In this document: positions 1-64,000 of the stretch, piece after piece
Numbering within the stretch: the stretch's first letter is position 1
Layout of the letters: each line of letters starts with the position of its first letter
Source of the DNA: a virus
Taxonomy: Duplodnaviria; Caudoviricetes
Virus record (IMG/VR): IMGVR_UViG_3300008262_000201
Span: 224 to 64,223 of that record
DNA: 64,000 nucleotides
Reading direction: 5' to 3' (one strand)
The notes under the pieces: model-generated
What the model was told of the DNA's origin: nothing
Databases searched by the model: none
What the model saw: only the letters and a program-made list of their open reading frames with translations
Position numbers and translations under genes: made by a program

Positions 1-62
1 GAGGGGCTTCGGCCCTTCCCACCAGGACTCAACATCCTGGATTCCATTCCATTGCATTTAAC

Positions 63-338
63 ATGTCACTAACAGTTGGCAAAGAAGAACTTGACTCTGC
101 AATTGCAGTGTTCAAGATAGAGCATTACTACCTGGAGTTCGATGACAACATCGTCTATCTCCATTGGGTAGCGACAACATCCCAAGCTCGTGAGTACATT
201 GATGCATTCCTTGAGTGTCTCGATGTACTAATTGACGAGCGATGGGTAGATACCTACGGTTCGCACGAACAAGGTAACCCTGTTCAGCTACCAGATGAAG
301 ACTACATTTGCTGTCGCTATATCCTGGAGACCGTTTGA
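63..338 (+). CDS. hypothetical early protein (acidic)
   Basis: 91-aa ORF with ATG, preceded by hairpins at 1-40; first of a co-oriented small-gene array. Confidence 0.6.
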   Translation: MSLTVGKEELDSAIAVFKIEHYYLEFDDNIVYLHWVATTSQAREYIDAFLECLDVLIDERWVDTYGSHEQGNPVQLPDEDYICCRYILETV

Positions 339-339
339 C

Positions 340-546
340 ATGAAGACGATCTATCGCATGCGTAACGGTTTTATCCAGATGGATTCTTATGGTGAGACTC
401 ATAAGTCCAACCATCTATTGAAAGCTGTGGTGGCTGCACTCATACTTGCCGCTAGCATTAGCACCATCGCAGCACTAGCCAGTAAGTACACGATGCTTGG
501 CCCACAGGGCATCAACGCATCCAAACCGTACGTCATGGGCTACTAG
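340..546 (+). CDS. small membrane protein
   Basis: Likely start at ATG 340, just after the upstream stop; hydrophobic stretch AVVAALILAASISTIAALA. Confidence 0.55.
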   Translation: MKTIYRMRNGFIQMDSYGETHKSNHLLKAVVAALILAASISTIAALASKYTMLGPQGINASKPYVMGY

Positions 547-557
547 CTAGCCATACC

Positions 558-590
558 CTGGGCCTTCCTCCATGAGGATATAAGTCCCAG
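558..590 (+). repeat. motif A copy 1 (bulged intergenic hairpin)
   Basis: CTGGG-CCT-[TCCTC CAT GAGGA]-TA-TAAGT-CCCAG, 25 nt upstream of ATG 616. Confidence 0.75.
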
Positions 591-615
591 TCAACCAACC
601 AACTCATCAATCCCC

Positions 616-990
616 ATGCGCAATCGAGTATCTATCGTCAAGGAAGATCGGATCTGGCAACTCAGGTGCCAGGGATATGACTACGACTCAATCGGTAGCA
701 TTGTCAACTGCAATCCTCGTTACATGACAATTGTATTGCGTCGAGTGAGGCGTCGTCCTCCGATCGAGAAAGACCCAATCAAACGTGGTCGTCGCAGTAA
801 TTTCCTCAGCGATAATCAAGTAGAAGATATTCGTATGCGCAAAGCACAAGGTGAGACTGCACTATCTATTGCCAAGGACTATCACATTGGTGAGTCAGCG
901 ATCTGTAAGATTGCTAACAACGTAACCTATAAGGAACCTGCATACGACAGCGGCTATAGATATAACTTTACTAATAGGCTCACTCGTTAA
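616..990 (+). CDS. double helix-turn-helix DNA-binding protein
   Basis: Two HTH-like segments: GYDYDSIGSIVNC and GETALSIAKDYHIGESAICKI. Confidence 0.7.
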   Translation: MRNRVSIVKEDRIWQLRCQGYDYDSIGSIVNCNPRYMTIVLRRVRRRPPIEKDPIKRGRRSNFLSDNQVEDIRMRKAQGETALSIAKDYHIGESAICKIANNVTYKEPAYDSGYRYNFTNRLTR

Positions 991-994
991 TAAC

Positions 995-1031
995 ACTAGG
1001 CATCCACACCATGTGTGGTGTAAGTCCTAGT
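995..1031 (+). repeat. motif A copy 2
   Basis: ACTAGG-CAT-[CCACAC CAT GTGTGG]-TG-TAAGT-CCTAGT. Confidence 0.85.
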
Positions 1032-1059
1032 CAATTCATTACTCAACTCAACTCAAACC

Positions 1060-1416
1060 ATGACGACACAACTAGCCGAGCACATCCAAGTACTTGAAGC
1101 TCGCATCAATTGCCTCATCGACAAGCTCCTTGCTAGCTACGCTAAGCGCTATGGAGATGGCGGCATTACCTTTGACATTGTTAAAGGTACCAAGTACTAC
1201 AAACTTATTCAACGTGACGTCAAGCGTTCAGCTATTGACGGCAAGACTGGTGCATCAGTCCATGCATTTATTGACCGTCAATCTGGCGCTGTCTACAAAC
1301 CAGCAAGCTGGGCGTCACCAGCTAAGCACGTACGCTACAACCTCATGGACGACGTATCGTTTGCCACCTGCATCCAAGATGCTGATTGGGCTGGCTCATA
1401 TCTGTACATGAAGTAG
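1060..1416 (+). CDS. conserved phage hypothetical protein
   Basis: KYYKL..SVHAFID..G.VYKPASW..PAKHVRY motif, typical of cyanophage small proteins. Confidence 0.75.
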   Translation: MTTQLAEHIQVLEARINCLIDKLLASYAKRYGDGGITFDIVKGTKYYKLIQRDVKRSAIDGKTGASVHAFIDRQSGAVYKPASWASPAKHVRYNLMDDVSFATCIQDADWAGSYLYMK

Positions 1417-1422
1417 TCAACA

Positions 1423-1472
1423 CATGGGCATCCACTATTGAGAATTTTAGCAAGAGTTGTGTAAGTCCCATG
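1423..1472 (+). repeat. motif A copy 3
   Basis: CATGGG-CAT-[long imperfect hairpin]-TG-TAAGT-CCCATG. Confidence 0.8.
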
Positions 1473-1500
1473 CTCAACTGTCCACCTACCTCAACTCAAC

Positions 1501-1725
1501 ATGGGCGCACTCATGGAGCAGACTGAAGACAACAAGCGGTATCACCTCATCATCAACGTTGATGAGAAGTATGCCATCGTCAACGCACTAGCCTTCTATC
1601 ATGCACACCACACTCTGGGTGCACTGATGGATGAGGATGAGCGTGAACAATACATGCTCGCATTCCAAGAAGATGGTCCAACCTTTGTTGATTCCTTAGC
1701 AACAAAGGTGGCCAATACCTTCTGA
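1501..1725 (+). CDS. hypothetical protein
   Basis: ORF between motif A copies, with a CAACTCAAC leader. Confidence 0.65.
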   Translation: MGALMEQTEDNKRYHLIINVDEKYAIVNALAFYHAHHTLGALMDEDEREQYMLAFQEDGPTFVDSLATKVANTF

Positions 1726-1728
1726 TCA

Positions 1729-1767
1729 CTGGGCAGCACCGACGTAAGTACGGTGTGTAAGTCCCAG
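1729..1767 (+). repeat. motif A copy 4
   Basis: CTGGG-CAG-[CACCG..CGGTG]-TG-TAAGT-CCCAG. Confidence 0.85.
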
Positions 1768-1797
1768 GCTTTACTGTCTACTTACTTAACTCAAACC

Positions 1798-1989
1798 ATG
1801 AGAGACCCTAACTTTATTGACGAGCAACGCAACGCTGACTTGCTTGATGCCATGGCTGACATGGCATATGAACAAGAGCAAGCCATGCGTGAATCAGAGG
1901 AATTTGAATGGGACGGCATTGAAGAAATTTCAAGCGCCGAACGAAATGCTTGTGACCATTACAACGAGAGGTACGTAATCAATGACTAA
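1798..1989 (+). CDS. hypothetical acidic protein
   Basis: True start likely ATG 1798 after AACTCAAACC; the track's GTG start lies inside motif A. Confidence 0.6.
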   Translation: MRDPNFIDEQRNADLLDAMADMAYEQEQAMRESEEFEWDGIEEISSAERNACDHYNERYVIND

Positions 1990-2076
1990 GTACACACTGC
2001 GTCAAGCATGGGAGGACGGTGACATCATCGTCATCCTGATCGCAATCATTTCAATCATCATCACGGAGTTTGCATC

Positions 2077-2445
2077 ATGTCTTACATCTCAGCACTCAAG
2101 AAGTTCTACCCCAAGTCCTACAAAGCACGCTTCGCAATCAATGCCTACAACGTGCACAAGTACTTCGAGCACAAAGACCCAACGGTCGTCACGGTCCACG
2201 AAACCTACCTCAGGTACGGTGGACCCGAAGAAGGAGGTTGGTACTACACCCAAGGGGAACCTCTCGTCAGCCACTGCATCTTCTCCAAGAGGCAAGCGGT
2301 CCGGGTCTACGTCAAGTACTTCGAAGAGTACGAGATCGAAGGGCAGCCATCTCTTGGAGATACAACAACTCGATCCAACATCGACATCTGTTTCTCCAAC
2401 GAACTAGCTAAGGCTTACCCTGAATCCCGTCCGTACTACTGCTGA
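2077..2445 (+). CDS. hypothetical phage protein
   Basis: 122-aa ORF with YGGPEEGGWYY motif and C-terminal RPYYC; typical codon usage. Confidence 0.7.
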   Translation: MSYISALKKFYPKSYKARFAINAYNVHKYFEHKDPTVVTVHETYLRYGGPEEGGWYYTQGEPLVSHCIFSKRQAVRVYVKYFEEYEIEGQPSLGDTTTRSNIDICFSNELAKAYPESRPYYC

Positions 2446-2448
2446 TCA

Positions 2449-2691
2449 ATGCAAGCAACTGCAACACCTGCACTCAGTATCAACCAACGCAATCTCTATG
2501 CGTACTACCTAAATCACAAGAAGAAGTATGGGAACACACCATGCTTCGTACCTAAACTTCCATCGCAAAGCTCAAGGCTTGAGCAATATCTCCAGGCCTT
2601 GGTGCGACTGGAAGAATACGGATTGATACGTGTAGACAGAAGCAGTGCTAACTACACAGCATGGATCATGCTTGCACCCAAGGAGCAATAA
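2449..2691 (+). CDS. putative winged-helix protein
   Basis: LSINQRNLYAY...LVRLEEYGLIRVDR resembles a wHTH. Confidence 0.5.
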   Translation: MQATATPALSINQRNLYAYYLNHKKKYGNTPCFVPKLPSQSSRLEQYLQALVRLEEYGLIRVDRSSANYTAWIMLAPKEQ

Positions 2692-2968
2692 GCTACGTCG
2701 TATAACACTAGCGTTATATCATTCGCTATTTGCGAATGGCGAATAGATTATCCCGAGTAATCGAAGTATTGGCATGTATTGGCAATTCTTTGTTGCCAAA
2801 CAATATTAAGTATTAATACCTACCCATCCCTGGTATGTACCTCTAACTAGTGGGTATGTACCAGGGATATCCTTCATTCCTATCTATATCTAGTACACAC
2901 GTACCAAAAATATCTCCTCTTATACCAAGGGATAGTACACATGTACATGGGGAAGACGGGGGAAACCG

Positions 2969-3163
2969 TCAATACCATCTTATTCAACAGTGAATACAGT
3001 CTTATCTAACCCTCTATAGGGTTTCATACTCTTCTAGAAAGCTGTATGGATAAGCTGGTATTCATCCCTTAGGTACCAGGTTTAATACACTTTTTTAACA
3101 ACGTATGAAACCCTATATCTAAGATAATAAGACGGTATTCACCCTTCTATAACACGGTATTCA
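2969..3163. repeat. origin-like palindromic element, copy 1
   Basis: TATAGGGTTTCATAC...GTATGAAACCCTATA inverted arms plus TGAATAC/GTATTCA repeats 22 bp apart; second copy at 37444-37637. Confidence 0.75.
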
Positions 3164-3178
3164 TCCTTTTACCCATCC

Positions 3179-3427
3179 TCACCCAACCACAGACCTCACC
3201 TCAGGTCCAAACCTACGCATCTGATCTAGCATTCTTATCTCTGCTTGTTTGTTTTGCATTGGAATACTTTCATTCCGTATCACAGATGTCAAGAAGTCCA
3301 TCACCTTTTCAGGTGGTGGCATGGAACCTTGTGCTTTCATGTACTCTTGCTTCCATCCCTCAAGGAATGGACTACCACCAACCGCATACCTACCAGCAAT
3401 TAACATAAGTACAAACTCAGATCTCAT
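3179..3427 (-). CDS. hypothetical protein
   Basis: 82-aa ATG ORF filling an otherwise empty gap. Confidence 0.45.
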   Translation of the reverse strand: MRSEFVLMLIAGRYAVGGSPFLEGWKQEYMKAQGSMPPPEKVMDFLTSVIRNESIPMQNKQAEIRMLDQMRRFGPEVRSVVG

Positions 3428-3438
3428 CTAAGTTTAAG

Positions 3439-3477
3439 CCTGGGCATCCACACATTTAGTGTGGTGTAAGTCCCAGG
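3439..3477 (+). repeat. motif A copy 5
   Basis: CCTGGG-CAT-[CCACA..TGTGG]-TG-TAAGT-CCCAGG. Confidence 0.85.
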
Positions 3478-3502
3478 GCATCTCCACTTACTCACAACAA
3501 CC

Positions 3503-3754
3503 ATGCTTGTTTCCAAACTGATTGATCAACTACTTAAAGCACAGAACAAATACGGAGACTTTGACATTTGCGTTTGCGATTCTTCCGAAGCAAACAATGT
3601 CGAATCGATTACTGACGGAGTTGAGTTTAACTTTCGTTTGTTTAACGAGAAAACTTATGAAGAATTACCTGGAATTAGTTTTGAAGAAGAAGAAGAACAA
3701 GATGTTGATCACCAAAGTGCTAAGTACTTTGGTGTAATCTTCCGTGACTACTAA
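3503..3754 (+). CDS. hypothetical protein
   Basis: MLVSKLIDQL..YGD start; sits between motif A copies. Confidence 0.7.
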   Translation: MLVSKLIDQLLKAQNKYGDFDICVCDSSEANNVESITDGVEFNFRLFNEKTYEELPGISFEEEEEQDVDHQSAKYFGVIFRDY

Positions 3755-3761
3755 TTAATAC

Positions 3762-3789
3762 CTGGGCATCCACATGGTGTAAGTCCCAG
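3762..3789 (+). repeat. motif A copy 6
   Basis: CTGGG-CAT-[CC ACAT GG]-TG-TAAGT-CCCAG. Confidence 0.85.
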
Positions 3790-3819
3790 AGTTACACCAA
3801 CCTCACCTTCAACTCAACC

Positions 3820-4107
3820 ATGGAACAAACCAAGAAGTATCCTGAACTCACCTGGACCAAGAACGAGTACCACCAATTGCAGCTAGTACTTGATGCACTC
3901 AAAGCCATTTGTGCTCGCGAAGATAAACGTCATCAAATGGACGAGCATCTTGATCCACACATGCGTAACGTTATCGATGAGGTGATCGGAATGCTGGAAG
4001 ATGAGATCGACTACGATCCAACACCTAACGAATCTGGAGAACCACCCATGACTATGGATGAGATGCACACTGCTGCATGGAAAGAACACCTTGCCATGCA
4101 TTCATAA
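3820..4107 (+). CDS. hypothetical protein
   Basis: 95-aa ORF with CAACTCAACC leader. Confidence 0.7.
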   Translation: MEQTKKYPELTWTKNEYHQLQLVLDALKAICAREDKRHQMDEHLDPHMRNVIDEVIGMLEDEIDYDPTPNESGEPPMTMDEMHTAAWKEHLAMHS

Positions 4108-4129
4108 CACCAGGTAGTACATAAGTACT

Positions 4130-4163
4130 GGCCGTGTATCAGTATCCCTGATGCACGGCCTTT
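4130..4163 (+). terminator. putative intrinsic terminator
   Basis: 13-bp stem GGCCGTGTATCAG/CTGATGCACGGCC followed by TTT. Confidence 0.55.
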
Positions 4164-4210
4164 ACCTTGACTGCCCTGGTAGACTGACCTAGTTAATCAA
4201 CTCAATTCAA

Positions 4211-4420
4211 ATGACATCCTCCAACACTCCTCGCATTCCCGACTCTCTTGACATGCAACGCTTGCAGGCCATGCAGCTTGTAGCGAAGATGAAGGAATCA
4301 GCCGAGAGACATGGCATTGGTTTCATTGGGGGCTTCATTGCTCCCAATGGAGAGAAATTTGTAATGACAAATATGGATGACGATGATGCCATGGCACTCA
4401 TGCCGGAGGATCTCAAGTGA
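4211..4420 (+). CDS. hypothetical protein
   Basis: 69-aa ORF whose stop overlaps the next start. Confidence 0.65.
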   Translation: MTSSNTPRIPDSLDMQRLQAMQLVAKMKESAERHGIGFIGGFIAPNGEKFVMTNMDDDDAMALMPEDLK

Positions 4421-4614
4421 CTAAGAAATCTCCCATTAGTTTTGATCGCACCATTCATGGTGTGAACATCACTGAACATGGTATCAAGTCAGTAAGTAAA
4501 CAGATCAAGCTTGGTCCATTCCAACTGACTGTCAACGCCAGTCCCAATGGCGTCAAAGGATCAGTCAGTATCCCTGGCACAGGCTTGAGCATTCCAAACA
4601 TTAAGTTAATCTAA
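4417..4614 (+). CDS. DUF4236-like protein
   Basis: GIKSVS..GPF...GVKGSVSIPGTGLS pattern. Confidence 0.55.
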   Translation: MTKKSPISFDRTIHGVNITEHGIKSVSKQIKLGPFQLTVNASPNGVKGSVSIPGTGLSIPNIKLI

Positions 4615-4645
4615 AGATCTGGGCATCCTTACGGTGTAAGTCCCA
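4602..4645 (+). repeat. 44-bp direct repeat, copy 1 (contains motif A copy 7)
   Basis: TAAGTTAATCTAAAGATCTGGGCATCCTTACGGTGTAAGTCCCA, identical to 4989-5032. Confidence 0.9.
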
Positions 4646-4673
4646 CATCCAACTTCCATCTCAACATAACACC

Positions 4674-4991
4674 ATGCCTAAGAAACAAGCACTCAATCCT
4701 CACTTCCCTACTGGTCCTAGAACTATTACTCTTGATCTGACTGAAGATCAATGGTGGGCATTGATTAACATGCTCAGAGCACGCACTGATTTCTATAAGA
4801 AGTTGCGGTTTGATCTCATTAGATTAAAGGATGATGGCCTTGAGAAACAAATTGATCAGTACACTGAATCCATGGAAGACATTGTATCTATATTGGAATC
4901 AGTACAAGAACAAGTAGCACCTTTGTATTACACAAAAGCAAAGCGTGCTGAGTGGCGTAAGCAACGTATTGATACACCTGATTTCCCATAA
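4674..4991 (+). CDS. hypothetical protein (repeat-flanked cassette)
   Basis: 105-aa ORF between the two 44-bp repeats. Confidence 0.7.
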   Translation: MPKKQALNPHFPTGPRTITLDLTEDQWWALINMLRARTDFYKKLRFDLIRLKDDGLEKQIDQYTESMEDIVSILESVQEQVAPLYYTKAKRAEWRKQRIDTPDFP

Positions 4992-5032
4992 GTTAATCTA
5001 AAGATCTGGGCATCCTTACGGTGTAAGTCCCA
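4989..5032 (+). repeat. 44-bp direct repeat, copy 2 (contains motif A copy 8)
   Basis: Identical to 4602-4645. Confidence 0.9.
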
Positions 5033-5064
5033 GGTCTTGTCCACCAACTCAATTCAATTCAACC

Positions 5065-5250
5065 ATGGCTACCACAAACACAAACCTCAGCTTGTTTGAT
5101 CGCATCAATGTTGCACGCTGCGCAATGGAGCGTGCCCATAATAATCATTTTGATCGCGATCGTTTTGTTAGCGAGTACACAACTGCAAAGATGTGGACTC
5201 GTTACAACTGCTACATCTCAACCACCGTTTCATTCGTGGAGCCTGACTGA
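5065..5250 (+). CDS. hypothetical protein
   Basis: ORF after AACTCAATTCAATTCAACC leader; stop overlaps the next ATG. Confidence 0.6.
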   Translation: MATTNTNLSLFDRINVARCAMERAHNNHFDRDRFVSEYTTAKMWTRYNCYISTTVSFVEPD

Positions 5251-5510
5251 TGACTGTCCTTGCTATCGAACACACATCATTCACTGACACTCATGTCACA
5301 GTTACAGCAGTTGTTGACGACATGCGCCTACTCTATCGGGCGACTCGCTTCGAGCCTGAAGAGTGGGCTCCTGCACTGTGCACAACAACTATTGAGTTGG
5401 ATCCAGAGGAACCGATTCCTCTTGACGAAGATGGCTTCTGCAGCTATCTTGATCAGCTCGATCCTCACTGGCAACTTGTTGACAACTCTGACTACGATCT
5501 AGATTCATGA
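5250..5510 (+). CDS. hypothetical protein
   Basis: 86-aa acidic ORF, translationally coupled. Confidence 0.65.
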   Translation: MTVLAIEHTSFTDTHVTVTAVVDDMRLLYRATRFEPEEWAPALCTTTIELDPEEPIPLDEDGFCSYLDQLDPHWQLVDNSDYDLDS

Positions 5511-5547
5511 TTGGTTTCTCAATTGAATTCAAACGCTGGTACTTAAA

Positions 5548-6069
5548 ATGAAACACAAACCTATCCCAGAAGAAATTGTTGAATACTTAAAAGTTGATTT
5601 AACAATTCCACATGGATTACGTTGGATCAAGCTAGTACCAAACAATAACAGGTGCAAAGTTGGAGATCCAGCTGGATCAAAATGTTCTAATGGTAAATAT
5701 AATTTACATTACAAACGAATTAAATACTACAATCATCGAATAATTTTTTATCTTCAAAACAATTTAGATCCGGATTATTATCAAGTAGATCATAAGATTC
5801 ATGATGATAATACAGGAGAACTTCGCTTGGCAACCCATCAGCAAAATCATTTTAATCGTAGATCTTGTATTGGTTCTTCTTCTAAATACAAAGGCGTTTC
5901 ATGGCATGCAAAAGACAAACGATGGGAAGCACGAATAGGATTTAACAATGAAATTATTTACATTGGTAAATACATAAATGAAGAAGATGCTGCAATAGCT
6001 TATAACCATGAGGCTATAAAGCTTTTTGGTGATTATGCTTTTATTAACACATTAGCAGAATGTCAATGA
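5548..6069 (+). mobile_element. HNH-AP2 homing endonuclease
   Basis: HRII..VDH..DN..LRLAT..QN, then SKYKGVSW..W.A.I...YIG.Y..EEDAA.AY (AP2 domain); AT-richer than its neighbours. Confidence 0.9.
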
Positions 6070-6269
6070 TTGGATTTTCCATTGAGTTTAAAAAGTTTTA
6101 TTTTGTACTGCGTGGTCCCAAGGGTCGAGTGTATCTGGCAACTGGCTTTGCTAAACGCATGCCAGTCATAATACTGACCGGTGATTACATACTGGAGCAG
6201 TGCATCGGCACATGGCCTGGTGATGAGACTGACGAAGAACTTCTTGATCAGTTGAAAGACATCCGCTAA
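6066..6269 (+). CDS. hypothetical protein (HNH target gene with recoded N-terminus)
   Basis: MIGFSIEFK start, duplicated at 5507-5533. Confidence 0.65.
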   Translation: MIGFSIEFKKFYFVLRGPKGRVYLATGFAKRMPVIILTGDYILEQCIGTWPGDETDEELLDQLKDIR

Positions 6270-6274
6270 TTAAC

Positions 6275-6302
6275 CGTCCTGGGCATGACGTTAAACTGCC
6301 TA
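6275..6302 (+). promoter_or_regulatory. motif B H-type pseudoknot, copy 1
   Basis: CGTC-C-TGGGCA-T-GACG-TTAAAC-TGCCTA. Confidence 0.8.
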
Positions 6303-6324
6303 TTCTACTTACTCATTTAACCCA

Positions 6325-6624
6325 ATGGAAATCAATTCTCCAACACCTCCTTTAGATCTTGTCAATGATTGGATGACACATTGGTATGACGATAACCAAA
6401 CAGATGACACGCAACCGCTGTATATTGCAACTAAAGCTTCAATGTGGGGCGCAATCTGGGGTGCTACCAATGCTTTGGAAACAGCCATCCAAGACACGGC
6501 ACCTGTTCATTGGCGCGTAGCTGGTGGGGCAGAAGATGGCCAACAGGTAGTACGTGTTATTGATTTAATGGAATGGCTTGCACAGTTCCGTAAAGAATAC
6601 GAAGAAAAGATGTCTTGTAATTAA
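6325..6624 (+). CDS. hypothetical protein (TPP..W/WGA family)
   Basis: PTPPLDLVNDW...ASMWGA resembles the paralogs at 9799 and 10438. Confidence 0.65.
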   Translation: MEINSPTPPLDLVNDWMTHWYDDNQTDDTQPLYIATKASMWGAIWGATNALETAIQDTAPVHWRVAGGAEDGQQVVRVIDLMEWLAQFRKEYEEKMSCN

Positions 6625-6629
6625 TCAAC

Positions 6630-6657
6630 CGTCCTGGACATGACGCTAAACTGTCCA
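6630..6657 (+). promoter_or_regulatory. motif B pseudoknot, copy 2
   Basis: CGTC-C-TGGACA-T-GACG-CTAAAC-TGTCCA. Confidence 0.85.
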
Positions 6658-6679
6658 TTCCACTTACCTACACTACACC

Positions 6680-8419
6680 ATGCAATTCGCTCTGCCTTCC
6701 AATCTTCAGACTGAACTCTTGGCTTATGATCCAAAGCTCAAGGCTTTGGCTAAGCAAGCCAACAAACCAGAAGCCAAGAAACCGACGTATCCACTTGGCA
6801 AGATTCCTTGCTTGATACCAACACACATTGTGCGTGAAGCCGATCAGCAAGATGCAATTGCTCAGATCAATCAGCGTCCAGCACCACAGCGTTATCAAGT
6901 CTTTACTACACCTGTAGATGTAGCAACACCACAGGCTAGGCTCAAGGTCATTGCCATCCTGTATCACTACGAACAGGTGTGGTATGCAGCATGGTTACCT
7001 TCTAAGCAAGAGAAGGATCAGTATGTGTACGGTCATGCGTATGCATTCAAGAACACATCAGCTACACAGAAGACTGCACCAAATTGGATATGGAATAGCA
7101 AAGATGATTGCGTTGTCCACGACATTGGTCGTGGCTCACAACTCTTTGTCTACACCAATACAGCAACCATAGAAGATATCCGCGAAAAAGATTACGATAG
7201 CTGGCGTAGTTATCCATGGCGAGCAGGTAACCTTTACTGCCAGAAGGGTTATACAATTCGTGATACTGTTGTTAATGAATTTGATAACAGCCTGCGGGAA
7301 AATCTCCCAACATGGGAAGATTCCCGTGGATTGTTTGATCGCATACGCTGCAAGAATATCTTTGATGCAGCAAACATACCGTCAATGATGTCAAAGCATC
7401 TTGATGAAACTCAAGGCTTGACTGTTGATAACTTCATTGCTGCTTCACTTGCATTCAAAGAAGAACACGGCTATAGCTCATTAACGTATTCTGTTGTCAC
7501 AAAGATTCAGCACATTGTTACTAAACCTGCCATCAAGAAACTATTGCAAGCAGAGTTAAACCGTAGCATTGATGCATATAATGATCCCAATAACAAACAC
7601 CAGCAACCTATTAGGCAAGGCTTTGCAACTTTTGTGCAGATCCTTAACTCAATCGAGTGGATTGATTCCATCTGGCCAGACTGCCCTATTGATTACTATC
7701 AGACTTATTTCAAAGAACTTAAGTATCTTCGCTTGACTGAAGTGCGTCTACGCAGTGGGGCTACACAAGAGCCTTGTTTAATCGACTGGTTACGTGAGCA
7801 CATGCCTATTGCATCACTGTTTACAATCATGCGTAAGTACTTGGACAAACAACTTACTGAATACAATGGTCGCTGGGTTGACAGCGATGTTGGGTACCAG
7901 CGTCAACGCTTTGGTGAACTCAACGATACATTCTCCATGATGCTTAAGATCCTTCATGTTGGTAATACATTGGAGCCACCGAAGCGTTGGCGTCTGACCG
8001 AGTTCCATGACTACGTACAATCCGAAGCATGGAAGATCCAGAATCCAAAGGAGTCCCTACGTCAAGATCTATTTCCTGAACCCATCAAAGTCACACGTCT
8101 TGATAGGGTATGGACATTCTTTCAGCCTGTTGACACACATCAACTATCCATGTGGGGGCAAGCCGTACGCAACTGCGTTGGCTCTGCATCCCACTATGCG
8201 GATGACATCAAGAAACGTAAGCACTTCATTGTGTTATGTATGATTGATAACAAGCCCACCTTCACAATTCAATTGGTTGTGGACCAGGGTATGATGTCAG
8301 TCAAGCAGATTGCTGGCGTTGGCAATCGCAGTCTTGACTCAATAGAACGCAACGATTACACGGAAGCCTTCCGTGAGGTCTTGCAATTGCGTGAATCTGA
8401 GCTAAGCTCTAAGAGCTGA
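6680..8419 (+). CDS. PcfJ-like domain protein
   Basis: C-terminal HD..P....L..WG....NCVG..Y......FTI......QI.G..N pattern. Confidence 0.75.
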   Translation: MQFALPSNLQTELLAYDPKLKALAKQANKPEAKKPTYPLGKIPCLIPTHIVREADQQDAIAQINQRPAPQRYQVFTTPVDVATPQARLKVIAILYHYEQVWYAAWLPSKQEKDQYVYGHAYAFKNTSATQKTAPNWIWNSKDDCVVHDIGRGSQLFVYTNTATIEDIREKDYDSWRSYPWRAGNLYCQKGYTIRDTVVNEFDNSLRENLPTWEDSRGLFDRIRCKNIFDAANIPSMMSKHLDETQGLTVDNFIAASLAFKEEHGYSSLTYSVVTKIQHIVTKPAIKKLLQAELNRSIDAYNDPNNKHQQPIRQGFATFVQILNSIEWIDSIWPDCPIDYYQTYFKELKYLRLTEVRLRSGATQEPCLIDWLREHMPIASLFTIMRKYLDKQLTEYNGRWVDSDVGYQRQRFGELNDTFSMMLKILHVGNTLEPPKRWRLTEFHDYVQSEAWKIQNPKESLRQDLFPEPIKVTRLDRVWTFFQPVDTHQLSMWGQAVRNCVGSASHYADDIKKRKHFIVLCMIDNKPTFTIQLVVDQGMMSVKQIAGVGNRSLDSIERNDYTEAFREVLQLRESELSSKS

Positions 8420-8468
8420 AGCCACAGCAGGGGCATCCTATCCTCGTAAATGGGATGCCTCTTTACCT

Positions 8469-8678
8469 ATGGACTACACCGATGACCAACTACTTGCCAT
8501 GGCCATGGCCAACATTGGTGAGTACATTACGGACAACTCACCGCAGTACATCTTGATTGAAGAAGATCCTCGCAATGAGGATGACTACGATAGCTGGACT
8601 TACGGAATGGAAGTCCTGCCTCAAGATCACACTTGGCAGTCAGATTCAATTGACGTAAGCCCAAGTGAGGCCGACTAG
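8469..8678 (+). CDS. hypothetical acidic protein
   Basis: 69-aa ORF; its 3' end overlaps motif A copy 9 and the tRNA 5' end. Confidence 0.5.
   Translation: MDYTDDQLLAMAMANIGEYITDNSPQYILIEEDPRNEDDYDSWTYGMEVLPQDHTWQSDSIDVSPSEAD
8630..8667 (+). repeat. motif A copy 9 (directly before tRNA-Leu)
   Basis: CACTTGG-CAG-[TCAG ATTCAA TTGA]-CG-TAAGC-CCAAGTG. Confidence 0.65.
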
Positions 8679-8744
8679 CCCAACGGCAGAGGCAAGCGAC
8701 TTAAAATCGCTACAGTCCCGGTTCGAATCCGGGGTCGGCTACCA
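8669..8744 (+). tRNA. trnL: tRNA-Leu(TAA) with a short variable loop
   Basis: Acceptor GGCCGAC/GTCGGCT, anticodon arm AGCGA-CTTAAAA-TCGCT, T arm CCCGG-TTCGAAT-CCGGG, encoded ACCA. Confidence 0.92.
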
Positions 8745-8762
8745 ACTCAACACACTACACCA

Positions 8763-9122
8763 ATGGACATCATTCGTTCGATCAAGTGCCTTATTCCTGA
8801 GTTCCATGCCTTCAGTGCTGAGGACAGGGGCTATCACGTTGGTGCTACCTGGACTGACGACCAGGGGTTGCGTGACTATCACAACGTTGAACTCAAGTAC
8901 ACACGCAACTCAGAACGTCTAGCGCTCCAAGGCAAGCAGCAGCCTGATGGCAGTTGGCTTTACATTGAACCCAATGGTCGTTGCCATGTCATGTCAGCAG
9001 AGCGTGCTGCTCACTTCATGGCCCAGGCACAGGCACAAGCTCAGATCCTGGAACAAATGTTACAGAACATGAACACAGATGGAGGCGATGGAGTGGTAGA
9101 CACCACTGCGATAACTGTGTAA
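8763..9122 (+). CDS. hypothetical protein
   Basis: 119-aa ATG ORF after the tRNA. Confidence 0.65.
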   Translation: MDIIRSIKCLIPEFHAFSAEDRGYHVGATWTDDQGLRDYHNVELKYTRNSERLALQGKQQPDGSWLYIEPNGRCHVMSAERAAHFMAQAQAQAQILEQMLQNMNTDGGDGVVDTTAITV

Positions 9123-9174
9123 GATCATCTAGCCAAGGACTACTCAGCCCCTGCGTAAGCGGGGGCCTTCCTTC

Positions 9175-9495
9175 ATGACAAACGATTCTATTGATCTTGA
9201 CCTTGTTGACCAAACCATTGCACTGATACCAGAGCAAGCCTGGACTCAAGTGAGACAAGCAATTATTACAGCCTTAGTTGATAACATGCCTGGCTTTGCA
9301 CTTGAGAAGTTGACAGGTACTTATGATGGCTTCGATCGTGCAGAAGAGATTCTGTATGACTACTATCAACTTCCTGCTTTAAAACAAGATCTTATTGTTG
9401 ATGCATTCAGTATCATGGGTGCATTCAATTGCCTCGAACTACTTAGCTCATTGAATCTTACTGAAGATGAATTGCAGACAATGCAACAGCAGTAA
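9175..9495 (+). CDS. hypothetical protein
   Basis: 106-aa ORF. Confidence 0.65.
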   Translation: MTNDSIDLDLVDQTIALIPEQAWTQVRQAIITALVDNMPGFALEKLTGTYDGFDRAEEILYDYYQLPALKQDLIVDAFSIMGAFNCLELLSSLNLTEDELQTMQQQ

Positions 9496-9802
9496 CACAC
9501 GCGTTACTTGTACTGAACATCTGGGACCTGATGTAACCAAACGCTATTGTCGTTGTCTTGATTGTGGTTGCAAGTTCCGTACTGTTGAACGGTACGAAGT
9601 TGCTAAACCAATTCCATTAAAAGCCTACAAACCTATTGGTACCAGGAATGGAAACTCTTTCTTGACTGACAATGATGTGTTGATGATTCGTCATCTACAT
9701 CAGAAAGGATTGAGCAATGGTCAGATAGCAATACGCTATGACACTGCTCGCAGTACAATCTCACGTATTGTCAACTACAAAACTTACACCAACATCAAAT
9801 GA
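9467..9802 (+). CDS. zinc-ribbon (NrdR/Ogr-like) plus HTH regulator
   Basis: CxxC...TRV..T...RYCRCLDCGCKFRTVE, plus C-terminal GLSNGQIAIRYDTARSTISRI. Confidence 0.75.
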   Translation: MNCRQCNSSNTRVTCTEHLGPDVTKRYCRCLDCGCKFRTVERYEVAKPIPLKAYKPIGTRNGNSFLTDNDVLMIRHLHQKGLSNGQIAIRYDTARSTISRIVNYKTYTNIK

Positions 9803-10128
9803 CACAACAACACCCGATCACCCCACTACCGAAGCTATTCCAGAGGTGGTCAGAACAGTTTGAAGCAGGGAGACCACTCTATGCAATGTTTGAAGATATT
9901 TACAGAGCAGGAGCAGACGCTGAGCTGGAGGCGTGCTGTGAGTGGTTACAGGATCCTGATCTCAATGTAGACACTTACAAACTCCGCGCCGCACGCCGTC
10001 CTCAGCCGCCGAGCCTCAAGGAACAGGCGCTTGCTCTTGTCGAGCAGCACGAAGATGGTTGGCGACCGTCGCCCAAAGATTGGGACACCCTTCGTCGTGC
10101 CCTTGAACAACTTCCCGACAACAACTAA
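9799..10128 (+). CDS. hypothetical protein, paralog of 10438
   Basis: HPITP...GAD.ELEACCEW...RRP..PSLK.QAL...RRALEQL. Confidence 0.75.
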   Translation: MTQQHPITPLPKLFQRWSEQFEAGRPLYAMFEDIYRAGADAELEACCEWLQDPDLNVDTYKLRAARRPQPPSLKEQALALVEQHEDGWRPSPKDWDTLRRALEQLPDNN

Positions 10129-10136
10129 TTACTACA

Positions 10137-10436
10137 ATGACAACCAAGCGACAATTTGATTACAAGATTGGTGACCGTGTTGCTGAACGTCCCAAACCCC
10201 ATGGGATCTACACAAACAACCAACAAACAAGAGAACGTATCTCTCAATACAGGAGCCAGCGGTATGGTGAAGTAGTTGGTATCAACTACAAGAACAACTC
10301 ACGTGGTGCCACCCAAAAGTTCTTGCTTGTTCGTTGGGATCATTTACCTAGCCCAACTGAACATGCCACTGCACGCATCTGTCCTGTGTCAGCGCTAGAA
10401 CGTCTGACCAAAGAAGTCCTTGTCCCTGGCGAATGA
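10137..10436 (+). CDS. hypothetical protein (SH3-like)
   Basis: YKIGDRV...YGEVVG...LVRWD. Confidence 0.65.
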   Translation: MTTKRQFDYKIGDRVAERPKPHGIYTNNQQTRERISQYRSQRYGEVVGINYKNNSRGATQKFLLVRWDHLPSPTEHATARICPVSALERLTKEVLVPGE

Positions 10437-10437
10437 C

Positions 10438-10785
10438 ATGACACAAGAACACCCAATCACCCCACCGCCTGAACTGGTGCAGCAGTGGGTAGACGCTTAC
10501 TTTGGCGGTGGAATCTCCCATGTAGACCTCGCTGCCCAAGCTGCCCAATGGGGCGCGGACCAGGAGCTGGAGGCGTGCTGTGAGTGGATTGACTCCTTTC
10601 AAAACAAATTTGTTTATGCCCATGATCTTCGTCTTGTCCGCCGCCCCAAGGCGCCGAGCTTGAAGAAACAGGCACTGGAAGCTTTGACATCTGCACCTGG
10701 GCCTGACTATCCCATTGTGATGACAATGCTTAACGCTGATCAACATGCCCTAATCCGCCGCGCCTTAGAGCAACTCGATGACTGA
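10438..10785 (+). CDS. hypothetical protein, paralog of 9799
   Basis: MTQEHPITPPPELVQQW...WGADQELEACCEW. Confidence 0.75.
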   Translation: MTQEHPITPPPELVQQWVDAYFGGGISHVDLAAQAAQWGADQELEACCEWIDSFQNKFVYAHDLRLVRRPKAPSLKKQALEALTSAPGPDYPIVMTMLNADQHALIRRALEQLDD

Positions 10786-10987
10786 AAACCAAATCCACTT
10801 TATACGTGGTTGCTGTACAACAATCCTTGCCTTTGCAGCTACTGGTTTAATCGCTGCAATCTTTTTGTCACCTGATGAACCTAAGAACAACTCTAAGTTT
10901 GAAGTCATTGATCAGTACGAAGGTTGTTCAGTAATCCGTTACACTGATCCCACATCTCGCTGGCATTACTTCCTTAAGTGCTCATGA
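10778..10987 (+). CDS. small membrane-anchored protein
   Basis: N-terminal TM segment, then FEVIDQYEGCSVIRY. Confidence 0.65.
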   Translation: MTENQIHFIRGCCTTILAFAATGLIAAIFLSPDEPKNNSKFEVIDQYEGCSVIRYTDPTSRWHYFLKCS

Positions 10988-11625
10988 ACGTACAACTTGT
11001 TTGGGCAACGCCCAATGCAGAGGAAATGATCACGCGCATGGCACGCGTCTCTGCACCAAAGAACCAAGACAACATGGATACCGCACCCAAGTTGTTGCGT
11101 TATCTGATTAAACATCAGCACTGGTCACCGTACGAGATGGCCAATCTCTGTGTTGAAATCAACACAACACGTGCAATCTCACCGCAGATCCTTAGGCATC
11201 GTTCCTTCTCATTCCAGGAATTCAGTCAACGTTACGCAGATACCAGTGAACTTGGCTCAGCTATTATTCCTCATCTGCGTCGACAAGACTTTAAGAATCG
11301 TCAAAACAGTATTGATGATTTGTCTGCTGATGCAATCAGTGGTTATTACCGCCGCATTAGCAAGTTGTATGAAGACGCTGAACATCTCTACCGCGAGATG
11401 GTTAGCAGCGGCGTTGCAAAAGAATGTGCCAGGTCCATCCTGCCACTTTCAACACAGACCCGTCTCTTCATGAATGGCACTATCAGATCTTGGATCCATT
11501 ATCTACAACTGAGGACTCATGAATCAACCCAACTCGAACACAGAGAAATTGCAGAAACAATTAAAGGAATCTTCTGCAAAGAATTCCCAATCATCGGAGA
11601 GGCTGTGTTCTCAACAGATCAATGA
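10984..11625 (+). CDS. thyX: FAD-dependent thymidylate synthase ThyX
   Basis: HWSPYE, QILRHRSFSFQEFSQRY (RHRX7S motif), AKECAR..LP, TQLEHR. Confidence 0.96.
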   Translation: MNVQLVWATPNAEEMITRMARVSAPKNQDNMDTAPKLLRYLIKHQHWSPYEMANLCVEINTTRAISPQILRHRSFSFQEFSQRYADTSELGSAIIPHLRRQDFKNRQNSIDDLSADAISGYYRRISKLYEDAEHLYREMVSSGVAKECARSILPLSTQTRLFMNGTIRSWIHYLQLRTHESTQLEHREIAETIKGIFCKEFPIIGEAVFSTDQ

Positions 11626-11760
11626 TCTGATTGAGAGGTATAAAGAACCAGAGCAAGCACGCCAGTTCCTTATGGGGGCTGGCATCATTGATGAGAATGG
11701 AGACCTCATGCCTCCATATCAAAACACCTCAACCTAATTAACTATTACCACTAATCACCT

Positions 11761-12027
11761 ATGACACGACAACAACTTGTTAATTGTTCCACTGTTACTC
11801 AAACAGTATTCGATGCATTCTGGCCACTTGGTATGTATCCAGATGATATGGATACTAGCAATCTTGCTTTAGCCTTGCGAGCTGTTGCGGATCAAGTCGT
11901 GCCGGATCAACAAGAGCCAGCAAGCTCGCCGCACATGGGAAGTTTTATCTCTCATGTAAAGTGGAGCCAGTGCCAGACTATTCGCATCCAACTCCTTGCC
12001 ATTGCTGACGAGCTTGAAGCCCAGTAG
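11761..12027 (+). CDS. hypothetical protein
   Basis: ALRAVADQVVP...LLAIADELEAQ family; flanked by motif C. Confidence 0.7.
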   Translation: MTRQQLVNCSTVTQTVFDAFWPLGMYPDDMDTSNLALALRAVADQVVPDQQEPASSPHMGSFISHVKWSQCQTIRIQLLAIADELEAQ

Positions 12028-12036
12028 TCACCTTTA

Positions 12037-12153
12037 CTAAAAGGTTGCAGCACTTTGCTTCTTCAGTTCTGTGACGGCATGCTTGGACTCCACATCCTTG
12101 CGTGCCAGCTTTTTCTTTTTGTCCACCAGGTAAACGATCAGTGCCTTGTTCAT
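12037..12153 (-). CDS. 38-aa basic peptide (not in ORF track)
   Basis: MNKALIVYLVDKRKKLARKDVESKHAVTELKKQSAATF with a GGAGG SD upstream. Confidence 0.5.
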   Translation of the reverse strand: MNKALIVYLVDKKKKLARKDVESKHAVTELKKQSAATF

Positions 12154-12364
12154 TTGATTTGTCCTCCAGTGACGTAAGGAAAGTAGCAGATGTTACGGTA
12201 GGTCAGGCAAAGCCATGGACGGTGTGCTAAGTTCCACCATGCCTTGTCTGTCTTAGCCTGTTATTGTTTCCAGGGTGGGTAGCCTACGTTGTTCTCTCTG
12301 GTCTTGCTAAATGTACAGAAGATAAAAATATGTATGTACTTTTAAAACAACTTGCAGACTAACA

Positions 12365-12556
12365 ATGTCTTTTCTTTTGGCTCGTGTCACAGATGAATCT
12401 GATCTTCCAGATGATTACTACTCATTTGTCCAACAGTTTACATACTGGCAAGGAAGCTACGCTTCTCAACTTGATACGGAATCATTGATGATCTTGCTAT
12501 GGCAAATGGACAAACGTATTAAAGAGCTTGAGGCAAAGCAAAGTAATCTGCAATGA
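12365..12556 (+). CDS. hypothetical protein
   Basis: 63-aa ORF coupled to the next gene. Confidence 0.55.
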   Translation: MSFLLARVTDESDLPDDYYSFVQQFTYWQGSYASQLDTESLMILLWQMDKRIKELEAKQSNLQ

Positions 12557-12849
12557 AAGGATTTAGCTCCACCAAACAACGCACACGTTCATCTAGTTAT
12601 TGGGTTGCTTCCTACACCAAAGACAATCAGGATGAGCCATTTGGCATACACAAAAAAGTTTTGTCTTACAAACCAGGGCAAGACAAAGAACTCTTGATGA
12701 TTCGTTATTGTAACTCAATTATGAAGATTAACCAAAACATATGGGAGATCCTGGTCCATCAGGGGCCAGATGATACCCCAGACTCTGGTGACCAAATTGT
12801 TTTAAGATTATCAAGAGAAAAGTTCAAGGGCTCTGCTCAAGTAAACTAA
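12553..12849 (+). CDS. hypothetical protein
   Basis: 98-aa ORF starting MKGF. Confidence 0.6.
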   Translation: MKGFSSTKQRTRSSSYWVASYTKDNQDEPFGIHKKVLSYKPGQDKELLMIRYCNSIMKINQNIWEILVHQGPDDTPDSGDQIVLRLSREKFKGSAQVN

Positions 12850-12872
12850 CTAGCCATTACCACTAATCCTCC

Positions 12873-13265
12873 ATGAACAAAAGACAAATTGAAATGCTCC
12901 GCTTCATCGTTAAACAAGAGATTGAAACTGCTGGCATTGATGGCATGGAGCATGGCGCTTGGGGCTGGGCCGAAAAACAGTTAGACAAAAATTGGGAAGA
13001 ATTCCAGCAATCTTTCACGGATCCCAACGAAATGGAGTACAAATCTTTTGACTCAATTAAAGAACTTTTTGAGGATCTACATGCGGATGAAAAAATCTAT
13101 CTAAAAAGGCTTCTTTTAAAAGAAAAAAAAGAAAAGGTCAGTGAGGATGAAAACGAGCGCCGTTTCAAAGCCTGCCTTGAAGAAATTCGCAAACTTACCC
13201 ACGCAGATCTTGTCAATCTAATGGGCAAAGAGTGGTTTGAAGACTATCGCCGCCAGTTCCAATAG
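12873..13265 (+). CDS. hypothetical protein
   Basis: 130-aa ORF flanked by motif C. Confidence 0.65.
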   Translation: MNKRQIEMLRFIVKQEIETAGIDGMEHGAWGWAEKQLDKNWEEFQQSFTDPNEMEYKSFDSIKELFEDLHADEKIYLKRLLLKEKKEKVSEDENERRFKACLEEIRKLTHADLVNLMGKEWFEDYRRQFQ

Positions 13266-13284
13266 TCGCTTCTCCTAATCACCC

Positions 13285-13443
13285 ATGAAATCACTCGACG
13301 ACTACACAACGCTCGGCGCAATAGTCTTGGTTTTGATTGTCTTTATTGCTCTTGGTATCTGGTGGCTGCCTCAAAAATGGCAGGGCTGCCAGAAACTGTA
13401 TGACAAAGTGCCTGCCCAGGTTGTTTGTTTCCTGAGCGAGTAA
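13285..13443 (+). CDS. small membrane protein (not in ORF track)
   Basis: MKSLDDYTTLGAIVLVLIVFIALGIWWLPQKW...; flanked by motif C. Confidence 0.6.
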   Translation: MKSLDDYTTLGAIVLVLIVFIALGIWWLPQKWQGCQKLYDKVPAQVVCFLSE

Positions 13444-13475
13444 GCACCTTCACTAATACTCCCGAACGGGAAAAT

Positions 13476-13503
13476 GGACCTGAGCACGTCCTAAAACTAC
13501 TCA
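13476..13503 (+). promoter_or_regulatory. motif B pseudoknot, copy 3
   Basis: GGAC-C-TGAGCA-C-GTCC-TAAAAC-TACTCA; stem 1 compensated. Confidence 0.7.
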
Positions 13504-13538
13504 TCAGTTTTCCTTATCATTCAACTCAACTCAACACC

Positions 13539-14297
13539 ATGAAACTCCTCAAGTTTTCCACAGGTAACGGCAAGCTCAAGAATCGTCTGATCTTCAACAT
13601 CCCAGCGGGCTATGCATGTCCACACGCTGGTGTCTGTAAGACCATGGCTGATCGTGTCACTGGCAAGATCATGGACCTACCTCAGTTCACTGGCACAGAA
13701 GCAGATGAGTATCGTTGCTTTGCTGCTATGGCAGAGACCAGGCCAACCGTACGTGAAGCTCGTTGGCACAACTGGGATCTGCTGCGTGAGACCATGCATA
13801 TGAATGGGAATCAAGCCATGCTTTTGCGTGATCTGATCGACCTATCACTCTCAATGCAGCCATTGAAGAAGCTGCTTCGGATCCATGAGTCAGGCGATTT
13901 CTGGACTGAGAACTACATGCGTGCTTGGATCATGGTCGCACAAGAGCGTCCTAAGCAAACCTTCTACGCATACACCAAGTCGCTTGGAATGTGGCTGAAC
14001 CTCAAGGACATCATCCCATCTAACTTTTATCTCACTGCGTCGCAAGGTGGAACACTCGACTACCTGATCCCCAAGTACCCTGAAGTGTTCCAGCGCATTG
14101 CTCATGTGGTCTACACAGAAGAGGAAGCGCAAGAGCGTGGGCTAGAGATCGATCATGACGACAGCCATTGCCTTGGTGACAAGCCGTTCGCACTCTTGGT
14201 TCATGGTTCCCAGAGGGCTGGATCTGATGCCATGAAAGCCTTAACGCAACGGAAGAAAGAAGGTAAGTTTGTAGGTTACGGTAAGTCACAAAGGTAG
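13539..14297 (+). CDS. GP88-like protein
   Basis: GNGKL..F.IPAG.ACP.AG.C...CFA, RIHESGDF, FYAYTKS; start moved to ATG 13539. Confidence 0.8.
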   Translation: MKLLKFSTGNGKLKNRLIFNIPAGYACPHAGVCKTMADRVTGKIMDLPQFTGTEADEYRCFAAMAETRPTVREARWHNWDLLRETMHMNGNQAMLLRDLIDLSLSMQPLKKLLRIHESGDFWTENYMRAWIMVAQERPKQTFYAYTKSLGMWLNLKDIIPSNFYLTASQGGTLDYLIPKYPEVFQRIAHVVYTEEEAQERGLEIDHDDSHCLGDKPFALLVHGSQRAGSDAMKALTQRKKEGKFVGYGKSQR

Positions 14298-14344
14298 TTA
14301 TCACGATAAGACCTGGTACTATATGCCTGGTCTTATCCTGTTCA

Positions 14345-14578
14345 ATGGCTTACATCATTAGTACGTTGGTGGATGGTGTGCCACACGCCATCCATGCCAA
14401 TAGTTCCGACTCCAAGTTTGAACTGTTAGCTTTGGATTCTGCTAGTTCACTTAGTAGAATTTACTCCCATCCTTACCGGGCTGGTGCTTATCAAGTTCTA
14501 AGTTGGATCCTGGACAATGAACCCACACTCTCCTGTTATGAGCTCCAGGTTTCCGATGAAGCCCGGTTCCAAAAATGA
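14345..14578 (+). CDS. hypothetical protein
   Basis: 77-aa ORF after an inverted repeat containing TACTAT. Confidence 0.55.
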   Translation: MAYIISTLVDGVPHAIHANSSDSKFELLALDSASSLSRIYSHPYRAGAYQVLSWILDNEPTLSCYELQVSDEARFQK

Positions 14579-16379
14579 ATCTTGGTTAGTCTTTGATATT
14601 GAAACCAATGGCCTCTACGATAAAGTCACGAAAGTTTTTTGTATCGTTATCTACGATATCAACCGAGAAGAAACTTTTGCTTATGGGCCTGATCGCATTG
14701 ATGATGCTCTTGCTCATCTGGCAACCGGTGATGTACTCATTGGTCACAATGTGATCTTCTACGACGTACCGGTTCTGCAAAAACTACATTCATTCAACTG
14801 CAAAACACGCATCCTTGACACACTCATCTGCACACGACTCATTTGGCCCAAAGAAAAACTCTACGACCTTGACGTACAACTCTATCCGGAAGTTCCGAAG
14901 AACTACCGCGGGATGGCCGGTCTTAAAGCCTGGGGTTACCGCCTCTCCGATAACAAGATTGAGTTCAAAGATTTCTCGGAGTACTCAGAAGAAATGCTTG
15001 TCTATTGCAAGCAAGACGTCTCGGTTACTTCAAAACTTTGGAGGCATATCGCCAACCAAGGCTATCCAGAACAAGCTCTCAAACTTGAACACGACTTTGC
15101 TCTTGCCATTAATAAACAAATTAGAGCAGGTGTTTCTTTTGATGTGGATGCAGCTATTGATCTTGTGGATAATCTCCGAGCAAGAGAAGCACAGCTTGAA
15201 ACGGAACTAAAAGAAATCTTTCCGCCAATCGAACATCGTAATTGGTTTACTCCTAAGGTCAACAATAAAAATCGTGGCTATGTCAAAGGAGTACCTTTTG
15301 AAAAAATCCATTACGAAGAATTCAATCCTGGATCTCGTGATCAAATTGCTGATCGACTCAAGGCTAAGTACGGATGGCAACCAGAAAAGACAACTGAAAA
15401 AGGAAATCCAATCCTTAATGATGAAGTGTTAGAGGCATTGCCTTATCCAGAAGCCAAGCCTCTGGCAGAATACATGCTCATCAAGAAACGCCTTGGTCAA
15501 ATTGCAGATGGCAACAACGCTTGGCTCAAGCTGGTTAATAATGACAGCAGTCGTATGCACGGTGACGTTGTTACTAACGGCTGCGTCACTGGTCGTTGTG
15601 CTCACCGATACCCAAATATGGGTCAGGTTCCAGCAGGCTATTCGCCATACGGCAAAGAATGTCGGTCATTATTTCATGCACCACAAGGATGGGACATGAT
15701 TGGTATCGATGCCAAAGCATTGGAGCTACGATGTCTTGCTGGTTACCTTGCCATCTATGACGGTGGTGAGTATGCACGTGTGGTCACGGATCCAACAATT
15801 GACATTCACGTGTACAACCAAGAGCGTTTTGGTGTTGCTACCAGGGACATCAGTAAGCGTTTACTGTATGCCGTGTTGTATGGCGCTGGTCACCTTAAGG
15901 CTGGCAGCATTGTGGATCCGAATGAAAAAGATGAAGAAGTTCTGCGTAAACTAGGAAGAACTGCAATTAATTCATTCATGGCTGAGGTGCCAGCCTTGAA
16001 AGAACTTAAGGAACGTATTGAATCTCAGATTGCAAACAATGATTGTCTCATTGGATTAGATCGCCGTATTCTTTATTGCCGTTCGGCATTCAAAGGATTG
16101 AATGTTTTATTACAATCAGCAGGCGCAATCCTCATGAAGCAAGTTGTTATTAACATTCATGACAACATTGAGTCTGCCCTCAGTCTGCCCCATGGGGCAG
16201 AGTGGGAACAAGTCTTGATGGTTCATGACGAAGTGCAACTGGTTTGTAGTCCCAAATACACTGAACAGATCAGAGCCCAAGCATTGGCAGCTTTTCCACA
16301 AGCACAGCAATTCTTTGGATTCCTCTGTGACATTGAGGGAGATTCTCGTGTAGGATCCAACTGGAGCCAAACGCACTGA
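14556..16379 (+). CDS. polA: DNA polymerase family A (T7-like, with 3'-5' exonuclease)
   Basis: FDIETNG (ExoI), GHN..YD, YC.QDV, DAKALELR (motif A), KRLLYAVLYG (motif B), VHDE (motif C); start uncertain (14517 or 14556). Confidence 0.97.
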   Translation: MKPGSKNESWLVFDIETNGLYDKVTKVFCIVIYDINREETFAYGPDRIDDALAHLATGDVLIGHNVIFYDVPVLQKLHSFNCKTRILDTLICTRLIWPKEKLYDLDVQLYPEVPKNYRGMAGLKAWGYRLSDNKIEFKDFSEYSEEMLVYCKQDVSVTSKLWRHIANQGYPEQALKLEHDFALAINKQIRAGVSFDVDAAIDLVDNLRAREAQLETELKEIFPPIEHRNWFTPKVNNKNRGYVKGVPFEKIHYEEFNPGSRDQIADRLKAKYGWQPEKTTEKGNPILNDEVLEALPYPEAKPLAEYMLIKKRLGQIADGNNAWLKLVNNDSSRMHGDVVTNGCVTGRCAHRYPNMGQVPAGYSPYGKECRSLFHAPQGWDMIGIDAKALELRCLAGYLAIYDGGEYARVVTDPTIDIHVYNQERFGVATRDISKRLLYAVLYGAGHLKAGSIVDPNEKDEEVLRKLGRTAINSFMAEVPALKELKERIESQIANNDCLIGLDRRILYCRSAFKGLNVLLQSAGAILMKQVVINIHDNIESALSLPHGAEWEQVLMVHDEVQLVCSPKYTEQIRAQALAAFPQAQQFFGFLCDIEGDSRVGSNWSQTH

Positions 16380-16385
16380 GCTCTT

Positions 16386-16413
16386 CGTCCTAAGTATGAC
16401 GCTAAACTACTTA
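16386..16413 (+). promoter_or_regulatory. motif B pseudoknot, copy 4 (upstream of SSB)
   Basis: CGTC-C-TAAGTA-T-GACG-CTAAAC-TACTTA. Confidence 0.85.
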
Positions 16414-16432
16414 TCACCTACTGTTTGAACAC

Positions 16433-17233
16433 ATGAACTTTGTTACAGTTTGCGCTCAACTCAACGACACACCTCGCGAAGTTTATACTTCTGCCACATC
16501 AAGCAACTATGTTGCAGAGGTAATGCTTCCTCCTGTAGGAAAAAATAAATCTGCAACATCTCTTGCGCTTCATGTTTACGGCAAGGCTGCTGAGAAATTC
16601 AGGACCCTTGATCGTGGTGCTCGTTTGTATGTACACGGTTCAAAGATCCGTTACGATATTGATGCCAAGGCATACTCACTGCACGGCGGTGTTATTGCAG
16701 TTGTTAATGATTCGTTTCCAATTTTTAACGATGTGATTCTTACTGGTCGTTGCATTAAAGACATCGATCAAGAAGATGCACGTGCGTTTAAGACAACACC
16801 AGATGGTTTGATGATTGCCAATCAAACCATCTCAGTTAATACTGGTCGGAACCAAGGAGACTTGTTCAACTTCTATGCAATTAATAGCAAGGATGACAAG
16901 TTAAATAACGCTGAGTTGATGGTCAACTTTACACGGAAAGGAACTGGACTTACCATTCGTGGCCGTCTTGTTACCGATGCATGGACTGATAAAGAAACAC
17001 AACAACGCCGAACACTGACCAAGATCCAGCTTGTGCAGATGACCTTGGCGCCAAAGCCTGGCATCAACGAGCCAAAGCCCGTAGCGTCCCAGACGACGGT
17101 TGCTTCTTCTGATAATGTTGCTACACTGTGGGGCGGCAAGACTGCCGAAGATTCCTGGAGCCAAGGTCTGCCTGATCTCCCTGGTCAGTACGGACCAGCT
17201 CCTGAGCCTACTCCTGAATTCATTCCGTTCTGA
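16433..17233 (+). CDS. ssb: single-stranded DNA-binding protein (tandem OB folds)
   Basis: Second domain N.VIL.GR...KG....I.GRL....W.DKET; C-terminal ..IPF tail. Confidence 0.8.
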   Translation: MNFVTVCAQLNDTPREVYTSATSSNYVAEVMLPPVGKNKSATSLALHVYGKAAEKFRTLDRGARLYVHGSKIRYDIDAKAYSLHGGVIAVVNDSFPIFNDVILTGRCIKDIDQEDARAFKTTPDGLMIANQTISVNTGRNQGDLFNFYAINSKDDKLNNAELMVNFTRKGTGLTIRGRLVTDAWTDKETQQRRTLTKIQLVQMTLAPKPGINEPKPVASQTTVASSDNVATLWGGKTAEDSWSQGLPDLPGQYGPAPEPTPEFIPF

Positions 17234-17236
17234 CTC

Positions 17237-17467
17237 ATGCCTCTTCAACTTGATTTACAAGAACAAGATCTTCTTTCTTTAGAAGACGCCATTGCGTACG
17301 AATTTTTTATGGAGAGTGCATACAACATTATGCACAGTGCTAATGAAAAGGATTTAGACATTGCTGAACAAGTTTTAAAACTTGCTCAAGCTTCTTATCT
17401 GATTGCAAATATTTTTTGCGAAGTACGTTTAATTAACTCACAACAAACCAATGACACCGACGCATGA
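17237..17467 (+). CDS. hypothetical protein
   Basis: 76-aa ORF. Confidence 0.55.
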   Translation: MPLQLDLQEQDLLSLEDAIAYEFFMESAYNIMHSANEKDLDIAEQVLKLAQASYLIANIFCEVRLINSQQTNDTDA

Positions 17468-17690
17468 TCAGTTCACTCTCCTCTATGAGGATGAGCACAC
17501 TAAACTTCTGTATGAATTCAAGGCTCTTGTTGCTGACGATGTAATCAATCACCTTGTGGATTTTCTCAAGGGTTGTGGCTACATGGAAAGCAGTATCTTT
17601 GAATGCATGAAAGAATCTTCTGAGGCATATTTCGATTCATTACGTACTCAGCAGTACGTAATGAAATGGGACAAGCCTGAAGCAGAATGA
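17451..17690 (+). CDS. conserved cyanophage hypothetical protein
   Basis: EF.A....DV......FLKGCGY motif. Confidence 0.65.
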   Translation: MTPTHDQFTLLYEDEHTKLLYEFKALVADDVINHLVDFLKGCGYMESSIFECMKESSEAYFDSLRTQQYVMKWDKPEAE

Positions 17691-17695
17691 TGATT

Positions 17696-17723
17696 CGTCC
17701 TGAGCATGACGTTAAACTGCTTA
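17696..17723 (+). promoter_or_regulatory. motif B pseudoknot, copy 5
   Basis: CGTC-C-TGAGCA-T-GACG-TTAAAC-TGCTTA. Confidence 0.85.
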
Positions 17724-17743
17724 CTCCTGACTACGAAACAACC

Positions 17744-18760
17744 ATGACTTCTTCGATGACCACCAAGAAAACTTCTGCGCTTGCATCCAGGGGACTTGAT
17801 TCCTTTAAGCTTTTCCAAGCCAAAGAGTTTGTTTCTGGCTACCAGAATCTTGTAACAATTCAACCACTAAACAAATCAAAAGTACGTGGTTGGTTTGTCC
17901 GCAAGTCTGATCTTGATACCTGCGGATGGACTGCTACTGAAGATGAGTTTGCCAATGGTTCCGTCATCTGGAACTATAAGCAGACCTTTGGTATGGCACC
18001 TAATACCTCCATTGAAGAGGGACTTAACTTCACGGAACCTCGCGTCCAGATCTTGTTGCGTTCTCCACTCATGGTGGAAGAGACAACTGGGATGCGTCAA
18101 ACGATTGGCACCTTTGAAGATCCAGAGGTCAAAGCCATGTTTGAAAATGACAAGATTGCATCCGACCTTGCTAACAGCAAGGGCGAGATGTACAAGCGTA
18201 AGTACAGTGTACGTACAAAGTACCTTGTATATATCCTGACCCAGGACAACAAGCGTGCTCATAAGATCCCCATGGTGCTAACACTCAAGGGTCTTAACGG
18301 AACCGATGTTTCCGACAAGGTTAAGCTGTACGAAAAGGAAATGTCTAAATGCCTGAGCAAGGCACTGGACTCTGAGGTACCGCTGGCATTCAACGAGAAG
18401 TTTTACGCCACTACGGTGTTTACTCCCGTCCTTGCCAACGAGATGCGTGGTGCTAACAACGTAGAGATTTGCGCCATCGAATCTTTTGACATCCCTGACT
18501 ACAGCTCCCAAGAGGAAGCGGTTGCATCATTGGGCCGCCTTTCGATTCCTGATGAAGATCGTGAATCGACTTGGAAGTACCAAGGGATGTTTGAAGACTA
18601 TATAAATCAACATTCTCGCCAAGATGCGCAGCGTCTTGGTGGTGCTTACGGAATCAAAGATGGCGTACAGATTCTTCCCGTCTCACGCATCGCAGATGCA
18701 GTTGATGTGAAAGCATTGCCTGCACGCAATGAACTAACCGGAGAAGATCTTAGCCTTTGA
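17744..18760 (+). CDS. DUF5895-like protein (possible DNA annealing/recombination)
   Basis: YLVYIL..DNK..H.IP..LTLKG motif; start moved to after the pseudoknot. Confidence 0.6.
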   Translation: MTSSMTTKKTSALASRGLDSFKLFQAKEFVSGYQNLVTIQPLNKSKVRGWFVRKSDLDTCGWTATEDEFANGSVIWNYKQTFGMAPNTSIEEGLNFTEPRVQILLRSPLMVEETTGMRQTIGTFEDPEVKAMFENDKIASDLANSKGEMYKRKYSVRTKYLVYILTQDNKRAHKIPMVLTLKGLNGTDVSDKVKLYEKEMSKCLSKALDSEVPLAFNEKFYATTVFTPVLANEMRGANNVEICAIESFDIPDYSSQEEAVASLGRLSIPDEDRESTWKYQGMFEDYINQHSRQDAQRLGGAYGIKDGVQILPVSRIADAVDVKALPARNELTGEDLSL

Positions 18761-18989
18761 GGCGGTTCAAGATGTCATGGTCAACTTGATTACTCATCAA
18801 GTCCATGGCATCCTTTACTAATCCTTTAATAGCAACTTGACGCATCGTGGCGATCTTCGTTAGTAAGGTCGCCATTTCTTTTAGCTCACTCATTGAACTG
18901 CATTCGTTAATGGAACGTATCATCTTCTCTTGCCAGAAGGCTTCTTCTGGACCCATTTCAAATTGCAACATGGGATTCAATTGTTTCAA
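18750..18989 (-). CDS. nblA: NblA-like phycobilisome degradation protein
   Basis: EM.PEE.F......R.I.......ELKE....L......RQ..IKGL matches the NblA helix-loop-helix pattern. Confidence 0.55.
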   Translation of the reverse strand: MKQLNPMLQFEMGPEEAFWQEKMIRSINECSSMSELKEMATLLTKIATMRQVAIKGLVKDAMDLMSNQVDHDILNRLKG

Positions 18990-19049
18990 AGTATTCTAAC
19001 TACAACGTAAACTTAATTAAACCTTTTGTTTATGTTAGGGATTCAACAC

Positions 19050-19238
19050 ATGAAACCAGAAGACAAAGCTGCTCTTACCGTCGGTGCTCAAACTGCATTA
19101 GTGACAGCGGCTGCTGCCATCCTTCTGCCTAACCCAGTCTCCTGGGCGGCTGCTATAGTGGCAACGTACCGCATGGCCAAGCGTGCTCGCATCCAATCTC
19201 TGATTGACCAAGGGCAAGCCAAGTACTGGAGGGGGTAA
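19050..19238 (+). CDS. small membrane protein
   Basis: Hydrophobic ALVTAAAAILLPNPVSWAAAIVA. Confidence 0.5.
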   Translation: MKPEDKAALTVGAQTALVTAAAAILLPNPVSWAAAIVATYRMAKRARIQSLIDQGQAKYWRG

Positions 19239-19274
19239 CCACCTGGTACAACACACCAACTCAATTCAAATCAA

Positions 19275-20210
19275 ATGCAAACACAAGTTGAGCTTAATGC
19301 AGCGCAAGCTGCAATCTATACACGCACGAATCTTTCACGTGCCTTTCAAGACTTTGATGACACCGACATTGGTGGCATCTATTTGCGAGGCGATGATTGT
19401 GTTGTGGTGCGTCGCGATGGTAGCGAGCAAGCTTACAACAGGGAACTAATCAAGACTTCCTTTAACAACTACACCCACCGTCTTAAAGATTTCTTTTCCT
19501 ATCTTGGTCCCAATTATCGTGGCCCTAGTGTATGGCACAACAATGCTTACATTCTTTTTAAGGGCTGGAACTACTCACACGCACTCGGACACCTGAGCTC
19601 CCATGCAAAACTACAAGCACACTGGGCTGACAAATTTATACATGTATCAAACACCGACAAAGTCTTGCACCTCCTCCAGTCCGATCAAACGGATATTGGA
19701 CATTTGGTTGCGCCAGACGGATTGCGGCTTCCGAATCGGCCCATTGACATTGACGGTGACATGGAAGCTGACGACTCCGAGCCTGTCATGGGTGAACCTT
19801 GGTGTTCGTGTGGGTCGTATCAGCGTCAGCTCAGCAACGTATCTGACTTTGCGTCCGAGATCCAAGGATTCAAACCCTGGTGCATCCACCTGACTTGGTT
19901 CAACAAGTACAGGGAACTGCTGTGCAAGCGCACCGAAGCACGGAATGCCAGTCCCAGTGGCACACCTGAGAAGTGTGTTGCCTGGTGGTATGCACCACCC
20001 GCTGATCACATCAGTGATGGACGCTTTGTATTGTTGTATACAAACTCAGGTGCACAAGCTCCGCTCAGTCATTGGCGTACCTACAAGCCCAAGGATATCT
20101 TTACCCAGCATGATGCATGGGATCTGTTTTTCAATATGATGGAGGCTGGCTACGTTCCATTCCCTGGTACTGCATTGCCACAACTCAAGTCTGCTGTCAA
20201 AAAACAATGA
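19275..20210 (+). CDS. SWIM zinc-finger protein
   Basis: WCSCGSY...WCIHL (CxC-Xn-CxH). Confidence 0.7.
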   Translation: MQTQVELNAAQAAIYTRTNLSRAFQDFDDTDIGGIYLRGDDCVVVRRDGSEQAYNRELIKTSFNNYTHRLKDFFSYLGPNYRGPSVWHNNAYILFKGWNYSHALGHLSSHAKLQAHWADKFIHVSNTDKVLHLLQSDQTDIGHLVAPDGLRLPNRPIDIDGDMEADDSEPVMGEPWCSCGSYQRQLSNVSDFASEIQGFKPWCIHLTWFNKYRELLCKRTEARNASPSGTPEKCVAWWYAPPADHISDGRFVLLYTNSGAQAPLSHWRTYKPKDIFTQHDAWDLFFNMMEAGYVPFPGTALPQLKSAVKKQ

Positions 20211-20521
20211 CATTTCAAATCGATAATGGCGTTGTTTACCTAGGTACTCAATGCCCCAGTACAATACTCAAAATTGAGTCAAAAGATTCAATGATTGACC
20301 CTGAGCTACGCAAGTATGCAACAGAGTTAGTCAACAAACCTTTTCCAAAACAAATGATGCTATCCAACGGCAAGTACTCACTACACCTTGAACTTGATGA
20401 AGACACTTACTGGGGTCTTGTTAAGCTAGGTGCAGAAATCAAAACTGATTGTGAAACTTATGCAGAACACATCCTCATTGGGCATATTGAATCCGGACTC
20501 GATCAACAAGCTACAGATTGA
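20207..20521 (+). CDS. hypothetical protein
   Basis: ATG 20207 overlaps the upstream stop. Confidence 0.5.
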   Translation: MTFQIDNGVVYLGTQCPSTILKIESKDSMIDPELRKYATELVNKPFPKQMMLSNGKYSLHLELDEDTYWGLVKLGAEIKTDCETYAEHILIGHIESGLDQQATD

Positions 20522-20664
20522 ATGCATTGAAGAAGAGGATGGTTCCATGACCATTCATATCGAATGGGATGAAACAGATCCCGATCTTCAATGGTGGACA
20601 GATCTTGGCGCAGAAGGCCAAGAAACCTTTATGATTAATGCACTCCAACAAGCTTGTGATTGTT

Positions 20665-21051
20665 ATGTCGATTGACACCTACGGCCTTAGCTCTGAGCAG
20701 TACACCGAGTTCTTTCATAAGAACATTCGTGCTGCAGCCAAGCTTTACTTGGATACCTGCAACATTTTGAGCAGCGAAGGGGTCGGCAATGTCGACTTCA
20801 AAACTGTCTCAGAGATGTACCAAGAAGCTGTGTACACTACCAATGATGATTGCCGTCGTTACCAAAAGAGTAACAACCCCGAGGCTCTCAAAGATACTGA
20901 TCTGCTAGGTATCTATCCTTCTAGAGAAGAGCTGTTGGCTGAGATCCAGGCTGTCAATGCCAAGGTCGAAGCACTGAACGACTACGTTGCTGAGTTAGTT
21001 GCGGTCACCACCAAAGGGCTTACCGGCATTGCTGATCGCCTGGTAGACTAA
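20665..21051 (+). CDS. hypothetical protein
   Basis: MSIDTYG start; C-terminal coiled coil. Confidence 0.6.
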   Translation: MSIDTYGLSSEQYTEFFHKNIRAAAKLYLDTCNILSSEGVGNVDFKTVSEMYQEAVYTTNDDCRRYQKSNNPEALKDTDLLGIYPSREELLAEIQAVNAKVEALNDYVAELVAVTTKGLTGIADRLVD

Positions 21052-21073
21052 ACCCGCCGCCCTGCAGGGACGC

Positions 21074-21101
21074 CGTCCTGGTCAAGACGTAAAACTGACC
21101 A
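21074..21101 (+). promoter_or_regulatory. motif B pseudoknot, copy 6
   Basis: CGTC-C-TGGTCA-A-GACG-TAAAAC-TGACCA. Confidence 0.85.
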
Positions 21102-21120
21102 CCCATCTCAACACCACACC

Positions 21121-21234
21121 ATGTTTGAATCCTTGTTTACCGCCGTACTTCCGGTGATCAAAGATTTGTTGTGGGCAGCAGCCGGAGCTCTGCTGACCTA
21201 CGCACTCAACAAATTCCAATTTCAATTCAACTGA
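21121..21234 (+). CDS. 37-aa membrane peptide (not in ORF track)
   Basis: MFESLFTAVLPVIKDLLWAAAGALLTYALNKFQFQFN, 19 nt after the pseudoknot. Confidence 0.6.
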   Translation: MFESLFTAVLPVIKDLLWAAAGALLTYALNKFQFQFN

Positions 21235-21237
21235 ACC

Positions 21238-21957
21238 ATGACTCAAGTTACCCAGGCTAAACTCAAGGACTTATCTGTCATCAAACTCTACGAGCATTAT
21301 GCTGCTCTCGAAAAGTCTTTGCCTCTTCTCACTCCTGAGTCCCAAGAACTGGCTAAAGCAGAGCTTGAGTCTTGCGCCGACTTACGGTCAGAAAAAGTTG
21401 ATCGTATCTATTACGCCATGGCGGCGCATGAGGATGCCCTTGAACGCATCAAGAAAGAAGGCGATCTCATTACGCAATCCAAGCGTCACCACGAATCCCA
21501 GTTGCGGTCGCTGAAAGGCCTGCTAAATTACTTACGTCGAGTCCTTCCTTTGGACTCGAATAAAATCACAGGTCGCAATTATCAGTTCACCTTTGTCCGC
21601 AAAAAAGAACTTACCGTCGAAGTTACCACGGATCCAGAGTTTTGGCACACTCAAGAGCGAACAGATTATTGCATTGAAGAAGAAGTCACAACAACAAAAC
21701 AAGTTGTTGTACGATCAATGTCAGGAGAAGTTCTATCCACTAGAACAGAACCTAAAACCGTCACTAAAATCCTCCCTAATCTCGATGCCATACGCAGCGC
21801 CTATCAAGAAGGTCGGCAACTTCCAACAGGAGTCAAGGTCGTCCAAGAGTACTCTGTCCGTTCCAAACGAATCTTCAGTGAACCCCGAATGGAATTGGTT
21901 TCATCCGAGTATCCAGACGAGCTTCTACGAGAAGATCCCAGCACCGACGAATCTTGA
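21238..21957 (+). CDS. Siphovirus gp157-like coiled-coil protein
   Basis: EKVD.I....IKKE...L...K....SLK.LL.YL; C-terminal P.LDAIR.A...G..LP.GV. Confidence 0.7.
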   Translation: MTQVTQAKLKDLSVIKLYEHYAALEKSLPLLTPESQELAKAELESCADLRSEKVDRIYYAMAAHEDALERIKKEGDLITQSKRHHESQLRSLKGLLNYLRRVLPLDSNKITGRNYQFTFVRKKELTVEVTTDPEFWHTQERTDYCIEEEVTTTKQVVVRSMSGEVLSTRTEPKTVTKILPNLDAIRSAYQEGRQLPTGVKVVQEYSVRSKRIFSEPRMELVSSEYPDELLREDPSTDES

Positions 21958-22198
21958 AGATGCGTGCATCAAGATGGATTGTCATCTACATGCCGTCAAG
22001 GATTTTGAATTGCAACTTGAGATGAACAAGTTGCAGATCGACATGGTTAAAGATGGTGGTGAAGTAGCACCTTATTGTATGGATGAATACGAAGACCTAG
22101 AACAAAAGAAGCTCAAGCTTCTTGTTGGCAAACGGTTTCATCAGAATGCATCCAATGCATACTGGTACTACTTGCAAAAAGAAAAAACAAGTAAGTAA
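21878..22198 (+). CDS. hypothetical protein
   Basis: 3' part of ORF 21593-22198; start uncertain. Confidence 0.5.
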   Translation: MNPEWNWFHPSIQTSFYEKIPAPTNLEDACIKMDCHLHAVKDFELQLEMNKLQIDMVKDGGEVAPYCMDEYEDLEQKKLKLLVGKRFHQNASNAYWYYLQKEKTSK

Positions 22199-22232
22199 AT
22201 GCAAGTACAATAGTTAAAGCTGTAGGAGTTCC

Positions 22233-22496
22233 ATGGGCGGTGATCCAGTCCTTAACAAATTAATTGCTGGGTTTACCCAGGATGGAACTCCTCTTTCCGC
22301 AACGATTGGTTCCAAGATGGAGCATGGTGTTGTCATCTTGACAGCAGCCATGCTTTCTAATGAAAACCTTGCGGCATCAATGGATGCAGAAGAGATGGTA
22401 GATGCTGCCATCAATTACTACAACATTATTCAAAAACGTCTTGGTTATTACCAAGAGCATCAAGCCCATTCATTAGAACGTCTTTTAGGTAGCTGA
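22233..22496 (+). CDS. hypothetical protein
   Basis: AGGAG SD before the ATG. Confidence 0.65.
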   Translation: MGGDPVLNKLIAGFTQDGTPLSATIGSKMEHGVVILTAAMLSNENLAASMDAEEMVDAAINYYNIIQKRLGYYQEHQAHSLERLLGS

Positions 22497-22497
22497 A

Positions 22498-22869
22498 ATG
22501 CCTGACGTATTTGGATTACCCCAAGACAAAGCAGCTAATACTGCTAGCAGATTGGCTAGTCGTTACGATGCCAATACTGCATGGAGCTCTTTGGATGCAA
22601 CGCCTACATGGCAACTTGGCGGAGACATGCGTGAACAATATACCAAACACATTCCACGTCGAGGACGGAATCAAATCTCTGTAGACTTTGACGATATTAC
22701 TATTGATCGCACTCCATCTACTCCTGTGCGTTTTAATGTGTCAGAAGGAATGGGACCTATTCAAATTATGGATATGGCTAAAAATCTTCCTCAAGGTGTG
22801 CAAAATCTAGTTTTAGCTCCAGTGCAAAAAATTGCCGGCAAGTTCATGGTTGGCGGTTTTAACTCCTAA
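22498..22869 (+). CDS. hypothetical protein
   Basis: 123-aa ORF. Confidence 0.55.
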   Translation: MPDVFGLPQDKAANTASRLASRYDANTAWSSLDATPTWQLGGDMREQYTKHIPRRGRNQISVDFDDITIDRTPSTPVRFNVSEGMGPIQIMDMAKNLPQGVQNLVLAPVQKIAGKFMVGGFNS

Positions 22870-22914
22870 TCTGCCAATAAATCTGGTAAGCTAGGACTGT
22901 CATACCCCTTATCA

Positions 22915-23109
22915 ATGGAACCTGTCTACGTACCTAAGCTCACCGTCTCATACGCGGTTGATGTCGAGGTAGCATACAACGCATTCAATGGCAAAACCAT
23001 GGATGAAATTGCTGATTTTATTCAAGACGAAATCCATGACATGTTATTTGACATTGAGCAAGTAACCGGTGTAACCTCTGATAACACTGCTCTTTACTTC
23101 AACGACTGA
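22915..23109 (+). CDS. hypothetical protein
   Basis: Part of a translationally coupled run 22915-23949. Confidence 0.6.
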   Translation: MEPVYVPKLTVSYAVDVEVAYNAFNGKTMDEIADFIQDEIHDMLFDIEQVTGVTSDNTALYFND

Positions 23110-23360
23110 TGATGAACACTGATTACCTTGCTGAGTTTGATCCAAAGGAAGAAGAAAAGACTCAGACTTTTCTTGAACACATGTACAAATGCTCGGGACG
23201 CGAAGATCCGAATCATCCCATGCATAGTCTTTACACTGGGTTGTACCAAGACTTTTGCATAAGGGAAGCTGGTCCTCTTGCTCGTGAGCGTTGGTTTGAA
23301 ATGCAAGAAGCCATTCGCCTTTACGAAGAAAAGAAATTGCAACCCGTCATTCTTGACTGA
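23109..23360 (+). CDS. hypothetical protein
   Basis: HP...LYTGLY motif; coupled. Confidence 0.6.
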   Translation: MMNTDYLAEFDPKEEEKTQTFLEHMYKCSGREDPNHPMHSLYTGLYQDFCIREAGPLARERWFEMQEAIRLYEEKKLQPVILD

Positions 23361-23710
23361 TGGAACATCCTCATGAACCCGTAGATGCCATCAAGGGTTG
23401 GCAAGACTGGTACAAAAAACATCGCATTGTTGCACAAATGGATGAGCCTCTTGTGACTAAAGACTCACGTGAAAACATGCACGACACTGCTGACGCTGTT
23501 AATAGTGCAGCCAAGGCAATGTGGATGAACAAAGCTCAGGAACACTTTGCTGATACCCTTGCTGAGTATCAGTACGAACTTTCTGGCAAAGATCTGTACA
23601 AAGCTTTTTATAAAGCTGCGTACGAAAACGCAGAGGCTGCTCGTAAAGAGTATGAAAAATCAAAAGAGTTGATGGACATGCTTCGTTATAGCAGCCTTGC
23701 ACAAGACTAA
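23360..23710 (+). CDS. hypothetical protein
   Basis: 116-aa coupled ORF. Confidence 0.6.
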   Translation: MEHPHEPVDAIKGWQDWYKKHRIVAQMDEPLVTKDSRENMHDTADAVNSAAKAMWMNKAQEHFADTLAEYQYELSGKDLYKAFYKAAYENAEAARKEYEKSKELMDMLRYSSLAQD

Positions 23711-23949
23711 TGGTGCGTTCCAAAGATCCTGAATATCCTTCGTGGATCTGCCATAGCTGTGGCGAGACCTATGGCACGTGGTACAAACGCGGCTCATACG
23801 TTGGGCCGCCTCATCACTGCGCAACCTTTCATAAGGGAACTTGTGAGATGTGTGAAGCAGAAGATGCGCTTGTTACCGAGCCTCGGGACTATGGACATCT
23901 ACGGGCAGATTGGAGGCGTGCCATGATACAAAGTAAAAACTCCCAGTAA
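23710..23949 (+). CDS. small zinc-finger protein
   Basis: WICHSCG...G.CEMC....VTEPRDYG. Confidence 0.7.
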   Translation: MVRSKDPEYPSWICHSCGETYGTWYKRGSYVGPPHHCATFHKGTCEMCEAEDALVTEPRDYGHLRADWRRAMIQSKNSQ

Positions 23950-23986
23950 ATCAATGCGATAATAAAGAGTATATAGCTTAAATGAC

Positions 23987-25309
23987 ATGCCGTTATATAG
24001 AGACCCACGTCGTAAAGATCTTCTTTATGAAGTTATCAAAGTACAGACGTGTAGTGGGGAACCACTAGAAGTTACAACGGCAAGTGGTACAAGTACTTAC
24101 GTGCAACCTGCTGGTATGGCAGGGGATGCATTTGGACGTACACGTGTATCAGCACCTCTAACTCTCTTTGATTCAAGCCATCGTTACAACGACAATGGCT
24201 TGTGGTCTACGTCCAGTGGTACCGGTGGTACTTCTGCATTCAATGCAAACCAAGGTCTTGTTGAACTCAACGTAACCACTACATCTGGTTCCGAGATCAT
24301 CAGGGAAACAAACAAGGTCTGTTCATATCAACCAGGGAAATCCTTGTTGGCTATGTCAACCTTTGTAATGGATGCTCCAAAAACTAACTTGCGTCAACGC
24401 GTTGGTTACTACGGTGCTTCTAATGGTGTGTACCTAGAGGTCAGTGGTACCACGGGGCCTGCCTTTGTTGAACGCAGTGCTGTAACTGGAAGTGTTACTG
24501 AAACACGTGTACTGCAAGCTAACTGGAACATTGACAAACTAGATGGCAACGGACCCTCAGGTTTTACGCTTGATCTCACCAAGGCTCAAATCCTTTGGTT
24601 TGATATCGAATGGCTTGGCCTTGGTACCGTGCGTGCAGGGTTTGTAATCAATGGTGCATTCATTCACTGCCATTCATTCCATCACGCCAACCTAATTACG
24701 TCCACCTATATAACAACGGCATCTTTGCCGTTGCGTTATGAAATTACTAATGTAGGTACTACGGCAAGCAACAGTACTTTAAAGCAAGTTTGTTCGACAG
24801 TCCTATCGGAAGGTGGATACGAACTACGTGGAGCACAGTCTGCCATTGGTACTCCTATCGCATCACCACGTGATCTAACAGTCATCTCCACTGAGTACCC
24901 TGTTATTTCTATTCGTCTTAAATCAACCCGTCTTGATGCAATTGTTATCTTGACCGCCTTATCAATCATGGGTATTACTAACAATTCAAACTACAACTGG
25001 AAAGTAATTACAGGTGGTACAACCACAGGGGGGTCATGGGATACCACTGGAGCAACTTCTTCGGTTGAGTACAACATCACTGGCACTTCCTTTACCATGG
25101 GGACAGGACGTGTGTTGGCAAGTGGTTTTGCCACTGGTTCTAACCAAGGTTCAACCGTTGTTGACATTCTGAAAGAAGCTTTGTTTTCATTCCAGTTAGA
25201 ACGCAATGGTCTTACCAGTACTCCAACAGAATTAACCTTGGTATGCAGCAGTGCTCAAGCTGGCTCTGATGTCCTTTCTTCCATGGACTGGGAAGAAATC
25301 TCAAGATAA
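23987..25309 (+). CDS. conserved phage protein, probably structural (beta-rich)
   Basis: DAFGR.RVS.P.TLFD, YQPGKS, DIEWLGLG.VR.G; Thr/Ser/Gly-rich. Confidence 0.75.
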   Translation: MPLYRDPRRKDLLYEVIKVQTCSGEPLEVTTASGTSTYVQPAGMAGDAFGRTRVSAPLTLFDSSHRYNDNGLWSTSSGTGGTSAFNANQGLVELNVTTTSGSEIIRETNKVCSYQPGKSLLAMSTFVMDAPKTNLRQRVGYYGASNGVYLEVSGTTGPAFVERSAVTGSVTETRVLQANWNIDKLDGNGPSGFTLDLTKAQILWFDIEWLGLGTVRAGFVINGAFIHCHSFHHANLITSTYITTASLPLRYEITNVGTTASNSTLKQVCSTVLSEGGYELRGAQSAIGTPIASPRDLTVISTEYPVISIRLKSTRLDAIVILTALSIMGITNNSNYNWKVITGGTTTGGSWDTTGATSSVEYNITGTSFTMGTGRVLASGFATGSNQGSTVVDILKEALFSFQLERNGLTSTPTELTLVCSSAQAGSDVLSSMDWEEISR

Positions 25310-25354
25310 GTCGTTGATTTGTTTTTGATAAACTAGAACTATTGATTAAAAGCT

Positions 25355-25918
25355 ATGTATACCCCTGGTCCTCAAACGCAACAACCACCCCAGATGGGGG
25401 TGGAACCACTCAATTCTGGGGTGACTCCAGGACCTCAAGCAAAGCCCAAGGCTCCTGGTAAATCAAAGAATGGTGATGTCGGGGCCTTCATCCAGCAATG
25501 TATCTCCCTTTCCTCCTACCTCAAGGAACTTGAGACACAATCCCATCTCATTCACCTGAACTACGAGGGGCCTAACTTCCTCGGGGTGCATGGGTTCCTT
25601 AAAGACCAGTACGAAGCTCATCTGGAACAGTTCGATACGTTAGGTGAGTTCATCCGCAGCATGGACTATCTGATGCCCATGTGCGCCAGGGGACTGGCTG
25701 ATGCTGGTCCTGGCATCCAACATGTTACCAGCTACAAGGGAACAGAAATGCTTGCCACGTACTACAAGAACTTGGAGGAGCTAGGCATGAAGTCCAAAAA
25801 GCTAGAGCCTATTGCTGCCAAGGTGGGTGCCATTGATATCCAGAACTACATGGCTGAGCTGTGTGGGCAAGCCTTTAAGGCTGCTTGGTTTGTTAAAGCT
25901 ACTTTGCGGAACGGTTGA
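25355..25918 (+). CDS. dps: Dps/ferritin-like protein
   Basis: H.N.EG.NF..VH.FL..QY......D..GE matches the Dps ferroxidase signature. Confidence 0.8.
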   Translation: MYTPGPQTQQPPQMGVEPLNSGVTPGPQAKPKAPGKSKNGDVGAFIQQCISLSSYLKELETQSHLIHLNYEGPNFLGVHGFLKDQYEAHLEQFDTLGEFIRSMDYLMPMCARGLADAGPGIQHVTSYKGTEMLATYYKNLEELGMKSKKLEPIAAKVGAIDIQNYMAELCGQAFKAAWFVKATLRNG

Positions 25919-27981
25919 TGGCTAATGAAAAATTAACCGAAGAACAACTTCGGGCTATCCAAGCAATGGGAGCTTCCCTATCCACATTGGGAATAGGGCC
26001 TGCAACAATGCTTCCCTTTCAAGACTTGTTGCAATCAAACGCAATTTCAAAAATTAAACAACAAGAAGCAATGCGGATGTTTCCGCAAGCTGACTCAAAT
26101 CTATTTGATTACACGCGCGGTGGAACACTGCCATATAAACAACCAATGTTAGCTAATGAAGTAATTCCATTAACTGAAAAAACTGCTAGTAGTCGAGTTT
26201 TTGATAAAGAGATCAAAACAAATTCTCCATTAAGTGCAAGAGAAATTTATAGAAGTAGATCATCTCTTCCTGAGTATTTAAGTGGGCGTCCAGGTGCTCC
26301 TAGTCCTGAGTTAGGTTCTTTTGCAAACGCTATTAGCAATAAAACAATTTTTCCAGAAGGTGATATACAAGCAATTACTGTAACGCCTGGTCCAAACCCT
26401 GGTCGTTTTGCACAAGATTATGCAGAAATCTTAGCAGATAAGTTAGGCAAAACATTAACTGAATATGAACAAGAACAATTAAACAGCGGAACTAATGTTA
26501 CAAAACTACAAAACAAAATTAAAGCATTAACTTCTAAAACACCAGGTACGGCTGGTTATATTTGGGGCAATGTAAAATATCCTCAATATAGTTATGCAGA
26601 AGGAAATTGGGGTCTTGGACAAAAACTAGCAGGAGAAAATCCTTCTATATATTTGTCAAGAATAAATGCTGATCCATCAAACGAAGCAAGGTATCTTTAT
26701 ACAGGTGATATTTTAAAAGGACAAGGAGGCATTGAGCCAAGGGTTCCTTTTAAACAATACGAAGATCTTGGTCCCGGTACAGGTCCCTCTTGGGGCATAG
26801 CTCCAAATAAAGACATCAGTTTTAGAAAAGATTTAATTGGTGCCAGGGGAGAATTAACAACAGGAGATTTGCAAGCACTGCTCGCTGAACGAGGATTGCC
26901 TTTTGAATATCAAGTAGAAGGTGATCGCTATACAAGAAAAAAACCTGGATTTGTATTACGAGCCAACTTAGAAAAATTAGCTAACTCTGAAAGCATTAGT
27001 CCAAGCCAGGCCGCTGAAAAATACGCGCGTTTGATTCCAAATGTAGGTGAACCTGTAATACCTCCAACGGCTGCGGTTAGCGCAAGAGTAGGGGAGTTTC
27101 CAGAACAAGGGCAAATGGCTAGCCCATTTGGTCGCTTTGCCGCCAAAACAGATTTACGGCAAATTGGCATCTTACCGCCAGGGGATAAAGCTACCTATAG
27201 TCCTTTTACAGTAGATGAATTTACAAATGTATTTCAACCTGAAAATACAAGATACAATGCAAGTTCCTTAAAAGAAATAACCCCATCAAAGGTAGTTCCG
27301 GCATCACCTGGATCTTTATTTGATGAAGACTTTATCGAAGGCAGTTACCAATTCAACATAAACAGAGATGTATTAAGACCTCAAGCTGCAAATAAACTCT
27401 TAAACAAAACAACTAAAACTTTAATTGAACAAGCAAAACCAGTTAGAGCTATGGGTCTTGGTGGTTTAGCTACAGGTGGAGTTTTAACTGCAATGGATCC
27501 TGCCGTTATTGATGCTTTGTCTCGTGGTGATTACCAACAAGCAGGGACAACTGCTGCATTAAACACTGCTATTGGTTCTGTTACAGGTGGCGCAACGGCT
27601 AAGGGTTTACAAGCCTTGCAAGCTGCTGGATACGCAAGACCTGCTGCTGCAATTGGAACTGTTCTTCCTGCAGTTGGTGGTGTTCTTGGTGGAGTTGGTT
27701 TAGCTGAAACTGGTAAAGCTCTTAACCGTGCATATCGTGCACAAACAGGTAAAGATTTTCCAACCAGAAATCAACCTATACAACCTACTCCCTACACAGG
27801 GCCAACTCCTTCTATACAACCACGGATGGGCAAAGCTGTTTTAAATAACAGGCTTGTTGACGTACCTTATGGTTCTGTAGCAGGAACCAAAACAGTTGGT
27901 CGTCCTTGGTGGGATAAAGCTGGATCCGCATTCCAGGGTTTACTAAATCGTTTTAATGCCGGCAGTATTGTTGGACGTTAA
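25915..27981 (+). CDS. large hypothetical protein with Gly/Ala-rich hydrophobic C-terminus
   Basis: 688-aa ORF with AT-rich codon usage. Confidence 0.75.
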   Translation: MMANEKLTEEQLRAIQAMGASLSTLGIGPATMLPFQDLLQSNAISKIKQQEAMRMFPQADSNLFDYTRGGTLPYKQPMLANEVIPLTEKTASSRVFDKEIKTNSPLSAREIYRSRSSLPEYLSGRPGAPSPELGSFANAISNKTIFPEGDIQAITVTPGPNPGRFAQDYAEILADKLGKTLTEYEQEQLNSGTNVTKLQNKIKALTSKTPGTAGYIWGNVKYPQYSYAEGNWGLGQKLAGENPSIYLSRINADPSNEARYLYTGDILKGQGGIEPRVPFKQYEDLGPGTGPSWGIAPNKDISFRKDLIGARGELTTGDLQALLAERGLPFEYQVEGDRYTRKKPGFVLRANLEKLANSESISPSQAAEKYARLIPNVGEPVIPPTAAVSARVGEFPEQGQMASPFGRFAAKTDLRQIGILPPGDKATYSPFTVDEFTNVFQPENTRYNASSLKEITPSKVVPASPGSLFDEDFIEGSYQFNINRDVLRPQAANKLLNKTTKTLIEQAKPVRAMGLGGLATGGVLTAMDPAVIDALSRGDYQQAGTTAALNTAIGSVTGGATAKGLQALQAAGYARPAAAIGTVLPAVGGVLGGVGLAETGKALNRAYRAQTGKDFPTRNQPIQPTPYTGPTPSIQPRMGKAVLNNRLVDVPYGSVAGTKTVGRPWWDKAGSAFQGLLNRFNAGSIVGR

Positions 27982-28232
27982 CTAGTCCAGTGCTCAAGCC
28001 TGTGGCAGTTGCAGCAAAGCGGAATACACTTCTCAATCTCTTGCTCAACCCTGCTCCAAGCGTAACCATGGTTAACCATGGATGAGATGTTATTGTCCTT
28101 GTCACCTATGTGGTGGAACTCAAGGACACGATGATCATTCAGCCCACACTTCTTGCACTGCAAAGTCTTCTTGTACTCCAGAAGCTTTTTTCGATTCTTA
28201 TCGATACGTTTTTTAGCAGTGCCCCAGGTCAC
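27978..28232 (-). CDS. small HNH endonuclease-like protein
   Basis: CKKCG..LEFHH...KCIPLCCNCHR. Confidence 0.8.
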   Translation of the reverse strand: MTWGTAKKRIDKNRKKLLEYKKTLQCKKCGLNDHRVLEFHHIGDKDNNISSMVNHGYAWSRVEQEIEKCIPLCCNCHRLEHWTS

Positions 28233-28306
28233 GTCTAGTTTTTGTGCACGTGTGCATATAATTTATCAGTTTTCTCAATAAACGTGGTTTATTGAGATTC
28301 TTAATA

Positions 28307-28382
28307 GCACCTGGGTAGGAGTCGAACCTACATCGTCCTGCAGCGGCAGTAACCGTCTTATCCAATTAGCTCGGACCAGGTG
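28307..28382 (-). tRNA. tRNA-like gene with a non-canonical anticodon arm (pseudo-tRNA?)
   Basis: Perfect acceptor CACCTGG/CCAGGTG and T arm GTAGG-TTCGACT-CCTAC; anticodon arm CTGC-CGCT-GCAG is aberrant. Confidence 0.55.
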
Positions 28383-28383
28383 A

Positions 28384-28454
28384 TCGGGATGGAAGGTACT
28401 GCCCCTTCTCCTTTGCGTCCCAAACGCAATGTGATACTTTTCTACTACATCCCG
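28384..28454 (-). tRNA. trnP: tRNA-Pro(TGG) with an atypical T loop
   Basis: Acceptor CGGGATG/CATCCCG, anticodon arm TTGCG-TTTGGGA-CGCAA, T arm GAAGG-GGCAGTA-CCTTC. Confidence 0.75.
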
Positions 28455-28455
28455 A

Positions 28456-28705
28456 GTGACCCCCTGGTTTGTGCATCATCCTGAAAACCATTTTGTTGAC
28501 GTCAACAAAATGGTCTACGTATAGGAGCTAAGCATAAGGGGTGTTGTTAATAGATGGATGCAGTGTAACTGGCGTACCGACAATCGGGCTGTGAGTTAAC
28601 CAGGCGTATCCAGACAGTGACTGCACCTCTATCTTGGGCTCTCCTTCTAGGCTATCTGCCTAACGAGTCACCCACGGCCCCATCGGAAAGAGAGGGGGAA
28701 CTCAA
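28456..28705 (-). ncRNA. putative multi-branched structured RNA upstream of the tRNAs
   Basis: Closing GTGAC/GTCAC helix and several nested stems; no ORF; strand inferred from the adjacent tRNAs. Confidence 0.5.
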
Positions 28706-28708
28706 TTA

Positions 28709-29380
28709 TTATACATCTTCATTAGGTGTTCTCCAAAAGTACTCATCGTTTTCTCCAAGACGACCCCACTTGGGGGCGTGTTCCACATCAAAGTAGCGTG
28801 TTGATACCTTGAAGTCTGGTGTCTTGAGGTTGTGATAACTCAATGATGGATCAACCATGCGACACCGATTGTTGGGATAAGCGCCAATTTGACCGTTGTC
28901 CAAAGCCACAATATTATGGGATTTGTGCTCATCAGGAAACTCCGAAAAGTAAAAATCAGGTTCGTTCCGATGAGGATGATAATTGTCTACGGTAAATAAA
29001 TATGTGCCCTTCATTACACCTGCGCTTCGTGTCAGGATTTCAAAACCCATGTTGAAGATTAAATTCTTTTCAACGATCGTAAGTCCATGGTCAAACCCAT
29101 TCCAGAACTGAAGGTCTGTCAACTCCAAGTCAGGTGTAGGTTCTTTGGGTTTGTCTGGATAGTCTGAGTCCCATGCAAGAAACGCACTGATAGGAAGCTT
29201 GTCATACAACGCTCCGTACTCAGTCAAGTACGCTTCAAAATACAGTGCTCGACCCGTAAGTGATTTACAGGTGACCCAATAGCCAGGTGTGTACTCACCA
29301 TGTCCTTTCTGAAGGTCGTACAGATATTCCTTGCGGACCCATACTTTGATTGGTGGTACGTTGGCAACAAGAGTTGTCAC
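28709..29380 (-). CDS. conserved cyanophage hypothetical protein
   Basis: N.PP..VWVRKEYLYD..KGHGE...GALYDKLPISAF...EHKS.N...L.NGQ..AYPNNR. Confidence 0.85.
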   Translation of the reverse strand: MTTLVANVPPIKVWVRKEYLYDLQKGHGEYTPGYWVTCKSLTGRALYFEAYLTEYGALYDKLPISAFLAWDSDYPDKPKEPTPDLELTDLQFWNGFDHGLTIVEKNLIFNMGFEILTRSAGVMKGTYLFTVDNYHPHRNEPDFYFSEFPDEHKSHNIVALDNGQIGAYPNNRCRMVDPSLSYHNLKTPDFKVSTRYFDVEHAPKWGRLGENDEYFWRTPNEDV

Positions 29381-29407
29381 AAAAAATCCCGGTTGTTATA
29401 CCGGGAT
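29381..29407 (-). terminator. intrinsic terminator
   Basis: ATCCCGGT-loop-ACCGGGAT followed by a T tract on the minus strand. Confidence 0.65.
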
Positions 29408-29514
29408 CATAGCTTCCTTCTCACCCAACTTGTTGCTAAGCACTACGTCTGTAACGTGAAGGAGCTTTCGACTATTGGCTCCAGAGCGATATTGCTCTGT
29501 ATGTCAGGATACCA

Positions 29515-29682
29515 TCATTTCTTCTTCTTTGCGGCTGCTTCCTTCTTCTTGGCAATCATCTCTTTAAACTTGTCGCGTGCAGCAGCTTGCTTGTCGGTAC
29601 CACCTGCTTTGCCCTTGGGAGGTACGGCTTTACCCTTGGGAGGAACTGCTTTGCCGCCTGCAGGTTTCTTAGCTTGTGCCAT
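29515..29682 (-). CDS. 55-aa Lys/Ala/Pro-rich histone-like basic protein (not in ORF track)
   Basis: MAQAKKPAGGKAVPPKGKAVPPKGKAGG...KKKEAAAKKKK; TATAAT upstream, terminator downstream. Confidence 0.7.
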   Translation of the reverse strand: MAQAKKPAGGKAVPPKGKAVPPKGKAGGTDKQAAARDKFKEMIAKKKEAAAKKKK

Positions 29683-29712
29683 GATTGTTAAGTAACTCTT
29701 TTGATTATAAAG

Positions 29713-29913
29713 TTACTTACCTTCTTTGTAACGACGAGCTGCACGTCCAGCTTTCTTGGCACGTTCAGTGTTAGGTACAAACTGTTTACCCTCTCTACTA
29801 CCAGCTCTTTTCTTCTGGTCAGTCTCCGCACGTTCTTCTTTAGACAGTGATGCCCACGCTTTCTCTGGGAGGTAACGCTTGGTGTAACCTTTTTGAATTG
29901 CTTTGTCTGTCAT
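29713..29913 (-). CDS. DUF5872-like, C-terminal half
   Basis: RYLPEKAW..LS.EE...TD.KK......GKQFV.NT. Confidence 0.7.
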   Translation of the reverse strand: MTDKAIQKGYTKRYLPEKAWASLSKEERAETDQKKRAGSREGKQFVPNTERAKKAGRAARRYKEGK

Positions 29914-30140
29914 GTTAAGGCAGCAGGTTTAAACTGAAGTGCATTCATAATTATTTCTTTTGTTCTTTGAGAATAATTACTATTTATAAGCTCAGTTAAT
30001 TTAAAAGGATATTGATATCTTAATGCCGCTTCTCTTACCTCAGGATTATTGGCGCTTTGTTTTGCAATCTCCTGCATAAAAGTTTGATTAGGAAAAGCGT
30101 CAGGCGTATAACCTGTTGAATACTTACCAGCTAGGTTCAT
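29910..30140 (-). CDS. hypothetical protein (MNLAGKY)
   Basis: Coupled by ATGA overlaps on both sides; AT-rich. Confidence 0.55.
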   Translation of the reverse strand: MNLAGKYSTGYTPDAFPNQTFMQEIAKQSANNPEVREAALRYQYPFKLTELINSNYSQRTKEIIMNALQFKPAALT

Positions 30141-30421
30141 TGTTTATTCTCTTTGTACTTCTTGGCAGCAGACTTAGCTTTACTACGTTTTTCATACTCG
30201 TCTTTGGTCTGCCATTTTTCTTCGCCCCACTTCTCCAAGGACTTTTGTTTCTCGCCTTTGCCACCTTTATATCCACCACCAGCTTCTTTGTACTCACTTG
30301 CAACAAGCTGAGCCTTACGTGCGGACCACTGCCCAGGCTTGCCACCTTTAGATCCTGCCATCACGCGATCTTTAATACGTTCGCGTAACTCAGGCTTAGT
30401 GTATTTATTCTCCTGAGACAT
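30137..30421 (-). CDS. DUF5872-like, N-terminal half
   Basis: YTKPELRERIK....GSKGGKPGQWSARKAQL....YK..GGGY. Confidence 0.8.
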   Translation of the reverse strand: MSQENKYTKPELRERIKDRVMAGSKGGKPGQWSARKAQLVASEYKEAGGGYKGGKGEKQKSLEKWGEEKWQTKDEYEKRSKAKSAAKKYKENKQ

Positions 30422-30549
30422 CAGGATTCGTAACTCTTTCTTCTAATATTTTAGCCCACTTACATGGACGTATTATTGCTTCTTCTATTTCCTTACTTTT
30501 GATGTAAGGAAATTCTTTCGTTAATCTTGCAAAGTATTTTTCGAGGCGT

Positions 30550-30759
30550 TCAGCCTCGGAAGGGATGTGGCACTTCATGATTGGTATCAAACTTCTCAAT
30601 GATCATGTCAATTTTTTCCAGTGAATCAAGACGACACATCAACTCCGTAATTGCATTGATAGTAACGGGGTGCTCAGTGCGTGCTGCAAAAGCAAGTGCA
30701 TCGCGCAGATGGCGACTTGCTTCATCCAAGGATCCTTTAACTTGATTAGAAAGAGCCAT
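30550..30759 (-). CDS. conserved cyanophage hypothetical protein
   Basis: MALS.QV..SL.EA...LR.ALAFAAR.E.P motif; start moved to the ATG of MALS. Confidence 0.7.
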   Translation of the reverse strand: MALSNQVKGSLDEASRHLRDALAFAARTEHPVTINAITELMCRLDSLEKIDMIIEKFDTNHEVPHPFRG

Positions 30760-30784
30760 TACTTTGCTAGGTAGTACAACTAGA

Positions 30785-31372
30785 TTAACACCAAATCCAA
30801 CCAATCTGATAGGAGTCAAAGTACGGTTCTACCCCCAAGGATTCCATCAGCTCATACACAAGGCGTCCCTTGCCATGGCGGCGACCGTCAGGTGCTTTAA
30901 TGTTGTCGTCCACCACAATCAAGGTGCTAGGCCCCAAGAGGCCAGACGCTGCAAACAATTCTTTTAGATGATGAGAAGCAGGCGCCCAATCATGATTCCA
31001 ATCTGTGATGTTGTACGAATCCAAGTACAAGAGAGATACATGGCCGTGCATCGTATCAAGAGCTTCGACAGAATCTGATTCAATAACTTCTGCATGCTTG
31101 GTAGATGTACGTGCTAGCTCACAAGCCTTTGGGTCAATGTCAATTGAAATCAGTTGACCTTTCCCACGGATGTCGATGTAGTTATCAAACAACAAAGTTG
31201 AGCAGCCATCTCCTGTGTAGTTGTTTTCCTCTCGGTACGTACCAGTCTCAACAATGATTGGCTCGTCACACGAGTCAAGGTGTGCAAAAATTTTTTCAAA
31301 GGTTTCTTTGCGAGCGCCTAGCTGTGCCTTAAGAGGAGCAAAATAAATATCCCAGGTACGCTTCTTGGTCAC
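30785..31372 (-). CDS. class I SAM-dependent methyltransferase
   Basis: IVETGT, SIDID, DSV..L, LLYLDS, IVVDD..GKG. Confidence 0.85.
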   Translation of the reverse strand: MTKKRTWDIYFAPLKAQLGARKETFEKIFAHLDSCDEPIIVETGTYREENNYTGDGCSTLLFDNYIDIRGKGQLISIDIDPKACELARTSTKHAEVIESDSVEALDTMHGHVSLLYLDSYNITDWNHDWAPASHHLKELFAASGLLGPSTLIVVDDNIKAPDGRRHGKGRLVYELMESLGVEPYFDSYQIGWIWC

Positions 31373-31530
31373 AGGTCTACGCGTGTGTATGGTACGTCCT
31401 GTGATTGTAGCTCCCTTTCGTACTCGTCAGCCTCAACGGTCTCCACGTCCTTGTATGCCAGGTTGACAAAACAACCAGTGCGGCACTCTTCGTCGAAGTC
31501 AAAATAGAACCGAGTTAAATTTGCAGTCAT
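31369..31530 (-). CDS. hypothetical protein
   Basis: MTANLTRFYFD..., the 3' part of track ORF 31369-31641. Confidence 0.5.
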   Translation of the reverse strand: MTANLTRFYFDFDEECRTGCFVNLAYKDVETVEADEYERELQSQDVPYTRVDL

Positions 31531-31793
31531 TTTCCAAAAACAAAACTTAGTTAAGAATTGCAACAACCATTTCCAAATTGCTGGCACAAGCCAGCCAAAA
31601 CAAGAGTAGTACCCCTGAACACCAAGTAAAAACTTGTTCATTGGCGGGATGCGACCTCCATGAAAAACAGGTAAGCATCCATGCTAATAACTACAAACAT
31701 AGCCCCAAGGATTGAAGCAATCGCGTAGTTGAATCCGTCCATGGCAGTAGGTTCCTTCATCTGTTAGACTAATAGTAATACACAAAACCATCA

Positions 31794-32648
31794 ATGGTTG
31801 CTAGACTAAATACGTCAGACCCTTGGATTAAAGCCAAGGACGAGCAACCAGAAGTCATGCGGTCGTTGAATAGGACCGCAGCCAGAATTTCTCTTAACGG
31901 TCGACGTCACTATACAACGCCGTTACCCACTGGTCCTGCGCCTTCCGTAACCACTATCATTGGCGAGACCGCTTCCGAAGCAAACAAGCGGAAGCTTGAA
32001 ATGTGGTCGAAAGCAAATCCCGGTGTCAAGGAAGCTGCCGCCGAACGAGGAACCGCAATTCACTATGGCATGGAACAATACCTCAAGGGGAATAAAACTC
32101 CGGATATTCCTGAAGAGTATTCCGATTTTTGGTCGGGAATGCCATCGATATTGGACCAGTTCCAGGAGGTCCTTTGGGCGGAATCGCCGGTACTTGACAA
32201 GTTTAATTTTACTATTGGGTCTGATGACGTGGCTCGTGTGTGGGGTTGCGATGATGAGGGACGTGCCTGGGCTGGTGCTCCTGACATCATTGCTGTGGCT
32301 AACGGTAAGCTTACTCTTGCTGACCTAAAGACCAGTGTCAAACCCTATAGCCGCAAGTGGCCTAAAGATTTGGAAAAAGGGTCCCAAGAATGGAGAGACC
32401 TGCTTGGTGGTCATATGAAATTTAAAAAGACTTGTAAGCAGCTCGCTGCCTACGACATAGCTATTGAGCAGACTCTTGGTATGACCGTCCAACAAGCGGC
32501 AATCTTGGTATCAACGCCTGTACGTACACAAGTCTTTAAGATCTCTCGGAATTTTCTTAACATGCTTCGAGAAGATTGGTACAAAATTGTAGATGAGTAC
32601 TACAAACAAATTGAAAACTGTAATGTATATGACGCAGATTTAATTTAA
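31794..32648 (+). CDS. PD-(D/E)XK exonuclease
   Basis: PSVTTI, AA.RGT.IH, AG.PD, DLKTS, QLAAY. Confidence 0.9.
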   Translation: MVARLNTSDPWIKAKDEQPEVMRSLNRTAARISLNGRRHYTTPLPTGPAPSVTTIIGETASEANKRKLEMWSKANPGVKEAAAERGTAIHYGMEQYLKGNKTPDIPEEYSDFWSGMPSILDQFQEVLWAESPVLDKFNFTIGSDDVARVWGCDDEGRAWAGAPDIIAVANGKLTLADLKTSVKPYSRKWPKDLEKGSQEWRDLLGGHMKFKKTCKQLAAYDIAIEQTLGMTVQQAAILVSTPVRTQVFKISRNFLNMLREDWYKIVDEYYKQIENCNVYDADLI

Positions 32649-33115
32649 ATCTATGCAAAGGGAGGCAAGCGCCTTACTAGAATAATGGCCTACAACCCCC
32701 AAGAGAAGATGGAGTGTCGGAAACGGTTGGCATGGACGATTGCTTGCGAGCGGGCCGTTGTTACAAAAGAAGATGCTGTAACGATTTACAACAGACTCAT
32801 GGATGAATTTAATGGGATGGATAAGAGAAATAAATATAAACAGAGTGAGTCCAATAAGTCTCAGTGATTTAACGATATCTTAGGAGACGTCCTGGGTTGG
32901 TGGCCGTAGGATGAAAAGACAAGCCAAAAACACATGAGCACCCACGTCATCGGCGTGGGCGAATGGATGCATACCCTTGTTAGCCGCATGGCCAATGCGG
33001 CGGATGGGGATTTGTTTTGTCTTCCAACGCCTATGCATTTACATGCTTACAACTTGGTAAAAGACGATCAATATCCCGATCGCAGCTTTAGAATCTCTCT
33101 TACCTACCCAACGAA

Positions 33116-35749
33116 ATGACGCCGAGTATGAACCAGCAGGCAGTAAAACCGGGCGAAATTCGGCTCGATCTCATTCCCATTGACTGGCCCTTGACCCCAC
33201 TGGGTCCCAACAAAGATCCTTACGTCATGGGATGGCAGAACAAACCGTTTACTAAAGAAGAAATTGAAAATGAAATTATCAACGGAGAATGTAAAGCTAT
33301 CGGATTACTTGGTGGTCCTGCCTACAACCATCCTTATGGTCTCGTTTGGGTTGATGTTGACGGACCATCCGTCTATGAACTCATCGAACAGATTTCCAAC
33401 CTCCCAATACTCGATGCATTGCCGCCCACCCTTACCATCCTCAGTGGCAAAGCAGGCCGAGAGCGTCGCCTCTACAAAGTAAGTAAAGAAAAACAAAAGC
33501 ATTTCATTCGTAACAAATACACATGGACCTCGCAGGGGTCCATGGAAAAACTTGAGATCTTGTGGAAGCGGCACCAAGGCGTATTGATGGGTGCGCATCC
33601 AGATACGCAAGGTTATTTCACTGCCGAAGGTTTGGGATTTGAATGGGCAGACAAATTACCTGAACTTCCGGATTGGGTATTGAATGGCATCATTACCAGG
33701 AATGCAAAGCAAGGGCGTCCTGCTGAAGAAGTCTCACGCATCATCGGTAACTCGTTCGCAATCACCAGTCGCATTGGATTGGAACGGGATATGCAATTGG
33801 CAGTTGCTGCGATGTGGGCACTCCCCATTGAGGCAGTCGATGACTATGACATTTGGATTGCGATCGGACAGTCGCTCCATGAGTTGGATGAATCCCTGCT
33901 TGATCAATGGGATGAATGGTCCAAACAAAGTGACAAATACAAAGAGAACGAATGCCATAAGCGTTGGTTATCCTTTACAAAAGGTGGTGGCCGGGGCATT
34001 GGTACGCTTTACCATCTGGCTGAGCAGAATGGATGGAAGCGTCCGCAGGAAGACAAGGTTTCTTCCCCTGACGATGCTACGATCAATCTGGCGGCAAGCA
34101 TTCTTCCCGAAATCGAAAGAAATGTGGAAGAAGAAATGAATCGCCTTCTCAACACTGCAACTCCAACCGACACAACTCTAATGAACACCGAAGATTATGG
34201 CGATGATGTACAACCTAAAAGCGCCAAGAAGAATAAAGAGAAGGAACTCAGGCAACCTAAGAATGAAGTTGCGGACAAACTACTTGGAATCTATGCAAAC
34301 AATCTGCTCTTTAGTCTCCCGCACAATCAATTCTTTATGTATGACCCTAGCCAAGGTCTGTGGAGCAAAGTAAGCAAGATTGAAATGCTTGGTGATATCC
34401 GTTCCAAGCTACAAGCTCTTATTACTAGTGGTTGGTTACGCGAAGGGTTTAGCTTTCAAATGCTTGATGATATGTTCAAGCAACTGCAAGCAATGGTCCC
34501 GTGTGATAAATGGCACGAGGCAACAGATGTTCTGCTATTCACCAACGGTGTACTTGACGTCACAACAAAGGAACTGCGGCCATTTGACCGTAATTTGCAT
34601 ATGACGCAACAGATGCCATATGCCTATAACCCTCAAGCAACCTGCGAACCAATCATTGATTGGCTTCGTTACACGCAGCATGGTTCTGAAAAACGTACGC
34701 AAGTTCTTCGTGCATGGCTACGGGCAACTCTTCTTGGTCGCCACGAGCTTCAAAAGTTTCTTGAGTTGGTTGGTCCTGGTAAATCTGGTAAATCCACTTA
34801 TGCAAACCTATGTGTTGCACTGGTAGGTAAACGTAACGTCTGCTCCACAGAGCTAGAACAGATTGAGAAGAACCGATTTGAAACTGCAAGTTTCATGGGT
34901 AAGAAAATCATTCTGTTCCAAGACTCTGACCGTTATGGTGGCAGTGTTTCAAAACTAAAAGCCATTACTGGTGGTGACTGGATTCGTTCTGAGTTCAAAT
35001 ACCAAGCAGATCAACTGGAGCCTTTCCAGTTCCAGGGTGTTGTCATCATTACTGCTAACGAAGCAATTCAGTCCACCGACTACACCTCAGGTCTTGCCCG
35101 TCGCCGCCTTACTATTCCGTTCGACCGTCCTTTTACTGGTGGGCAAGAGCAACAACGTACCTTAATGGGTTTCGATAGTAAGGGTACTCCTGAAGGAGAT
35201 TTTGCACCTTTGCTTCCAGGGCTTGTCAACTGGATCCTGGCTATGTCTGAGTCGGAAATGCGTGACTACTTGATGGAGACATCAAAGCACGTTGATTTCT
35301 TCCAGGCTTATGAGAAGGATCAAGCCATTCGTTCCAATCCGATTTTGGATTGGCTGGATAAACGCGTTATCTTTGTGCCAGGGGCGGAAGTTGCTATGGG
35401 TATGTGTAAACCTTCACCAGGGGGTGTCAATTACTATGTCGACTGGACCACGCAGGTGTATCCGTCTTACGCAGAGCATTGTCGTAGTGCCAATGTTGGT
35501 GTATCGGGGCGTTCTCGCTTTGAGGTCCTACTTATGGACATCTGTAAAAACCAACTGAAACTAAATGTCTACGCAACCAAAAAAACCAATGGGTTGGTAA
35601 TTCACAACATCTTGATACGTGATGGTGTCAGGGATGACTACAAGTGTTACCCCTCCATCCTGGAAGTAGCTGCAGACCCCGCCAAATACAAAGAAATGTA
35701 CGGTGTTAACCCTGCGATAATGGAGGAATACATTGCGACAAACCATTGA
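33116..35749 (+). CDS. PrimPol-PriCT2-D5/P4-type SF3 primase-helicase
   Basis: N-terminal VDVDG (Prim-Pol), YD.WI.IG.SL..W..WS..SDKY (PriCT_2), F.NGVLD (D5_N), Walker A GPGKSGKST. Confidence 0.93.
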   Translation: MTPSMNQQAVKPGEIRLDLIPIDWPLTPLGPNKDPYVMGWQNKPFTKEEIENEIINGECKAIGLLGGPAYNHPYGLVWVDVDGPSVYELIEQISNLPILDALPPTLTILSGKAGRERRLYKVSKEKQKHFIRNKYTWTSQGSMEKLEILWKRHQGVLMGAHPDTQGYFTAEGLGFEWADKLPELPDWVLNGIITRNAKQGRPAEEVSRIIGNSFAITSRIGLERDMQLAVAAMWALPIEAVDDYDIWIAIGQSLHELDESLLDQWDEWSKQSDKYKENECHKRWLSFTKGGGRGIGTLYHLAEQNGWKRPQEDKVSSPDDATINLAASILPEIERNVEEEMNRLLNTATPTDTTLMNTEDYGDDVQPKSAKKNKEKELRQPKNEVADKLLGIYANNLLFSLPHNQFFMYDPSQGLWSKVSKIEMLGDIRSKLQALITSGWLREGFSFQMLDDMFKQLQAMVPCDKWHEATDVLLFTNGVLDVTTKELRPFDRNLHMTQQMPYAYNPQATCEPIIDWLRYTQHGSEKRTQVLRAWLRATLLGRHELQKFLELVGPGKSGKSTYANLCVALVGKRNVCSTELEQIEKNRFETASFMGKKIILFQDSDRYGGSVSKLKAITGGDWIRSEFKYQADQLEPFQFQGVVIITANEAIQSTDYTSGLARRRLTIPFDRPFTGGQEQQRTLMGFDSKGTPEGDFAPLLPGLVNWILAMSESEMRDYLMETSKHVDFFQAYEKDQAIRSNPILDWLDKRVIFVPGAEVAMGMCKPSPGGVNYYVDWTTQVYPSYAEHCRSANVGVSGRSRFEVLLMDICKNQLKLNVYATKKTNGLVIHNILIRDGVRDDYKCYPSILEVAADPAKYKEMYGVNPAIMEEYIATNH

Positions 35750-36108
35750 GCAACGGTCGTCATCTGATCCTTGACCTTTATGGTTGTGATCAAAACCTTT
35801 TAGATAACTATGAGGAGCTCCAGCGTTTGCTGGAAGCTTCTCTTGTTTTGGCGGGAGCAAATATCTTACGTATCTTTGGTGAGAAATTTGAACCGCAAGG
35901 CGTTACCTTGTTGGCACTATTGTCTGAATCCCACGCATCTATCCACACGTGGCCAGAAGTAGGGTATGCGGCAGTTGATCTATACACCTGTGGTGATACC
36001 ACGCTCACACATCGGGCTGCAGAATTTTTGAAATCAAAACTCAAGGCAACAACAGCGGAAGAAAAAGAGCTTGTGCGATCAATTGAACCTCTTGATTGTG
36101 TAGAGTAA
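35746..36108 (+). CDS. speD: S-adenosylmethionine decarboxylase proenzyme
   Basis: GRHLILDLYGC, FEPQGVT, LSESH.SIHTWPE, DLYTCG. Confidence 0.95.
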   Translation: MSNGRHLILDLYGCDQNLLDNYEELQRLLEASLVLAGANILRIFGEKFEPQGVTLLALLSESHASIHTWPEVGYAAVDLYTCGDTTLTHRAAEFLKSKLKATTAEEKELVRSIEPLDCVE

Positions 36109-36128
36109 ATCGGAATTATTCCGATCTA

Positions 36129-37391
36129 ATGACTAAGAAAGCAAAACTTTTGTGGTGTGGTGACATCGTTGCCATGACCGGCTTTGCACGTGTAACTGAA
36201 AATGTTATCTCTCGTCTGAAAGACGACTTTGAAATTGTTGTTCTTGGTAACAACTGGTGGGGTGATCCAACGCCACTTCAGCAGGAGTACAAGATGTACC
36301 CGTCATCTAACCGTCATCAGACCGCACCTTTTGGTGAGCAACGCATTCGTGAGATCGTTGAACGTGAACAACCCGACGTGGTATTTACGATCAATGATAT
36401 GTGGATTATTAATGAGCAATACAATCAAATTAAGGATCTGCACAAGGCTGGCAAGTTTAAATTTGTTGGCTATGCACCCATGGATTCGTATGCATGGACA
36501 GGTTGCTTAGCGGATACTGCCAATGAATGGGACGCTGTGGTCTCGTACACAGAATTTGGTGCACACGAATTTATGGCTGGTGGTATCACCAGGCCTATCT
36601 CTATTATTCCGCATGGTGTGACTCCTGGTCAGTTCTATCCAGTAGATAAGGCAGAGGCACGCCGCAAGCTGGGACTTAAAGAAGATAGCTTCATTGTTTT
36701 CAATGGTAACCGCAATCAATTCCGCAAACGGATTGACATCACAATCAAAGCATTTGCTGCGTTTGCGGTAGATAAACCTAATGCAATGCTTTACCTGCAC
36801 ATGGGGCTCAAGGACCAGGGCTGGGACATCATGGAGGTGTTTGCACGTGAGATGACACGTGTGGGTCTTGATCCAAATGGACGCATCATTATGACGTCAA
36901 ATCAACCCAGTCCTCCGAATGTATCGGTGGAAATGCTGAATGACATCTATAACGCATGTGATGTTGGTGTCAATACGTGTAAAGGTGAGGGCTGGGGTCT
37001 TGTCAACTTTGAACACGCTGCCTGTGGTGTGCCGCAGGTAGTGCCCGACCATACGTCATGCAAAGAGATCTTCGAGGGCTACGGCGAACTGATCCGTTGC
37101 GACCACATCGATGTGGATACCAACTACGCACGTGAGATGCCATGCCCTTCCTCTGATCACCTTGCTGAGATCTTGACGTACCTGTACCAAGACAAAGGCA
37201 TTCGTGAATGGGTTGGTACACGCTGCCGAGAACGAGTACTGGATCCGCAGTTCTCATGGGACACAGTTGCGTCTCAATTTGGTGGCATCTTTGAGGAGGT
37301 GTTGTCCCAAGAACCTGAACCTGTGGCAAAACCTAAAGAAAAACGGAAGGAACGAAAGGATCGTACGAAGACCCGGAAGCTTGGTAAGTGA
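36129..37391 (+). CDS. glycosyltransferase family 4 (GT-B)
   Basis: TGFARV, IPHGV, RNQ.RKR, EGWGL..FE.AACG.PQV. Confidence 0.92.
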   Translation: MTKKAKLLWCGDIVAMTGFARVTENVISRLKDDFEIVVLGNNWWGDPTPLQQEYKMYPSSNRHQTAPFGEQRIREIVEREQPDVVFTINDMWIINEQYNQIKDLHKAGKFKFVGYAPMDSYAWTGCLADTANEWDAVVSYTEFGAHEFMAGGITRPISIIPHGVTPGQFYPVDKAEARRKLGLKEDSFIVFNGNRNQFRKRIDITIKAFAAFAVDKPNAMLYLHMGLKDQGWDIMEVFAREMTRVGLDPNGRIIMTSNQPSPPNVSVEMLNDIYNACDVGVNTCKGEGWGLVNFEHAACGVPQVVPDHTSCKEIFEGYGELIRCDHIDVDTNYAREMPCPSSDHLAEILTYLYQDKGIREWVGTRCRERVLDPQFSWDTVASQFGGIFEEVLSQEPEPVAKPKEKRKERKDRTKTRKLGK

Positions 37392-37443
37392 CGTTTGATG
37401 GTACGTATGTACTGTGGAGAACGTACGGAGATGGGTAAAACAA

Positions 37444-37637
37444 TGAATACCGTCCTATTCAAGGATGAATACAGTCTTATCTAACCCTCTATAGGGTTTC
37501 ATACGTTGTTAAAACAGTGTTGCATTTGTGGAAAAAATCATGAAGCCACACAGAGGTGCAACACTTTTTCAACACAGTATGAAACCCTATATCTAAGTAA
37601 ATAAGGCGGTATTCACCCCTCCACAAGCCGGTATTCA
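37444..37637. repeat. origin-like palindromic element, copy 2
   Basis: 39-bp arm identical to 2991-3029; inverted arm and 22-bp-spaced GGTATTCA repeats. Confidence 0.75.
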
Positions 37638-37701
37638 CAGTTTCTCTTGCGTACACTTCCCAACAGTGGTACAGTGTCATGGTCCCCACTACCAGGAGGT
37701 C

Positions 37702-38130
37702 ATGGCACGCACCTACCTAGAGATGCTTCCGCTTTGGTACGTACAGGACCAGCTAGAGCTCTCTGACCAATACGCGACAGGTCTTGCGTGGAAGACGCAA
37801 GCACGTGGTCACAAGCCCGGTGACATAGCTGGCCGGCAGCATGGCAAGTACTGTTACGTTTCTCTTTGCGGCGCACGGTACCAAGCGCATCGCATCGTGT
37901 ACTACTTACGTACTGGTAGCGATCCAGGGAACGCAGACGTCGTTCACGACCCCTCCAACGTCACGTACGACAACCGTCAGGAGCTAGCCCTCAAACAACG
38001 CCGCACCCGTCCTGCGCCTTCATACCGACGCCGCACACGTAACGCCGAAGGAGAGCTGGTCTACAACCTGGAGAACGGCATGTCCTTCCACAAGTACCAA
38101 CGCCTTATCGGCAACCCACTCAGTTCTTAA
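37702..38130 (+). CDS. degenerate HNH endonuclease-like protein
   Basis: GLAW..G.IAG...YQAHRIVYYL.TG.DP....V.H.....DNR. Confidence 0.7.
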   Translation: MARTYLEMLPLWYVQDQLELSDQYATGLAWKTQARGHKPGDIAGRQHGKYCYVSLCGARYQAHRIVYYLRTGSDPGNADVVHDPSNVTYDNRQELALKQRRTRPAPSYRRRTRNAEGELVYNLENGMSFHKYQRLIGNPLSS

Positions 38131-38132
38131 TC

Positions 38133-38852
38133 ATGGCCAACTACACCAAACGCATCAACGAACTGGCTTCTGTACTGTCGCCTTTCCGGTACGTTGCCAA
38201 CATTGAGTTACTTACGGATGCACAGTTAAGTGCACATGGTTATTACAGGGGATTTATATGCCCCCATGGGCATACCATTCGTGACAAGACATATCACTGG
38301 TGTTACGAATGTGTTCGTAAAATTTCCAATAACAACTGTGGTTTTGACATCAACTATATTGATGGCTTGTACAAACATCGCCTGCTATCCATCTGGAGCA
38401 AGATACCTGTAAAGGATTTTGAAGAGTGCTGGGAAGCACCTGCGTTAACAAAAGCGCGCATTCGTTTCCCTTCCTATCGTTCTGCTAACAGTAAAAACCT
38501 AGCTGAAAACATCAGTGCACATAAAGTCATTTATCAATGTGCATGGGGAGATGTTGGCAAGATGGTTGTAACACGTACGTGCCGCAATAAAGATTGTCTT
38601 AATCCTTTGCATATGATTTCAAGTTGGAATCGCACTTTCCCACCCGTTGAGATCCAACCGTTCCATCACACGTTTGACCCCAGCAAATTAATGCACGCTG
38701 CAGATAACCAGCTAAAAGAAACACCTGAACCCATTATGAAAGCCAAGTACAAACAAACGATTCAACATCCGTTGGTGAACAAAAACACCCCGGATTATGA
38801 TGATACACAGGAGCTGTATTACGGTTCATATGCCCAGGAATTCAGTAGTTAG
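38133..38852 (+). CDS. His-Me finger / Zn-binding-loop nuclease-like protein
   Basis: CPHGH..CYEC, ECWE, AHK..Y, TC.N..C.NP.H. Confidence 0.75.
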   Translation: MANYTKRINELASVLSPFRYVANIELLTDAQLSAHGYYRGFICPHGHTIRDKTYHWCYECVRKISNNNCGFDINYIDGLYKHRLLSIWSKIPVKDFEECWEAPALTKARIRFPSYRSANSKNLAENISAHKVIYQCAWGDVGKMVVTRTCRNKDCLNPLHMISSWNRTFPPVEIQPFHHTFDPSKLMHAADNQLKETPEPIMKAKYKQTIQHPLVNKNTPDYDDTQELYYGSYAQEFSS

Positions 38853-39738
38853 TCAAGAGCAACGAACTAAAAATAATCCATTAGTACTTGGTACTTTTGA
38901 TCAGCTTTCGCTGCGTTATTTACGTGGCAATCTTGGTGCAAAGTACCAAGTAAAAACCAACGGGTTTGGCGGCGGTACGTACAACAATTGGTTCCAGGTC
39001 AATCTTTCGGCACCTGCTTGGATCATTGTTACCAAAGGGCCGCCGCGCCCTACATATATCAACGTCAGTGTCTATGATCTCAACAACATCCCTCAAACAG
39101 ATCTGCCTGTGTTCCAGGCTGATTCACTGACTGATGGTATCAACAATCTAGGAGATGTGTACATTCCTTACCTCAATACGGTAATGAGTGTTCAATCTGA
39201 TCTTTACAACACCTTTGATAGGTTGCGGCTTGATCGTGGTGATGACCGATACTTTCCTTTAGGCGTTGGCAGCTATTTAATTTGCATTTCGTCTACACGC
39301 AACGAACCCCTTAATTACGAAGTTGGTGTTGTTATCGAGCCTGCTTCTACCGCTCAAGAAGTATATTGGGAGCTAGAAGACGTAGATGGCAGCATTGTAT
39401 TGCAGGAGTACACGATTGATGTAGCAGAGATTGTTAGTCCTGTAGACACTGCAGTTATTATTCCTCCCAATGGAGGTGCATTCACTGAAGCTCTTTGTGT
39501 TATTGAATCTCCAGGGGGGAGTGTTACTGTTGGCACCAACTCCACATGGTTAATTGGTACGCGTATTCCAAGTGGCAATATCAATGATTTTAAAATAGAA
39601 CTAGAGCCTGGTGATGACGCATACTACGATACTATTCATGACCACTCATTGTCAGATTGGCAAGCTGCTTGGAGTAGGGAACATCAAGATACCGATCGGT
39701 TCCCTGAGGTCTTTATTCCGTTAACAAACAGACCATGA
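38830..39738 (+). CDS. hypothetical, probably structural protein
   Basis: About 300-aa beta-rich ORF. Confidence 0.7.
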   Translation: MPRNSVVSQEQRTKNNPLVLGTFDQLSLRYLRGNLGAKYQVKTNGFGGGTYNNWFQVNLSAPAWIIVTKGPPRPTYINVSVYDLNNIPQTDLPVFQADSLTDGINNLGDVYIPYLNTVMSVQSDLYNTFDRLRLDRGDDRYFPLGVGSYLICISSTRNEPLNYEVGVVIEPASTAQEVYWELEDVDGSIVLQEYTIDVAEIVSPVDTAVIIPPNGGAFTEALCVIESPGGSVTVGTNSTWLIGTRIPSGNINDFKIELEPGDDAYYDTIHDHSLSDWQAAWSREHQDTDRFPEVFIPLTNRP

Positions 39739-39857
39739 TCAAAAAGCTACTTGCTTTATTCCGTAAAAAACCACGTAAACATTATCCGCATGTTGCTTGG
39801 TTGCGCTATTGTATGGAAAATCCATCGGCACCAGGGTGCCGCATGTATGACGTATGA
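39735..39857 (+). CDS. cp12: CP12-like microprotein (C-terminal motif only; not in ORF track)
   Basis: Ends LRYCMENPSAPGCRMYDV, matching the CP12 Y-C-x-x-N-P-x4-C-R-x-Y-D motif; coupled by ATGA overlaps on both sides. Confidence 0.65.
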   Translation: MIKKLLALFRKKPRKHYPHVAWLRYCMENPSAPGCRMYDV

Positions 39858-40017
39858 CTCTTTTAGATCCTCCTCAAAAACCCAAAGAACCTAAACCAGT
39901 GCCTTCCAGGATTACGGAAGCCACTGAAGAAGACTGGCAAGATTTTTTTGCCGAGCAAGAAAACTTGGATTACCTAAGAGAATTTGACCGGTAGAATAAA
40001 GAAAAACCAGATCTACC

Positions 40018-40206
40018 ATGAGCGTAAACAACTATATCGAAGCTGCTCTCGCTGTTCATGCGGCGGCTTCTGTTATTACCGCCTTAACACCAACCCCAAA
40101 AGATGACGCACTTGCAGTAAAAGCTTACCGCATCATCGAATTGTGCGCTTTGGTTGTAGGCCGTGCCAAAGAACCCGGCACTGAAAAGCGTCGCCGTCGT
40201 CGTTGA
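40018..40206 (+). CDS. holin-like small membrane protein
   Basis: AAS.ITALTPTPKDD motif; converges on the endolysin. Confidence 0.6.
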   Translation: MSVNNYIEAALAVHAAASVITALTPTPKDDALAVKAYRIIELCALVVGRAKEPGTEKRRRRR

Positions 40207-40208
40207 TC

Positions 40209-41213
40209 TCAATAGTTCCAACGAACGCGTGGCTTGCCTTCTCTGATACCAAGGTGCACGAAACCTTTTGGTGCGCCGTAGCCTAATGAGTAAGGCCAAT
40301 TTTTATCACACCAGCTTTGCACTGTGTTGATATCCACACCATCAACGTAAAAATCAACGGCTCCTTTTGATGGAGCACTGTAAGTGTGCTCACTGTTCTT
40401 GGCACCGCCTACTTGTGTATTGATGGGTTCTGGGCGAGAAGCACTTGTGATGATCAATGGTTTGTTACCAAATTGCTTACGTACTTTCTCAAGGAATAAA
40501 CAAAGTTCTTTTGCCGTATCACATTGATACTGTTTGGTGAACCGACGAGCTTCTTGATTAAGAGTTAATTCACCATAGGTGATGTTAGGTGTGATCTTAT
40601 AGGTGAACGGGCTCCAAGGAGTAAAGTTACTGGCGTGCGGGTCAACATCTTTTTTTTCTCCAATGTTTTGGAGTTGTCGATCCATAATTTGAATTAATTT
40701 TGTACTGTAGTCTGGATCAGTAGCGTATCCTTCTTTGACCAGTAAACGCGCACATTCATTTCTACTGGTTGCCCTGTTAACACCTTTGTGCCCATCAAAG
40801 TCTTTGTACCAACGATCAACAAGGTACGAAACACAGGTTCTTAGGTCAGGGAAATCAATGAATCCAGCCTTGATTGTGATCCACTGACCGTTGATAAATT
40901 CCTTTGTTTCAACCGTAGAGCCAGATCCTTTTAATCCAAAGTAATTGTTTTTACCGGAGGTGTGTTGACCCCAGCCAGACTCAAGTGCCCACTGTGCAGC
41001 AACGCATTCAGGAAATTTGGCACCTGCTTCTTTTGCTGTTTTAACAACAACATCCCAAGTAATGGTGCTTTCCTTGGCTGGCTTATTGCGATATTTAACA
41101 GAAAAAGACTCCAAGACCTCAGGTGTTAACTGAGATTGGAGCCATTCCCATGCGTCAATTTGATGCGGTTCTTTGTTAAAGAACTCAGCAGCGTCTGTAA
41201 GTTTAATTGTCAC
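40209..41213 (-). CDS. bifunctional endolysin: GH73 glucosaminidase plus peptidase M15
   Basis: AQWALESGWG..NNYFGLK..GYATDPDY; ITS..R...N..VGGA.NS.H..AVD..FVHL. Confidence 0.9.
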   Translation of the reverse strand: MTIKLTDAAEFFNKEPHQIDAWEWLQSQLTPEVLESFSVKYRNKPAKESTITWDVVVKTAKEAGAKFPECVAAQWALESGWGQHTSGKNNYFGLKGSGSTVETKEFINGQWITIKAGFIDFPDLRTCVSYLVDRWYKDFDGHKGVNRATSRNECARLLVKEGYATDPDYSTKLIQIMDRQLQNIGEKKDVDPHASNFTPWSPFTYKITPNITYGELTLNQEARRFTKQYQCDTAKELCLFLEKVRKQFGNKPLIITSASRPEPINTQVGGAKNSEHTYSAPSKGAVDFYVDGVDINTVQSWCDKNWPYSLGYGAPKGFVHLGIREGKPRVRWNY

Positions 41214-41263
41214 AACACAACTATCAATTGTTTTTATTTTAACTGATAATAGTGTCGTGTATT

Positions 41264-41635
41264 TTAAACTTCAACGTAACCAAGTGGATGCGGTAATGGC
41301 GGCAAAGGATCTGGTACGTCCCAGGGGAGTCCTGATGCTTTGTTTAATTCCGCATCAACGCGTGCTGCCAAAGCGTTTTCAATTTCCTTAACGCGGTCAG
41401 ACGTAAGGGCATCTTTGCACCAGCCCATGACGGTCTCTTTATTGAGGCTGAGATAGGGCACCCATTTTTTACGGTCAGCGGGGGCAAGTTCAACAATGCC
41501 AGAAGTACTGACTGTGTACTTACCCGCCATCTGATACGCAAACCAATGGATTGCTGTGACTTCACTACCTGGGTAAGAAGCACTATCCGGAAGTCTCCGA
41601 TCTAGCAATGAAATTCCCCAGGTAGTTTTAGTCAT
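41264..41635 (-). CDS. tail-fibre-associated protein
   Basis: W.I..L.R..PD...V..IHW...PY..L.KE.V.GW...G.PW; paralog of 41856. Confidence 0.7.
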   Translation of the reverse strand: MTKTTWGISLLDRRLPDSASYPGSEVTAIHWFAYQMAGKYTVSTSGIVELAPADRKKWVPYLSLNKETVMGWCKDALTSDRVKEIENALAARVDAELNKASGLPWDVPDPLPPLPHPLGYVEV

Positions 41636-41638
41636 TAC

Positions 41639-41821
41639 TCAATCTTCAACAACTTCAGGATTAACGGCAGCAACTTGTTCTTCCTCTGGCGCAAACTCAA
41701 GAGTTTCGATCAGTTGGCCGATAAGGTTACCAGCGAAAGCAACAAGGTTGCCGTCACCAGTGGCACGTGCAGAACCAAAGGAATTGATGGCGCTAACTAG
41801 CTGAGACTTTGTGCAAGCCAT
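41639..41821 (-). CDS. hypothetical protein
   Basis: 60-aa ORF in the tail module. Confidence 0.65.
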   Translation of the reverse strand: MACTKSQLVSAINSFGSARATGDGNLVAFAGNLIGQLIETLEFAPEEEQVAAVNPEVVED

Positions 41822-41855
41822 AATGAACAGATAACTTCAAAGAGTATAACAAAAA

Positions 41856-42179
41856 TCACCAGGGAACGCCAGATTCAGAAGTGGGGTGCAATTTGGCTTG
41901 GATCTGGTTGTGCAGTGCTTCTTCAATCGAAACAACTTGATCAACGCCAAGTGCTGCCAGGGTCCAGTTCACCACTTCTTCTTTGGTGAGTTCACTGAAA
42001 GGAGTGAAGTTATCAGGGTCGGGTTCACCAAGACCAACGCTGCCGTAACAACCGGTAGTTTCACCGTCTTCTTCCAGTGATGCAGTCCAATGGATGGTGT
42101 ATACAGCGCCATCAGGACAGGTGTCACCATCAGGAAGATGACGTTCGAGGTTGGCAATATCCCAAACAGTGTTGGTCAT
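41856..42179 (-). CDS. tail-fibre-associated protein
   Basis: W.I..LER...DGAV..IHW...PF.ELT.E.V..W...GVPW. Confidence 0.75.
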   Translation of the reverse strand: MTNTVWDIANLERHLPDGDTCPDGAVYTIHWTASLEEDGETTGCYGSVGLGEPDPDNFTPFSELTKEEVVNWTLAALGVDQVVSIEEALHNQIQAKLHPTSESGVPW

Positions 42180-42229
42180 AGTTAATGATATTTTCTTTTA
42201 TTTTACCAGGGGTGATTAGTGAGTAGGGC

Positions 42230-43620
42230 TTAGATGCCTGCCGCAGTTAAACGACCTTCCAAATCTTCGATCTTCTGGAGAGCTTCCTGCAGCGCAGCGG
42301 TCAGCAGGGGCACCAGTTTGGATTGGTCAATGCCTTGGTAGACCGGGTTGCCGTCGTCGTCCACTTCATCTTTGGTGCCAGTGGCACACTCAGGAACAAT
42401 TTCCTGCGCTTCGTGAGCGATAAAGCCGTCAACGATCTTGTCTAGATCGGCAATAAAGTTAAACTGACTGGGCTTCAGTTTGTTAATGCGATCAATTGCA
42501 CCCCTTAATGGAACCACATTTTCCTTTAGCCGGTAGTCGGACGACGTCGCGTATGTTGTAGCCGTTGTGGTAATGCTAACTGTTCCAACCGGAGTTCCAC
42601 TAGTGCCGTTTGGGTTGGATGTATGGAAAAATGCCAGAACATTGCTGCCATTCCTGGAAATGCTTAACGCTCCTGCTGATGACGTTGCTTCTATTCCATA
42701 CCAACCGGTTGAGTTTGTTGCGGCCGTACTGGTTGTCATCAAGACGTCTTGGGTGTTCTTAATGACCATTGCCTGCGTCGGGCTGCTCGCTCCGTCGGCG
42801 GTAGTGGAGAACACTAAACGGCCCGGCATGTCGTTAGCGCCGGGGGTGCCGTCTACGACAGCTTCTATGGTTGCGCCCGATTTGTCTGCGCTTCCATCAA
42901 AACCATTAAACGTAAGACCGCTGAGATAATCTCCGTTTTGGACTATGGACGAACCACGTATTTTTGAGAAAGCAATCCCGCAGTTGGCATTGCTGTTCGA
43001 ATTATTTGTAAGGTGAATTGAACCTTGCTGATAATCACCCAGCGCCTGAATTGAAGGCGTTCCGTAGACTGCTGTGCTACGCGCAGAAGACGTGCCAACT
43101 AACAACCTGCCGGAGCTGTCGATGCGGGCGCGTTCTCCTGCTGATGTAGTGAAAGAAAATGCTCCAGAGCCAGAACCAATATTGAAATCGTATCTTGTTC
43201 CGCTGTCAAAGTTATTTGCAATATCTAGATTATAACCATTCAGCCCATTTAGCCTAAACAAGCTGGCGCCTGTGCTTTCAAAGACGTTTAATCTAGTTGC
43301 AGGACTCGTAGTGCCAATCCCTACGTTGCCTGTGTTGGATACATGCAGTCGCGTTGTAGTATTAACAACATCAACAATTTGGAAACTTCCGTCGCTTGCG
43401 TTATAACGATTATACCATTTGAGAGCATTATCTTCAGCGTAAGCGAGCGTTGTATTTGTACCGGCAGCAGAATTAAGGTGCAATAAAGTTTGTGGGCTAC
43501 TGGTCCCCAGACCTAAGCGGCCACTGGAGTCCAGGCGCATGCGCTCGGCGCCACCTGCGCCAAACTGCATACTTTCAGAGCCAACTGCAGTGAGCACAAG
43601 CCTTCCGGCCGCCGATCACT
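42230..43620 (-). CDS. tail fibre distal part with peptidase S74 intramolecular chaperone
   Basis: ER.R.DSSGR.G.GT.SP repeats; SDYRLKEN..GFIAHE.QE..P..DQSKLVPLL; out of frame with 43513-44184. Confidence 0.85.
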
Positions 43621-44184
43621 CGCATCAACAAACAACCGCCCAGTGCCACCTGTGCTAATGGCCACTTGATCTGCGCCGGGGGAGTAGATGCCTGTGTTGG
43701 GGTCAGAAACAAAACTAATCGATGGATTTGCTGCAGTACCCGCCGCAAATACACCCGATGTAATGGTATGAGTACCACCACTGATATTAGTGAAGTTACC
43801 GCTAGTAAAGTTTGCAGTGGTACCAGTAACAGTAACACCTGAAATTTGAGTACTAAAAACACCGGATACAAAATTAGCGGTTGTGCCAGATGTCGTTGTT
43901 CCTGTTAATGAGGTAAAACTACCGGTCGTATAAGTTGCTGTTGTTCCCTGAAGAGTAGTACCCGTTAACGAAACAAACGTTCCGCTGGTAAACTGCGCGG
44001 TTGTTCCAGTAACGGTAACACCTGAAATTGTTTGGCCTCGTACGGTATTACCAGAGATAGTTCCGGTTACTGTTACGTTTCCTGTAAAAGTAGGATTCTG
44101 AACTAACCCAGAAATTGTAACGCTCTTATCAACACCAGCATCGGTGAAAGTAATTGTATCAACTTTAATAGTGCCGTACGCCAT
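43513..44184 (-). CDS. tail fibre proximal part (frameshifted against the distal part)
   Basis: MAYGTIKVD..., TG repeats, G.AA.PSI.F..DPNTGIY.PGADQ.A..T.G..RL. Confidence 0.8.
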   Translation of the reverse strand: MAYGTIKVDTITFTDAGVDKSVTISGLVQNPTFTGNVTVTGTISGNTVRGQTISGVTVTGTTAQFTSGTFVSLTGTTLQGTTATYTTGSFTSLTGTTTSGTTANFVSGVFSTQISGVTVTGTTANFTSGNFTNISGGTHTITSGVFAAGTAANPSISFVSDPNTGIYSPGADQVAISTGGTGRLFVDASDRRPEGLCSLQLALKVCSLAQVAPSACAWTPVAA

Positions 44185-44220
44185 TTTGTTGTCTCTTTTT
44201 GTTTATTTTAGCCGAGAAAA

Positions 44221-46017
44221 TTACGGAAGAATAATTAGTGGGCCTTGGATTACAAACCCACTTGCGCTACCGGAAACAACGCCAGAACATACGATGGCTG
44301 GGGTTGCTCCAGAAGGTGTGGTTACTCTTAACGTCGATCCTGTAATTGACGTAAAAGTACCCGTTGTGCTGCTAACAGTTACTGCATTAACTGATGTGCC
44401 GGTAACCGTAGCGCTTGAAATACTGGTTGCAAAGTTAGCAGTGTTACCTGTAACAGTCGTACCAGAGAGATAAGTAAATATTCCACTAGGTGAAACAACA
44501 TTACTTCCACTGATTGTTCCCGAAGAAACAATGCCCCCTGTGGAAAAAATGCCTGTACCTAATACCGATAAGTTACCGGAAACAACGGTGTTAACAAAAA
44601 CAATGTTTGTAAAAACACCAGATACGGCCGAAATTAATCCGGCTTGCATAGTGTCGCCGGTAATAACAGCTCCACTTACAGTCTGGAATCTTCCTGACGT
44701 ACTTAAAACAGTATTGCCAGTGATTGTGGCACCGGACACACTAGTGGTAAATGTACCGACTTGACCCGTTAAGTTTGTTGCAAGTACTGTGTTACCGGTA
44801 ACGGTGGCACCTGAAACACTAGTAGTACCAATGACTGTAACGCCTGTGACATTTGTAAATTGACCTGCGTTACCAGTGACCGTTGCGCCAGAAACACTGG
44901 TAGTGCCAATGACGGTGGCGCCTGTGACCGTCGTAAATTGTCCGGCATTACCTGTTACTGTCGTACCCGACACTCTGCCAAAGTTACCGGTAACCGAAGT
45001 GACAGTCCCTGCGTTAACAACGGTACCTGTAACAGTTGCCCCTGATAAGTTTGTAAACGAACCAGAAACTCCCGTTATTGTTCCAAAGTTACCAGCATCT
45101 CCTGTAATTGTTTGACCGGAAATAACCTGGGTAAATACACCAGAAATTCCACTGACATTACCAAAAGCACCCGTATTGCCGGTTACTGTTGCTCCCGAAA
45201 CACGTGTAGTGAATGTTCCGGAAACACCAGTAGCGTTAGATACTAAAAGTGTATTGCCCGTAATTGTGGCACCTGATACCTGATTAGTAAAAACCCCTGA
45301 AACACCAGAGACTGTTGAGAATTGTGCAGTAATTCCAGTGACTGTTGTTCCTGATAAGGTCCCAGTGACACGTACGCTGCTTGCAAATTGTGCAATACCC
45401 GTGACGGTTAGTCCACTTGCAACAGATAAGTTTCCGCTGACGTCAAGAATGGGTGTTCCTAAAACTTGGAACGTACCGGTGGTTGCGGCAACGGTTGTTC
45501 CTGTGAATGTAGTACCTGTTACGTTGGTAAACGTGCCGTTTGTAAAGAAAGCACTAACACCACTTGTTGTGGTACCAGTAAGACTTGTAAAGTTTCCCGT
45601 TGAGAAAGACGCAGTAGCTCCTGTCGCCAAAGTTGTGAAGGTACCTGTTACTGCATTGACTTGAGTACCTTGAATAAAGGTGCCTGTTACGGTGTTGCCA
45701 CTGATCGTACCGCTGACAGTGGCATTGTTTTGAACAACAATTCCACTAAACGTACTAAGGCCAGACGCAGTTACCGTATTAAAACTGGAGTTGCCACTTA
45801 CTGTTAAGTTGCCAGTGATAGTGACGTTACCGCTAATTAAAGCGCCACTGCCAGGGGCGTAATATAAATCGAGATAATCCCTGAATTGAGAAAAGGTAAT
45901 TTTTTTGTTGCGCAGTGACGGGTCCACCTCAAAAACGTGGACCAGGGTCATGACATCCTGATCTACAATTTCGCCTGCTGCAATTGCAGGAAATTCGGTA
46001 ATACGGCGGTTTGCCAC
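44221..46017 (-). CDS. Thr/Gly/Ser/Val-repeat fibre protein
   Basis: Repeats such as VSGATVTGN; MANRRITEFP N-terminus. Confidence 0.85.
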   Translation of the reverse strand: MANRRITEFPAIAAGEIVDQDVMTLVHVFEVDPSLRNKKITFSQFRDYLDLYYAPGSGALISGNVTITGNLTVSGNSSFNTVTASGLSTFSGIVVQNNATVSGTISGNTVTGTFIQGTQVNAVTGTFTTLATGATASFSTGNFTSLTGTTTSGVSAFFTNGTFTNVTGTTFTGTTVAATTGTFQVLGTPILDVSGNLSVASGLTVTGIAQFASSVRVTGTLSGTTVTGITAQFSTVSGVSGVFTNQVSGATITGNTLLVSNATGVSGTFTTRVSGATVTGNTGAFGNVSGISGVFTQVISGQTITGDAGNFGTITGVSGSFTNLSGATVTGTVVNAGTVTSVTGNFGRVSGTTVTGNAGQFTTVTGATVIGTTSVSGATVTGNAGQFTNVTGVTVIGTTSVSGATVTGNTVLATNLTGQVGTFTTSVSGATITGNTVLSTSGRFQTVSGAVITGDTMQAGLISAVSGVFTNIVFVNTVVSGNLSVLGTGIFSTGGIVSSGTISGSNVVSPSGIFTYLSGTTVTGNTANFATSISSATVTGTSVNAVTVSSTTGTFTSITGSTLRVTTPSGATPAIVCSGVVSGSASGFVIQGPLIILP

Positions 46018-46060
46018 CTATCTACTGCGCAATTCTTTCCTTTATTATAGTGCGGCTTAT

Positions 46061-46357
46061 TTAGCGTACCCTAATCTCAAGACGTGGCAATAAATTAGTA
46101 CCTAAGTACCAAAGCCCTTGAATTCCTGTTACAATTCCACAGGAAAGCAGCAGTACCAACAGCAATTCTGCTACGGTTAAATTACGCCGCACATACACAA
46201 CTTGCGGTGGAATATCCATAGGTAATCGCTGGGGTACTGTTTGTTGGATGGCTAGCTCCATGGCACGTGCTTTCATTTCAGCCAACATCTCAGGAGTAAT
46301 CTGTCCTTCCAGAGTCTGTTGCATGGGAGGTTGGCTAGGTGGAATTTGCTCTTCCAT
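46061..46357 (-). CDS. membrane protein
   Basis: C-terminal TM segment ELLLVLLLSCGIVTG. Confidence 0.6.
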   Translation of the reverse strand: MEEQIPPSQPPMQQTLEGQITPEMLAEMKARAMELAIQQTVPQRLPMDIPPQVVYVRRNLTVAELLLVLLLSCGIVTGIQGLWYLGTNLLPRLEIRVR

Positions 46358-46408
46358 GATCACAAAGTTGTTTACAAAAGACTAGCATTTAATTGATCGG
46401 AGTGCAGC

Positions 46409-46819
46409 ATGCCGTACGGACTACGCAAAGGCTTGGAAGACATTGCCTACGAACTAAAAGGAATCAGGAATATCCTTGGTTCCATGTGGCATAGTCGGTA
46501 CTCAAACGCTGAAACCGATATTGCCAATCCCGAAATGTTTGCAGATGAATACATTTCGACAGAAGAATGCGGCAAGCGTCTAGGTGTCTCCGATCAAACC
46601 ATCCGCAACTGGATTGCAATCGGTAGAAAAAACCCTGATAAAGGCTGGGTAGAAGGCATTCATTATGTCAACGTTTCTCCCGACGTCCACAAAAAAGCAG
46701 TCTTGCGTATTCCATGGAATCGCCTCATTCAATCCTTTGCTAAAAACGAAAACATCAATCTTAAAAACCTGCGTGCGCAGTATCACTTATACCATGCAAC
46801 CAAAGAGGTTCTTGAGTGA
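46409..46819 (+). CDS. excisionase-like HTH DNA-binding protein
   Basis: YISTEECGKRLGVSDQTIRNWI...EGIHY. Confidence 0.75.
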   Translation: MPYGLRKGLEDIAYELKGIRNILGSMWHSRYSNAETDIANPEMFADEYISTEECGKRLGVSDQTIRNWIAIGRKNPDKGWVEGIHYVNVSPDVHKKAVLRIPWNRLIQSFAKNENINLKNLRAQYHLYHATKEVLE

Positions 46820-47286
46820 TGGCACATCGTTTCAAGGGAATTGATATCGATGCCATTACTATCGATAACCATGAGGAGCTACTGCCCAAATCCCTGGCAG
46901 ATCAAGTGGAAATGTTCTTGCCACCCTGGGGTTCCTTCGATGATGGTTGCTTGCGTCGCTACCTAGAAAACTTAAAAAACTATGAAGAAGAGGATGCCAA
47001 CTCTGGTATGACCTTGGCCAATCGATTACGACTGGCATTCAAAGATCTGAACCCAGATACAATCTGCGGTAAATTTCCACAAGCGGAGTTGCCTCTTAAA
47101 CGTCGGTTGCGATGTGTTGCCGAGTATTTGATCAGGTCCGGAGAATTTGATAAGGTGCGAGATGAGCAAGGAAAACTCTGCAAAAAACGCGGCGTGCTTG
47201 GCAAGTTGGTTGTCTTGTACCAGCCAACTCCAAAGCTGTTAGAATCTCTGCATCGTCAAGGGTTGTTAAAAAGTGGATCGCCGTGA
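46819..47286 (+). CDS. hypothetical protein
   Basis: About 155-aa coupled ORF. Confidence 0.7.
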   Translation: MAHRFKGIDIDAITIDNHEELLPKSLADQVEMFLPPWGSFDDGCLRRYLENLKNYEEEDANSGMTLANRLRLAFKDLNPDTICGKFPQAELPLKRRLRCVAEYLIRSGEFDKVRDEQGKLCKKRGVLGKLVVLYQPTPKLLESLHRQGLLKSGSP

Positions 47287-47662
47287 GAAATTAATTGCGT
47301 CAGTCATTGGTCCTGAGCTAGACGAGACCAAGGCAAAAATGCTTGATACCACTGTCAAGCTCATCCTTGGGGACATGGGTGCACAGTACGTTAAGTTTTG
47401 GGATGCAGAGGGTCCTGGCGTCTTGGTATTCCAGCCTGACAATAAAGAGCGCTCTATATTCTTTTGGACGTTAAAAGAAATTCACGCAGCAGAAGAAGAT
47501 TGCGAACATAACAATAACGGTGATCTTGCCGAAACCTTACGACGCATCCTTGGGGCAGCACAAAAGATTGATCCAATGGAGAAGGCAGGGTATATCATCA
47601 ATGATGACAAGGGTCTTCGCTATTTGGAAATAGCGTATAACGACATCGTTAACAATGACTGA
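47273..47662 (+). CDS. hypothetical protein
   Basis: 129-aa coupled ORF. Confidence 0.7.
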   Translation: MDRREKLIASVIGPELDETKAKMLDTTVKLILGDMGAQYVKFWDAEGPGVLVFQPDNKERSIFFWTLKEIHAAEEDCEHNNNGDLAETLRRILGAAQKIDPMEKAGYIINDDKGLRYLEIAYNDIVNND

Positions 47663-48254
47663 GAAAGGTATTCGCGGCGTATCTGCCAGGGTTGAAGGTG
47701 CAGAACTTATCACCAACGCAGACTTGGTGCATGCTGCCAACGAACTTTTAGGCGGCATTGACTTGGATGTGGCTAGCTCCAAAGTTGCCAATGAGTACGT
47801 ACAAGCGACTGAGTACTACACGCCTGTGGATGATGGGTTAAATAATCAACAATGGTACGGAAGCTGCTATTTGTTTCCACCAGCGGGATCATACTTCTGG
47901 GACCAAAAGAACCAACGGTGGAAGATGACACGCGCTTCGTCGCTGACGTTGACTTCTTCGCATGCCGTATGGTTCCGTCGAATGTACCATGCATGGCTGG
48001 CGGACGAGATTGAGCAAGGGCTTTACTTCAGTAACTGCCCTGACATGATTCGATACGAGCCAAAGATCTTTAAATTTCCTATGTGCGTTCTACGTACCGT
48101 CCCTTACCTGCTCCGTAATCTTGATGGGAATGTAGAGAAAAAACAAACGTGCACGTCTTTCTTGGTCTATCTGCCTCCCAAAGATCGCTCAGGAGATGCA
48201 GTAGAACACTTCTGTAAAATCTACGGCGAACGTGGCCATCTCCTTGTAGACTGA
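47655..48254 (+). CDS. phage Dam-like DNA adenine methyltransferase homolog (altered catalytic motif)
   Basis: IDLDVASS..AN..V.A..YYT..DDGL..Q.W.G..YLFPP. Confidence 0.7.
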   Translation: MTEKGIRGVSARVEGAELITNADLVHAANELLGGIDLDVASSKVANEYVQATEYYTPVDDGLNNQQWYGSCYLFPPAGSYFWDQKNQRWKMTRASSLTLTSSHAVWFRRMYHAWLADEIEQGLYFSNCPDMIRYEPKIFKFPMCVLRTVPYLLRNLDGNVEKKQTCTSFLVYLPPKDRSGDAVEHFCKIYGERGHLLVD

Positions 48255-48272
48255 ACAAGCTATTGAGGTCTT

Positions 48273-48860
48273 ATGAGCGTCCTGGCCGATTGGGAAATCA
48301 AAGAGCGTGCCGAGAAAGAACAAATGATCGAACCCTTTGTTGATCGTCTGATCAGCAAAGAAGATGGTCGGCGTTTGTTAAGTTATGGACTTAGCTCTTA
48401 CGGATATGACATTCGTTTGTCCCCTAGCCAGTGCCTAATCTTTGGTAAGATTCAAACCGGTGATTGCGATCCAAAGGCCTTTGACGAAAGTATTTTAAAG
48501 CCTGCGGAACTTCTGGAAGATGAACGCGGCAAATACTTTCTTCTTCCTCCGTATGGGTATTGTTTAGGCGTTGCACAAGAACGTTTGAAGTTGCCTCGTG
48601 ATGTCACTGTTGTTGCAGTTGGTAAATCGACGTACGCACGCTCAGGAATTCTAGTTAACATCACGCCCGCTGAAAGTGGGTGGGAAGGTTACCTGACGCT
48701 TGAAATCAGTAATTGCACTGGTTTATTCAATCGTGTCTATGCAAACGAAGGTATCACTCAACTGCTTTTCTACCGTGGCAATCCTTGTGAAGTCAGCTAC
48801 CAAGATCGGAAAGGTAAGTATCAAGACCAACCAAATACTGTAGTTTTTCCACAGGTTTAA
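48273..48860 (+). CDS. dcd: dCTP deaminase
   Basis: SYGLSSYGYDIR, GKSTYARSG, P.E.GW.G.LTLE, YANEGI.Q, GKYQ.Q. Confidence 0.95.
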   Translation: MSVLADWEIKERAEKEQMIEPFVDRLISKEDGRRLLSYGLSSYGYDIRLSPSQCLIFGKIQTGDCDPKAFDESILKPAELLEDERGKYFLLPPYGYCLGVAQERLKLPRDVTVVAVGKSTYARSGILVNITPAESGWEGYLTLEISNCTGLFNRVYANEGITQLLFYRGNPCEVSYQDRKGKYQDQPNTVVFPQV

Positions 48861-49180
48861 CTACGTCCAAACGATTGTTTGGGTTTGTCTGCATACGCGG
48901 TAGATCCTGCACGCCCACCACTGTCACCAGCCGTGGCACTGGTGGGTTCGTTAATCAGTTGGTTCTTTTGATATTTGCCAGCAGCACGTGCACTCTTCAT
49001 GAAGCGGTCAACGCGTGCCACTGCTCCTTTTGACGCGGAACCAACGACACCTCGTTCTTGCGGTCGCACGTACCGCAAATCCACGTTGTAAGCTCTTCCA
49101 GGGTTCAGATCCGTTGGTACCCCAGCAGAAGTGCCGGAGTCCTTGGCTGCGTCGTAAGTCTCTGATCTAAACTTGCTCAT
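48857..49180 (-). CDS. hypothetical protein
   Basis: 107-aa ORF; TATAAT 6 nt upstream of the ATG. Confidence 0.65.
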   Translation of the reverse strand: MSKFRSETYDAAKDSGTSAGVPTDLNPGRAYNVDLRYVRPQERGVVGSASKGAVARVDRFMKSARAAGKYQKNQLINEPTSATAGDSGGRAGSTAYADKPKQSFGRS

Positions 49181-49217
49181 ACTATCATTATAGAAAGGAT
49201 ATATCGCTAAGAAAACA

Positions 49218-49583
49218 ATGCGGCCCTCAATGTTTTTGCAAGAGTTTGCAGCAAATAATGATCAAGTAAAGTGCCGTTGTATTGGCTTCGAGGATTTTGG
49301 TGCACCCCTTGATACCGTAGCCAACGACGTACCTCTTCAAGATATGTATAACACGGGTTTAGTCGCTCCCATGGATGGTATGCAACGTAACCCATTGAAT
49401 ATTGAAGGCCAAGGTTTGTACGGTCAGCGTCCAGGCTTAACGGGTTACATTCCTTCCATGGAAGAAGGCATGAAATTATATGGTGCCACTCCTAAGCCCC
49501 CTAGTATTCAAGGTGATATTGAGGGTGAGCCAGATGAGACAGAACTTCTGCTTTCCGCCAAACGCAAAGGCTTGCTGCGTTAA
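49218..49583 (+). CDS. hypothetical protein
   Basis: 121-aa ORF; start uncertain. Confidence 0.6.
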   Translation: MRPSMFLQEFAANNDQVKCRCIGFEDFGAPLDTVANDVPLQDMYNTGLVAPMDGMQRNPLNIEGQGLYGQRPGLTGYIPSMEEGMKLYGATPKPPSIQGDIEGEPDETELLLSAKRKGLLR

Positions 49584-49616
49584 ATTTGCTAGGCTGTCTC
49601 AGTCGGCATTTTTACA

Positions 49617-49943
49617 ATGGACATGTTCCCTCCTGTTGACGTAACCAATGGGTGCGTAGATGGCGTTTGTCCAGTACCCTGGGTTACTATTAAACCACTT
49701 GAAACAACGCCCACAATCAAAGAGGATGTCGTAAATCATCCTTCCCATTACACCGATGGGGGCATCGAATGCATCGAAGCCATTGAGGCGGCTTTAACCA
49801 ACGAAGAATTCCGTGGTTACTGCAAGGGAAATAACATAAAGTATATTTGGCGTGAGCGCCACAAAGGCGAGACAGAATCACTGAAGAAAGCACAGTGGTA
49901 CCTAGATCGTCTTATTCAATTGGACGAAAGTCAAAAGGGATGA
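49617..49943 (+). CDS. DUF3310 (T7 gp1.7-like nucleotide kinase family) protein
   Basis: VNHPSHY..GGIECIEAI...GN.IKY.WR...K...LKKA.WYL. Confidence 0.9.
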   Translation: MDMFPPVDVTNGCVDGVCPVPWVTIKPLETTPTIKEDVVNHPSHYTDGGIECIEAIEAALTNEEFRGYCKGNNIKYIWRERHKGETESLKKAQWYLDRLIQLDESQKG

Positions 49944-50227
49944 GCGTAGTGTAAATCGTCGTCATCGTCCGACTCGTCCTGCATACAAGCCAGGGCGAGT
50001 TCACTAAGTTCCAACTCACTAGGCAGATCCCACTCGATATCAATCCCTTCAGAACACATGATTTCTTTAACGGCTGCCCATTCCATCATCCGTTGGAAAT
50101 ACAGGTTTAACAGTGCCGCCTGCAGTTCTTCCCAACACATCTCCTCTGTTTGCAGCTCAGCTTTACGCATGGCAAACTGAAGTTCTAAAGGTAATTCAAA
50201 CTCTTTACGTGTGGATTCGTTCTCCAT
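49931..50227 (-). CDS. nblA: NblA-like phycobilisome degradation protein with acidic tail
   Basis: ELPLELQF.MR......EM..EELQ..LL.LY.QRMM....VK.IM. Confidence 0.65.
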   Translation of the reverse strand: MENESTRKEFELPLELQFAMRKAELQTEEMCWEELQAALLNLYFQRMMEWAAVKEIMCSEGIDIEWDLPSELELSELALACMQDESDDDDDLHYAHPF

Positions 50228-50260
50228 GGAAAGCCTGAGTACTGCATTTATTCTAGGACG

Positions 50261-50890
50261 CTAGTCACTTGAAAAGGCAGAGGCGTCGTCAAGCTTGAAA
50301 CGGTTAGCAAATTCTGCAAGCGCATAGGGATTGATTGTCGCTTCCAAGGTTCGGATTGCTTCCGTCTCATGGGGCTTTGCACCATAGCTTCTGAACGCAC
50401 GCAGCAGTACGTCTGTGGCAACCCAAGGTTTGGCTTCAACCTCGGCAAGGAATAGGTTGATCTCTTCTCTGCGTCGTTCCAGGAGGCCACCGATGACTTG
50501 GTGATCTGCATCAAAGACCCACCGTGCAATTTCTTCTGTTACGCCAACGTAGTCATCGACTTCAAGACAGTCAATAATGGAGCTGTACAGAAAACTTTCC
50601 CAACCAACCGAATGACAGAACGAAAGTAATGCTTGGTGCATGCACTCGTCCAAGCCTAGGTTCAACTTCAGAAGTTCGGTGTTTAGAACGGTGAGTTCAT
50701 CGACAAGATACTCCAGGGCTTTGCGTTGTGTGCAGCACTGGGTTTTCTTTACAACACTGCCGTCAGGATAATACTGTGTACCAAATCCAATCGTGTATGG
50801 CTCTGCGCCTGTTTGAGGATCTGGATAAGCAAGTTCATTGAAACCTTCGTAACGACAAATTAAATCAATCGCTTGCTTGTAATTATCCAT
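50261..50890 (-). CDS. GH24 phage lysozyme
   Basis: YEG....AY.D.....YTIGFG, AL.SF..SVG, RW......GL..RR.EE..LF; start moved to ATG 50890. Confidence 0.88.
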   Translation of the reverse strand: MDNYKQAIDLICRYEGFNELAYPDPQTGAEPYTIGFGTQYYPDGSVVKKTQCCTQRKALEYLVDELTVLNTELLKLNLGLDECMHQALLSFCHSVGWESFLYSSIIDCLEVDDYVGVTEEIARWVFDADHQVIGGLLERRREEINLFLAEVEAKPWVATDVLLRAFRSYGAKPHETEAIRTLEATINPYALAEFANRFKLDDASAFSSD

Positions 50891-50927
50891 AGGGGTAACA
50901 AGTGTTACCCCCAAGTATACATAATTT

Positions 50928-51050
50928 TTACTTGCCTTGGCCGCGAGACAATTTACGTCCGTGGCTAGGACGTGAATGTTTGCCGTCGCCTTGACAAGTC
51001 TTCTTAGGCTTGGACTCAATCAGGATTGCGGTGGACTTGGGCTTTGCCAT
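50928..51050 (-). CDS. 40-aa basic conserved cyanophage peptide (not in ORF track)
   Basis: KPKKT.QG.G.HS.....K..RGQGK. Confidence 0.65.
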   Translation of the reverse strand: MAKPKSTAILIESKPKKTCQGDGKHSRPSHGRKLSRGQGK

Positions 51051-51087
51051 AGCGGTAAAAACTCAACGCGTTTATCTTAGCCGATCT

Positions 51088-51384
51088 TTACCATTTCGTT
51101 TTATGCGACCAGTACCTTGCTGACATCTTGTCAGGGTTGGAATCCTGGGCATTATGTCTGGCGTAATAAGATTTCTTACGTGCTTTATCCTTTGCTGTTG
51201 TTGGGTTTTTACCAGCGCCTTCTACGCCTTGTTGACCAAACCTAATGATTTTTTCCTCGCCTCCTTCACATGCTTTGACAACGTGTGACTTAGTTGCATG
51301 ACCAGGAGTTTTTCTTGGCTTGTTGCATTCCATGGAATCCTTGTGGATCTTGGCGGCACTAGCTGCTTTTTTGTGCTTACTCAT
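51088..51384 (-). CDS. conserved basic phage protein
   Basis: K.HVV....K.IRFGQQG...RKKSY.ARH...SA.YWS. Confidence 0.8.
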   Translation of the reverse strand: MSKHKKAASAAKIHKDSMECNKPRKTPGHATKSHVVKACEGGEEKIIRFGQQGVEGAGKNPTTAKDKARKKSYYARHNAQDSNPDKMSARYWSHKTKW

Positions 51385-51386
51385 GA

Positions 51387-54227
51387 TTAGTACTTAGGTG
51401 TCAGGCCTTTAAAGGCACTGGTAAAACTGCCAAGAAAACCTTGGCCTGACTTTGATTTTGCAGTTACTGTATCTTCGGTATCATCGTCGTCATACAAACT
51501 GAAATAAGACTTATCTTCTGAAGAAGAGCTTGTTTTCTTTTTAGTTTCTTTAGGTGCTTTCTCATCGGCAGACAACGTTTCAATTGCTCCAAGAGCTTCG
51601 AATGGATCGCTGTTACTTAATTTACTAAACACACTACCTTCTTTAAACCCTTTACCAGCTTGTGTTAAAAGTTCCATGTCTTCTCGGTTTACATCCGGCA
51701 TAAATTCTTTGTAAAAATCATCCTCTGTTCCAGAAAACCCCGCGTTTTTGAACACGTTATAGAGTTCAGTTTCATTTGGGTTAGTACGCGCCGCAGTGTC
51801 TTCAAGACGTTCAATATAGTCTACGCCAAGTTTTTCTTGTGTTACTTTTTCTTTCTTCTCGTTTAGATATTTAATTGCCTCACGTATCTTTGTTGCTTCT
51901 CCCGTTTGGAATGCTTCCTGAATATACTCCTTGACTTCTTCAATTCCCATTTCTTTGCCAGAAAGACCCATGGACTCAAGTACCTTTTCCCATTCGGCCT
52001 TGTTTTTTGTTGGGTCAATTCCCTCTAGCATTTTGTCCGCATACTCTTTAGGCGTAACAAAGTTTAAAAATGACGCGCTACCTAAATTTACTTTTTCATT
52101 TGCAATAGCCGGAAGAATGCTGTCGTCAATAAATGACTGTGCCGCATCTAATGATAACTTATCACGCGCTGGGTCAAAACCTTGGTGCATTCCATATACT
52201 TGGTAATGTAGCTTTGCAAATTGTGATTTATCATTCACGTTATAACCATATAAGTATGCTAACTGGTTCCAGGTGGCTGGAGGATTGCTCCCTGGCACGA
52301 CCTGTTCACCATTCTTTTTTGCTGTTTCCCAATCTTCATTTACTTTTGCTGCTTGTGCAGTATGCTTTTCAATACTTACATCTCCTCCTGAAGGATTAAA
52401 ATAAAATTCAGAATCAAAACCAGAATCTCCAGATGATTTAACGGTGTTTAACCATTGTTGAGCACGAAGATCTGCCAGGTTTTTCAAAGAACTTAATGCG
52501 CTTTGTGTTTGAAAAATGTTTTCTTCTCCTTGTGTTACATCCATGTAGCTCATAAACTCTGACATGGAACGAGATGCGTTAAACCGTGGGGTTAAATAGC
52601 GTTTAACATAGTCGTCTGCAAATTCCTTGTCTGCTACATATTGTTTAGAAGCATCTTGCCAGTCCGAAAAAGTAGCGCCTTCTTCGTATCGTTTTGTCAA
52701 GGTTTCATCAAACCATTTTTGCCAGTTGTAAATTGTATTTGACCTGGAAGGAATTCCAGTAACAGCAGAGAATTGTTTCTCTAAACTCTCTTCTGCTTTT
52801 TCTTGGTTTTGTCCTCCTAAAGAAAGAATACCGCCTACGCCTGTGTCTCCCAAGAGCGAATTAGAGAGCTCTTGGTTCATGTTAAAGATTTCACTAAAAC
52901 CTGGCAAACCACTATAAAAATCAAACTGTTGCTCCTTGGCACGTTGCTTCTTGTATTCTTTTAACGTCTCATTAAATGTATCAACGGTTAAAGATCTAAA
53001 TTTGTCTGCTGCTTCTTGTTCTTTTGGCCCAAGTACTTTACTCAATTTACCTTCGAGTATCGTATCTCCTCGTGACATTTTGACTTGGGACCGAATATCT
53101 TCTGGCAGTTGTGTAATAGAAGGAATTGCTAAATAGCCACTTGCACGATCTGCAGCATCTGCTGGAGACAACGAAGAAATCCATTGCCTCAAAACCTCAG
53201 GATCCTGTGCAGCTTCCCATTCTTTTAAATTACTGTAAGAGCCAAGGCCCATGACCTGATCGCGATACAGTTGATACTGCGCATCAGTCATTGGGGTTTC
53301 TTTGTATCCTTCAGCTTGTTCAGCTTTGGTAACTGCATTACCCCGTTCAGTTTTACCGTTTACAACTGCATAGTTGTACTGTAAAAAAGTATCTTGGTCA
53401 TACCTCCCAACTAATGAAACATCTTCGTATAGCTGTCCGCCAATGTTAATATTGCCATTAAGCGCTTCATTCCATTTATTAAACGCTTCTTGTCCTTGAC
53501 CAGTTGTCATGTAATACGCGGGATCAAACGCACCCATTGGCGGTTGATATGCTTTATTACTTGTGGGGTCCCATTTGGAAACTTTTCCGTAATAGGCATT
53601 AACAAGATTTTGCGTTACGCCAGTGTTGCTTAAGATACTTGCTTCCGTTCCGCCCAGGTTGTTTAAAGCAGTTGCAATTGATTTGAAATCAGTTCCGTCG
53701 CTCTTGTTGTATCTATTGGCAAAATCAGTAAACGTTTTTCTTGCGGCTTCTCCCACGGCATTAGTGTTTACAGCGATGCTTCCATCGGGATTAATTTTAA
53801 ATTGAGCGCCCCCTGGTAGAATCCGATATTCTTTATTTCCGCCACGTTTTTCCCAATGGTCGTAGCCAAAACCTTCTTGGGCGGTTTCATTGGTAATGGG
53901 TTTTCCACTGCCGTCTTGATATACGGGTAGTGTTGTATATCCGCCACGTCCTCCTGAGCCTGGTGCATCTGGCAAACCATTTGTGTTTATAACTTTTGGC
54001 GTTAAACGTCCTTCGTTTTTACCACTGTTTTGATAATGGTTGTACCCCCAATCCCATTTTGAAATTCCAGTTCTTCTATTCTCTGCTTGCCAGGCTTGGC
54101 TTAGATCTGACGCTGCATCAACATACTGAGACCAATGAATATTGCTTCTGTCATTCAACCAACTATTGTAATTCTGTGCAATATCAGAATACGAAGAAAC
54201 GTACTTATCAAAAACGCCCATTAGCAC
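51387..54227 (-). CDS. large virion/internal protein
   Basis: 946-aa ORF in the structural module. Confidence 0.8.
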   Translation of the reverse strand: MLMGVFDKYVSSYSDIAQNYNSWLNDRSNIHWSQYVDAASDLSQAWQAENRRTGISKWDWGYNHYQNSGKNEGRLTPKVINTNGLPDAPGSGGRGGYTTLPVYQDGSGKPITNETAQEGFGYDHWEKRGGNKEYRILPGGAQFKINPDGSIAVNTNAVGEAARKTFTDFANRYNKSDGTDFKSIATALNNLGGTEASILSNTGVTQNLVNAYYGKVSKWDPTSNKAYQPPMGAFDPAYYMTTGQGQEAFNKWNEALNGNINIGGQLYEDVSLVGRYDQDTFLQYNYAVVNGKTERGNAVTKAEQAEGYKETPMTDAQYQLYRDQVMGLGSYSNLKEWEAAQDPEVLRQWISSLSPADAADRASGYLAIPSITQLPEDIRSQVKMSRGDTILEGKLSKVLGPKEQEAADKFRSLTVDTFNETLKEYKKQRAKEQQFDFYSGLPGFSEIFNMNQELSNSLLGDTGVGGILSLGGQNQEKAEESLEKQFSAVTGIPSRSNTIYNWQKWFDETLTKRYEEGATFSDWQDASKQYVADKEFADDYVKRYLTPRFNASRSMSEFMSYMDVTQGEENIFQTQSALSSLKNLADLRAQQWLNTVKSSGDSGFDSEFYFNPSGGDVSIEKHTAQAAKVNEDWETAKKNGEQVVPGSNPPATWNQLAYLYGYNVNDKSQFAKLHYQVYGMHQGFDPARDKLSLDAAQSFIDDSILPAIANEKVNLGSASFLNFVTPKEYADKMLEGIDPTKNKAEWEKVLESMGLSGKEMGIEEVKEYIQEAFQTGEATKIREAIKYLNEKKEKVTQEKLGVDYIERLEDTAARTNPNETELYNVFKNAGFSGTEDDFYKEFMPDVNREDMELLTQAGKGFKEGSVFSKLSNSDPFEALGAIETLSADEKAPKETKKKTSSSSEDKSYFSLYDDDDTEDTVTAKSKSGQGFLGSFTSAFKGLTPKY

Positions 54228-54559
54228 TCACCAAAAATAAAAACAGATTGCTGTTGGATCCAGGCTTCAATCCTAGCAAGAGATGAAGAAGAAAAAAAAG
54301 ATTGTCTCTCGTACCACTTCTTCATATCCTCTGATCCTTTGTTTGCGTTACAACGTCTGCAACAAGGAATCAAATTATGTCGATTAGAAGAACCCGACTT
54401 AAACCTTGGAATAATGTGATCAAGGCTTGACGCCGAGTCACCACAGTATCCGCATTTGTGATCCCAGGCTTCATATATACTTTGTCTAAAACGTTTTTTG
54501 GCAAGCTTTGGAGTTAGTTCAACTAGCAGGGCGAGGGGCTCGTGCTCGTTGCAAAACAT
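54221..54559 (-). CDS. HNH endonuclease
   Basis: CGYCG....LDHIIP..K.G.....NL.PCC..CN..K. Confidence 0.9.
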   Translation of the reverse strand: MFCNEHEPLALLVELTPKLAKKRFRQSIYEAWDHKCGYCGDSASSLDHIIPRFKSGSSNRHNLIPCCRRCNANKGSEDMKKWYERQSFFSSSSLARIEAWIQQQSVFIFGEC

Positions 54560-54594
54560 GCTGTCAATGGCCGTTAACTTATTCTAAGCTCACC

Positions 54595-56139
54595 TCATGG
54601 TTGCGAACGATTGCCATACTGATCAATCATTGTGAAATTTTGTACTTCAATCCGATCTGTTGCAAAGTTAAATAAACGCTGCAACATCGGATACACAGAT
54701 AACGATTGGCAGTTGTAAGGAGGTACATCCATTCTTGACAGTGACTCCCTGGCAAGCTTATCCTTTTTAATTGCGTCTATTTCACTATCTGTCTTTGCCA
54801 CTAGTTGTCTTTCCCATTCAGCCATGCTTTCTATGTCTGTTGGAAAATCAGATGGCTCAGGAGGAAATACGCGATCTGCAAACTTAAGCGAATAGATATG
54901 TTTGCAATAACGCAGCTCGTCTAAAACAGGTGACCATCTGTCTTCAAGAGTTACTAGCGTAATCTGTGGAATGGAACTGCTATCAAGTGTCTCCGTAACA
55001 GACGTATAGTCAGCAAAGGTTGGCATGCCTTCTGCAGAAGAGCCTTGAGTACCGAGGTTATCGGTGCTGCGTGTATAAGTACCGCCAAAGTCTGCATAAA
55101 GTCCTGGGCTGTCCCTCGTCGCATCACGACTGATAACACGATCTGTTGTGACTTGATTCGTCAAATCAAACGAAGGAGGTGCTGTAATTTCTAATGTGAG
55201 ATTGATGGAAGGATCTACTTGTGCGGGAGTTTTCAAGATACCATCACGTTTGGTAAGTTCAAAACGACCTGGTTTAACCGTGGCAATATTAGTGCGTGGA
55301 AATAACTTCCTTGGATTCTCCGAGGATACATAGAAGTAGTCTCGCCGTGTAAAGTCTTGGCATGTGCAACTGTATCGCGCACCAGAGTTTAGATAGCGTC
55401 CTGGAGTAAATCCAATAGGTGAAGGAGTTACAAAGTTTTCATCTGGTGTTGCTTGTACGGAACCCGACTTTCGGAACTTAAGAATACCAGTGGTTTCGTT
55501 GATGTCTAGTAACACTGCGGATACATAGCCGTACCGTGTTTGCGTATTGGGATTGATCGTATCAACTTCAATTAACTCACCACCGGAAGCAACAATACGA
55601 TCCTCAAACACTTCCGAGATTAAAGGCTTTTGTCCACCAGGGAAAAAGAATGGTGGTGGCAGTGGGTTTGATGAGCTCCAGGTGCCTGTCAATTTTACGT
55701 ACCAATAGTTCTTGTCTTCTGTTACTGATTCAACAGATAAGTTACTGGTGCTTACGGGGTCGGTGTATAAGTCAGTTCTGATGGCTCCTGCATAGCGCCA
55801 CAAGCACCAATGCATACCAAGCTCTCGACTCTTCGTTGGGAAGCCAATAAACGCTCCCTGGATAACAATGGGAGGACTAGGAGCAAATACAACGTCTGGA
55901 ATATTGTATTCAAACTCGTATGTAAAGTATTGTCCGTTTGAATAGATTTCGTAACCCCTACGCCAACGTGCCCATGCTGACTCCCTATCAATCGTCCAAA
56001 TTGAACCAGGGAGTGATCCTTTGGAAAACTCCCCTTGAATTGGTTTTACTTCCTTGGGATTAATCTGATCTTTTACCTTGCCAAAGTCACCAAAAGAATT
56101 TGTTCTTTGTCCGCCGAAAGAGTTGCCTCTCTTTGACAT
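54595..56139 (-). CDS. hypothetical protein with a split SWIM-like motif
   Basis: YSCTCQDF...YCKHI about 150 aa apart. Confidence 0.75.
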   Translation of the reverse strand: MSKRGNSFGGQRTNSFGDFGKVKDQINPKEVKPIQGEFSKGSLPGSIWTIDRESAWARWRRGYEIYSNGQYFTYEFEYNIPDVVFAPSPPIVIQGAFIGFPTKSRELGMHWCLWRYAGAIRTDLYTDPVSTSNLSVESVTEDKNYWYVKLTGTWSSSNPLPPPFFFPGGQKPLISEVFEDRIVASGGELIEVDTINPNTQTRYGYVSAVLLDINETTGILKFRKSGSVQATPDENFVTPSPIGFTPGRYLNSGARYSCTCQDFTRRDYFYVSSENPRKLFPRTNIATVKPGRFELTKRDGILKTPAQVDPSINLTLEITAPPSFDLTNQVTTDRVISRDATRDSPGLYADFGGTYTRSTDNLGTQGSSAEGMPTFADYTSVTETLDSSSIPQITLVTLEDRWSPVLDELRYCKHIYSLKFADRVFPPEPSDFPTDIESMAEWERQLVAKTDSEIDAIKKDKLARESLSRMDVPPYNCQSLSVYPMLQRLFNFATDRIEVQNFTMIDQYGNRSQP

Positions 56140-56141
56140 GA

Positions 56142-56930
56142 TTAGAAGAAACCGCCTTCAGCGTAGACGTGTGCACCTGGGATGTATCCAGATGCGTTAG
56201 GACCGTCAGGAAACACGCCTACGTACAAACGGTCGCCACGTTCCAGGTAAATACCACGGTTGCGTAACGGAGCACCAGCAGAGAGCCCTGAGGCGTTACC
56301 AGCGGCTGGGTTGGGTGCCGCAAGTTGAGGCATCACATCCGAACAATCAACTTGTTGTGTGTTGGCAGGAACACGCTTGGCAAGTACAACTTTGTAGTCG
56401 CCACTCGCTGGGATAGGCTGCGTGGTACCACGGGTCTGATAGACGACAAATGTTACTTCTGGCTGGTACGGACCAACGGTACCGCCGTAAGAAAAACCAC
56501 TTGCGTCAGGCGTCGCAACACCAGAGTACCGAATGGTTCCCATGGTACCGGTAATTGCCGTCGCACCTGTATAGGTGTAGTACCCAAGTCCACTCTCTGC
56601 TGCTGGAGTGTTAAGTCCAGTGGCCGTAATAAAAACAGTCTGGCCACTTACCAGTCGGATGCGTGTGCCAGTGGTTGTGGAATCAAGGGTGTAGTCAGGA
56701 TTGCGATAGTAGTCATTACGAACAATAGTGATGGAGTCGACAACACCACCACTATTATTGTCTTCTTGAAGTGCAGCATCCATATCGACAAGGATCGAAG
56801 GAGCTTGTCCGCCTTGCACAAAGAGTGTGTTAGCGGATGCGCTACCAACGGTCTGAGTCGTGACTCGTACCGAATCAAAAAGAGGCCTGTCAACTAACAG
56901 GGGCTGCTTATTTGTATTTGTCGAAGCCAA
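56142..56930 (-). CDS. putative virion structural protein
   Basis: MASTNTNKQP.L.DRP...GG(F)F end; beta-rich. Confidence 0.75.
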   Translation of the reverse strand: MASTNTNKQPLLVDRPLFDSVRVTTQTVGSASANTLFVQGGQAPSILVDMDAALQEDNNSGGVVDSITIVRNDYYRNPDYTLDSTTTGTRIRLVSGQTVFITATGLNTPAAESGLGYYTYTGATAITGTMGTIRYSGVATPDASGFSYGGTVGPYQPEVTFVVYQTRGTTQPIPASGDYKVVLAKRVPANTQQVDCSDVMPQLAAPNPAAGNASGLSAGAPLRNRGIYLERGDRLYVGVFPDGPNASGYIPGAHVYAEGGFF

Positions 56931-56968
56931 GGGTCTACAGCACTAATATCCACCATTATACCTGAGTT

Positions 56969-57646
56969 TCAATAACCAGGTGTAGATAATGGATTGGTTA
57001 TAACACCTAGATTCTTGCTCATGCTACCTAAGAATTCTGCAAATCGTTGACCTGCATTTTTAGGTTGTGGTGCACTTTGCATAGCTTGCTGCATCAACTT
57101 GATACCCATTGCTTCTTCAAGCGTAGGTCCATACACAGGTGCAGAGCCCGCTACTTGTGGTGCTGGCGCTGCGACAGAAGGTTGTCCGCCAACGTCAAGA
57201 GGATCTCCTAACACACGTTGTGCGTTAGCGTATAGATCGCCTCCTTTTCTAAAACGTGGCAATGCCCCACGGACAGATGTACCGAAAGAATCCTTTGCTT
57301 CTAGAGAAACATTTGGATTGCCGCCAAGGACCGTGGCATATGCACGATCAATACCCATGCCTGGTTTAAAACCTCTGTCTTCAAAATACTTCAAAACAGC
57401 AGGCATTTGACCAGCCCTTGTTTGAGGACCAGTAATTCCGTATAGTTTTTGTTCGTTTTGTCCAAACTGAATTAAACCTTTGTGCCGTCCTCCTGCGCCC
57501 CCTACAATGTTAGGATCCATATTCATCCCTGATTCCAGGGATAAAAATGCGCCAAACTCATATGGATCTAAGCCAAGGCGCTTAGCTCCTTCAAAGATTG
57601 CTTGCCTTTCGTTTGTAGGAAGAATTCCAACTCGTGGTGTGGCCAT
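56969..57646 (-). CDS. virion lysozyme/transglycosylase-like protein
   Basis: LESG..GLIQF..Q...V.KY...Y..VL.GN. Confidence 0.7.
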   Translation of the reverse strand: MATPRVGILPTNERQAIFEGAKRLGLDPYEFGAFLSLESGMNMDPNIVGGAGGRHKGLIQFGQNEQKLYGITGPQTRAGQMPAVLKYFEDRGFKPGMGIDRAYATVLGGNPNVSLEAKDSFGTSVRGALPRFRKGGDLYANAQRVLGDPLDVGGQPSVAAPAPQVAGSAPVYGPTLEEAMGIKLMQQAMQSAPQPKNAGQRFAEFLGSMSKNLGVITNPLSTPGY

Positions 57647-57659
57647 GGCAATTAGGTCC

Positions 57660-57776
57660 TTATTCTCCTACCCAATTTGAATCTGCTTTGAGTCCAGGAA
57701 TAAAAACAGTCTGTACAGCGGCAACAAGACTGATCTTCGTGGCTAAACGCTTAACAAAATTAGGACAGAGAATCAT
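57660..57776 (-). CDS. 38-aa peptide (not in ORF track)
   Basis: MILCPNFVKRLATKISLVAAVQTVFIPGLKADSNWVGE, downstream of motif A copy 10. Confidence 0.45.
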   Translation of the reverse strand: MILCPNFVKRLATKISLVAAVQTVFIPGLKADSNWVGE

Positions 57777-57831
57777 TGGTTTAAAAGCAACAACACTGGC
57801 CCCCATAGATCAAAGATCTGTGTCCAGTAGG

Positions 57832-57858
57832 TTGGGCTTACATGCTGAGCAATGCCAA
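57832..57858 (-). repeat. motif A copy 10 (minus strand)
   Basis: TTGG-CAT-[TGC TCA GCA]-TG-TAAGC-CCAA, 3 nt after the stop of 57862-58845. Confidence 0.7.
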
Positions 57859-57861
57859 AAA

Positions 57862-58845
57862 TCAACGTTTGGTGTATTGGTTTAAAAGCTCTTGGAACTC
57901 TTCTGGACTCATGTTTTTAAAACGAGGATCAGCAAAGTTCACAGGCGGTGCACCTTCTCCACCAATAAAGCTAGGAGATGCGGGATTCAACATAGCATCT
58001 GCCATTGGTACGGCGGGTGTAGGACCTTGAGTAGCCTGGTTCCAAGTGAACTCAGCTCGATTTTCCAGGGATGGAAGTTCTTGGATACCAATACCGCGTT
58101 GAATTGCATCGTAGCCAACAGCGCCTGGTTTTACTTTGGAAGCAAGGCCACCAGGGGCGCCATACTTTGCTGCCCAAATTGCCATGCCTTGGTCACGTAC
58201 CTTAGCACGTTCATCAGCAATTGCTTGCTTCTGCATGTCAGGGTTAGCTTTCACCATCGCCTCAACCCTGGCACGCTCCCGTTCGTACTCACGGTTTTGT
58301 GCAGCGTACGGATCAATAGGTGCGAAAGAACCTGCACCGGAAAAGCCACCCCCTCCACCTTGTGCTGCTCCTGGAGAACGTGGTGCAGTGTCTTGAATAA
58401 AACGACCTTGCGTTCCAGGGGTGTTAAGAGAGTTTAAAGTAGCACTACTTCCAGTTCCATTCAATAATTGCCAACCGTAATCATCGCCACCCCAATAGAC
58501 AGGTTTACCGTTTAATACTGCTTGAGTACCAATAGGACGCTGTTGTTGTCCTGGTGGAGATTTAGTCGCCCTTGGAGCACCTCCACCTGAGCCAATTACA
58601 TTTTCAATGCTATTTCCAAGTGCCCCAAGACGTGTGATGATGTTATCTTGTGGGTTGATAACTTGTTGAGTTTGCTCAATAATATCAGGAATAGCAAATA
58701 ACGGGCTTATAAATTTGCCAGCTCCCCTAAGCCCTACGGTTGGTTTTATAGGAATTGCTGCTCGAGCATTTAAACGTTGGCGAGCAATACTACCGGCATC
58801 TTGGCCTTTAGGATTTGCCTGATTAAGAAAATCAAACCAAGCCAT
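57862..58845 (-). CDS. putative internal virion protein
   Basis: 327-aa Gly/Ala/Gln-rich ORF. Confidence 0.75.
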   Translation of the reverse strand: MAWFDFLNQANPKGQDAGSIARQRLNARAAIPIKPTVGLRGAGKFISPLFAIPDIIEQTQQVINPQDNIITRLGALGNSIENVIGSGGGAPRATKSPPGQQQRPIGTQAVLNGKPVYWGGDDYGWQLLNGTGSSATLNSLNTPGTQGRFIQDTAPRSPGAAQGGGGGFSGAGSFAPIDPYAAQNREYERERARVEAMVKANPDMQKQAIADERAKVRDQGMAIWAAKYGAPGGLASKVKPGAVGYDAIQRGIGIQELPSLENRAEFTWNQATQGPTPAVPMADAMLNPASPSFIGGEGAPPVNFADPRFKNMSPEEFQELLNQYTKR

Positions 58846-58847
58846 AA

Positions 58848-59309
58848 TTACCTCCAGACCTCATGTAAATAAATGCGTGAACCAACAGCAGTGTCGGCAG
58901 GACCAGGTAATGCCTGGATAAATTCAGCACCAGAACGTTCGTAACGATAACGAGCCTGGAACGGATCTTTGTAGTTTGGAACGTAAAGAATCTGCGCAAG
59001 TCGATTGGTTTCGTAGAGATAAATCTCGTCCCAAACCTTCAAAGATTCCCTGGCATTGCTGGAGCGAATCGTACGATCCACATCACCAACGATGTTCTCA
59101 ATGCGAGTAGAAGGCGAAGTAGCAACTTCGGTTTTCTTCTCGGCAGTATCGCAACGACCAAGTTGAATAATAACTTTGTCGTAGAAGTATGAATCCGGGA
59201 TGGTGTTCATAGCTTCTTCCAGACGAGCGTAATCGCCCGCTGGTACGGTGACCGTGAAGTAGCCGAGGTGGTATCGGACTCTACTTTTATCGAAGTCGCT
59301 GAGATGCAC
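58848..59309 (-). CDS. putative head-completion/adaptor protein
   Basis: LS..DK.RVRYHLGY motif; located downstream of the capsid genes. Confidence 0.6.
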   Translation of the reverse strand: MHLSDFDKSRVRYHLGYFTVTVPAGDYARLEEAMNTIPDSYFYDKVIIQLGRCDTAEKKTEVATSPSTRIENIVGDVDRTIRSSNARESLKVWDEIYLYETNRLAQILYVPNYKDPFQARYRYERSGAEFIQALPGPADTAVGSRIYLHEVWR

Positions 59310-59332
59310 AGCTTAGTTCCGTATGTTTTTTA

Positions 59333-60067
59333 TTATAAGCTCATTGGATTTTGTAGAACTCCAAGGCCTCCCATTGCTTGCATCATTTGCTCCATCGTTG
59401 CACGATGATCCGTGCGTTGCGGGGGATTAAGTAATTGTTGCATCATTGTTGTTTGCAGTTGATCTTGCATATAACGTTTCAAAAAATCTTGTCGTGTTTC
59501 TGCAGTATTTGCATCAGCAGTAGCACCTGGACTAACAGCTTGACCAGTGGGAACTAAGACTTCTGTTTCTGCTTCAGGGCGATCAACATTGCCATGGCCA
59601 ACGCGGAATACAACCTTACCACTAGGATCTAAAGCCTCAGAAAAATATCCATATCCTCCACCACTACCGCGACGAATCTTGCCGCCTGCAATGCCAGGTA
59701 TGTAAATAGATGCGTCTTCTACAGCACCTTTATCAAACCTGCTTTTACCTTTAAAAGGTACATAGAAATCAAAAGAATCAAATCCAGGACTTTGACTATG
59801 AGCGTGCGCCGCTGCTGCTCTTTCTAGTAAATCAATTTTATCTGATAGATCTGCTGCTGTATTCCACCTCCTTCCAGCCACTGCGTTGTTTGAGAATTCT
59901 ATTTCGCGCCCATGAGAACCGTATTGGTTTGCCAATGCATCCATTGCTTTGACTTTCTCAATAGCAGGGAGCGACTTTAACGCTTTCCAATCAATGTGAT
60001 AGGGAGAGCTGCCACCAATTTTATTACTAGGTCCTGTATATCCACTGCGATTAACAGAGTATGCCAT
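59333..60067 (-). CDS. virion protein with M23-like peptidase features
   Basis: G.SS..HID, H.H....D, GGYG....GH. Confidence 0.55.
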   Translation of the reverse strand: MAYSVNRSGYTGPSNKIGGSSPYHIDWKALKSLPAIEKVKAMDALANQYGSHGREIEFSNNAVAGRRWNTAADLSDKIDLLERAAAAHAHSQSPGFDSFDFYVPFKGKSRFDKGAVEDASIYIPGIAGGKIRRGSGGGYGYFSEALDPSGKVVFRVGHGNVDRPEAETEVLVPTGQAVSPGATADANTAETRQDFLKRYMQDQLQTTMMQQLLNPPQRTDHRATMEQMMQAMGGLGVLQNPMSL

Positions 60068-60093
60068 GTTGTTTTATTTCTTATTTTACGAGC

Positions 60094-60117
60094 AAAAAAC
60101 CCCCGGTTTCCCAGGGG
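60094..60117 (-). terminator. intrinsic terminator after the capsid operon
   Basis: CCCCTGG-GAAA-CCGGGGG-TTTTTT on the minus strand. Confidence 0.8.
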
Positions 60118-60135
60118 CTAGATAGGAGATAAGTA

Positions 60136-60567
60136 TCAAACTCTGATCAAGTCTGCTGCTAAAACCGCGTCCCAATCAACCCGTTTAATTTGCTTTAACT
60201 GTTCAAGATTGTTAAACCTTTCACCCGATAAGGACATCTGAAGATCTTTAATTTCTCGAGCTGTTTTCAATCCGATACCCTTAATATGATCAGCGATCAT
60301 CTGTGGGGTAGCGCCATTGATGTTAAGGCGTGTGTCCGGGGGGAAAGTGCGTGGTTCTTCCTGCGATGCTTTATCTTTCACGCGAAGAGTTTTTACTTTC
60401 TTCGTGGCTTCTTCGTCAGGTGTGAGTTCAGTTTTGTAAGCGGTGTAAAGGCGACCGTCCTGGTCTTTGACCATGAACCAATCGCCTTGATCCCATTCGC
60501 TTACAATCTCAACACGTGCACCTGTCTTTTTATGCTGATAAAGCATATCTGCAGTTGGTGTAGACAT
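60136..60567 (-). CDS. helix-hairpin-helix (ComEA-like) DNA-binding protein
   Basis: LNIN.AT...I....KGIG.KTA..I.......F..LE.L. Confidence 0.75.
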   Translation of the reverse strand: MSTPTADMLYQHKKTGARVEIVSEWDQGDWFMVKDQDGRLYTAYKTELTPDEEATKKVKTLRVKDKASQEEPRTFPPDTRLNINGATPQMIADHIKGIGLKTAREIKDLQMSLSGERFNNLEQLKQIKRVDWDAVLAADLIRV

Positions 60568-60602
60568 AAGACCAGTTGTTCACTGGTCTTAGTTTAACCT
60601 AA

Positions 60603-61415
60603 TCAGCTAACAACGCGACCAGTGAGGTACATGTCGATATCTTCGTAACCAGGGGCGACATCAGGTTGGATGTAGCACACTTCCACAACCAGGTAACCAG
60701 CGCGGCTGGCGGCACTGTCAGCAGCAGAAATGTAGAAACCACCAGAAGTCGTGGTGCTATTAGCGGTTTCCTTAGCGAACACTTTGAAAGTGGTCGAGCT
60801 ATTCAGCGAGTAGTAAGCGTTACCAGGAAGAGGACCAAGTACGCCAGAGCTCAGAATGAAAGGATTGGTGCCGTAACCAGCAGTACCACCAGCAAAGTAA
60901 ATCTCGCCAGCTTGGGTACCAGATACGGTAGAGGTGAGGTTGGCTTGTGCCACACCTTCACCAACGCCAGAAGCAGCAGTGGGGCTACCACCATTGCTGC
61001 GACCAAAGGAGATCACGTTGCCAGTTGCGGCATACACACCAGAAGCAACGGTACCATCCCAACCAGAAGCAACGGAAATCGCAGTGCGATACACGTAAGC
61101 AGGAAGGGTGGAGTTACCAGAGATCACCATGCCGGTGATGTTGGGACGAGTGTCGTCTTGGCGGTAAGGCGAAGGAACGATCACATCAGCGTTAGTGGTG
61201 ACGGCAAGAGAGCCGGTGCCACCAGAAATGCCTACAACGGGCACATAACCACGCTGCTGGAAGTAACGGTAACCAGGGGTAGCCAGCACCGAAGTGGGGC
61301 CTGCGTTGGAACCAGTATCAGTACCAGCGGCATTAGGGTCGATATTGCGATACCAACCGTTGAGAGCATTATTCCAGTTACCTGGATAAATCTTTTTAGC
61401 CGTTAAATAAGTCAT
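60603..61415 (-). CDS. virion structural protein (minor capsid/decoration)
   Basis: Directly after the MCP; highly expressed codon bias. Confidence 0.7.
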   Translation of the reverse strand: MTYLTAKKIYPGNWNNALNGWYRNIDPNAAGTDTGSNAGPTSVLATPGYRYFQQRGYVPVVGISGGTGSLAVTTNADVIVPSPYRQDDTRPNITGMVISGNSTLPAYVYRTAISVASGWDGTVASGVYAATGNVISFGRSNGGSPTAASGVGEGVAQANLTSTVSGTQAGEIYFAGGTAGYGTNPFILSSGVLGPLPGNAYYSLNSSTTFKVFAKETANSTTTSGGFYISAADSAASRAGYLVVEVCYIQPDVAPGYEDIDMYLTGRVVS

Positions 61416-61442
61416 TTATCTTTCCAGATATGTTTGTTGTTA

Positions 61443-62609
61443 TCAGATGTTGCCGTCATCTTGGATGAAGCTGAACGCGGTCGTGATGAAATCGGTGTTA
61501 AGGATTTCGAAACCAGCGTAAAGTTGCCAAATCAGAATGATGAAGCGGCTGAAGTCGTCGTTGTTGTTGATCAGCACCTGAGCATTCGGGCCGCCGATAC
61601 CAACGCCAACAGCTTGAGGACCGAAGAAGTAACCTTGGGCCACTTCACGAGAAGCATAAGTACCACCAGTGCCATCGAAGGAAGCACTGATGCTCTTGCT
61701 TGGGAAGTTGGTCGACTCGAAGAACTTCACGCCTTCGAACTGAACGCCAGTAGGCATTACAGGTTCACCAGCCAGGAAGTAACCTTGACCAGCCTGGGGA
61801 CCCATGTAGAAGCTGGCGTTGTTAGGCATCATGGGATTACCCATGTACATGCCTTGACCAGGGTTACCAGCGTAACGTGCAATCTCACGGAAGTCAGGAT
61901 CACGACGCAGGTGCATCATGAAGACGGGATCGCAAATGCAACGATACAGACCATCAGAGAAGGTCGGCACGTTACGCTTACGCAGGTCCTTAACAACGTT
62001 CAGCAGGTCGGTACGAACCTGGAATTGCTGAACATCAGCAGTGTACTCAGTGGCGGTGTAAGCAATACGACCAGAAGAATCTTTGGTCTTGCCACCAGCA
62101 AAGTAGTAACCACCTTGCGAAGTAGAGGCGGCACCATTGGCTTCAGCTTTGGCGAGTTCATCAAGGAACACGCGGTCACGCCAACGGCGATAGTCGTCGA
62201 GCAGCGTCAAGCTACCGATCGACTGGTGGAACATATTCAGGTTCCCGCTGTCCAAAAGCAGGCGCTGCGCAGTGATCAGCGTCTCACGCGCAATCTTGAA
62301 AGTGCTAGGCTGAGTCGGATCACCCGGATCTGCAGGGCCGGTGTACTCTTTGAGTACCACCAACACCTTTTCCTTTGTGATGTTGCGGCTGTTGGCAGTA
62401 CCGATAGTCTGGTCGGACACACGCTCACGGCTGTCCTTGGTACCAGGGGTACCCCAGAACTTATAGCGGTCTAACTGAACGGTTTGACCAGGCTGCCGAG
62501 TAAAGTCATGAACGACCACAGGCTCGACTGCCATTTCTGCGATGTACGCAGGATGGGGACGGTAAAGTTCCGCACCCAAGATTTTTGGAAAGTCATTATC
62601 AATAAACAC
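61443..62609 (-). CDS. major capsid protein
   Basis: 388 aa, strong codon bias, DF...PG.TV, Y.C..DP, G..EGV.F.EST, FFG.QA.G.G (HK97-type pattern). Confidence 0.85.
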   Translation of the reverse strand: MFIDNDFPKILGAELYRPHPAYIAEMAVEPVVVHDFTRQPGQTVQLDRYKFWGTPGTKDSRERVSDQTIGTANSRNITKEKVLVVLKEYTGPADPGDPTQPSTFKIARETLITAQRLLLDSGNLNMFHQSIGSLTLLDDYRRWRDRVFLDELAKAEANGAASTSQGGYYFAGGKTKDSSGRIAYTATEYTADVQQFQVRTDLLNVVKDLRKRNVPTFSDGLYRCICDPVFMMHLRRDPDFREIARYAGNPGQGMYMGNPMMPNNASFYMGPQAGQGYFLAGEPVMPTGVQFEGVKFFESTNFPSKSISASFDGTGGTYASREVAQGYFFGPQAVGVGIGGPNAQVLINNNDDFSRFIILIWQLYAGFEILNTDFITTAFSFIQDDGNI

Positions 62610-62669
62610 TTTGTTTAGACATTTCCATGTCTTATCTATTAGAAATTTTAGCAGTTAGTAACTTATTAG

Positions 62670-63116
62670 TTACATATACTGCAAAGTAGGTGTGGCCGTA
62701 CGTGCCATCAAGGTATTACTGGAGCCATAACGCTCTGGATCCTCACCTTGAACGACGTTCATAACACCACCACCAATCGTGCCACCAAGTGCACCTGCAC
62801 CAAGAACACCAATTCCAGTACCAAGTGCAAACTCAGCTTTAGGACTAGTAGAACCAGCCTTAACAAGTCTGCTCATGTAACCTGGCCCAAGAGTTGCCCC
62901 TACTCCTGCACCTAAAGCACCGGCGCCTAACGCTTCCGCAATTAGACGACCGGGACTTTTTTCTTGTGCTTGGCCGGTAACAACGTTTCCAAGGGTGGCA
63001 AGACCTGCAGCAGCGGCACCTGCACCGAGAGTGGACAATGTAGGGTCCATTGCTGCATTCATTAATGCCGCTTTACCCTTTGCAAGTAACGGATTGAATT
63101 TACCGGCCAGTTTCAT
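62670..63116 (-). CDS. Gly/Ala-rich hydrophobic protein (MKLAGKF)
   Basis: Glycine-zipper-like helices. Confidence 0.65.
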   Translation of the reverse strand: MKLAGKFNPLLAKGKAALMNAAMDPTLSTLGAGAAAAGLATLGNVVTGQAQEKSPGRLIAEALGAGALGAGVGATLGPGYMSRLVKAGSTSPKAEFALGTGIGVLGAGALGGTIGGGVMNVVQGEDPERYGSSNTLMARTATPTLQYM

Positions 63117-63120
63117 TGCC

Positions 63121-64000
63121 TCACTCCATCACAAACAATTTGTTTGCAACGACTTGAGGTTGAGCTTGATTCAGTAAACGCCAAGCATTTGTGGGGTCCA
63201 CATCCATTTGGCTCTTAAAGCTGCCCCAGAAATTTTCAGGACGTTGAGGAGCAGATGCAGAAGGAGGTGCTGGCATGTACGGATTAATAGCTCCCACTGG
63301 TGCGGTGCGGTAACCAGGAGTCTCAAGTTCAGACTCACTTTCGTACACAGGACACGGACCTTCAGGACCAAAGAACTGCAGTGTGTAATCGCTGAGAACG
63401 TCGGGGTTCGTCAGGATCTCGTTATAAGCAAGATTCTCTTGGTGCTCGTTAACTGCAAAGTTTGCATATTGAGTCAGCAGTTGATTTGCCTGTTCGTTCT
63501 CAACACGCTCGTTAACTGCAAAACTTGCATAATCAGTTAACAGACCTTGTGCTTGTTGGCCCCATGCAACAGCACTATCCAGCATGCCCTCAAGATTAAG
63601 TGCATATTGGTTAAGGATCGCAGGTGCTTCCCAGCCGTAATTATTGATTACGAACCGGCTTTCGTTGCTTAGATCTAGACGATCCGCCACTGCTTGGCTC
63701 AGCTCCTGACTTACGGCCGGAGACGAGGGAATCGAAGAAGTTTGGGAATAATTGGGCGAGTATGTCTGGTTGGCTTGCCAGGTCTGCGGAGCCGATTGAT
63801 ACGTACTTTGGCCGTTCGTTTGTCCGTAATTGGCCGGACTGTAGGTCGTCGGTACTGACGGTTGACCCTGGAACGGGGATTGAACTGGGCTGCTCAGAAG
63901 GCCCACCACCTTGTTGAATGCCGACTCCCATGGATTGCCCGTCGTCTCCGATGGGGATTGGGGGGCGTACTGAGACGGGTTTGATTGGTAATTGGGGGCC
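63121..64000 (-). CDS. putative capsid scaffold/assembly protein (5' truncated by the window)
   Basis: Gln/Pro-rich ORF upstream of the MCP; frame continues towards the window edge. Confidence 0.55.
   Translation of the reverse strand, partial: APNYQSNPSQYAPQSPSETTGNPWESAFNKVVGLLSSPVQSPFQGQPSVPTTYSPANYGQTNGQSTYQSAPQTWQANQTYSPNYSQTSSIPSSPAVSQELSQAVADRLDLSNESRFVINNYGWEAPAILNQYALNLEGMLDSAVAWGQQAQGLLTDYASFAVNERVENEQANQLLTQYANFAVNEHQENLAYNEILTNPDVLSDYTLQFFGPEGPCPVYESESELETPGYRTAPVGAINPYMPAPPSASAPQRPENFWGSFKSQMDVDPTNAWRLLNQAQPQVVANKLFVME

What the first reader, a model, noticed from the sequence alone, without database searches (positions are those of the whole stretch)
558..5033. Motif A: a covarying bulged hairpin repeated between early genes
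Seen: eight copies (558, 995, 1423, 1729, 3439, 3762, 4619, 5006) share P1(..GG)-CAT-[variable hairpin]-TG-TAAGT-(CC..)P1. P1 covaries (CTGGG/CCCAG, ACTAGG/CCTAGT, CATGGG/CCCATG), and the inner hairpin varies in length and sequence. Each copy lies 25-31 nt before an ATG, and all but copy 5 lie just after a same-strand stop. Two more compensated copies occur elsewhere, always in sense orientation. UGUAA fits the T-loop consensus. Inference: a dispersed single-stranded structural system, either (i) mRNA processing/stabilisation sites, like T7 early RNase III sites, (ii) a small self-cleaving or protein-binding RNA, or (iii) attC-like or PeSL-like recombination sites that shuffle single-gene cassettes. 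I do not recognise it as a named family.
Basis: partly seen in the sequence, partly recalled or inferred. Interest (0 to 1): 0.85.

Follow-up and report, generated by a model that had tools for sequence, protein, structure and literature searches.

The report
Conserved bulged RNA hairpin before phage genes
A small hairpin with an almost unchanging internal loop sits just upstream of eight early genes of this cyanophage and recurs in several otherwise unrelated phage groups, so it is most likely an undescribed RNA signal that marks the start of each expression unit.

Summary
A covariance model finds exactly the eight reported copies (555-5036, all + strand) and nothing else below E=1 in 64 kb. 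The window is a relative of Synechococcus phage S-EIV1.

Across 76 distinct copies from viral contigs, the outer helix P1 and inner hairpin P2 covary, while a 3x7 internal loop (C-A-U opposite U-G-U-A-A-G-U) is nearly invariant. The family has no Rfam match. It was not found in 151 cyanobacterial genomes, and 185,579 species genomes gave only chance-level hits.

It occurs in at least five phage groups that share no local gene content. In one group a single copy lies upstream of the major head gene of S-CBWM1-like cyanophages. It lies 5' of a gene, never antisense where strand could be judged, often right after the preceding stop codon. In S-EIV1-like phages a G-poor leader follows it.

Gene presence/absence breakpoints fall at the copies.

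Best reading (about 0.4): an RNA leader module recognised sequence-specifically, governing processing or stability of the downstream RNA, with cassette shuffling as a by-product. RNase III sites, attC sites, PeSLs and phage-polymerase promoters each fail a defining test.

The parts
558..590 (+). Copy 1 (deviant): P1 CTGGG/CCCAG with the TAAGT bulge, but no C-A-U / U-G elements. It lies 11 nt after the stop at 544-546 and 25 nt before the ATG at 616.
   Evidence: model hit 555-593, 14.1 bits, E=0.33
995..1031 (+). Copy 2: P1 ACTAGG/CCTAGT (compensated G-C to A-U change) and a 6-bp P2. It lies 28 nt before the ATG at 1060.
   Evidence: 993-1033, 29.8 bits
1423..1472 (+). Copy 3: P1 CATGGG/CCCATG with a long, partly degenerate P2 insert. 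It lies 28 nt before the ATG at 1501.
   Evidence: 1421-1474, 30.1 bits; orthologous copies in L047, L035 and L036 keep a paired P2
1729..1767 (+). Copy 4: the single-base bulge is G instead of U, and P2 is CACCG/CGGTG. It lies 30 nt before the ATG at 1798.
   Evidence: 21.3 bits; the orthologue in L029 has the compensated pair T-A in P2
3439..3477 (+). Copy 5: first element of the rightward operon, with no upstream same-strand gene. It lies 25 nt before the ATG at 3503.
   Evidence: 40.2 bits
3762..3789 (+). Copy 6: minimal form. It lies 30 nt before the ATG at 3820.
   Evidence: 40.1 bits
4619..4645 (+). Copy 7: minimal form with a TTAC loop, and P1 shortened by one mismatch. It lies 28 nt before the ATG at 4674.
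   Evidence: 41.1 bits
5006..5033 (+). Copy 8: minimal form and best match. It lies 31 nt before the ATG at 5065. Together with copy 7 it flanks the ORF 4674-4991 cassette, within a shared identical stretch of about 43 nt.
   Evidence: (49.8 bits)
8630..8667 (+). Degenerate ninth copy: P1 CACTTGG/CCAAGTG with bulge TAAGC. It ends 1 nt before the tRNA gene at 8669-8741 and overlaps the 3' end of ORF 8469-8678. Well-formed orthologues abut tRNA-Leu in L025 and L036.
   Evidence: not scored by the model
5034..5064 (+). Example of the G-poor, C/A-rich leader without a Shine-Dalgarno sequence that follows each copy. The others are 591-615, 1032-1059, 1473-1500, 1768-1797, 3478-3502, 3790-3819 and 4646-4673.
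   Evidence: pooled leaders of S-EIV1-like contexts with a start codon 10-45 nt after the hit are A 31, C 37, G 5, T 27 %, against 22 % G in the window

Best explanation
The motif is a cis-acting structured RNA module transcribed as part of the 5' leader of an expression unit. Two helices of free sequence (P1 of 5-8 bp; P2 from 2 bp plus a tetraloop up to a 13-bp arm) hold a fixed asymmetric internal loop: C-A-U on the 5' strand and U-G-U-A-A-G-U on the 3' strand. That loop is what gets recognised, either by a protein or nuclease not yet identified or through a compact fold of its own.

I propose that it marks where the polycistronic early RNA is cut or ends, and that the hairpin then caps the downstream RNA, insulating and stabilising each cistron together with its unstructured G-poor leader. 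Because the same 30-45 nt module is repeated in one orientation, it also serves as a substrate for recombination that inserts and deletes single-gene cassettes.

Shown: the structure, the covariation, the invariant loop, the position and orientation, the restriction to phages, and the breakpoints.
Inferred: that it acts as RNA, that it is bound, and that the effect is on processing or stability.
For: (1) Structure.
- 86.7% of 887 cells are paired, against 78.5% in shuffles (0 of 500 reach it) and 22-46% with slid partners.
- Seven of 12 pairs show changes on both sides. P1 pair 4:62 is CG 56, AU 8, UA 5, GC 2, with 3 unpaired.
- P2 varies from a tetraloop to a 13-bp arm, including at one orthologous site, with a compensated C-G to T-A change.

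(2) Invariant loop. In the 20 distinct copies that do not match the scan pattern:
- U51 20/20, G52 19/20, U53-A54-A55-G56 20/20, U57 17/20, C9 20/20, A10 16/20.
- The neighbouring pair 6:60 changes with full compensation (GC 14, UA 4, AU 2).

(3) Leader position.
- In 63 distinct S-EIV1-like contexts, 57 have a start codon 12-40 nt after the hit (mode 24-28), and 47 have an upstream stop within 13 nt.
- By local ORF content, 63 of 85 contexts are sense, 22 unclear and 0 antisense.
- Copy 5 and its orthologues open an operon without an upstream gene, whereas the last gene of the left operon (2449-2691) is not followed by a copy.
- In group D the hit starts 14 nt after a TATAAT box (L114, L180), and in L124 about 7 nt after one. 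These were read by eye.

(4) A promoter of its own is unlikely. No sigma-70-like match lies at any copy. No T7-type RNA polymerase was found in 5 of 5 genomes. No gene in S-EIV1 is large enough for an N4-type virion polymerase.

(5) Spread. 88 loci match a 20-base strict pattern. There are five groups without shared local gene content. Group B contigs of 65.7 and 99.5 kb hold one copy each, upstream of the major head gene.

(6) Clustering. In complete relatives the copies cluster in one early region on one strand (G001 has 6 of 6 on one strand within 8.3 kb).

(7) Breakpoints. Related strains skip 3478->3792 and 4591/4619->5006. L030 and L047 join copy 5 to the leader of copy 6.
Against: - No RNA ends could be mapped. 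The only RNA runs holding related sequence are kept as contigs of about 150-250 nt.
- No partner protein was found. Proteins shared between groups A and B are ThyX, AdoMet decarboxylase and small proteins with no Pfam match above the curated cut-off.
- The wobble test does not say which strand folds: G-U 24 against A-C 30. G52 to A gives a C-A mismatch in 6 distinct copies. A single-stranded DNA structure is therefore not excluded.
- The two pairs flanking the bulge (C9:G52, A10:U51) show no compensation.
- In group C the motif sits 1 nt after a stop codon but about 370 nt from the next gene. That fits a 3' element as well as a 5' element.
- A plain stabilising hairpin would not need an invariant loop.
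- Isolates closest to groups B and C (S-CBWM1, S-CBS1, S-CBS3) lack it, so it is dispensable for those lineages.
Confidence: 0.4

Rival explanations
1. It is a translational operator or enhancer. The hairpin, held 24-31 nt upstream of start codons that lack a Shine-Dalgarno sequence, either docks the 30S subunit or binds a phage repressor that shuts off early genes together, in the manner of T4 RegA.
For: In S-EIV1-like phages the distance to the start codon is tight (mode 24-28 nt after the hit). The leader is G-poor (5% G) and has no Shine-Dalgarno sequence. Genes that overlap or abut their neighbour have no copy, while 7 of 9 spaced same-strand junctions in 1-5550 have one.
Against: In groups B and D the start codon is 46-87 nt away and has its own Shine-Dalgarno sequence. 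Well-formed copies abut tRNA genes (L025, L036, L114). In group C the next gene is about 370 nt away. Complementarity between the loop and the leader is not clearly enriched: 12 leaders against 7.0 +/- 2.4 in shuffles, 84 of 2000 reaching it.
Confidence: 0.2
2. Its primary role is at the DNA level: a folded single strand or a repeated sequence that acts as a recombination site, moving single-gene cassettes as attC sites or PeSLs do.
For: Breakpoints of two cassettes coincide with copies. L030 and L047 lack the gene between copies 5 and 6. Copies 7 and 8 share an identical stretch of about 43 nt around an extra ORF. The anatomy resembles attC: an imperfect palindrome with unpaired bases and a variable terminal structure, all in one orientation. 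The distribution is patchy across unrelated phages.
Against: No tyrosine recombinase was found in 5 of 5 genomes, while the control rang in 14 of 14. Single copies upstream of the major head gene in contigs of 65.7 and 99.5 kb have no partner site in the DNA held. Copies persist at orthologous sites while P1 and P2 drift with compensation. This points to selection on the fold at a fixed place rather than to recent movement. Any repeat of 30-45 nt would give such breakpoints by homologous recombination.
Confidence: 0.12
3. It is a hairpin-type or T7/Syn5-type promoter for an unrecognised phage RNA polymerase, with transcription starting just after P1.
For: It precedes genes, tRNA genes included, at short range: tRNA genes start 0-2 nt after the hit. 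The last gene of an operon lacks it. The 5' half of copies with a GTAA loop resembles the Syn5 promoter printed in PMC3950665.
Against: No T7-type polymerase domain was found in 5 of 5 genomes, two of them complete (though the control genomes could not ring). No ORF in the window carries the two-barrel catalytic motif in a large protein. The largest S-EIV1 gene is 2.7 kb. P2 length varies by more than 30 nt, which breaks any fixed double-stranded spacing. In group D and in L124 a TATAAT box already lies upstream.
Confidence: 0.08
4. It is a selfish miniature repeat (like REP or MITE elements) with no function for the phage, tolerated only in intergenic spacers.
For: The distribution is patchy and multi-copy. 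It is absent from the nearest isolates of groups B and C. It is associated with indels.
Against: It has a single orientation relative to genes (0 antisense of 85). The loop is invariant while the helices covary across groups. It is placed repeatedly before the same orthologous genes, and before the major head gene in all 12 group B loci of the first scan. No transposase candidate was seen.
Confidence: 0.08

Closest known systems
RNase III processing sites of the T7 early region
   Same: Bulged or internal-loop hairpins lying between the cistrons of a polycistronic early phage transcript, repeated with a shared loop (recalled knowledge).
   Different: Minimal copies here have only about 9-12 bp. 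The conserved part is a 3x7 loop. Copies also open operons, abut tRNA genes, and precede a late head gene in other phages.
PeSL elements of T4-like phages (PMC4122927, passages read; PMC2839356, search listing only)
   Same: A repeated regulatory element between small early ORFs, found at insertion/deletion breakpoints between close relatives.
   Different: A PeSL is a stem-loop followed by a sigma-70-like -35/-10 promoter, a Shine-Dalgarno sequence and a start codon. Here only 25-31 nt of G-poor leader lie between hairpin and ATG, with no promoter-like match. The PeSL stem-loop has no invariant internal loop.
Integron attC sites
   Same: An imperfect palindrome with unpaired bases and a variable terminal structure, in one orientation between promoter-less cassettes (recalled knowledge).
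   Different: No integrase. The recalled attC core consensus is not visible in the motif. Single copies occur in large genomes.
Small protein-binding RNA hairpins of phages (lambda boxB/nut, MS2 and PP7 operators)
   Same: A self-contained hairpin of 15-30 nt whose unpaired bases are fixed while the stems are free. This fits the conservation pattern seen here.
   Different: No partner protein was identified. The copy number (up to 8-9 per early region) and the spread over unrelated phage groups are unusual. No sequence similarity was tested or claimed.
Syn5 RNA polymerase promoter (PMC3950665, passages read)
   Same: The 5' half of copies with a GTAA loop matches most of the 15-bp promoter printed there.
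   Different: The match depends on one of many loop variants. No such polymerase was found. The spacing is variable.

Membership tests
Any Rfam 15 family | Match to a curated covariance model | tested here: not met
   Gathering thresholds give only two tRNAs in the window. At E<=10 over 400-5600, three weak hits appear, none at a copy.
T7-type RNase III site | About two turns of double helix around the cleaved internal loop (recalled property of RNase III) | tested here: not met
   Minimal copies have P1 of 5-8 bp, plus 2 doubtful pairs, plus 2 bp under a tetraloop.
T7-type RNase III site | Cleavage by host RNase III | not testable with these tools
   The RNA runs are kept only as contigs, so no ends can be seen.
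PeSL | Sigma-70-like -35/-10 promoter between the stem-loop and the start codon (PMC4122927) | tested here: not met
   Eight promoter-like sites were found in 1-9000 (18.1 expected from shuffles), none at a copy. The spacer is only 25-31 nt.
PeSL | Association with indels between close relatives | tested here: met
   Joints at 3478->3792 and 4591/4619->5006; L030 and L047.
Integron attC | Integron-type tyrosine recombinase in the same genome | tested here: not met
   PF00589: 0 of 5 genomes (two complete); the control rang in 14 of 14.
Integron attC | Imperfect hairpin with extrahelical bases and a variable terminal structure | tested here: met
N4-type hairpin promoter | Giant virion RNA polymerase gene | tested here: not met
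   The largest ORF in the window is 946 aa. The largest S-EIV1 CDS is 2.7 kb.
T7/Syn5-type promoter | Single-subunit RNA polymerase (PF00940) and fixed spacing | tested here: not met
   0 of 5 genomes (the control genomes do not carry the family, so the negative result is weak). The P2 region (closing pairs plus insert) varies from 7 to 36 nt.
Self-cleaving ribozyme classes | Match to a known class, or cleavage activity | tested here: inconclusive
   No Rfam match. Activity is not testable here.

The most novel reading that the evidence does not exclude
It is a portable RNA tag found only in phages. A fixed 3x7 internal loop, presented on any two helices, is read by a dedicated factor or forms a nuclease-resistant fold of its own. 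The tag defines the 5' boundary of expression cassettes. It has spread by exchange among unrelated phage lineages, including at least two cyanophage lineages, where it both controls RNA fate and drives shuffling of single-gene cassettes.
Probability: 0.25. Interest if true: 0.8.

Novelty: new variant of a known kind. Interest (0 to 1): 0.62.

Why it matters
How early genes are expressed is almost unknown for freshwater cyanophages such as S-EIV1, most of whose genes have no annotation. This motif is a compact, well-supported RNA family with a nearly invariant loop. It is absent from Rfam and from the cellular genomes searched, yet unrelated phage groups share it. That gives a concrete handle for experiments: it can be mutated, pulled down and end-mapped in the cultured S-EIV1 system. 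If a specific factor reads it, it would be a natural RNA insulator or processing tag of about 30 nt. It also gives a testable account of how small early genes are gained and lost in these phages.

Tried and rejected
- **RNA-end mapping.** The look-up of sequencing runs returned 9 runs. Six hold 5-6% of the sampled words, and all are kept as contigs. Laying X5, X6, X1 and X2 gave short contigs and strain variants but no starts or ends (table 6: none), so nothing can be said about transcript ends or expression.
- **Which strand folds.** The wobble versus A-C count is not informative.
- **Pairing of the loop with the leader.** Not clearly enriched.
- **Thermodynamics alone.** Four of the 8 copies have z above -2.
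- **Partner protein.** An all-against-all comparison of the window, G001 (first 80,000 of 80,654 bases), G005, G006, G008 and G009 gave only ThyX, AdoMet decarboxylase, a 98-aa basic protein (51088-51384, minus strand) and small proteins with no Pfam match above the curated cut-off shared between groups A and B. Nothing was shared with C or D. DUF3310 (49617-49943) recurs only in loci linked to group A.
- **Isolates.** BLAST of two motif variants against 50,697 phage records found no true copy. S-CBWM1, S-CBS1 and S-CBS3 have none by the model.
- **Host copies.** There were 7 pattern hits in 185,579 genomes. By my arithmetic about 17 are expected by chance for 18 fixed bases in 596 billion bases. 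Only L124 and L130 show a P1. 0 of 7 and 0 of 151 cyanobacterial genomes matched (these are samples, scored with stricter filters).
- **Literature.** Four sequence strings returned 285 papers, and none of the 20 listed concerns phage RNA. 'S-EIV1' returned 32 papers; in the 20 listed, no title or abstract mentions a repeat (listing only). The original S-EIV1 description was not in the library and was not read. Supplements were not consulted.
- **Promoter-like boxes.** Those upstream of some copies (TATAAT in L114, L180 and L124; TTGCAT-N18-TATGTA in L183, L155 and L178) were read by eye and not passed through the scan tool. The latter would fail its criteria.
- **Host of group C.** Not settled. 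Its large terminase is 51.6% identical to that of S-CBS1 but 48-50% identical to that of Ralstonia phages.
- **Host of group D.** Unknown.
- **Three-dimensional ideas.** T-loop, tetraloop-receptor-like platform and anticodon-loop mimicry came from memory, were not testable, and are not claimed.
- **Not run.** The metagenome-contig scan and R-scape.

Full report
**What the window is.** The window is nearly all of a 64,223-base IMG/VR viral contig estimated 81% complete. Its only close isolate is Synechococcus phage S-EIV1, at about 75% identity over parts of 1811-5541. The region 1-5550 holds small + strand ORFs with few or no annotated domains. DNA polymerase A, a primase-helicase, ThyX, structural genes and two tRNA genes lie further on.

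- Reading the sequence shows eight copies of P1 - C-A-U - P2 hairpin - U-G - U-A-A-G-U - P1', with P1 5' arms starting at 558, 995, 1423, 1729, 3439, 3762, 4619 and 5006.
- I built a covariance model from 34 minimal copies, 33 of them from other contigs. It returns these eight, all on the + strand, and nothing else at E<=10. With the filters switched off, every further match has E>=2.6.
- Copy 1 is the weakest (14.1 bits) and lacks the C-A-U / U-G elements.
- Distances to the ATG are 25-31 nt. Seven of the eight copies follow a same-strand stop, and copy 5 opens the rightward operon.
- Of nine same-strand junctions in 1-5550 with a spacer longer than 20 nt, seven hold a copy. The exceptions are 4107->4211, which has a terminator-like hairpin, and 5510->5548, which precedes an AP2-domain gene.
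- Genes that overlap or abut have no copy.
- The last gene of the left operon (2449-2691) is followed by a 740-nt non-coding region and no copy.

**The two 'further copies'.** One is a degenerate sense copy at 8630-8667 that ends 1 nt before the tRNA gene. The candidate near 29080 does not score, does not fold as the motif, and is antisense to the local ORF.

**It is a widespread family.**
Many of those hits are chance, but among 37 distinct hits with an 8-nt gap, 31 also carry GGTG or GGTA before the bulge, which the pattern did not require.
- A strict 20-base pattern finds 88 loci.
- The model finds 95 matches at E<=0.05 in 70 sources, 76 of them distinct.
- On that alignment the structure is supported. 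86.7% of cells are paired, against 78.5% in shuffles (0 of 500 reach it) and 22-46% when partners are slid. Seven of 12 pairs change on both sides. P1 pair 4:62 has four pair types with only 3 unpaired cells.
- P2 ranges from two pairs under a tetraloop to a 13-bp arm. It varies at one and the same orthologous site, for example upstream of the conserved gene that follows copy 8. A compensated C-G to T-A change is seen among orthologues of copy 4.

**The loop barely changes.** In the 20 distinct copies that do not match the scan pattern, U53-A54-A55-G56 and C9 are 20/20, U51 20/20, G52 19/20, U57 17/20 and A10 16/20. These copies were still found with a model trained on pattern-selected seeds, so the figures lean upward. 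The two 'pairs' C9:G52 and A10:U51 never show compensation. The element is therefore better drawn as a 3x7 internal loop than as a bulged continuous helix.

**Where it occurs.** Local gene content sorts the motif-bearing loci into five groups.

| Group | Loci | Identity | Copies and context |
|---|---|---|---|
| A | 34 | S-EIV1-like | 2-6 copies per genome by the model, clustered in one region on one strand apart from one weak E=0.042 match in G003 (G001: six within 55,010-63,265) |
| B | 12 | Fragments of large phages (65.7 kb = 30% and 99.5 kb = 46% complete); head protein 67% identical to Synechococcus phage S-CBWM1 | One copy each, after a 155-167-aa gene, then a small covarying hairpin, a Shine-Dalgarno sequence and the major head gene |
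| C | 5 | 62% G+C; large terminase closest to cyanosiphoviruses S-CBS1/S-CBS3 but almost tied with Ralstonia phages | Copy 1 nt after a stop codon, followed by about 370 nt of G-rich repeats |
| D | 4 (further examples) | Host unknown | Copy upstream of a 446-aa gene. In L114 and L180 it starts 14 nt after a TATAAT box and is followed within 2 nt by tRNA-Asn |
| E | 2 | Not characterised | Not examined further |

The isolates S-CBWM1, S-CBS1 and S-CBS3 have no copy, so the distribution is patchy.

**It belongs to phages, not to cells.** There is no Rfam match. An 18-base pattern gives 7 hits in 185,579 species genomes, no more than chance, and only two of them have a P1. 0 of 151 sampled cyanobacterial genomes match.

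**Position and orientation.**
- In 63 distinct group A contexts, 57 have a start codon 12-40 nt after the hit and 47 have an upstream stop within 13 nt.
- The leader is 5% G, against 22% in the window, and has no Shine-Dalgarno sequence.
- By a crude measure of ORF content, 63 of 85 contexts are sense, 22 are unclear (mostly G+C-rich loci) and none is antisense. In groups B and C the named flanking genes confirm sense orientation.
- The motif goes with the gene downstream of it. It opens operons and is missing after the last gene of an operon. Group C is the exception.

**What it is not.**

| Candidate | Reason it fails |
|---|---|
| RNase III site | Minimal copies have about 9-12 bp |
| PeSL | No promoter-like match at any copy, and the spacer to the ATG is too short to hold one |
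| attC site | No tyrosine recombinase in five genomes, with a working control |
| Phage-polymerase promoter | No T7-type domain, no giant virion polymerase gene, P2 length not fixed, and in some contexts a -10 box already lies upstream |

The likeness of GTAA-loop copies to the Syn5 promoter (PMC3950665) depends on one loop variant. I take it as coincidence.

**Recombination.** Related strains in public runs lack the ORF between copies 5 and 6 (joint 3478->3792) and the ORF between copies 7 and 8 (joints 4591 or 4619->5006). L030 and L047 show the first deletion in assembled contigs. Copies 7 and 8 share an identical stretch of about 43 nt that includes the last 14 nt of the preceding gene. 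The data do not tell homologous exchange from site-specific exchange.

**Interpretation.**
- Free helices, a fixed loop, a single orientation and a place at the 5' edge of expression units, whatever the downstream gene, all point to an RNA element read for its loop.
- I favour a role in processing and end protection of the downstream RNA (about 0.4). A translational role is next (about 0.2), with recombination as a consequence of the repeat.
- Hosts appear to differ between groups and cells lack the motif.
- None of this was tested at the RNA level. The runs available are contigs only.

**Limits.** The seeds came from a pattern that fixed 16 bases. The covariation shuffles ignore relatedness between sequences. 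Promoter boxes were read by eye.

Noticed in passing
window 2692-3436: A 740-nt non-coding region between the two + strand gene blocks. It holds direct repeats (3050-3170), inverted repeats (2826-2868, 3015-3117) and tandem GTATTGGCA boxes (about 2764-2782). The reverse complement of those boxes lies just upstream of the operon-opening motif copies in L018, L036, L026 and L029. It is probably a control or origin region.
   Followed up: partly
window 4111-4160: The only spaced early junction without a canonical copy. It has a short hairpin containing TAAGT (4111-4132), possibly a decayed copy. A strong terminator-like hairpin with a T-rich tail follows (4130-4160).
   Followed up: no
window 8469-8741: ORF 8469-8678 runs through the degenerate ninth copy and ends inside the tRNA gene (8669-8741). 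The same arrangement, with a well-formed copy, occurs in L025 (motif 593-638, tRNA-Leu from 639) and L036.
   Followed up: partly
window 1-62: The first gene (ATG at 63) is preceded by two ordinary hairpins and a 25-nt leader, without the conserved loop. 'Hairpin plus about 25-nt leader' may therefore be the general design of this region.
   Followed up: no
window 5548-6069: An ORF with a sub-threshold AP2-domain match (29.9 bits against a 33.3 cut-off) that resembles genes annotated as homing endonucleases in other phages. It is inserted at the end of the motif-bearing block.
   Followed up: no
L033, L039, L046, L050 and other group B loci, just after the motif: A second small hairpin whose stem covaries (TGGTT..AACCA against TGTGTG CACACA). 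It is followed by a conserved TTTGAAGWC and a Shine-Dalgarno sequence before the major head gene. S-CBWM1 keeps a similar stretch but has no motif.
   Followed up: partly
L024 3380-3745 (minus strand) and other group C loci: About 370 nt of degenerate G-rich repeats with embedded hairpins follow the motif before the next gene.
   Followed up: no
window 51088-51384 (minus strand): A 98-aa basic protein (weak DUF6321/DUF5754 matches) shared by S-EIV1-like and S-CBWM1-like contigs. Its function is unknown.
   Followed up: partly
window copies 7 and 8, and other copies with a TTAC or TTGC loop: In these variants the P2 loop plus one base is complementary to GUAAG of the internal loop. The predicted minimum-energy fold is then an alternative hairpin. 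Other loop variants do not conserve this.
   Followed up: no

Follow-up and report, generated by a model that had tools for sequence, protein, structure and literature searches.

The window (the whole 64,000-nt stretch of virus record IMGVR_UViG_3300008262_000201 that was analysed) is an S-EIV1-like cyanophage, and its + strand carries exactly six 28-nt elements (Table 1). An initial annotation had placed six copies at these positions with the layout S1(4)-C-S2(6)-N-S1'-YWAAAC-S2', and both positions and layout were confirmed. A structural scan (S1 4/4, S2 at least 5/6 and AAAC in place) gave six matches on the + strand, all identical to the known copies, and zero on the - strand of the window, while 200 dinucleotide shuffles gave a mean of 0.58 (maximum 4) with both strands summed. 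A search of the full virus record (64,223 nt) for a seventh copy found none. S2 pairs 6/6 in five copies, which the initial annotation had listed correctly; the copy at 13476, absent from that list, pairs 5/6 with a single C·A mismatch, and it is in this copy that S1 changes from CGTC/GACG to GGAC/GTCC, as had been described.

The gene names PcfJ, GP88, SSB, DUF5895 and Sipho_Gp157 were confirmed by Pfam. In window order, the distances from copy to ATG are 22, 22, 35, 19, 20 and 19 nt, in agreement with the 19-35 nt given before. The leaders are poor in G (5 G in 137 nt) and contain no Shine-Dalgarno sequence, and no slippery heptamers were seen 5' of the window copies. A short hairpin, CCCGAACGGG, lies immediately 5' of the copy at 13476, and a palindrome, CCCTGCAGGG, immediately 5' of that at 21074.

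Table 1 Pseudoknot copies in the window and the features next to them
Feature	Coordinates	Strand	Details
Copy 1	6275..6302	+	CGTC/GACG; TGGGCA/TGCCTA; 5 nt past stop codon 6267-6269
Leader after copy 1	6303..6324	+	22 nt, zero G, no Shine-Dalgarno; then ATG
99-aa ORF	6325-6624	+	22 nt after copy 1; no family in Pfam search
Copy 2	6630..6657	+	TGGACA/TGTCCA; 5 nt past stop codon 6622-6624
PcfJ-like gene	6680..8419	+	PF14284, 25.4 bits; 22 nt after copy 2
Copy 3	13476..13503	+	S1 variant GGAC/GTCC; S2 TGAGCA/TACTCA, one C·A mismatch
GP88-family gene	13539..14297	+	PF17338, 138.6 bits; 35 nt after copy 3
Copy 4	16386..16413	+	TAAGTA/TACTTA; 6 nt past DNA polymerase stop codon 16377-16379
SSB gene	16433..17233	+	PF00436, OB-fold domain aa 98-203; 19 nt after copy 4
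Copy 5	17696..17723	+	TGAGCA/TGCTTA; 5 nt past stop codon 17688-17690
DUF5895 gene	17744..18760	+	PF19247; 20 nt after copy 5
Copy 6	21074..21101	+	TGGTCA/TGACCA; 22 nt past stop codon 21049-21051
37-aa hydrophobic ORF	21121-21234	+	Begins 19 nt after copy 6, just before the gp157 gene
Sipho_Gp157 gene	21238-21957	+	Pfam; directly follows the 37-aa ORF

Covariation of the two helices

Searching the window and 18 related loci (397,840 nt) with a sequence-only model gave 82 copies, every one of them in gene sense. Among 54 distinct sequences S1 pairing is 100%, pair 1-16 occurs as four types (CG 40, GC 8, UA 5 and AU 1) and compensatory changes are present at five of the six S2 pairs; 94.4% of the cells are paired, compared with 80.9% after shuffling (0/500) and 17-47% in slid controls. 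In an independent set, gathered with a pattern that leaves S2 unconstrained, the four inner S2 pairs are all formed in 87 of the 104 matches on viral contigs and in 26 of the 32 in genomes, and its 88 distinct sequences have 88.6% of cells paired versus 74.9% shuffled (0/500). The S2 covariation claimed in the initial annotation is real. Across 127 distinct sequences G·U is far commoner than A·C (79 versus 16), therefore the sense RNA is the folded form. The element is an H-type pseudoknot, and covariation in relatives strongly supports both of its helices. Some S2 helices are weak (e.g. TAAGTA/TACTTA at 16386), and the single-nucleotide L2 varies (U 85, A 22, C 20 in the 127 sequences). The phage invariants are G2 U3 C4 C5 ... 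G13 A14 C15 (G16 U17 U18) A19 A20 A21 C22 U23. We propose a fold in which S1 and S2 would stack coaxially, A19-A21 would occupy the minor groove of S1 and C5 the S2 groove, an arrangement that would equal that of the luteovirus-type pseudoknots.

Occurrence in other phages

The pseudoknot is not restricted to S-EIV1-like cyanophage, since many unrelated phages, with hosts among cyanobacteria, Bacillota, actinobacteria, Paracoccus and Vibrio, carry the same structure. Among proteins encoded up to 6 kb from the element, no cluster was common to the S-EIV1-like loci and the 41 other loci on viral contigs, one GP88-like ORF (locus L092) excepted. In Bacillota phages the pseudoknot usually lies 5' of scaffold and capsid genes. 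Across unrelated phages, the genes that follow it include scaffold genes from two Pfam families, a UDG/exonuclease gene and tRNAs, two copies being immediately 5' of tRNA genes. Among the relatives, 29 of 37 SSB ORFs begin within 60 nt of a copy. Arthrobacter phage Molivia has its copy, which carries 3 extra nucleotides, downstream of the SSB gene. One Vibrio phage lineage (27 records) also has a pseudoknot-compliant copy, and its host, to our knowledge, has no RNase J; we count this copy against the decay roadblock proposed below.

In S-EIV1-like contexts the spacer from the stop codon is exactly 5 nt in 63 of 135 and 6 nt in 18 of 135, and 52 of 79 ATG distances in these phages are 19-22 nt. 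Of 71 contexts in other lineages, 7, 8 and 9 have stop spacers of 5, 6 and 7 nt, respectively; close spacing to the stop codon is mainly a trait of the S-EIV1 lineage. Beyond that lineage start codons lie 0 to about 240 nt from the element, many downstream genes have their own Shine-Dalgarno sequence, and several copies are placed after terminator-like hairpins, not after stop codons. Assembled contigs from RNA runs end at the motif, as do those from DNA-like runs, with chimeric joints between copies, so such ends carry no weight.

Comparison with coremin

The phage invariants coincide with the coremin 20-mer GUCCGAAGACGUUAAACUAC (PMC10520033). The core, GUCC ... GACGUUAAACU, is identical in the phage element, in coremin (xrRNA_C) and in the Watson-Crick coremin variant xrRNA_WCC, which are RNAs from plant and fungal RNA viruses (beny- and cucumoviruses among them) that resist Xrn1 (PMC6546385, PMC10520033, PMC10321173). 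Natural variation among the phage sequences mirrors the mutagenesis of coremin described in PMC6546385, which is also the source for the coremin positions named in this paragraph. The loop-closing C-G pair of coremin is sequence-specific, and C4-G13 is invariant in 127 of 127 phage sequences; the second stem pair can be swapped while pairing stays, and 123 phage sequences have U-A there and 4 have A-U; the fourth is dispensable, and its phage counterpart, pair 1-16, covaries. Coremin tolerates a change of U13U14 to AA, natural U14A and 5'-spacer C variants being known, and phage position 17 is U in 111 and C in 16 sequences, position 18 U in 109 and A in 18. Coremin A15-A17, C18 and U19 are essential; in the 127 phage sequences A19-A21 are found in all, C22 in 124 and U23 in 125. 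Tolerated and forbidden linker positions are the same in both. Further shared traits are a hairpin 1 of 3-4 bp, a pyrimidine (C) first in the loop, an adenine as the penultimate loop nucleotide, tandem copies (in phages at loci L070 and L149) and an H-type model with a 1-nt L1. The model of coremin in PMC10321173 is an H-type pseudoknot resembling that of BWYV, in which nucleotide 5 is L1.

Differences are also apparent. Coremin loops of up to 8 nt remain Xrn1-resistant (PMC10520033); the phage loop has 8 nt, six of which, unlike in coremin, form a covarying 6-bp Watson-Crick S2. Coremin requires a second hairpin directly 3' and a YGAD/YGNNAD loop (PMC6546385, PMC10520033), whereas no second hairpin is found 3' of the window copies. 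At loop position 2 the 127 distinct phage sequences have U or C, never the G of coremin. A20, reported as essential in PMC6546385, corresponds to phage position 24, and the counterparts of A20 and C21 pair and vary in phages. The phage element belongs to mRNA leaders in dsDNA phages and would face RNase J, whereas coremin lies in 3' UTRs of RNA viruses and faces Xrn1. The classical tetraloop form turned up nearly exclusively on short contigs: 48 of 51 matches were the classical 18-mer, all on contigs of at most 10.3 kb.

Other known RNA structures

A comparison of the window copies with Rfam, proposed at the outset, gave no family at E<=10, GP20-b included. Enterococcus-type copies have a sub-threshold match to RF03003 GP20-b (19.2 bits against a cut-off of 36.2), a candidate cis-regulatory motif of phage GP20/scaffold genes without assigned function (PMC10690425). 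Such a copy together with its following hairpin aligns to the entire 62-nt model, has the GuC...GgCgUAAAA stretch at the same place and is likewise upstream of a scaffold gene (PF06810); the sole true GP20-b member found (locus L175, 37.5 bits) has a poor S1. The luteovirus-type (BWYV/PLRV) -1 frameshifters, to which coremin has been likened (PMC10321173), share with the phage element a compact H-type fold, a short L1 and an A-rich loop across S1, but the phage element lies in intergenic leaders with no slippery site before it and has an S1 of 4 bp and an S2 of 6 bp. The xrRNAs of flaviviruses and dianthoviruses have the same proposed function, a mechanical halt of 5'->3' exonucleases; their folds form rings, are larger (about 44-70 nt) and have no sequence similarity to the phage element. 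In T4/T2 gene 32 a pseudoknot with a 1-nt L1 and an S2 of 6-7 bp forms the 5' edge of the unstructured leader before the SSB gene. The position at the edge of an SSB leader and the 1-nt L1 are common to both; the phage element, however, occurs at many genes, also in phages without gp32, and its core is that of coremin. The gene 32 comparison made in the initial annotation is an analogy only.

Proposed function and alternatives

We propose that the element acts within polycistronic mRNA as a directional roadblock of the coremin type, which would stall 5'→3' decay, RNase J being the probable enzyme, and leave a stable translatable message. From the sequence comparisons we give this reading about even odds (roughly 0.5). 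The pseudoknot would form on the sense strand of long polycistronic early/middle phage mRNAs, where S1 (N-GUC/GAC-N) would represent coremin hairpin 1, C5 the L1 and YWAAAC the A-rich linker, and the loop-to-spacer contact, merely hypothesised in coremin, would be realised as the 6-bp Watson-Crick S2. Entering upstream, a 5'->3' exoribonuclease, which in cyanobacteria, Bacillota and actinobacteria would be RNase J, or some other 5'-tracking enzyme would degrade the transcript and halt at the S1/linker triplex; the leftover mRNA would begin just 5' of the pseudoknot and keep the short G-poor leader for ribosome binding. At 5 nt or more past the stop codon, the pseudoknot need not be unwound by the terminating ribosome, and at least 18-19 nt ahead of the AUG it leaves room for the 30S subunit; this two-sided spacing fits an always-folded module. 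A flavivirus xrRNA halts B. subtilis RNase J1 in vitro (PMC5760640). According to PMC10321173, BWYV and other frameshifter pseudoknots have no Xrn1 resistance, so an H-type fold alone is insufficient for an xrRNA.

Coremin also blocks ribosomes and stimulates -1 frameshifting, as PMC10520033 and PMC10321173 describe, and the phage target could therefore be the ribosome and not a nuclease. An element acting on translating or terminating ribosomes (by insulating cistrons, blocking sliding or re-initiating ribosomes, tethering post-termination subunits or serving as a 30S-platform enhancer for leaders without Shine-Dalgarno sequences) is possible, if rather doubtful: the sharp spacing on both sides in S-EIV1-like phages, the window leaders lacking G and Shine-Dalgarno sequences, and the block that coremin imposes on scanning ribosomes would suit it, but the variable start distances and own Shine-Dalgarno sequences outside that lineage, the copies after terminator-like hairpins or directly before tRNA genes and the lack of slippery heptamers in the window speak against it. 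The initial annotation had offered an SSB-sensing regulon or RNase J blocking; the latter is the better of the two, given the match to the coremin core and the arrest of RNase J1 by an unrelated xrRNA. A regulon of the gene 32 type, in which SSB would bind the pseudoknot, spread over the leader and repress several replication genes, is unlikely. The proximity of copies to SSB ORFs in relatives and the resemblance of pseudoknot plus unstructured leader to the gene 32 operator are in its favour, but the element also precedes scaffold, UDG/exonuclease and tRNA genes in phages that have no protein in common with the present one, follows the SSB gene in Molivia and has leaders (19-22 nt) short for cooperative coating; moreover, the window SSB is of the PF00436 type, not gp32, and the coremin fold already explains the invariant nucleotides.

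The concentration of invariant nucleotides at the helical junction and loops would suit a small ligand-sensing riboswitch aptamer (a preQ1-I-like H-type pseudoknot) timing many phage genes, and the bases that directly follow the pseudoknot in Enterococcus and L030-type contexts, read by eye, complement the downstream Shine-Dalgarno region; such a role is nevertheless very unlikely, as none of the Rfam riboswitch families gave a match at E<=10, the downstream genes share no single metabolite, up to six copies occur per genome and L2 is variable. That the motif is a DNA-level promoter or operator, with TAAACT as -10 box, to which it is similar, or the 5' strand of S2 as -35 box, is highly improbable. 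The annotations of S. aureus phages B166 and phiJB have BPROM-predicted promoters that overlap the element, but two interleaved helices covary, G·U exceeds A·C, all 82 copies are on the sense strand, the window has no conserved partner hexamer at fixed spacing, and promoter-like sites between 5.5 and 22.5 kb number 17 against 26.2 in shuffled sequence, none at a copy. An equally remote candidate is a pistol-related self-cleaving ribozyme or a recognition site of a processing endonuclease, and we know of no natural ribozyme anywhere near as small as 28 nt. The element resembles pistol, which is associated with phages and Firmicutes, in its short hairpin with a pseudoknotting loop followed by an A-rich linker; this likeness, raised in the initial annotation, is also an analogy only, since P2 and P3, both needed by pistol (PMC4604425), and the conserved cleavage strand are absent 3' of the element and Rfam Pistol gives no match at E<=10.

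Taken as a roadblock to decay, the window copies probably shield the downstream messages, because their conserved core matches a plant-virus motif that stops RNA-degrading enzymes. Genes whose products are needed in bulk (SSB in this phage, scaffold and capsid elsewhere) would thereby be insulated from decay begun upstream.

Six pseudoknots and their genomic setting

The six 28-nt elements described in the initial annotation are all present on the + strand at the positions listed in the table below, with the layout S1(4)-C-S2(6)-N-S1'-YWAAAC-S2'. A structural scan of the window (S1 4/4, S2 at least 5/6, AAAC in place) returned exactly these copies, 6 matches on the + strand and 0 on the - strand, the chance level with both strands pooled being 0.58 on average and 4 at most (200 dinucleotide-preserving shuffles). 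S2 is perfect in five copies; the copy at 13476 combines the alternative S1 GGAC/GTCC with a single C.A mismatch in S2. The window takes up almost the whole of a 64,223-nt IMG/VR virus record (81% complete), and a seventh copy was not found anywhere in this record.

The gap of 19-35 nt between each copy and the following start was confirmed. The leaders following the copies are poor in G (5 G in 137 nt, compared with 22% G in the window) and no Shine-Dalgarno sequence is present in any of the six. The gene names PcfJ, GP88, SSB, DUF5895 and gp157 (Sipho_Gp157) were borne out by Pfam, which additionally shows a family A DNA polymerase and assigns the SSB to PF00436. Across the polymerase-SSB region, the window shares 72% identity with Synechococcus phage S-EIVl. 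All genes within 0-28 kb lie on the + strand; between 5.5 and 22.5 kb sigma-70-like promoters are not in excess (17 compared with 26.2 in shuffles) and no + strand terminator adjoins a copy. This implies that the copies sit within long polycistronic transcripts. No RNA polymerase gene was seen among the 20 large ORFs scanned.

Pseudoknot copies and other features of the window
Feature	Position	Strand	Remarks
Pseudoknot copy 1	6275	+	ATG 22 nt after the copy
Pseudoknot copy 2	6630	+	ATG 22 nt after the copy
Pseudoknot copy 3	13476	+	ATG 35 nt after the copy
Pseudoknot copy 4	16386	+	ATG 19 nt after the copy
Pseudoknot copy 5	17696	+	ATG 20 nt after the copy
Pseudoknot copy 6	21074	+	ATG 19 nt after the copy; leads to a 37-aa ORF immediately ahead of the gp157 gene
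Hydrophobic 37-41-aa ORF	21121-21234		starts with MFE(S/T/F)
Second repeated element, six copies	1418-1475, 1722-1771, 3431-3480, 3750-3793, 4608-4650, 4995-5037	+	earliest part of the + strand operon
~210-nt repeat	2954-3163 and 37429-37637		86% identity, 34.5 kb apart; GGTATTCA repeats inside
tRNA-Leu(TAA)	8669-8744	+	Rfam and ARAGORN agree
Second tRNA-like match	28384-28454	-	42.3 bits, Rfam only
Periodic repeats, 78 nt and related lengths	43800-45600	-	within large ORFs 43513-44184 and 44221-46017
ORF with Peptidase_S74 chaperone domain	42230-43597		neighbour of the repeat-bearing ORFs

The small hydrophobic ORF, kept right after the pseudoknot in most S-EIV1-like loci, probably encodes a membrane protein preceding the gp157 gene. 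The second repeated element is composed of CTGGGCATCC, a variable hairpin top and GGTGTAAGTCCCA; in the RNAalifold prediction it forms an outer stem (UGGG/CCCA) and an inner stem together with a 5-nt bulge, UAAGU. A CA-rich leader and ATG follow every copy after ~30 nt, the element has CCTGGGCAT in common with pseudoknot copy 1, and it has no Rfam match. The ~210-nt repeat may be a regulatory or origin-like region, and the repeat-bearing - strand ORFs are likely tail-fibre proteins built of repeats.

Covariation of the pseudoknot stems

The proposed pseudoknot with a covarying S2 was upheld in two sets of copies, each of which pairs above column shuffles (0/500 each). Positions are numbered 1-28 (S1 1-4, L1 5, S2 6-11, N 12, S1' 13-16, linker 17-22, S2' 23-28). 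For the first set, 20 SSB-containing viral contigs (SSB identity 49-99%) were retrieved, and a sequence-only profile, blind to pairing, picked out 82 copies, every one on the sense strand, from 397,840 nt made up of the window and 18 related loci; S-EIVl carries the element too, on the gene strand. In the 81 full-length copies (54 distinct), standard pairs occupy 94.4% of cells, compared with 80.9% in column shuffles, and a slid-partner control for the 54 distinct copies gave 17-47% pairing. Among these 54, S1 pairing is 100%; pair 1-16 takes four forms and pair 3-14 two, and double changes occur in 5/6 S2 pairs.

The second set was collected with a pattern leaving S2 positions 7-10 and 24-28 free. 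Of its 104 matches in viral contigs, 87 form all four inner S2 pairs, 13 form three, 3 form two and 1 forms a single one. Among the 32 GTDB-genome matches to a related but stricter pattern, 26 have four inner pairs, 5 have three and 1 has none. The 88 distinct sequences of the second set are 88.6% paired versus 74.9% when shuffled, and double-change cells number 92 versus 33.6. Over 127 distinct sequences, G.U pairs are commoner than A.C pairs (79 versus 16), which is consistent with a fold of the sense-strand RNA and does not fit the opposite strand or recognition of duplex DNA. G2, C4, C5, A11, G13, C15 and A19-A21 are invariant, and U3, A14, C22 and U23 almost so.

Comparison with the coremin motif

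In sequence, the closest similarity of the phage element is, decisively, to coremin, the Xrn1-resistant RNA motif of plant RNA viruses. When the phage consensus is set against the coremin 20-mer GUCCGAAGACGUUAAACUAC (PMC10520033), GUCC and GACGUUAAACU coincide, and the sole difference is the size of the intervening loop. Moreover, coremin mutagenesis (PMC6546385) predicts the aligned phage conservation position by position. The requirement given there for hairpin 1 is a 3-bp stem G-U-C/G-A-C and a closing C-G pair that cannot be flipped. In the phages G2-C15 and the loop-closing C4-G13 are invariant, and the second stem pair, replaceable in coremin if paired, is U3-A14 in 123 and A-U in 4 of the 127 distinct sequences. 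The fourth stem pair, dispensable in coremin, covaries freely, and the pyrimidine obligatory as first loop base is C5 (127/127). Changes are tolerated at the first two bases of the spacer, where plant viruses naturally have the same two variants as the phages (C first, A second). The three adenines and the next C and U, essential in coremin, are invariant or nearly so. Within the coremin spacer GUUAAACUAC, A15-A17, C18, U19 and A20 are reported as essential; the phages agree with this spacer in part, since G16 U17 U18 A19 A20 A21 C22 U23 match, with the tolerated variation in common, and the equivalents of A20 and C21 are variable and paired.

The phage element differs from coremin in three respects: its loop position 2 is not G, the A20 that coremin requires is not kept, and it has no separate second hairpin. 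The phage loop 1 has 8 nt (C-UGRGCA-U) and departs from the coremin consensus YGAD/YGNNAD; C5 and A11 (both 127/127) fit its Y and A, and the second position is U in 114 and C in 13, never G. An 8-nt loop in the GRV sequence retains Xrn1 resistance (PMC10520033). Where coremin has hp2 (a hairpin of 4 bp or more immediately 3' of the spacer), the phage 3' strand pairs back into loop 1; the window leaders are poor in G and are predicted to be unstructured, and some Bacillota copies have a hairpin 7-9 nt downstream. In the model of PMC10321173, coremin is an H-type pseudoknot resembling that of BWYV: L1 is a single base, nucleotide 5, and the loop pairs through its bases 6-8 with bases 18-20 of the spacer. 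The paper also describes a 'Watson-Crick' variant. Judged by its pairing pattern, the phage element is the coremin H-type architecture with S2 extended to six canonical pairs.

When the classical tetraloop form was searched for, 49 stretches yielded 51 matches. The exact classical 18-mer accounts for 48, all on contigs of at most 10.3 kb and followed by AC wherever the sequence continues; the three matches with other loops, two of them on contigs above 100 kb, are chance-like. The classical form is thus confined to small contigs of RNA-virus type, from which the phage form stands apart as a variant of its own. Some plant viruses carry tandem coremin copies. Head-to-tail tandem phage elements were seen in two loci, L070 (362-420) and L149 (1375-1429), the latter with one base common to both copies.

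Distribution among phages and hosts

The element is not restricted to cyanophages. The 102 locus-strands comprise 61 S-EIV1-like loci and 41 others, and when the 2,733 ORFs within 6 kb of copies were clustered (BLASTP 1e-5, on partial loci, so that remote partners could be missed), no cluster joined the two groups except for a GP88-like ORF in one locus (L092). Copies complying with the layout occur in 83 Staphylococcus records, Lactobacillus phiEF-1.1, Streptococcus Javan271 and the thermophilic phage D6E, in all of which the copy lies between the portal/minor-head genes and the scaffold and major-capsid genes, the downstream scaffold genes belonging to two Pfam families (PF06810 and PF14265). 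Compliant copies were also found in Mycobacterium phage Labelle, Arthrobacter phage Molivia, Paracoccus phage ParMal1, the T4-like cyanophage S-H35, Nostoc phage NMeng1 and a Vibrio phage lineage (S1 TCTC/GAGA). Bacillus phage Edson and Microcystis phage Mwe-JY13 gave blastn matches, at the level of sequence match, and a match in Pseudomonas Psa21 was due to chance. In GTDB genomes the canonical variant is found mainly in Bacillota, with further hosts in Phytoplasma, Anaeroplasmataceae, Saccharibacteria, Anaerolineales and a few other MAGs; the sole gammaproteobacterial match is unpaired and chance-like. With one S2 variant as query, 5,426 E. coli genomes gave no match at E<=10. Host range was discarded as a test of RNase J dependence; the Vibrio phage lineage, whose host is not known to possess RNase J, has a compliant copy.

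Several loci have singular arrangements. In Molivia (L180 1501-1611) the copy follows the SSB stop by 6 nt and stands 2-3 nt ahead of a tRNA, and in NMeng1 (L237 about 1199-1306) it precedes a tRNA-like gene; in both of these unrelated phages, 2-5 nt separate the end of the pseudoknot from the tRNA or tRNA-like gene. A Bradymonadales MAG (L145 about 1750-1900) carries the pseudoknot sequence between identical 37-nt direct repeats (GTTTCAATCC...GGAC), which looks like a CRISPR spacer captured from a phage exactly at the motif. In Enterococcus and L030-type prophages (L143 203-250, L030 5926-5978), the bases immediately following the pseudoknot on its 3' side (ACTCATTCG; CTTTC) could pair with the scaffold gene's Shine-Dalgarno region, to which they are complementary and with which they flank a small hairpin, and may form an additional regulatory helix.

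Known RNA families

Checked against Rfam 15, as the initial annotation had proposed, the window copies have no family there. Scans at the gathering threshold of the window and 19 diverse loci (149,628 nt) found tRNAs only, and scans of two regions at E<=10 gave nothing relevant beyond a sub-threshold GP20-b (RF03003), with which the Enterococcus copy and its following hairpin align end to end (19.2 bits versus a cut-off of 36.2). The window record has no match to GP20-b at E<=10. GP20-b is a candidate cis-regulatory motif (PMC10690425), described in the supplement of PMC5737381 and not mentioned in its main text.

Proposed function and alternatives

The spacing of the element is bounded on both sides. 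In S-EIV1-like phages a stop triplet lies 5 nt upstream in 63/135 distinct contexts and 6 nt upstream in 18/135; for stops closing an ORF of at least 40 codons these distances occur in 30/79 and 11/79, and only 2 are nearer. The next ATG follows at 19-22 nt in 52/79 and at less than 18 nt in three, all at 11 nt. In the other lineages the upstream stop is never nearer than 4 nt (5-7 nt in 14 of the 66 having a long upstream ORF), and the downstream distance ranges from 0 to ~240 nt. A terminating ribosome need not unwind a structure whose start is about +12 relative to the P site; ahead of the AUG, a 30S subunit requires ~15-20 nt. From the two bounds and these footprints we infer that the element stays folded throughout, squeezed between two ribosomes' footprints as tightly as these permit.

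We propose, by analogy and with a probability of about one half, that the element halts 5'->3' decay of phage mRNAs as a coremin-type directional roadblock. Coremin stalls Xrn1 (PMC6546385, PMC10520033, PMC10321173), and an unrelated xrRNA stops bacterial RNase J1 in vitro (PMC5760640), which argues for a general mechanical block. RNase J, or perhaps 5'-end-dependent scanning enzymes, would reach the element from upstream cleavage sites, and the downstream gene would be left with its leader intact and its 5' end stable. An enzyme arriving from the 5' side would meet the conserved half (S1 and linker) first, whereas S2 only has to pair, which fits a directional block. Bacillota phages often have the copy directly after a terminator-like hairpin; with one cleavage between them, the upstream RNA would have its 3' end protected and the downstream RNA its 5' end.

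A role directed at ribosomes is rather unlikely. It would agree with the sharp spacing in S-EIV1-like phages and with the effects known for coremin, which blocks scanning ribosomes and stimulates -1 frameshifting (PMC10520033 and PMC10321173); however, the distances vary in other lineages. Frameshifting or readthrough of the upstream gene was discarded, since no slippery heptamers were seen and, in our reading, the extension would not be conserved. The SSB-sensing translational regulon of the initial annotation, on the model of the T4 gene 32 operator, was not sustained and is now very improbable: the SSB belongs to PF00436, the element precedes many non-SSB genes and occurs in phages without a shared protein, and in Molivia it comes after the SSB gene.

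That the element is a riboswitch is hardly to be expected, as no riboswitch family was found at E<=10 in the two regions; for preQ1-I, moreover, the downstream genes are unrelated to queuosine. We give almost no weight to a ribozyme: pistol is defined by stems P1, P2 and P3 and by a pseudoknot in which the P1 loop pairs with the P2-P3 junction (PMC4604425), and no P2/P3 follows the element, nor is there a Rfam Pistol match at E<=10 in the two regions. A DNA promoter is equally implausible, the BPROM annotations in S. aureus phages being predictions only, set against the lack of a conserved hexamer partner and of any surplus of promoter-like sites. Contig ends were discarded as transcript 5' ends. 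The RNA runs are assembled contigs of small share, some of which start at a copy on 13000-22000 (e.g. 16386), but DNA-like runs break at copies too (13475) and chimeric joints connect copies (17720 to 13531), which points to repeat-induced assembly breaks and is evidence neither way.

Significance

RNA viruses of eukaryotes are known to carry structured RNAs able to halt 5'->3' exonucleases. No report of such RNAs from phages or bacteria was found in the literature searched, although the supplementary catalogues of PMC5737381 or PMC10690425 may already hold an equivalent, and the figures and tables of the latter might include the motif among candidates upstream of GP20 or GP32 genes. Words starting with 'phage' or 'bacteri' are absent from the available text of the coremin papers PMC10520033 and PMC10321173. 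Extending the roadblock reading, we tentatively suggest that the element may be the first natural exoribonuclease-resistant RNA in prokaryotes, a coremin-fold pseudoknot in phages of several bacterial phyla that would stop RNase J-type decay in polycistronic mRNAs.

If so, the same minimal fold, by common descent or strict convergence, would defeat unrelated nucleases in bacteria and eukaryotes. Its hundreds of natural variants would help towards solving the coremin structure, and the S2 covariation gives a register for the loop-spacer pairing (A11-U23, equivalent to coremin A7-U19) that in plant-virus coremin has so far been no more than a hypothesis. The 28-nt element would be a portable mRNA stabiliser usable in Gram-positive bacteria and cyanobacteria. 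An intergenic motif that is widespread and lacks annotation would gain a function, as would probably Rfam's GP20-b, and it would be explained how phages give unequal stabilities to cistrons (SSB, or scaffold and capsid, for example) that share a single long transcript.
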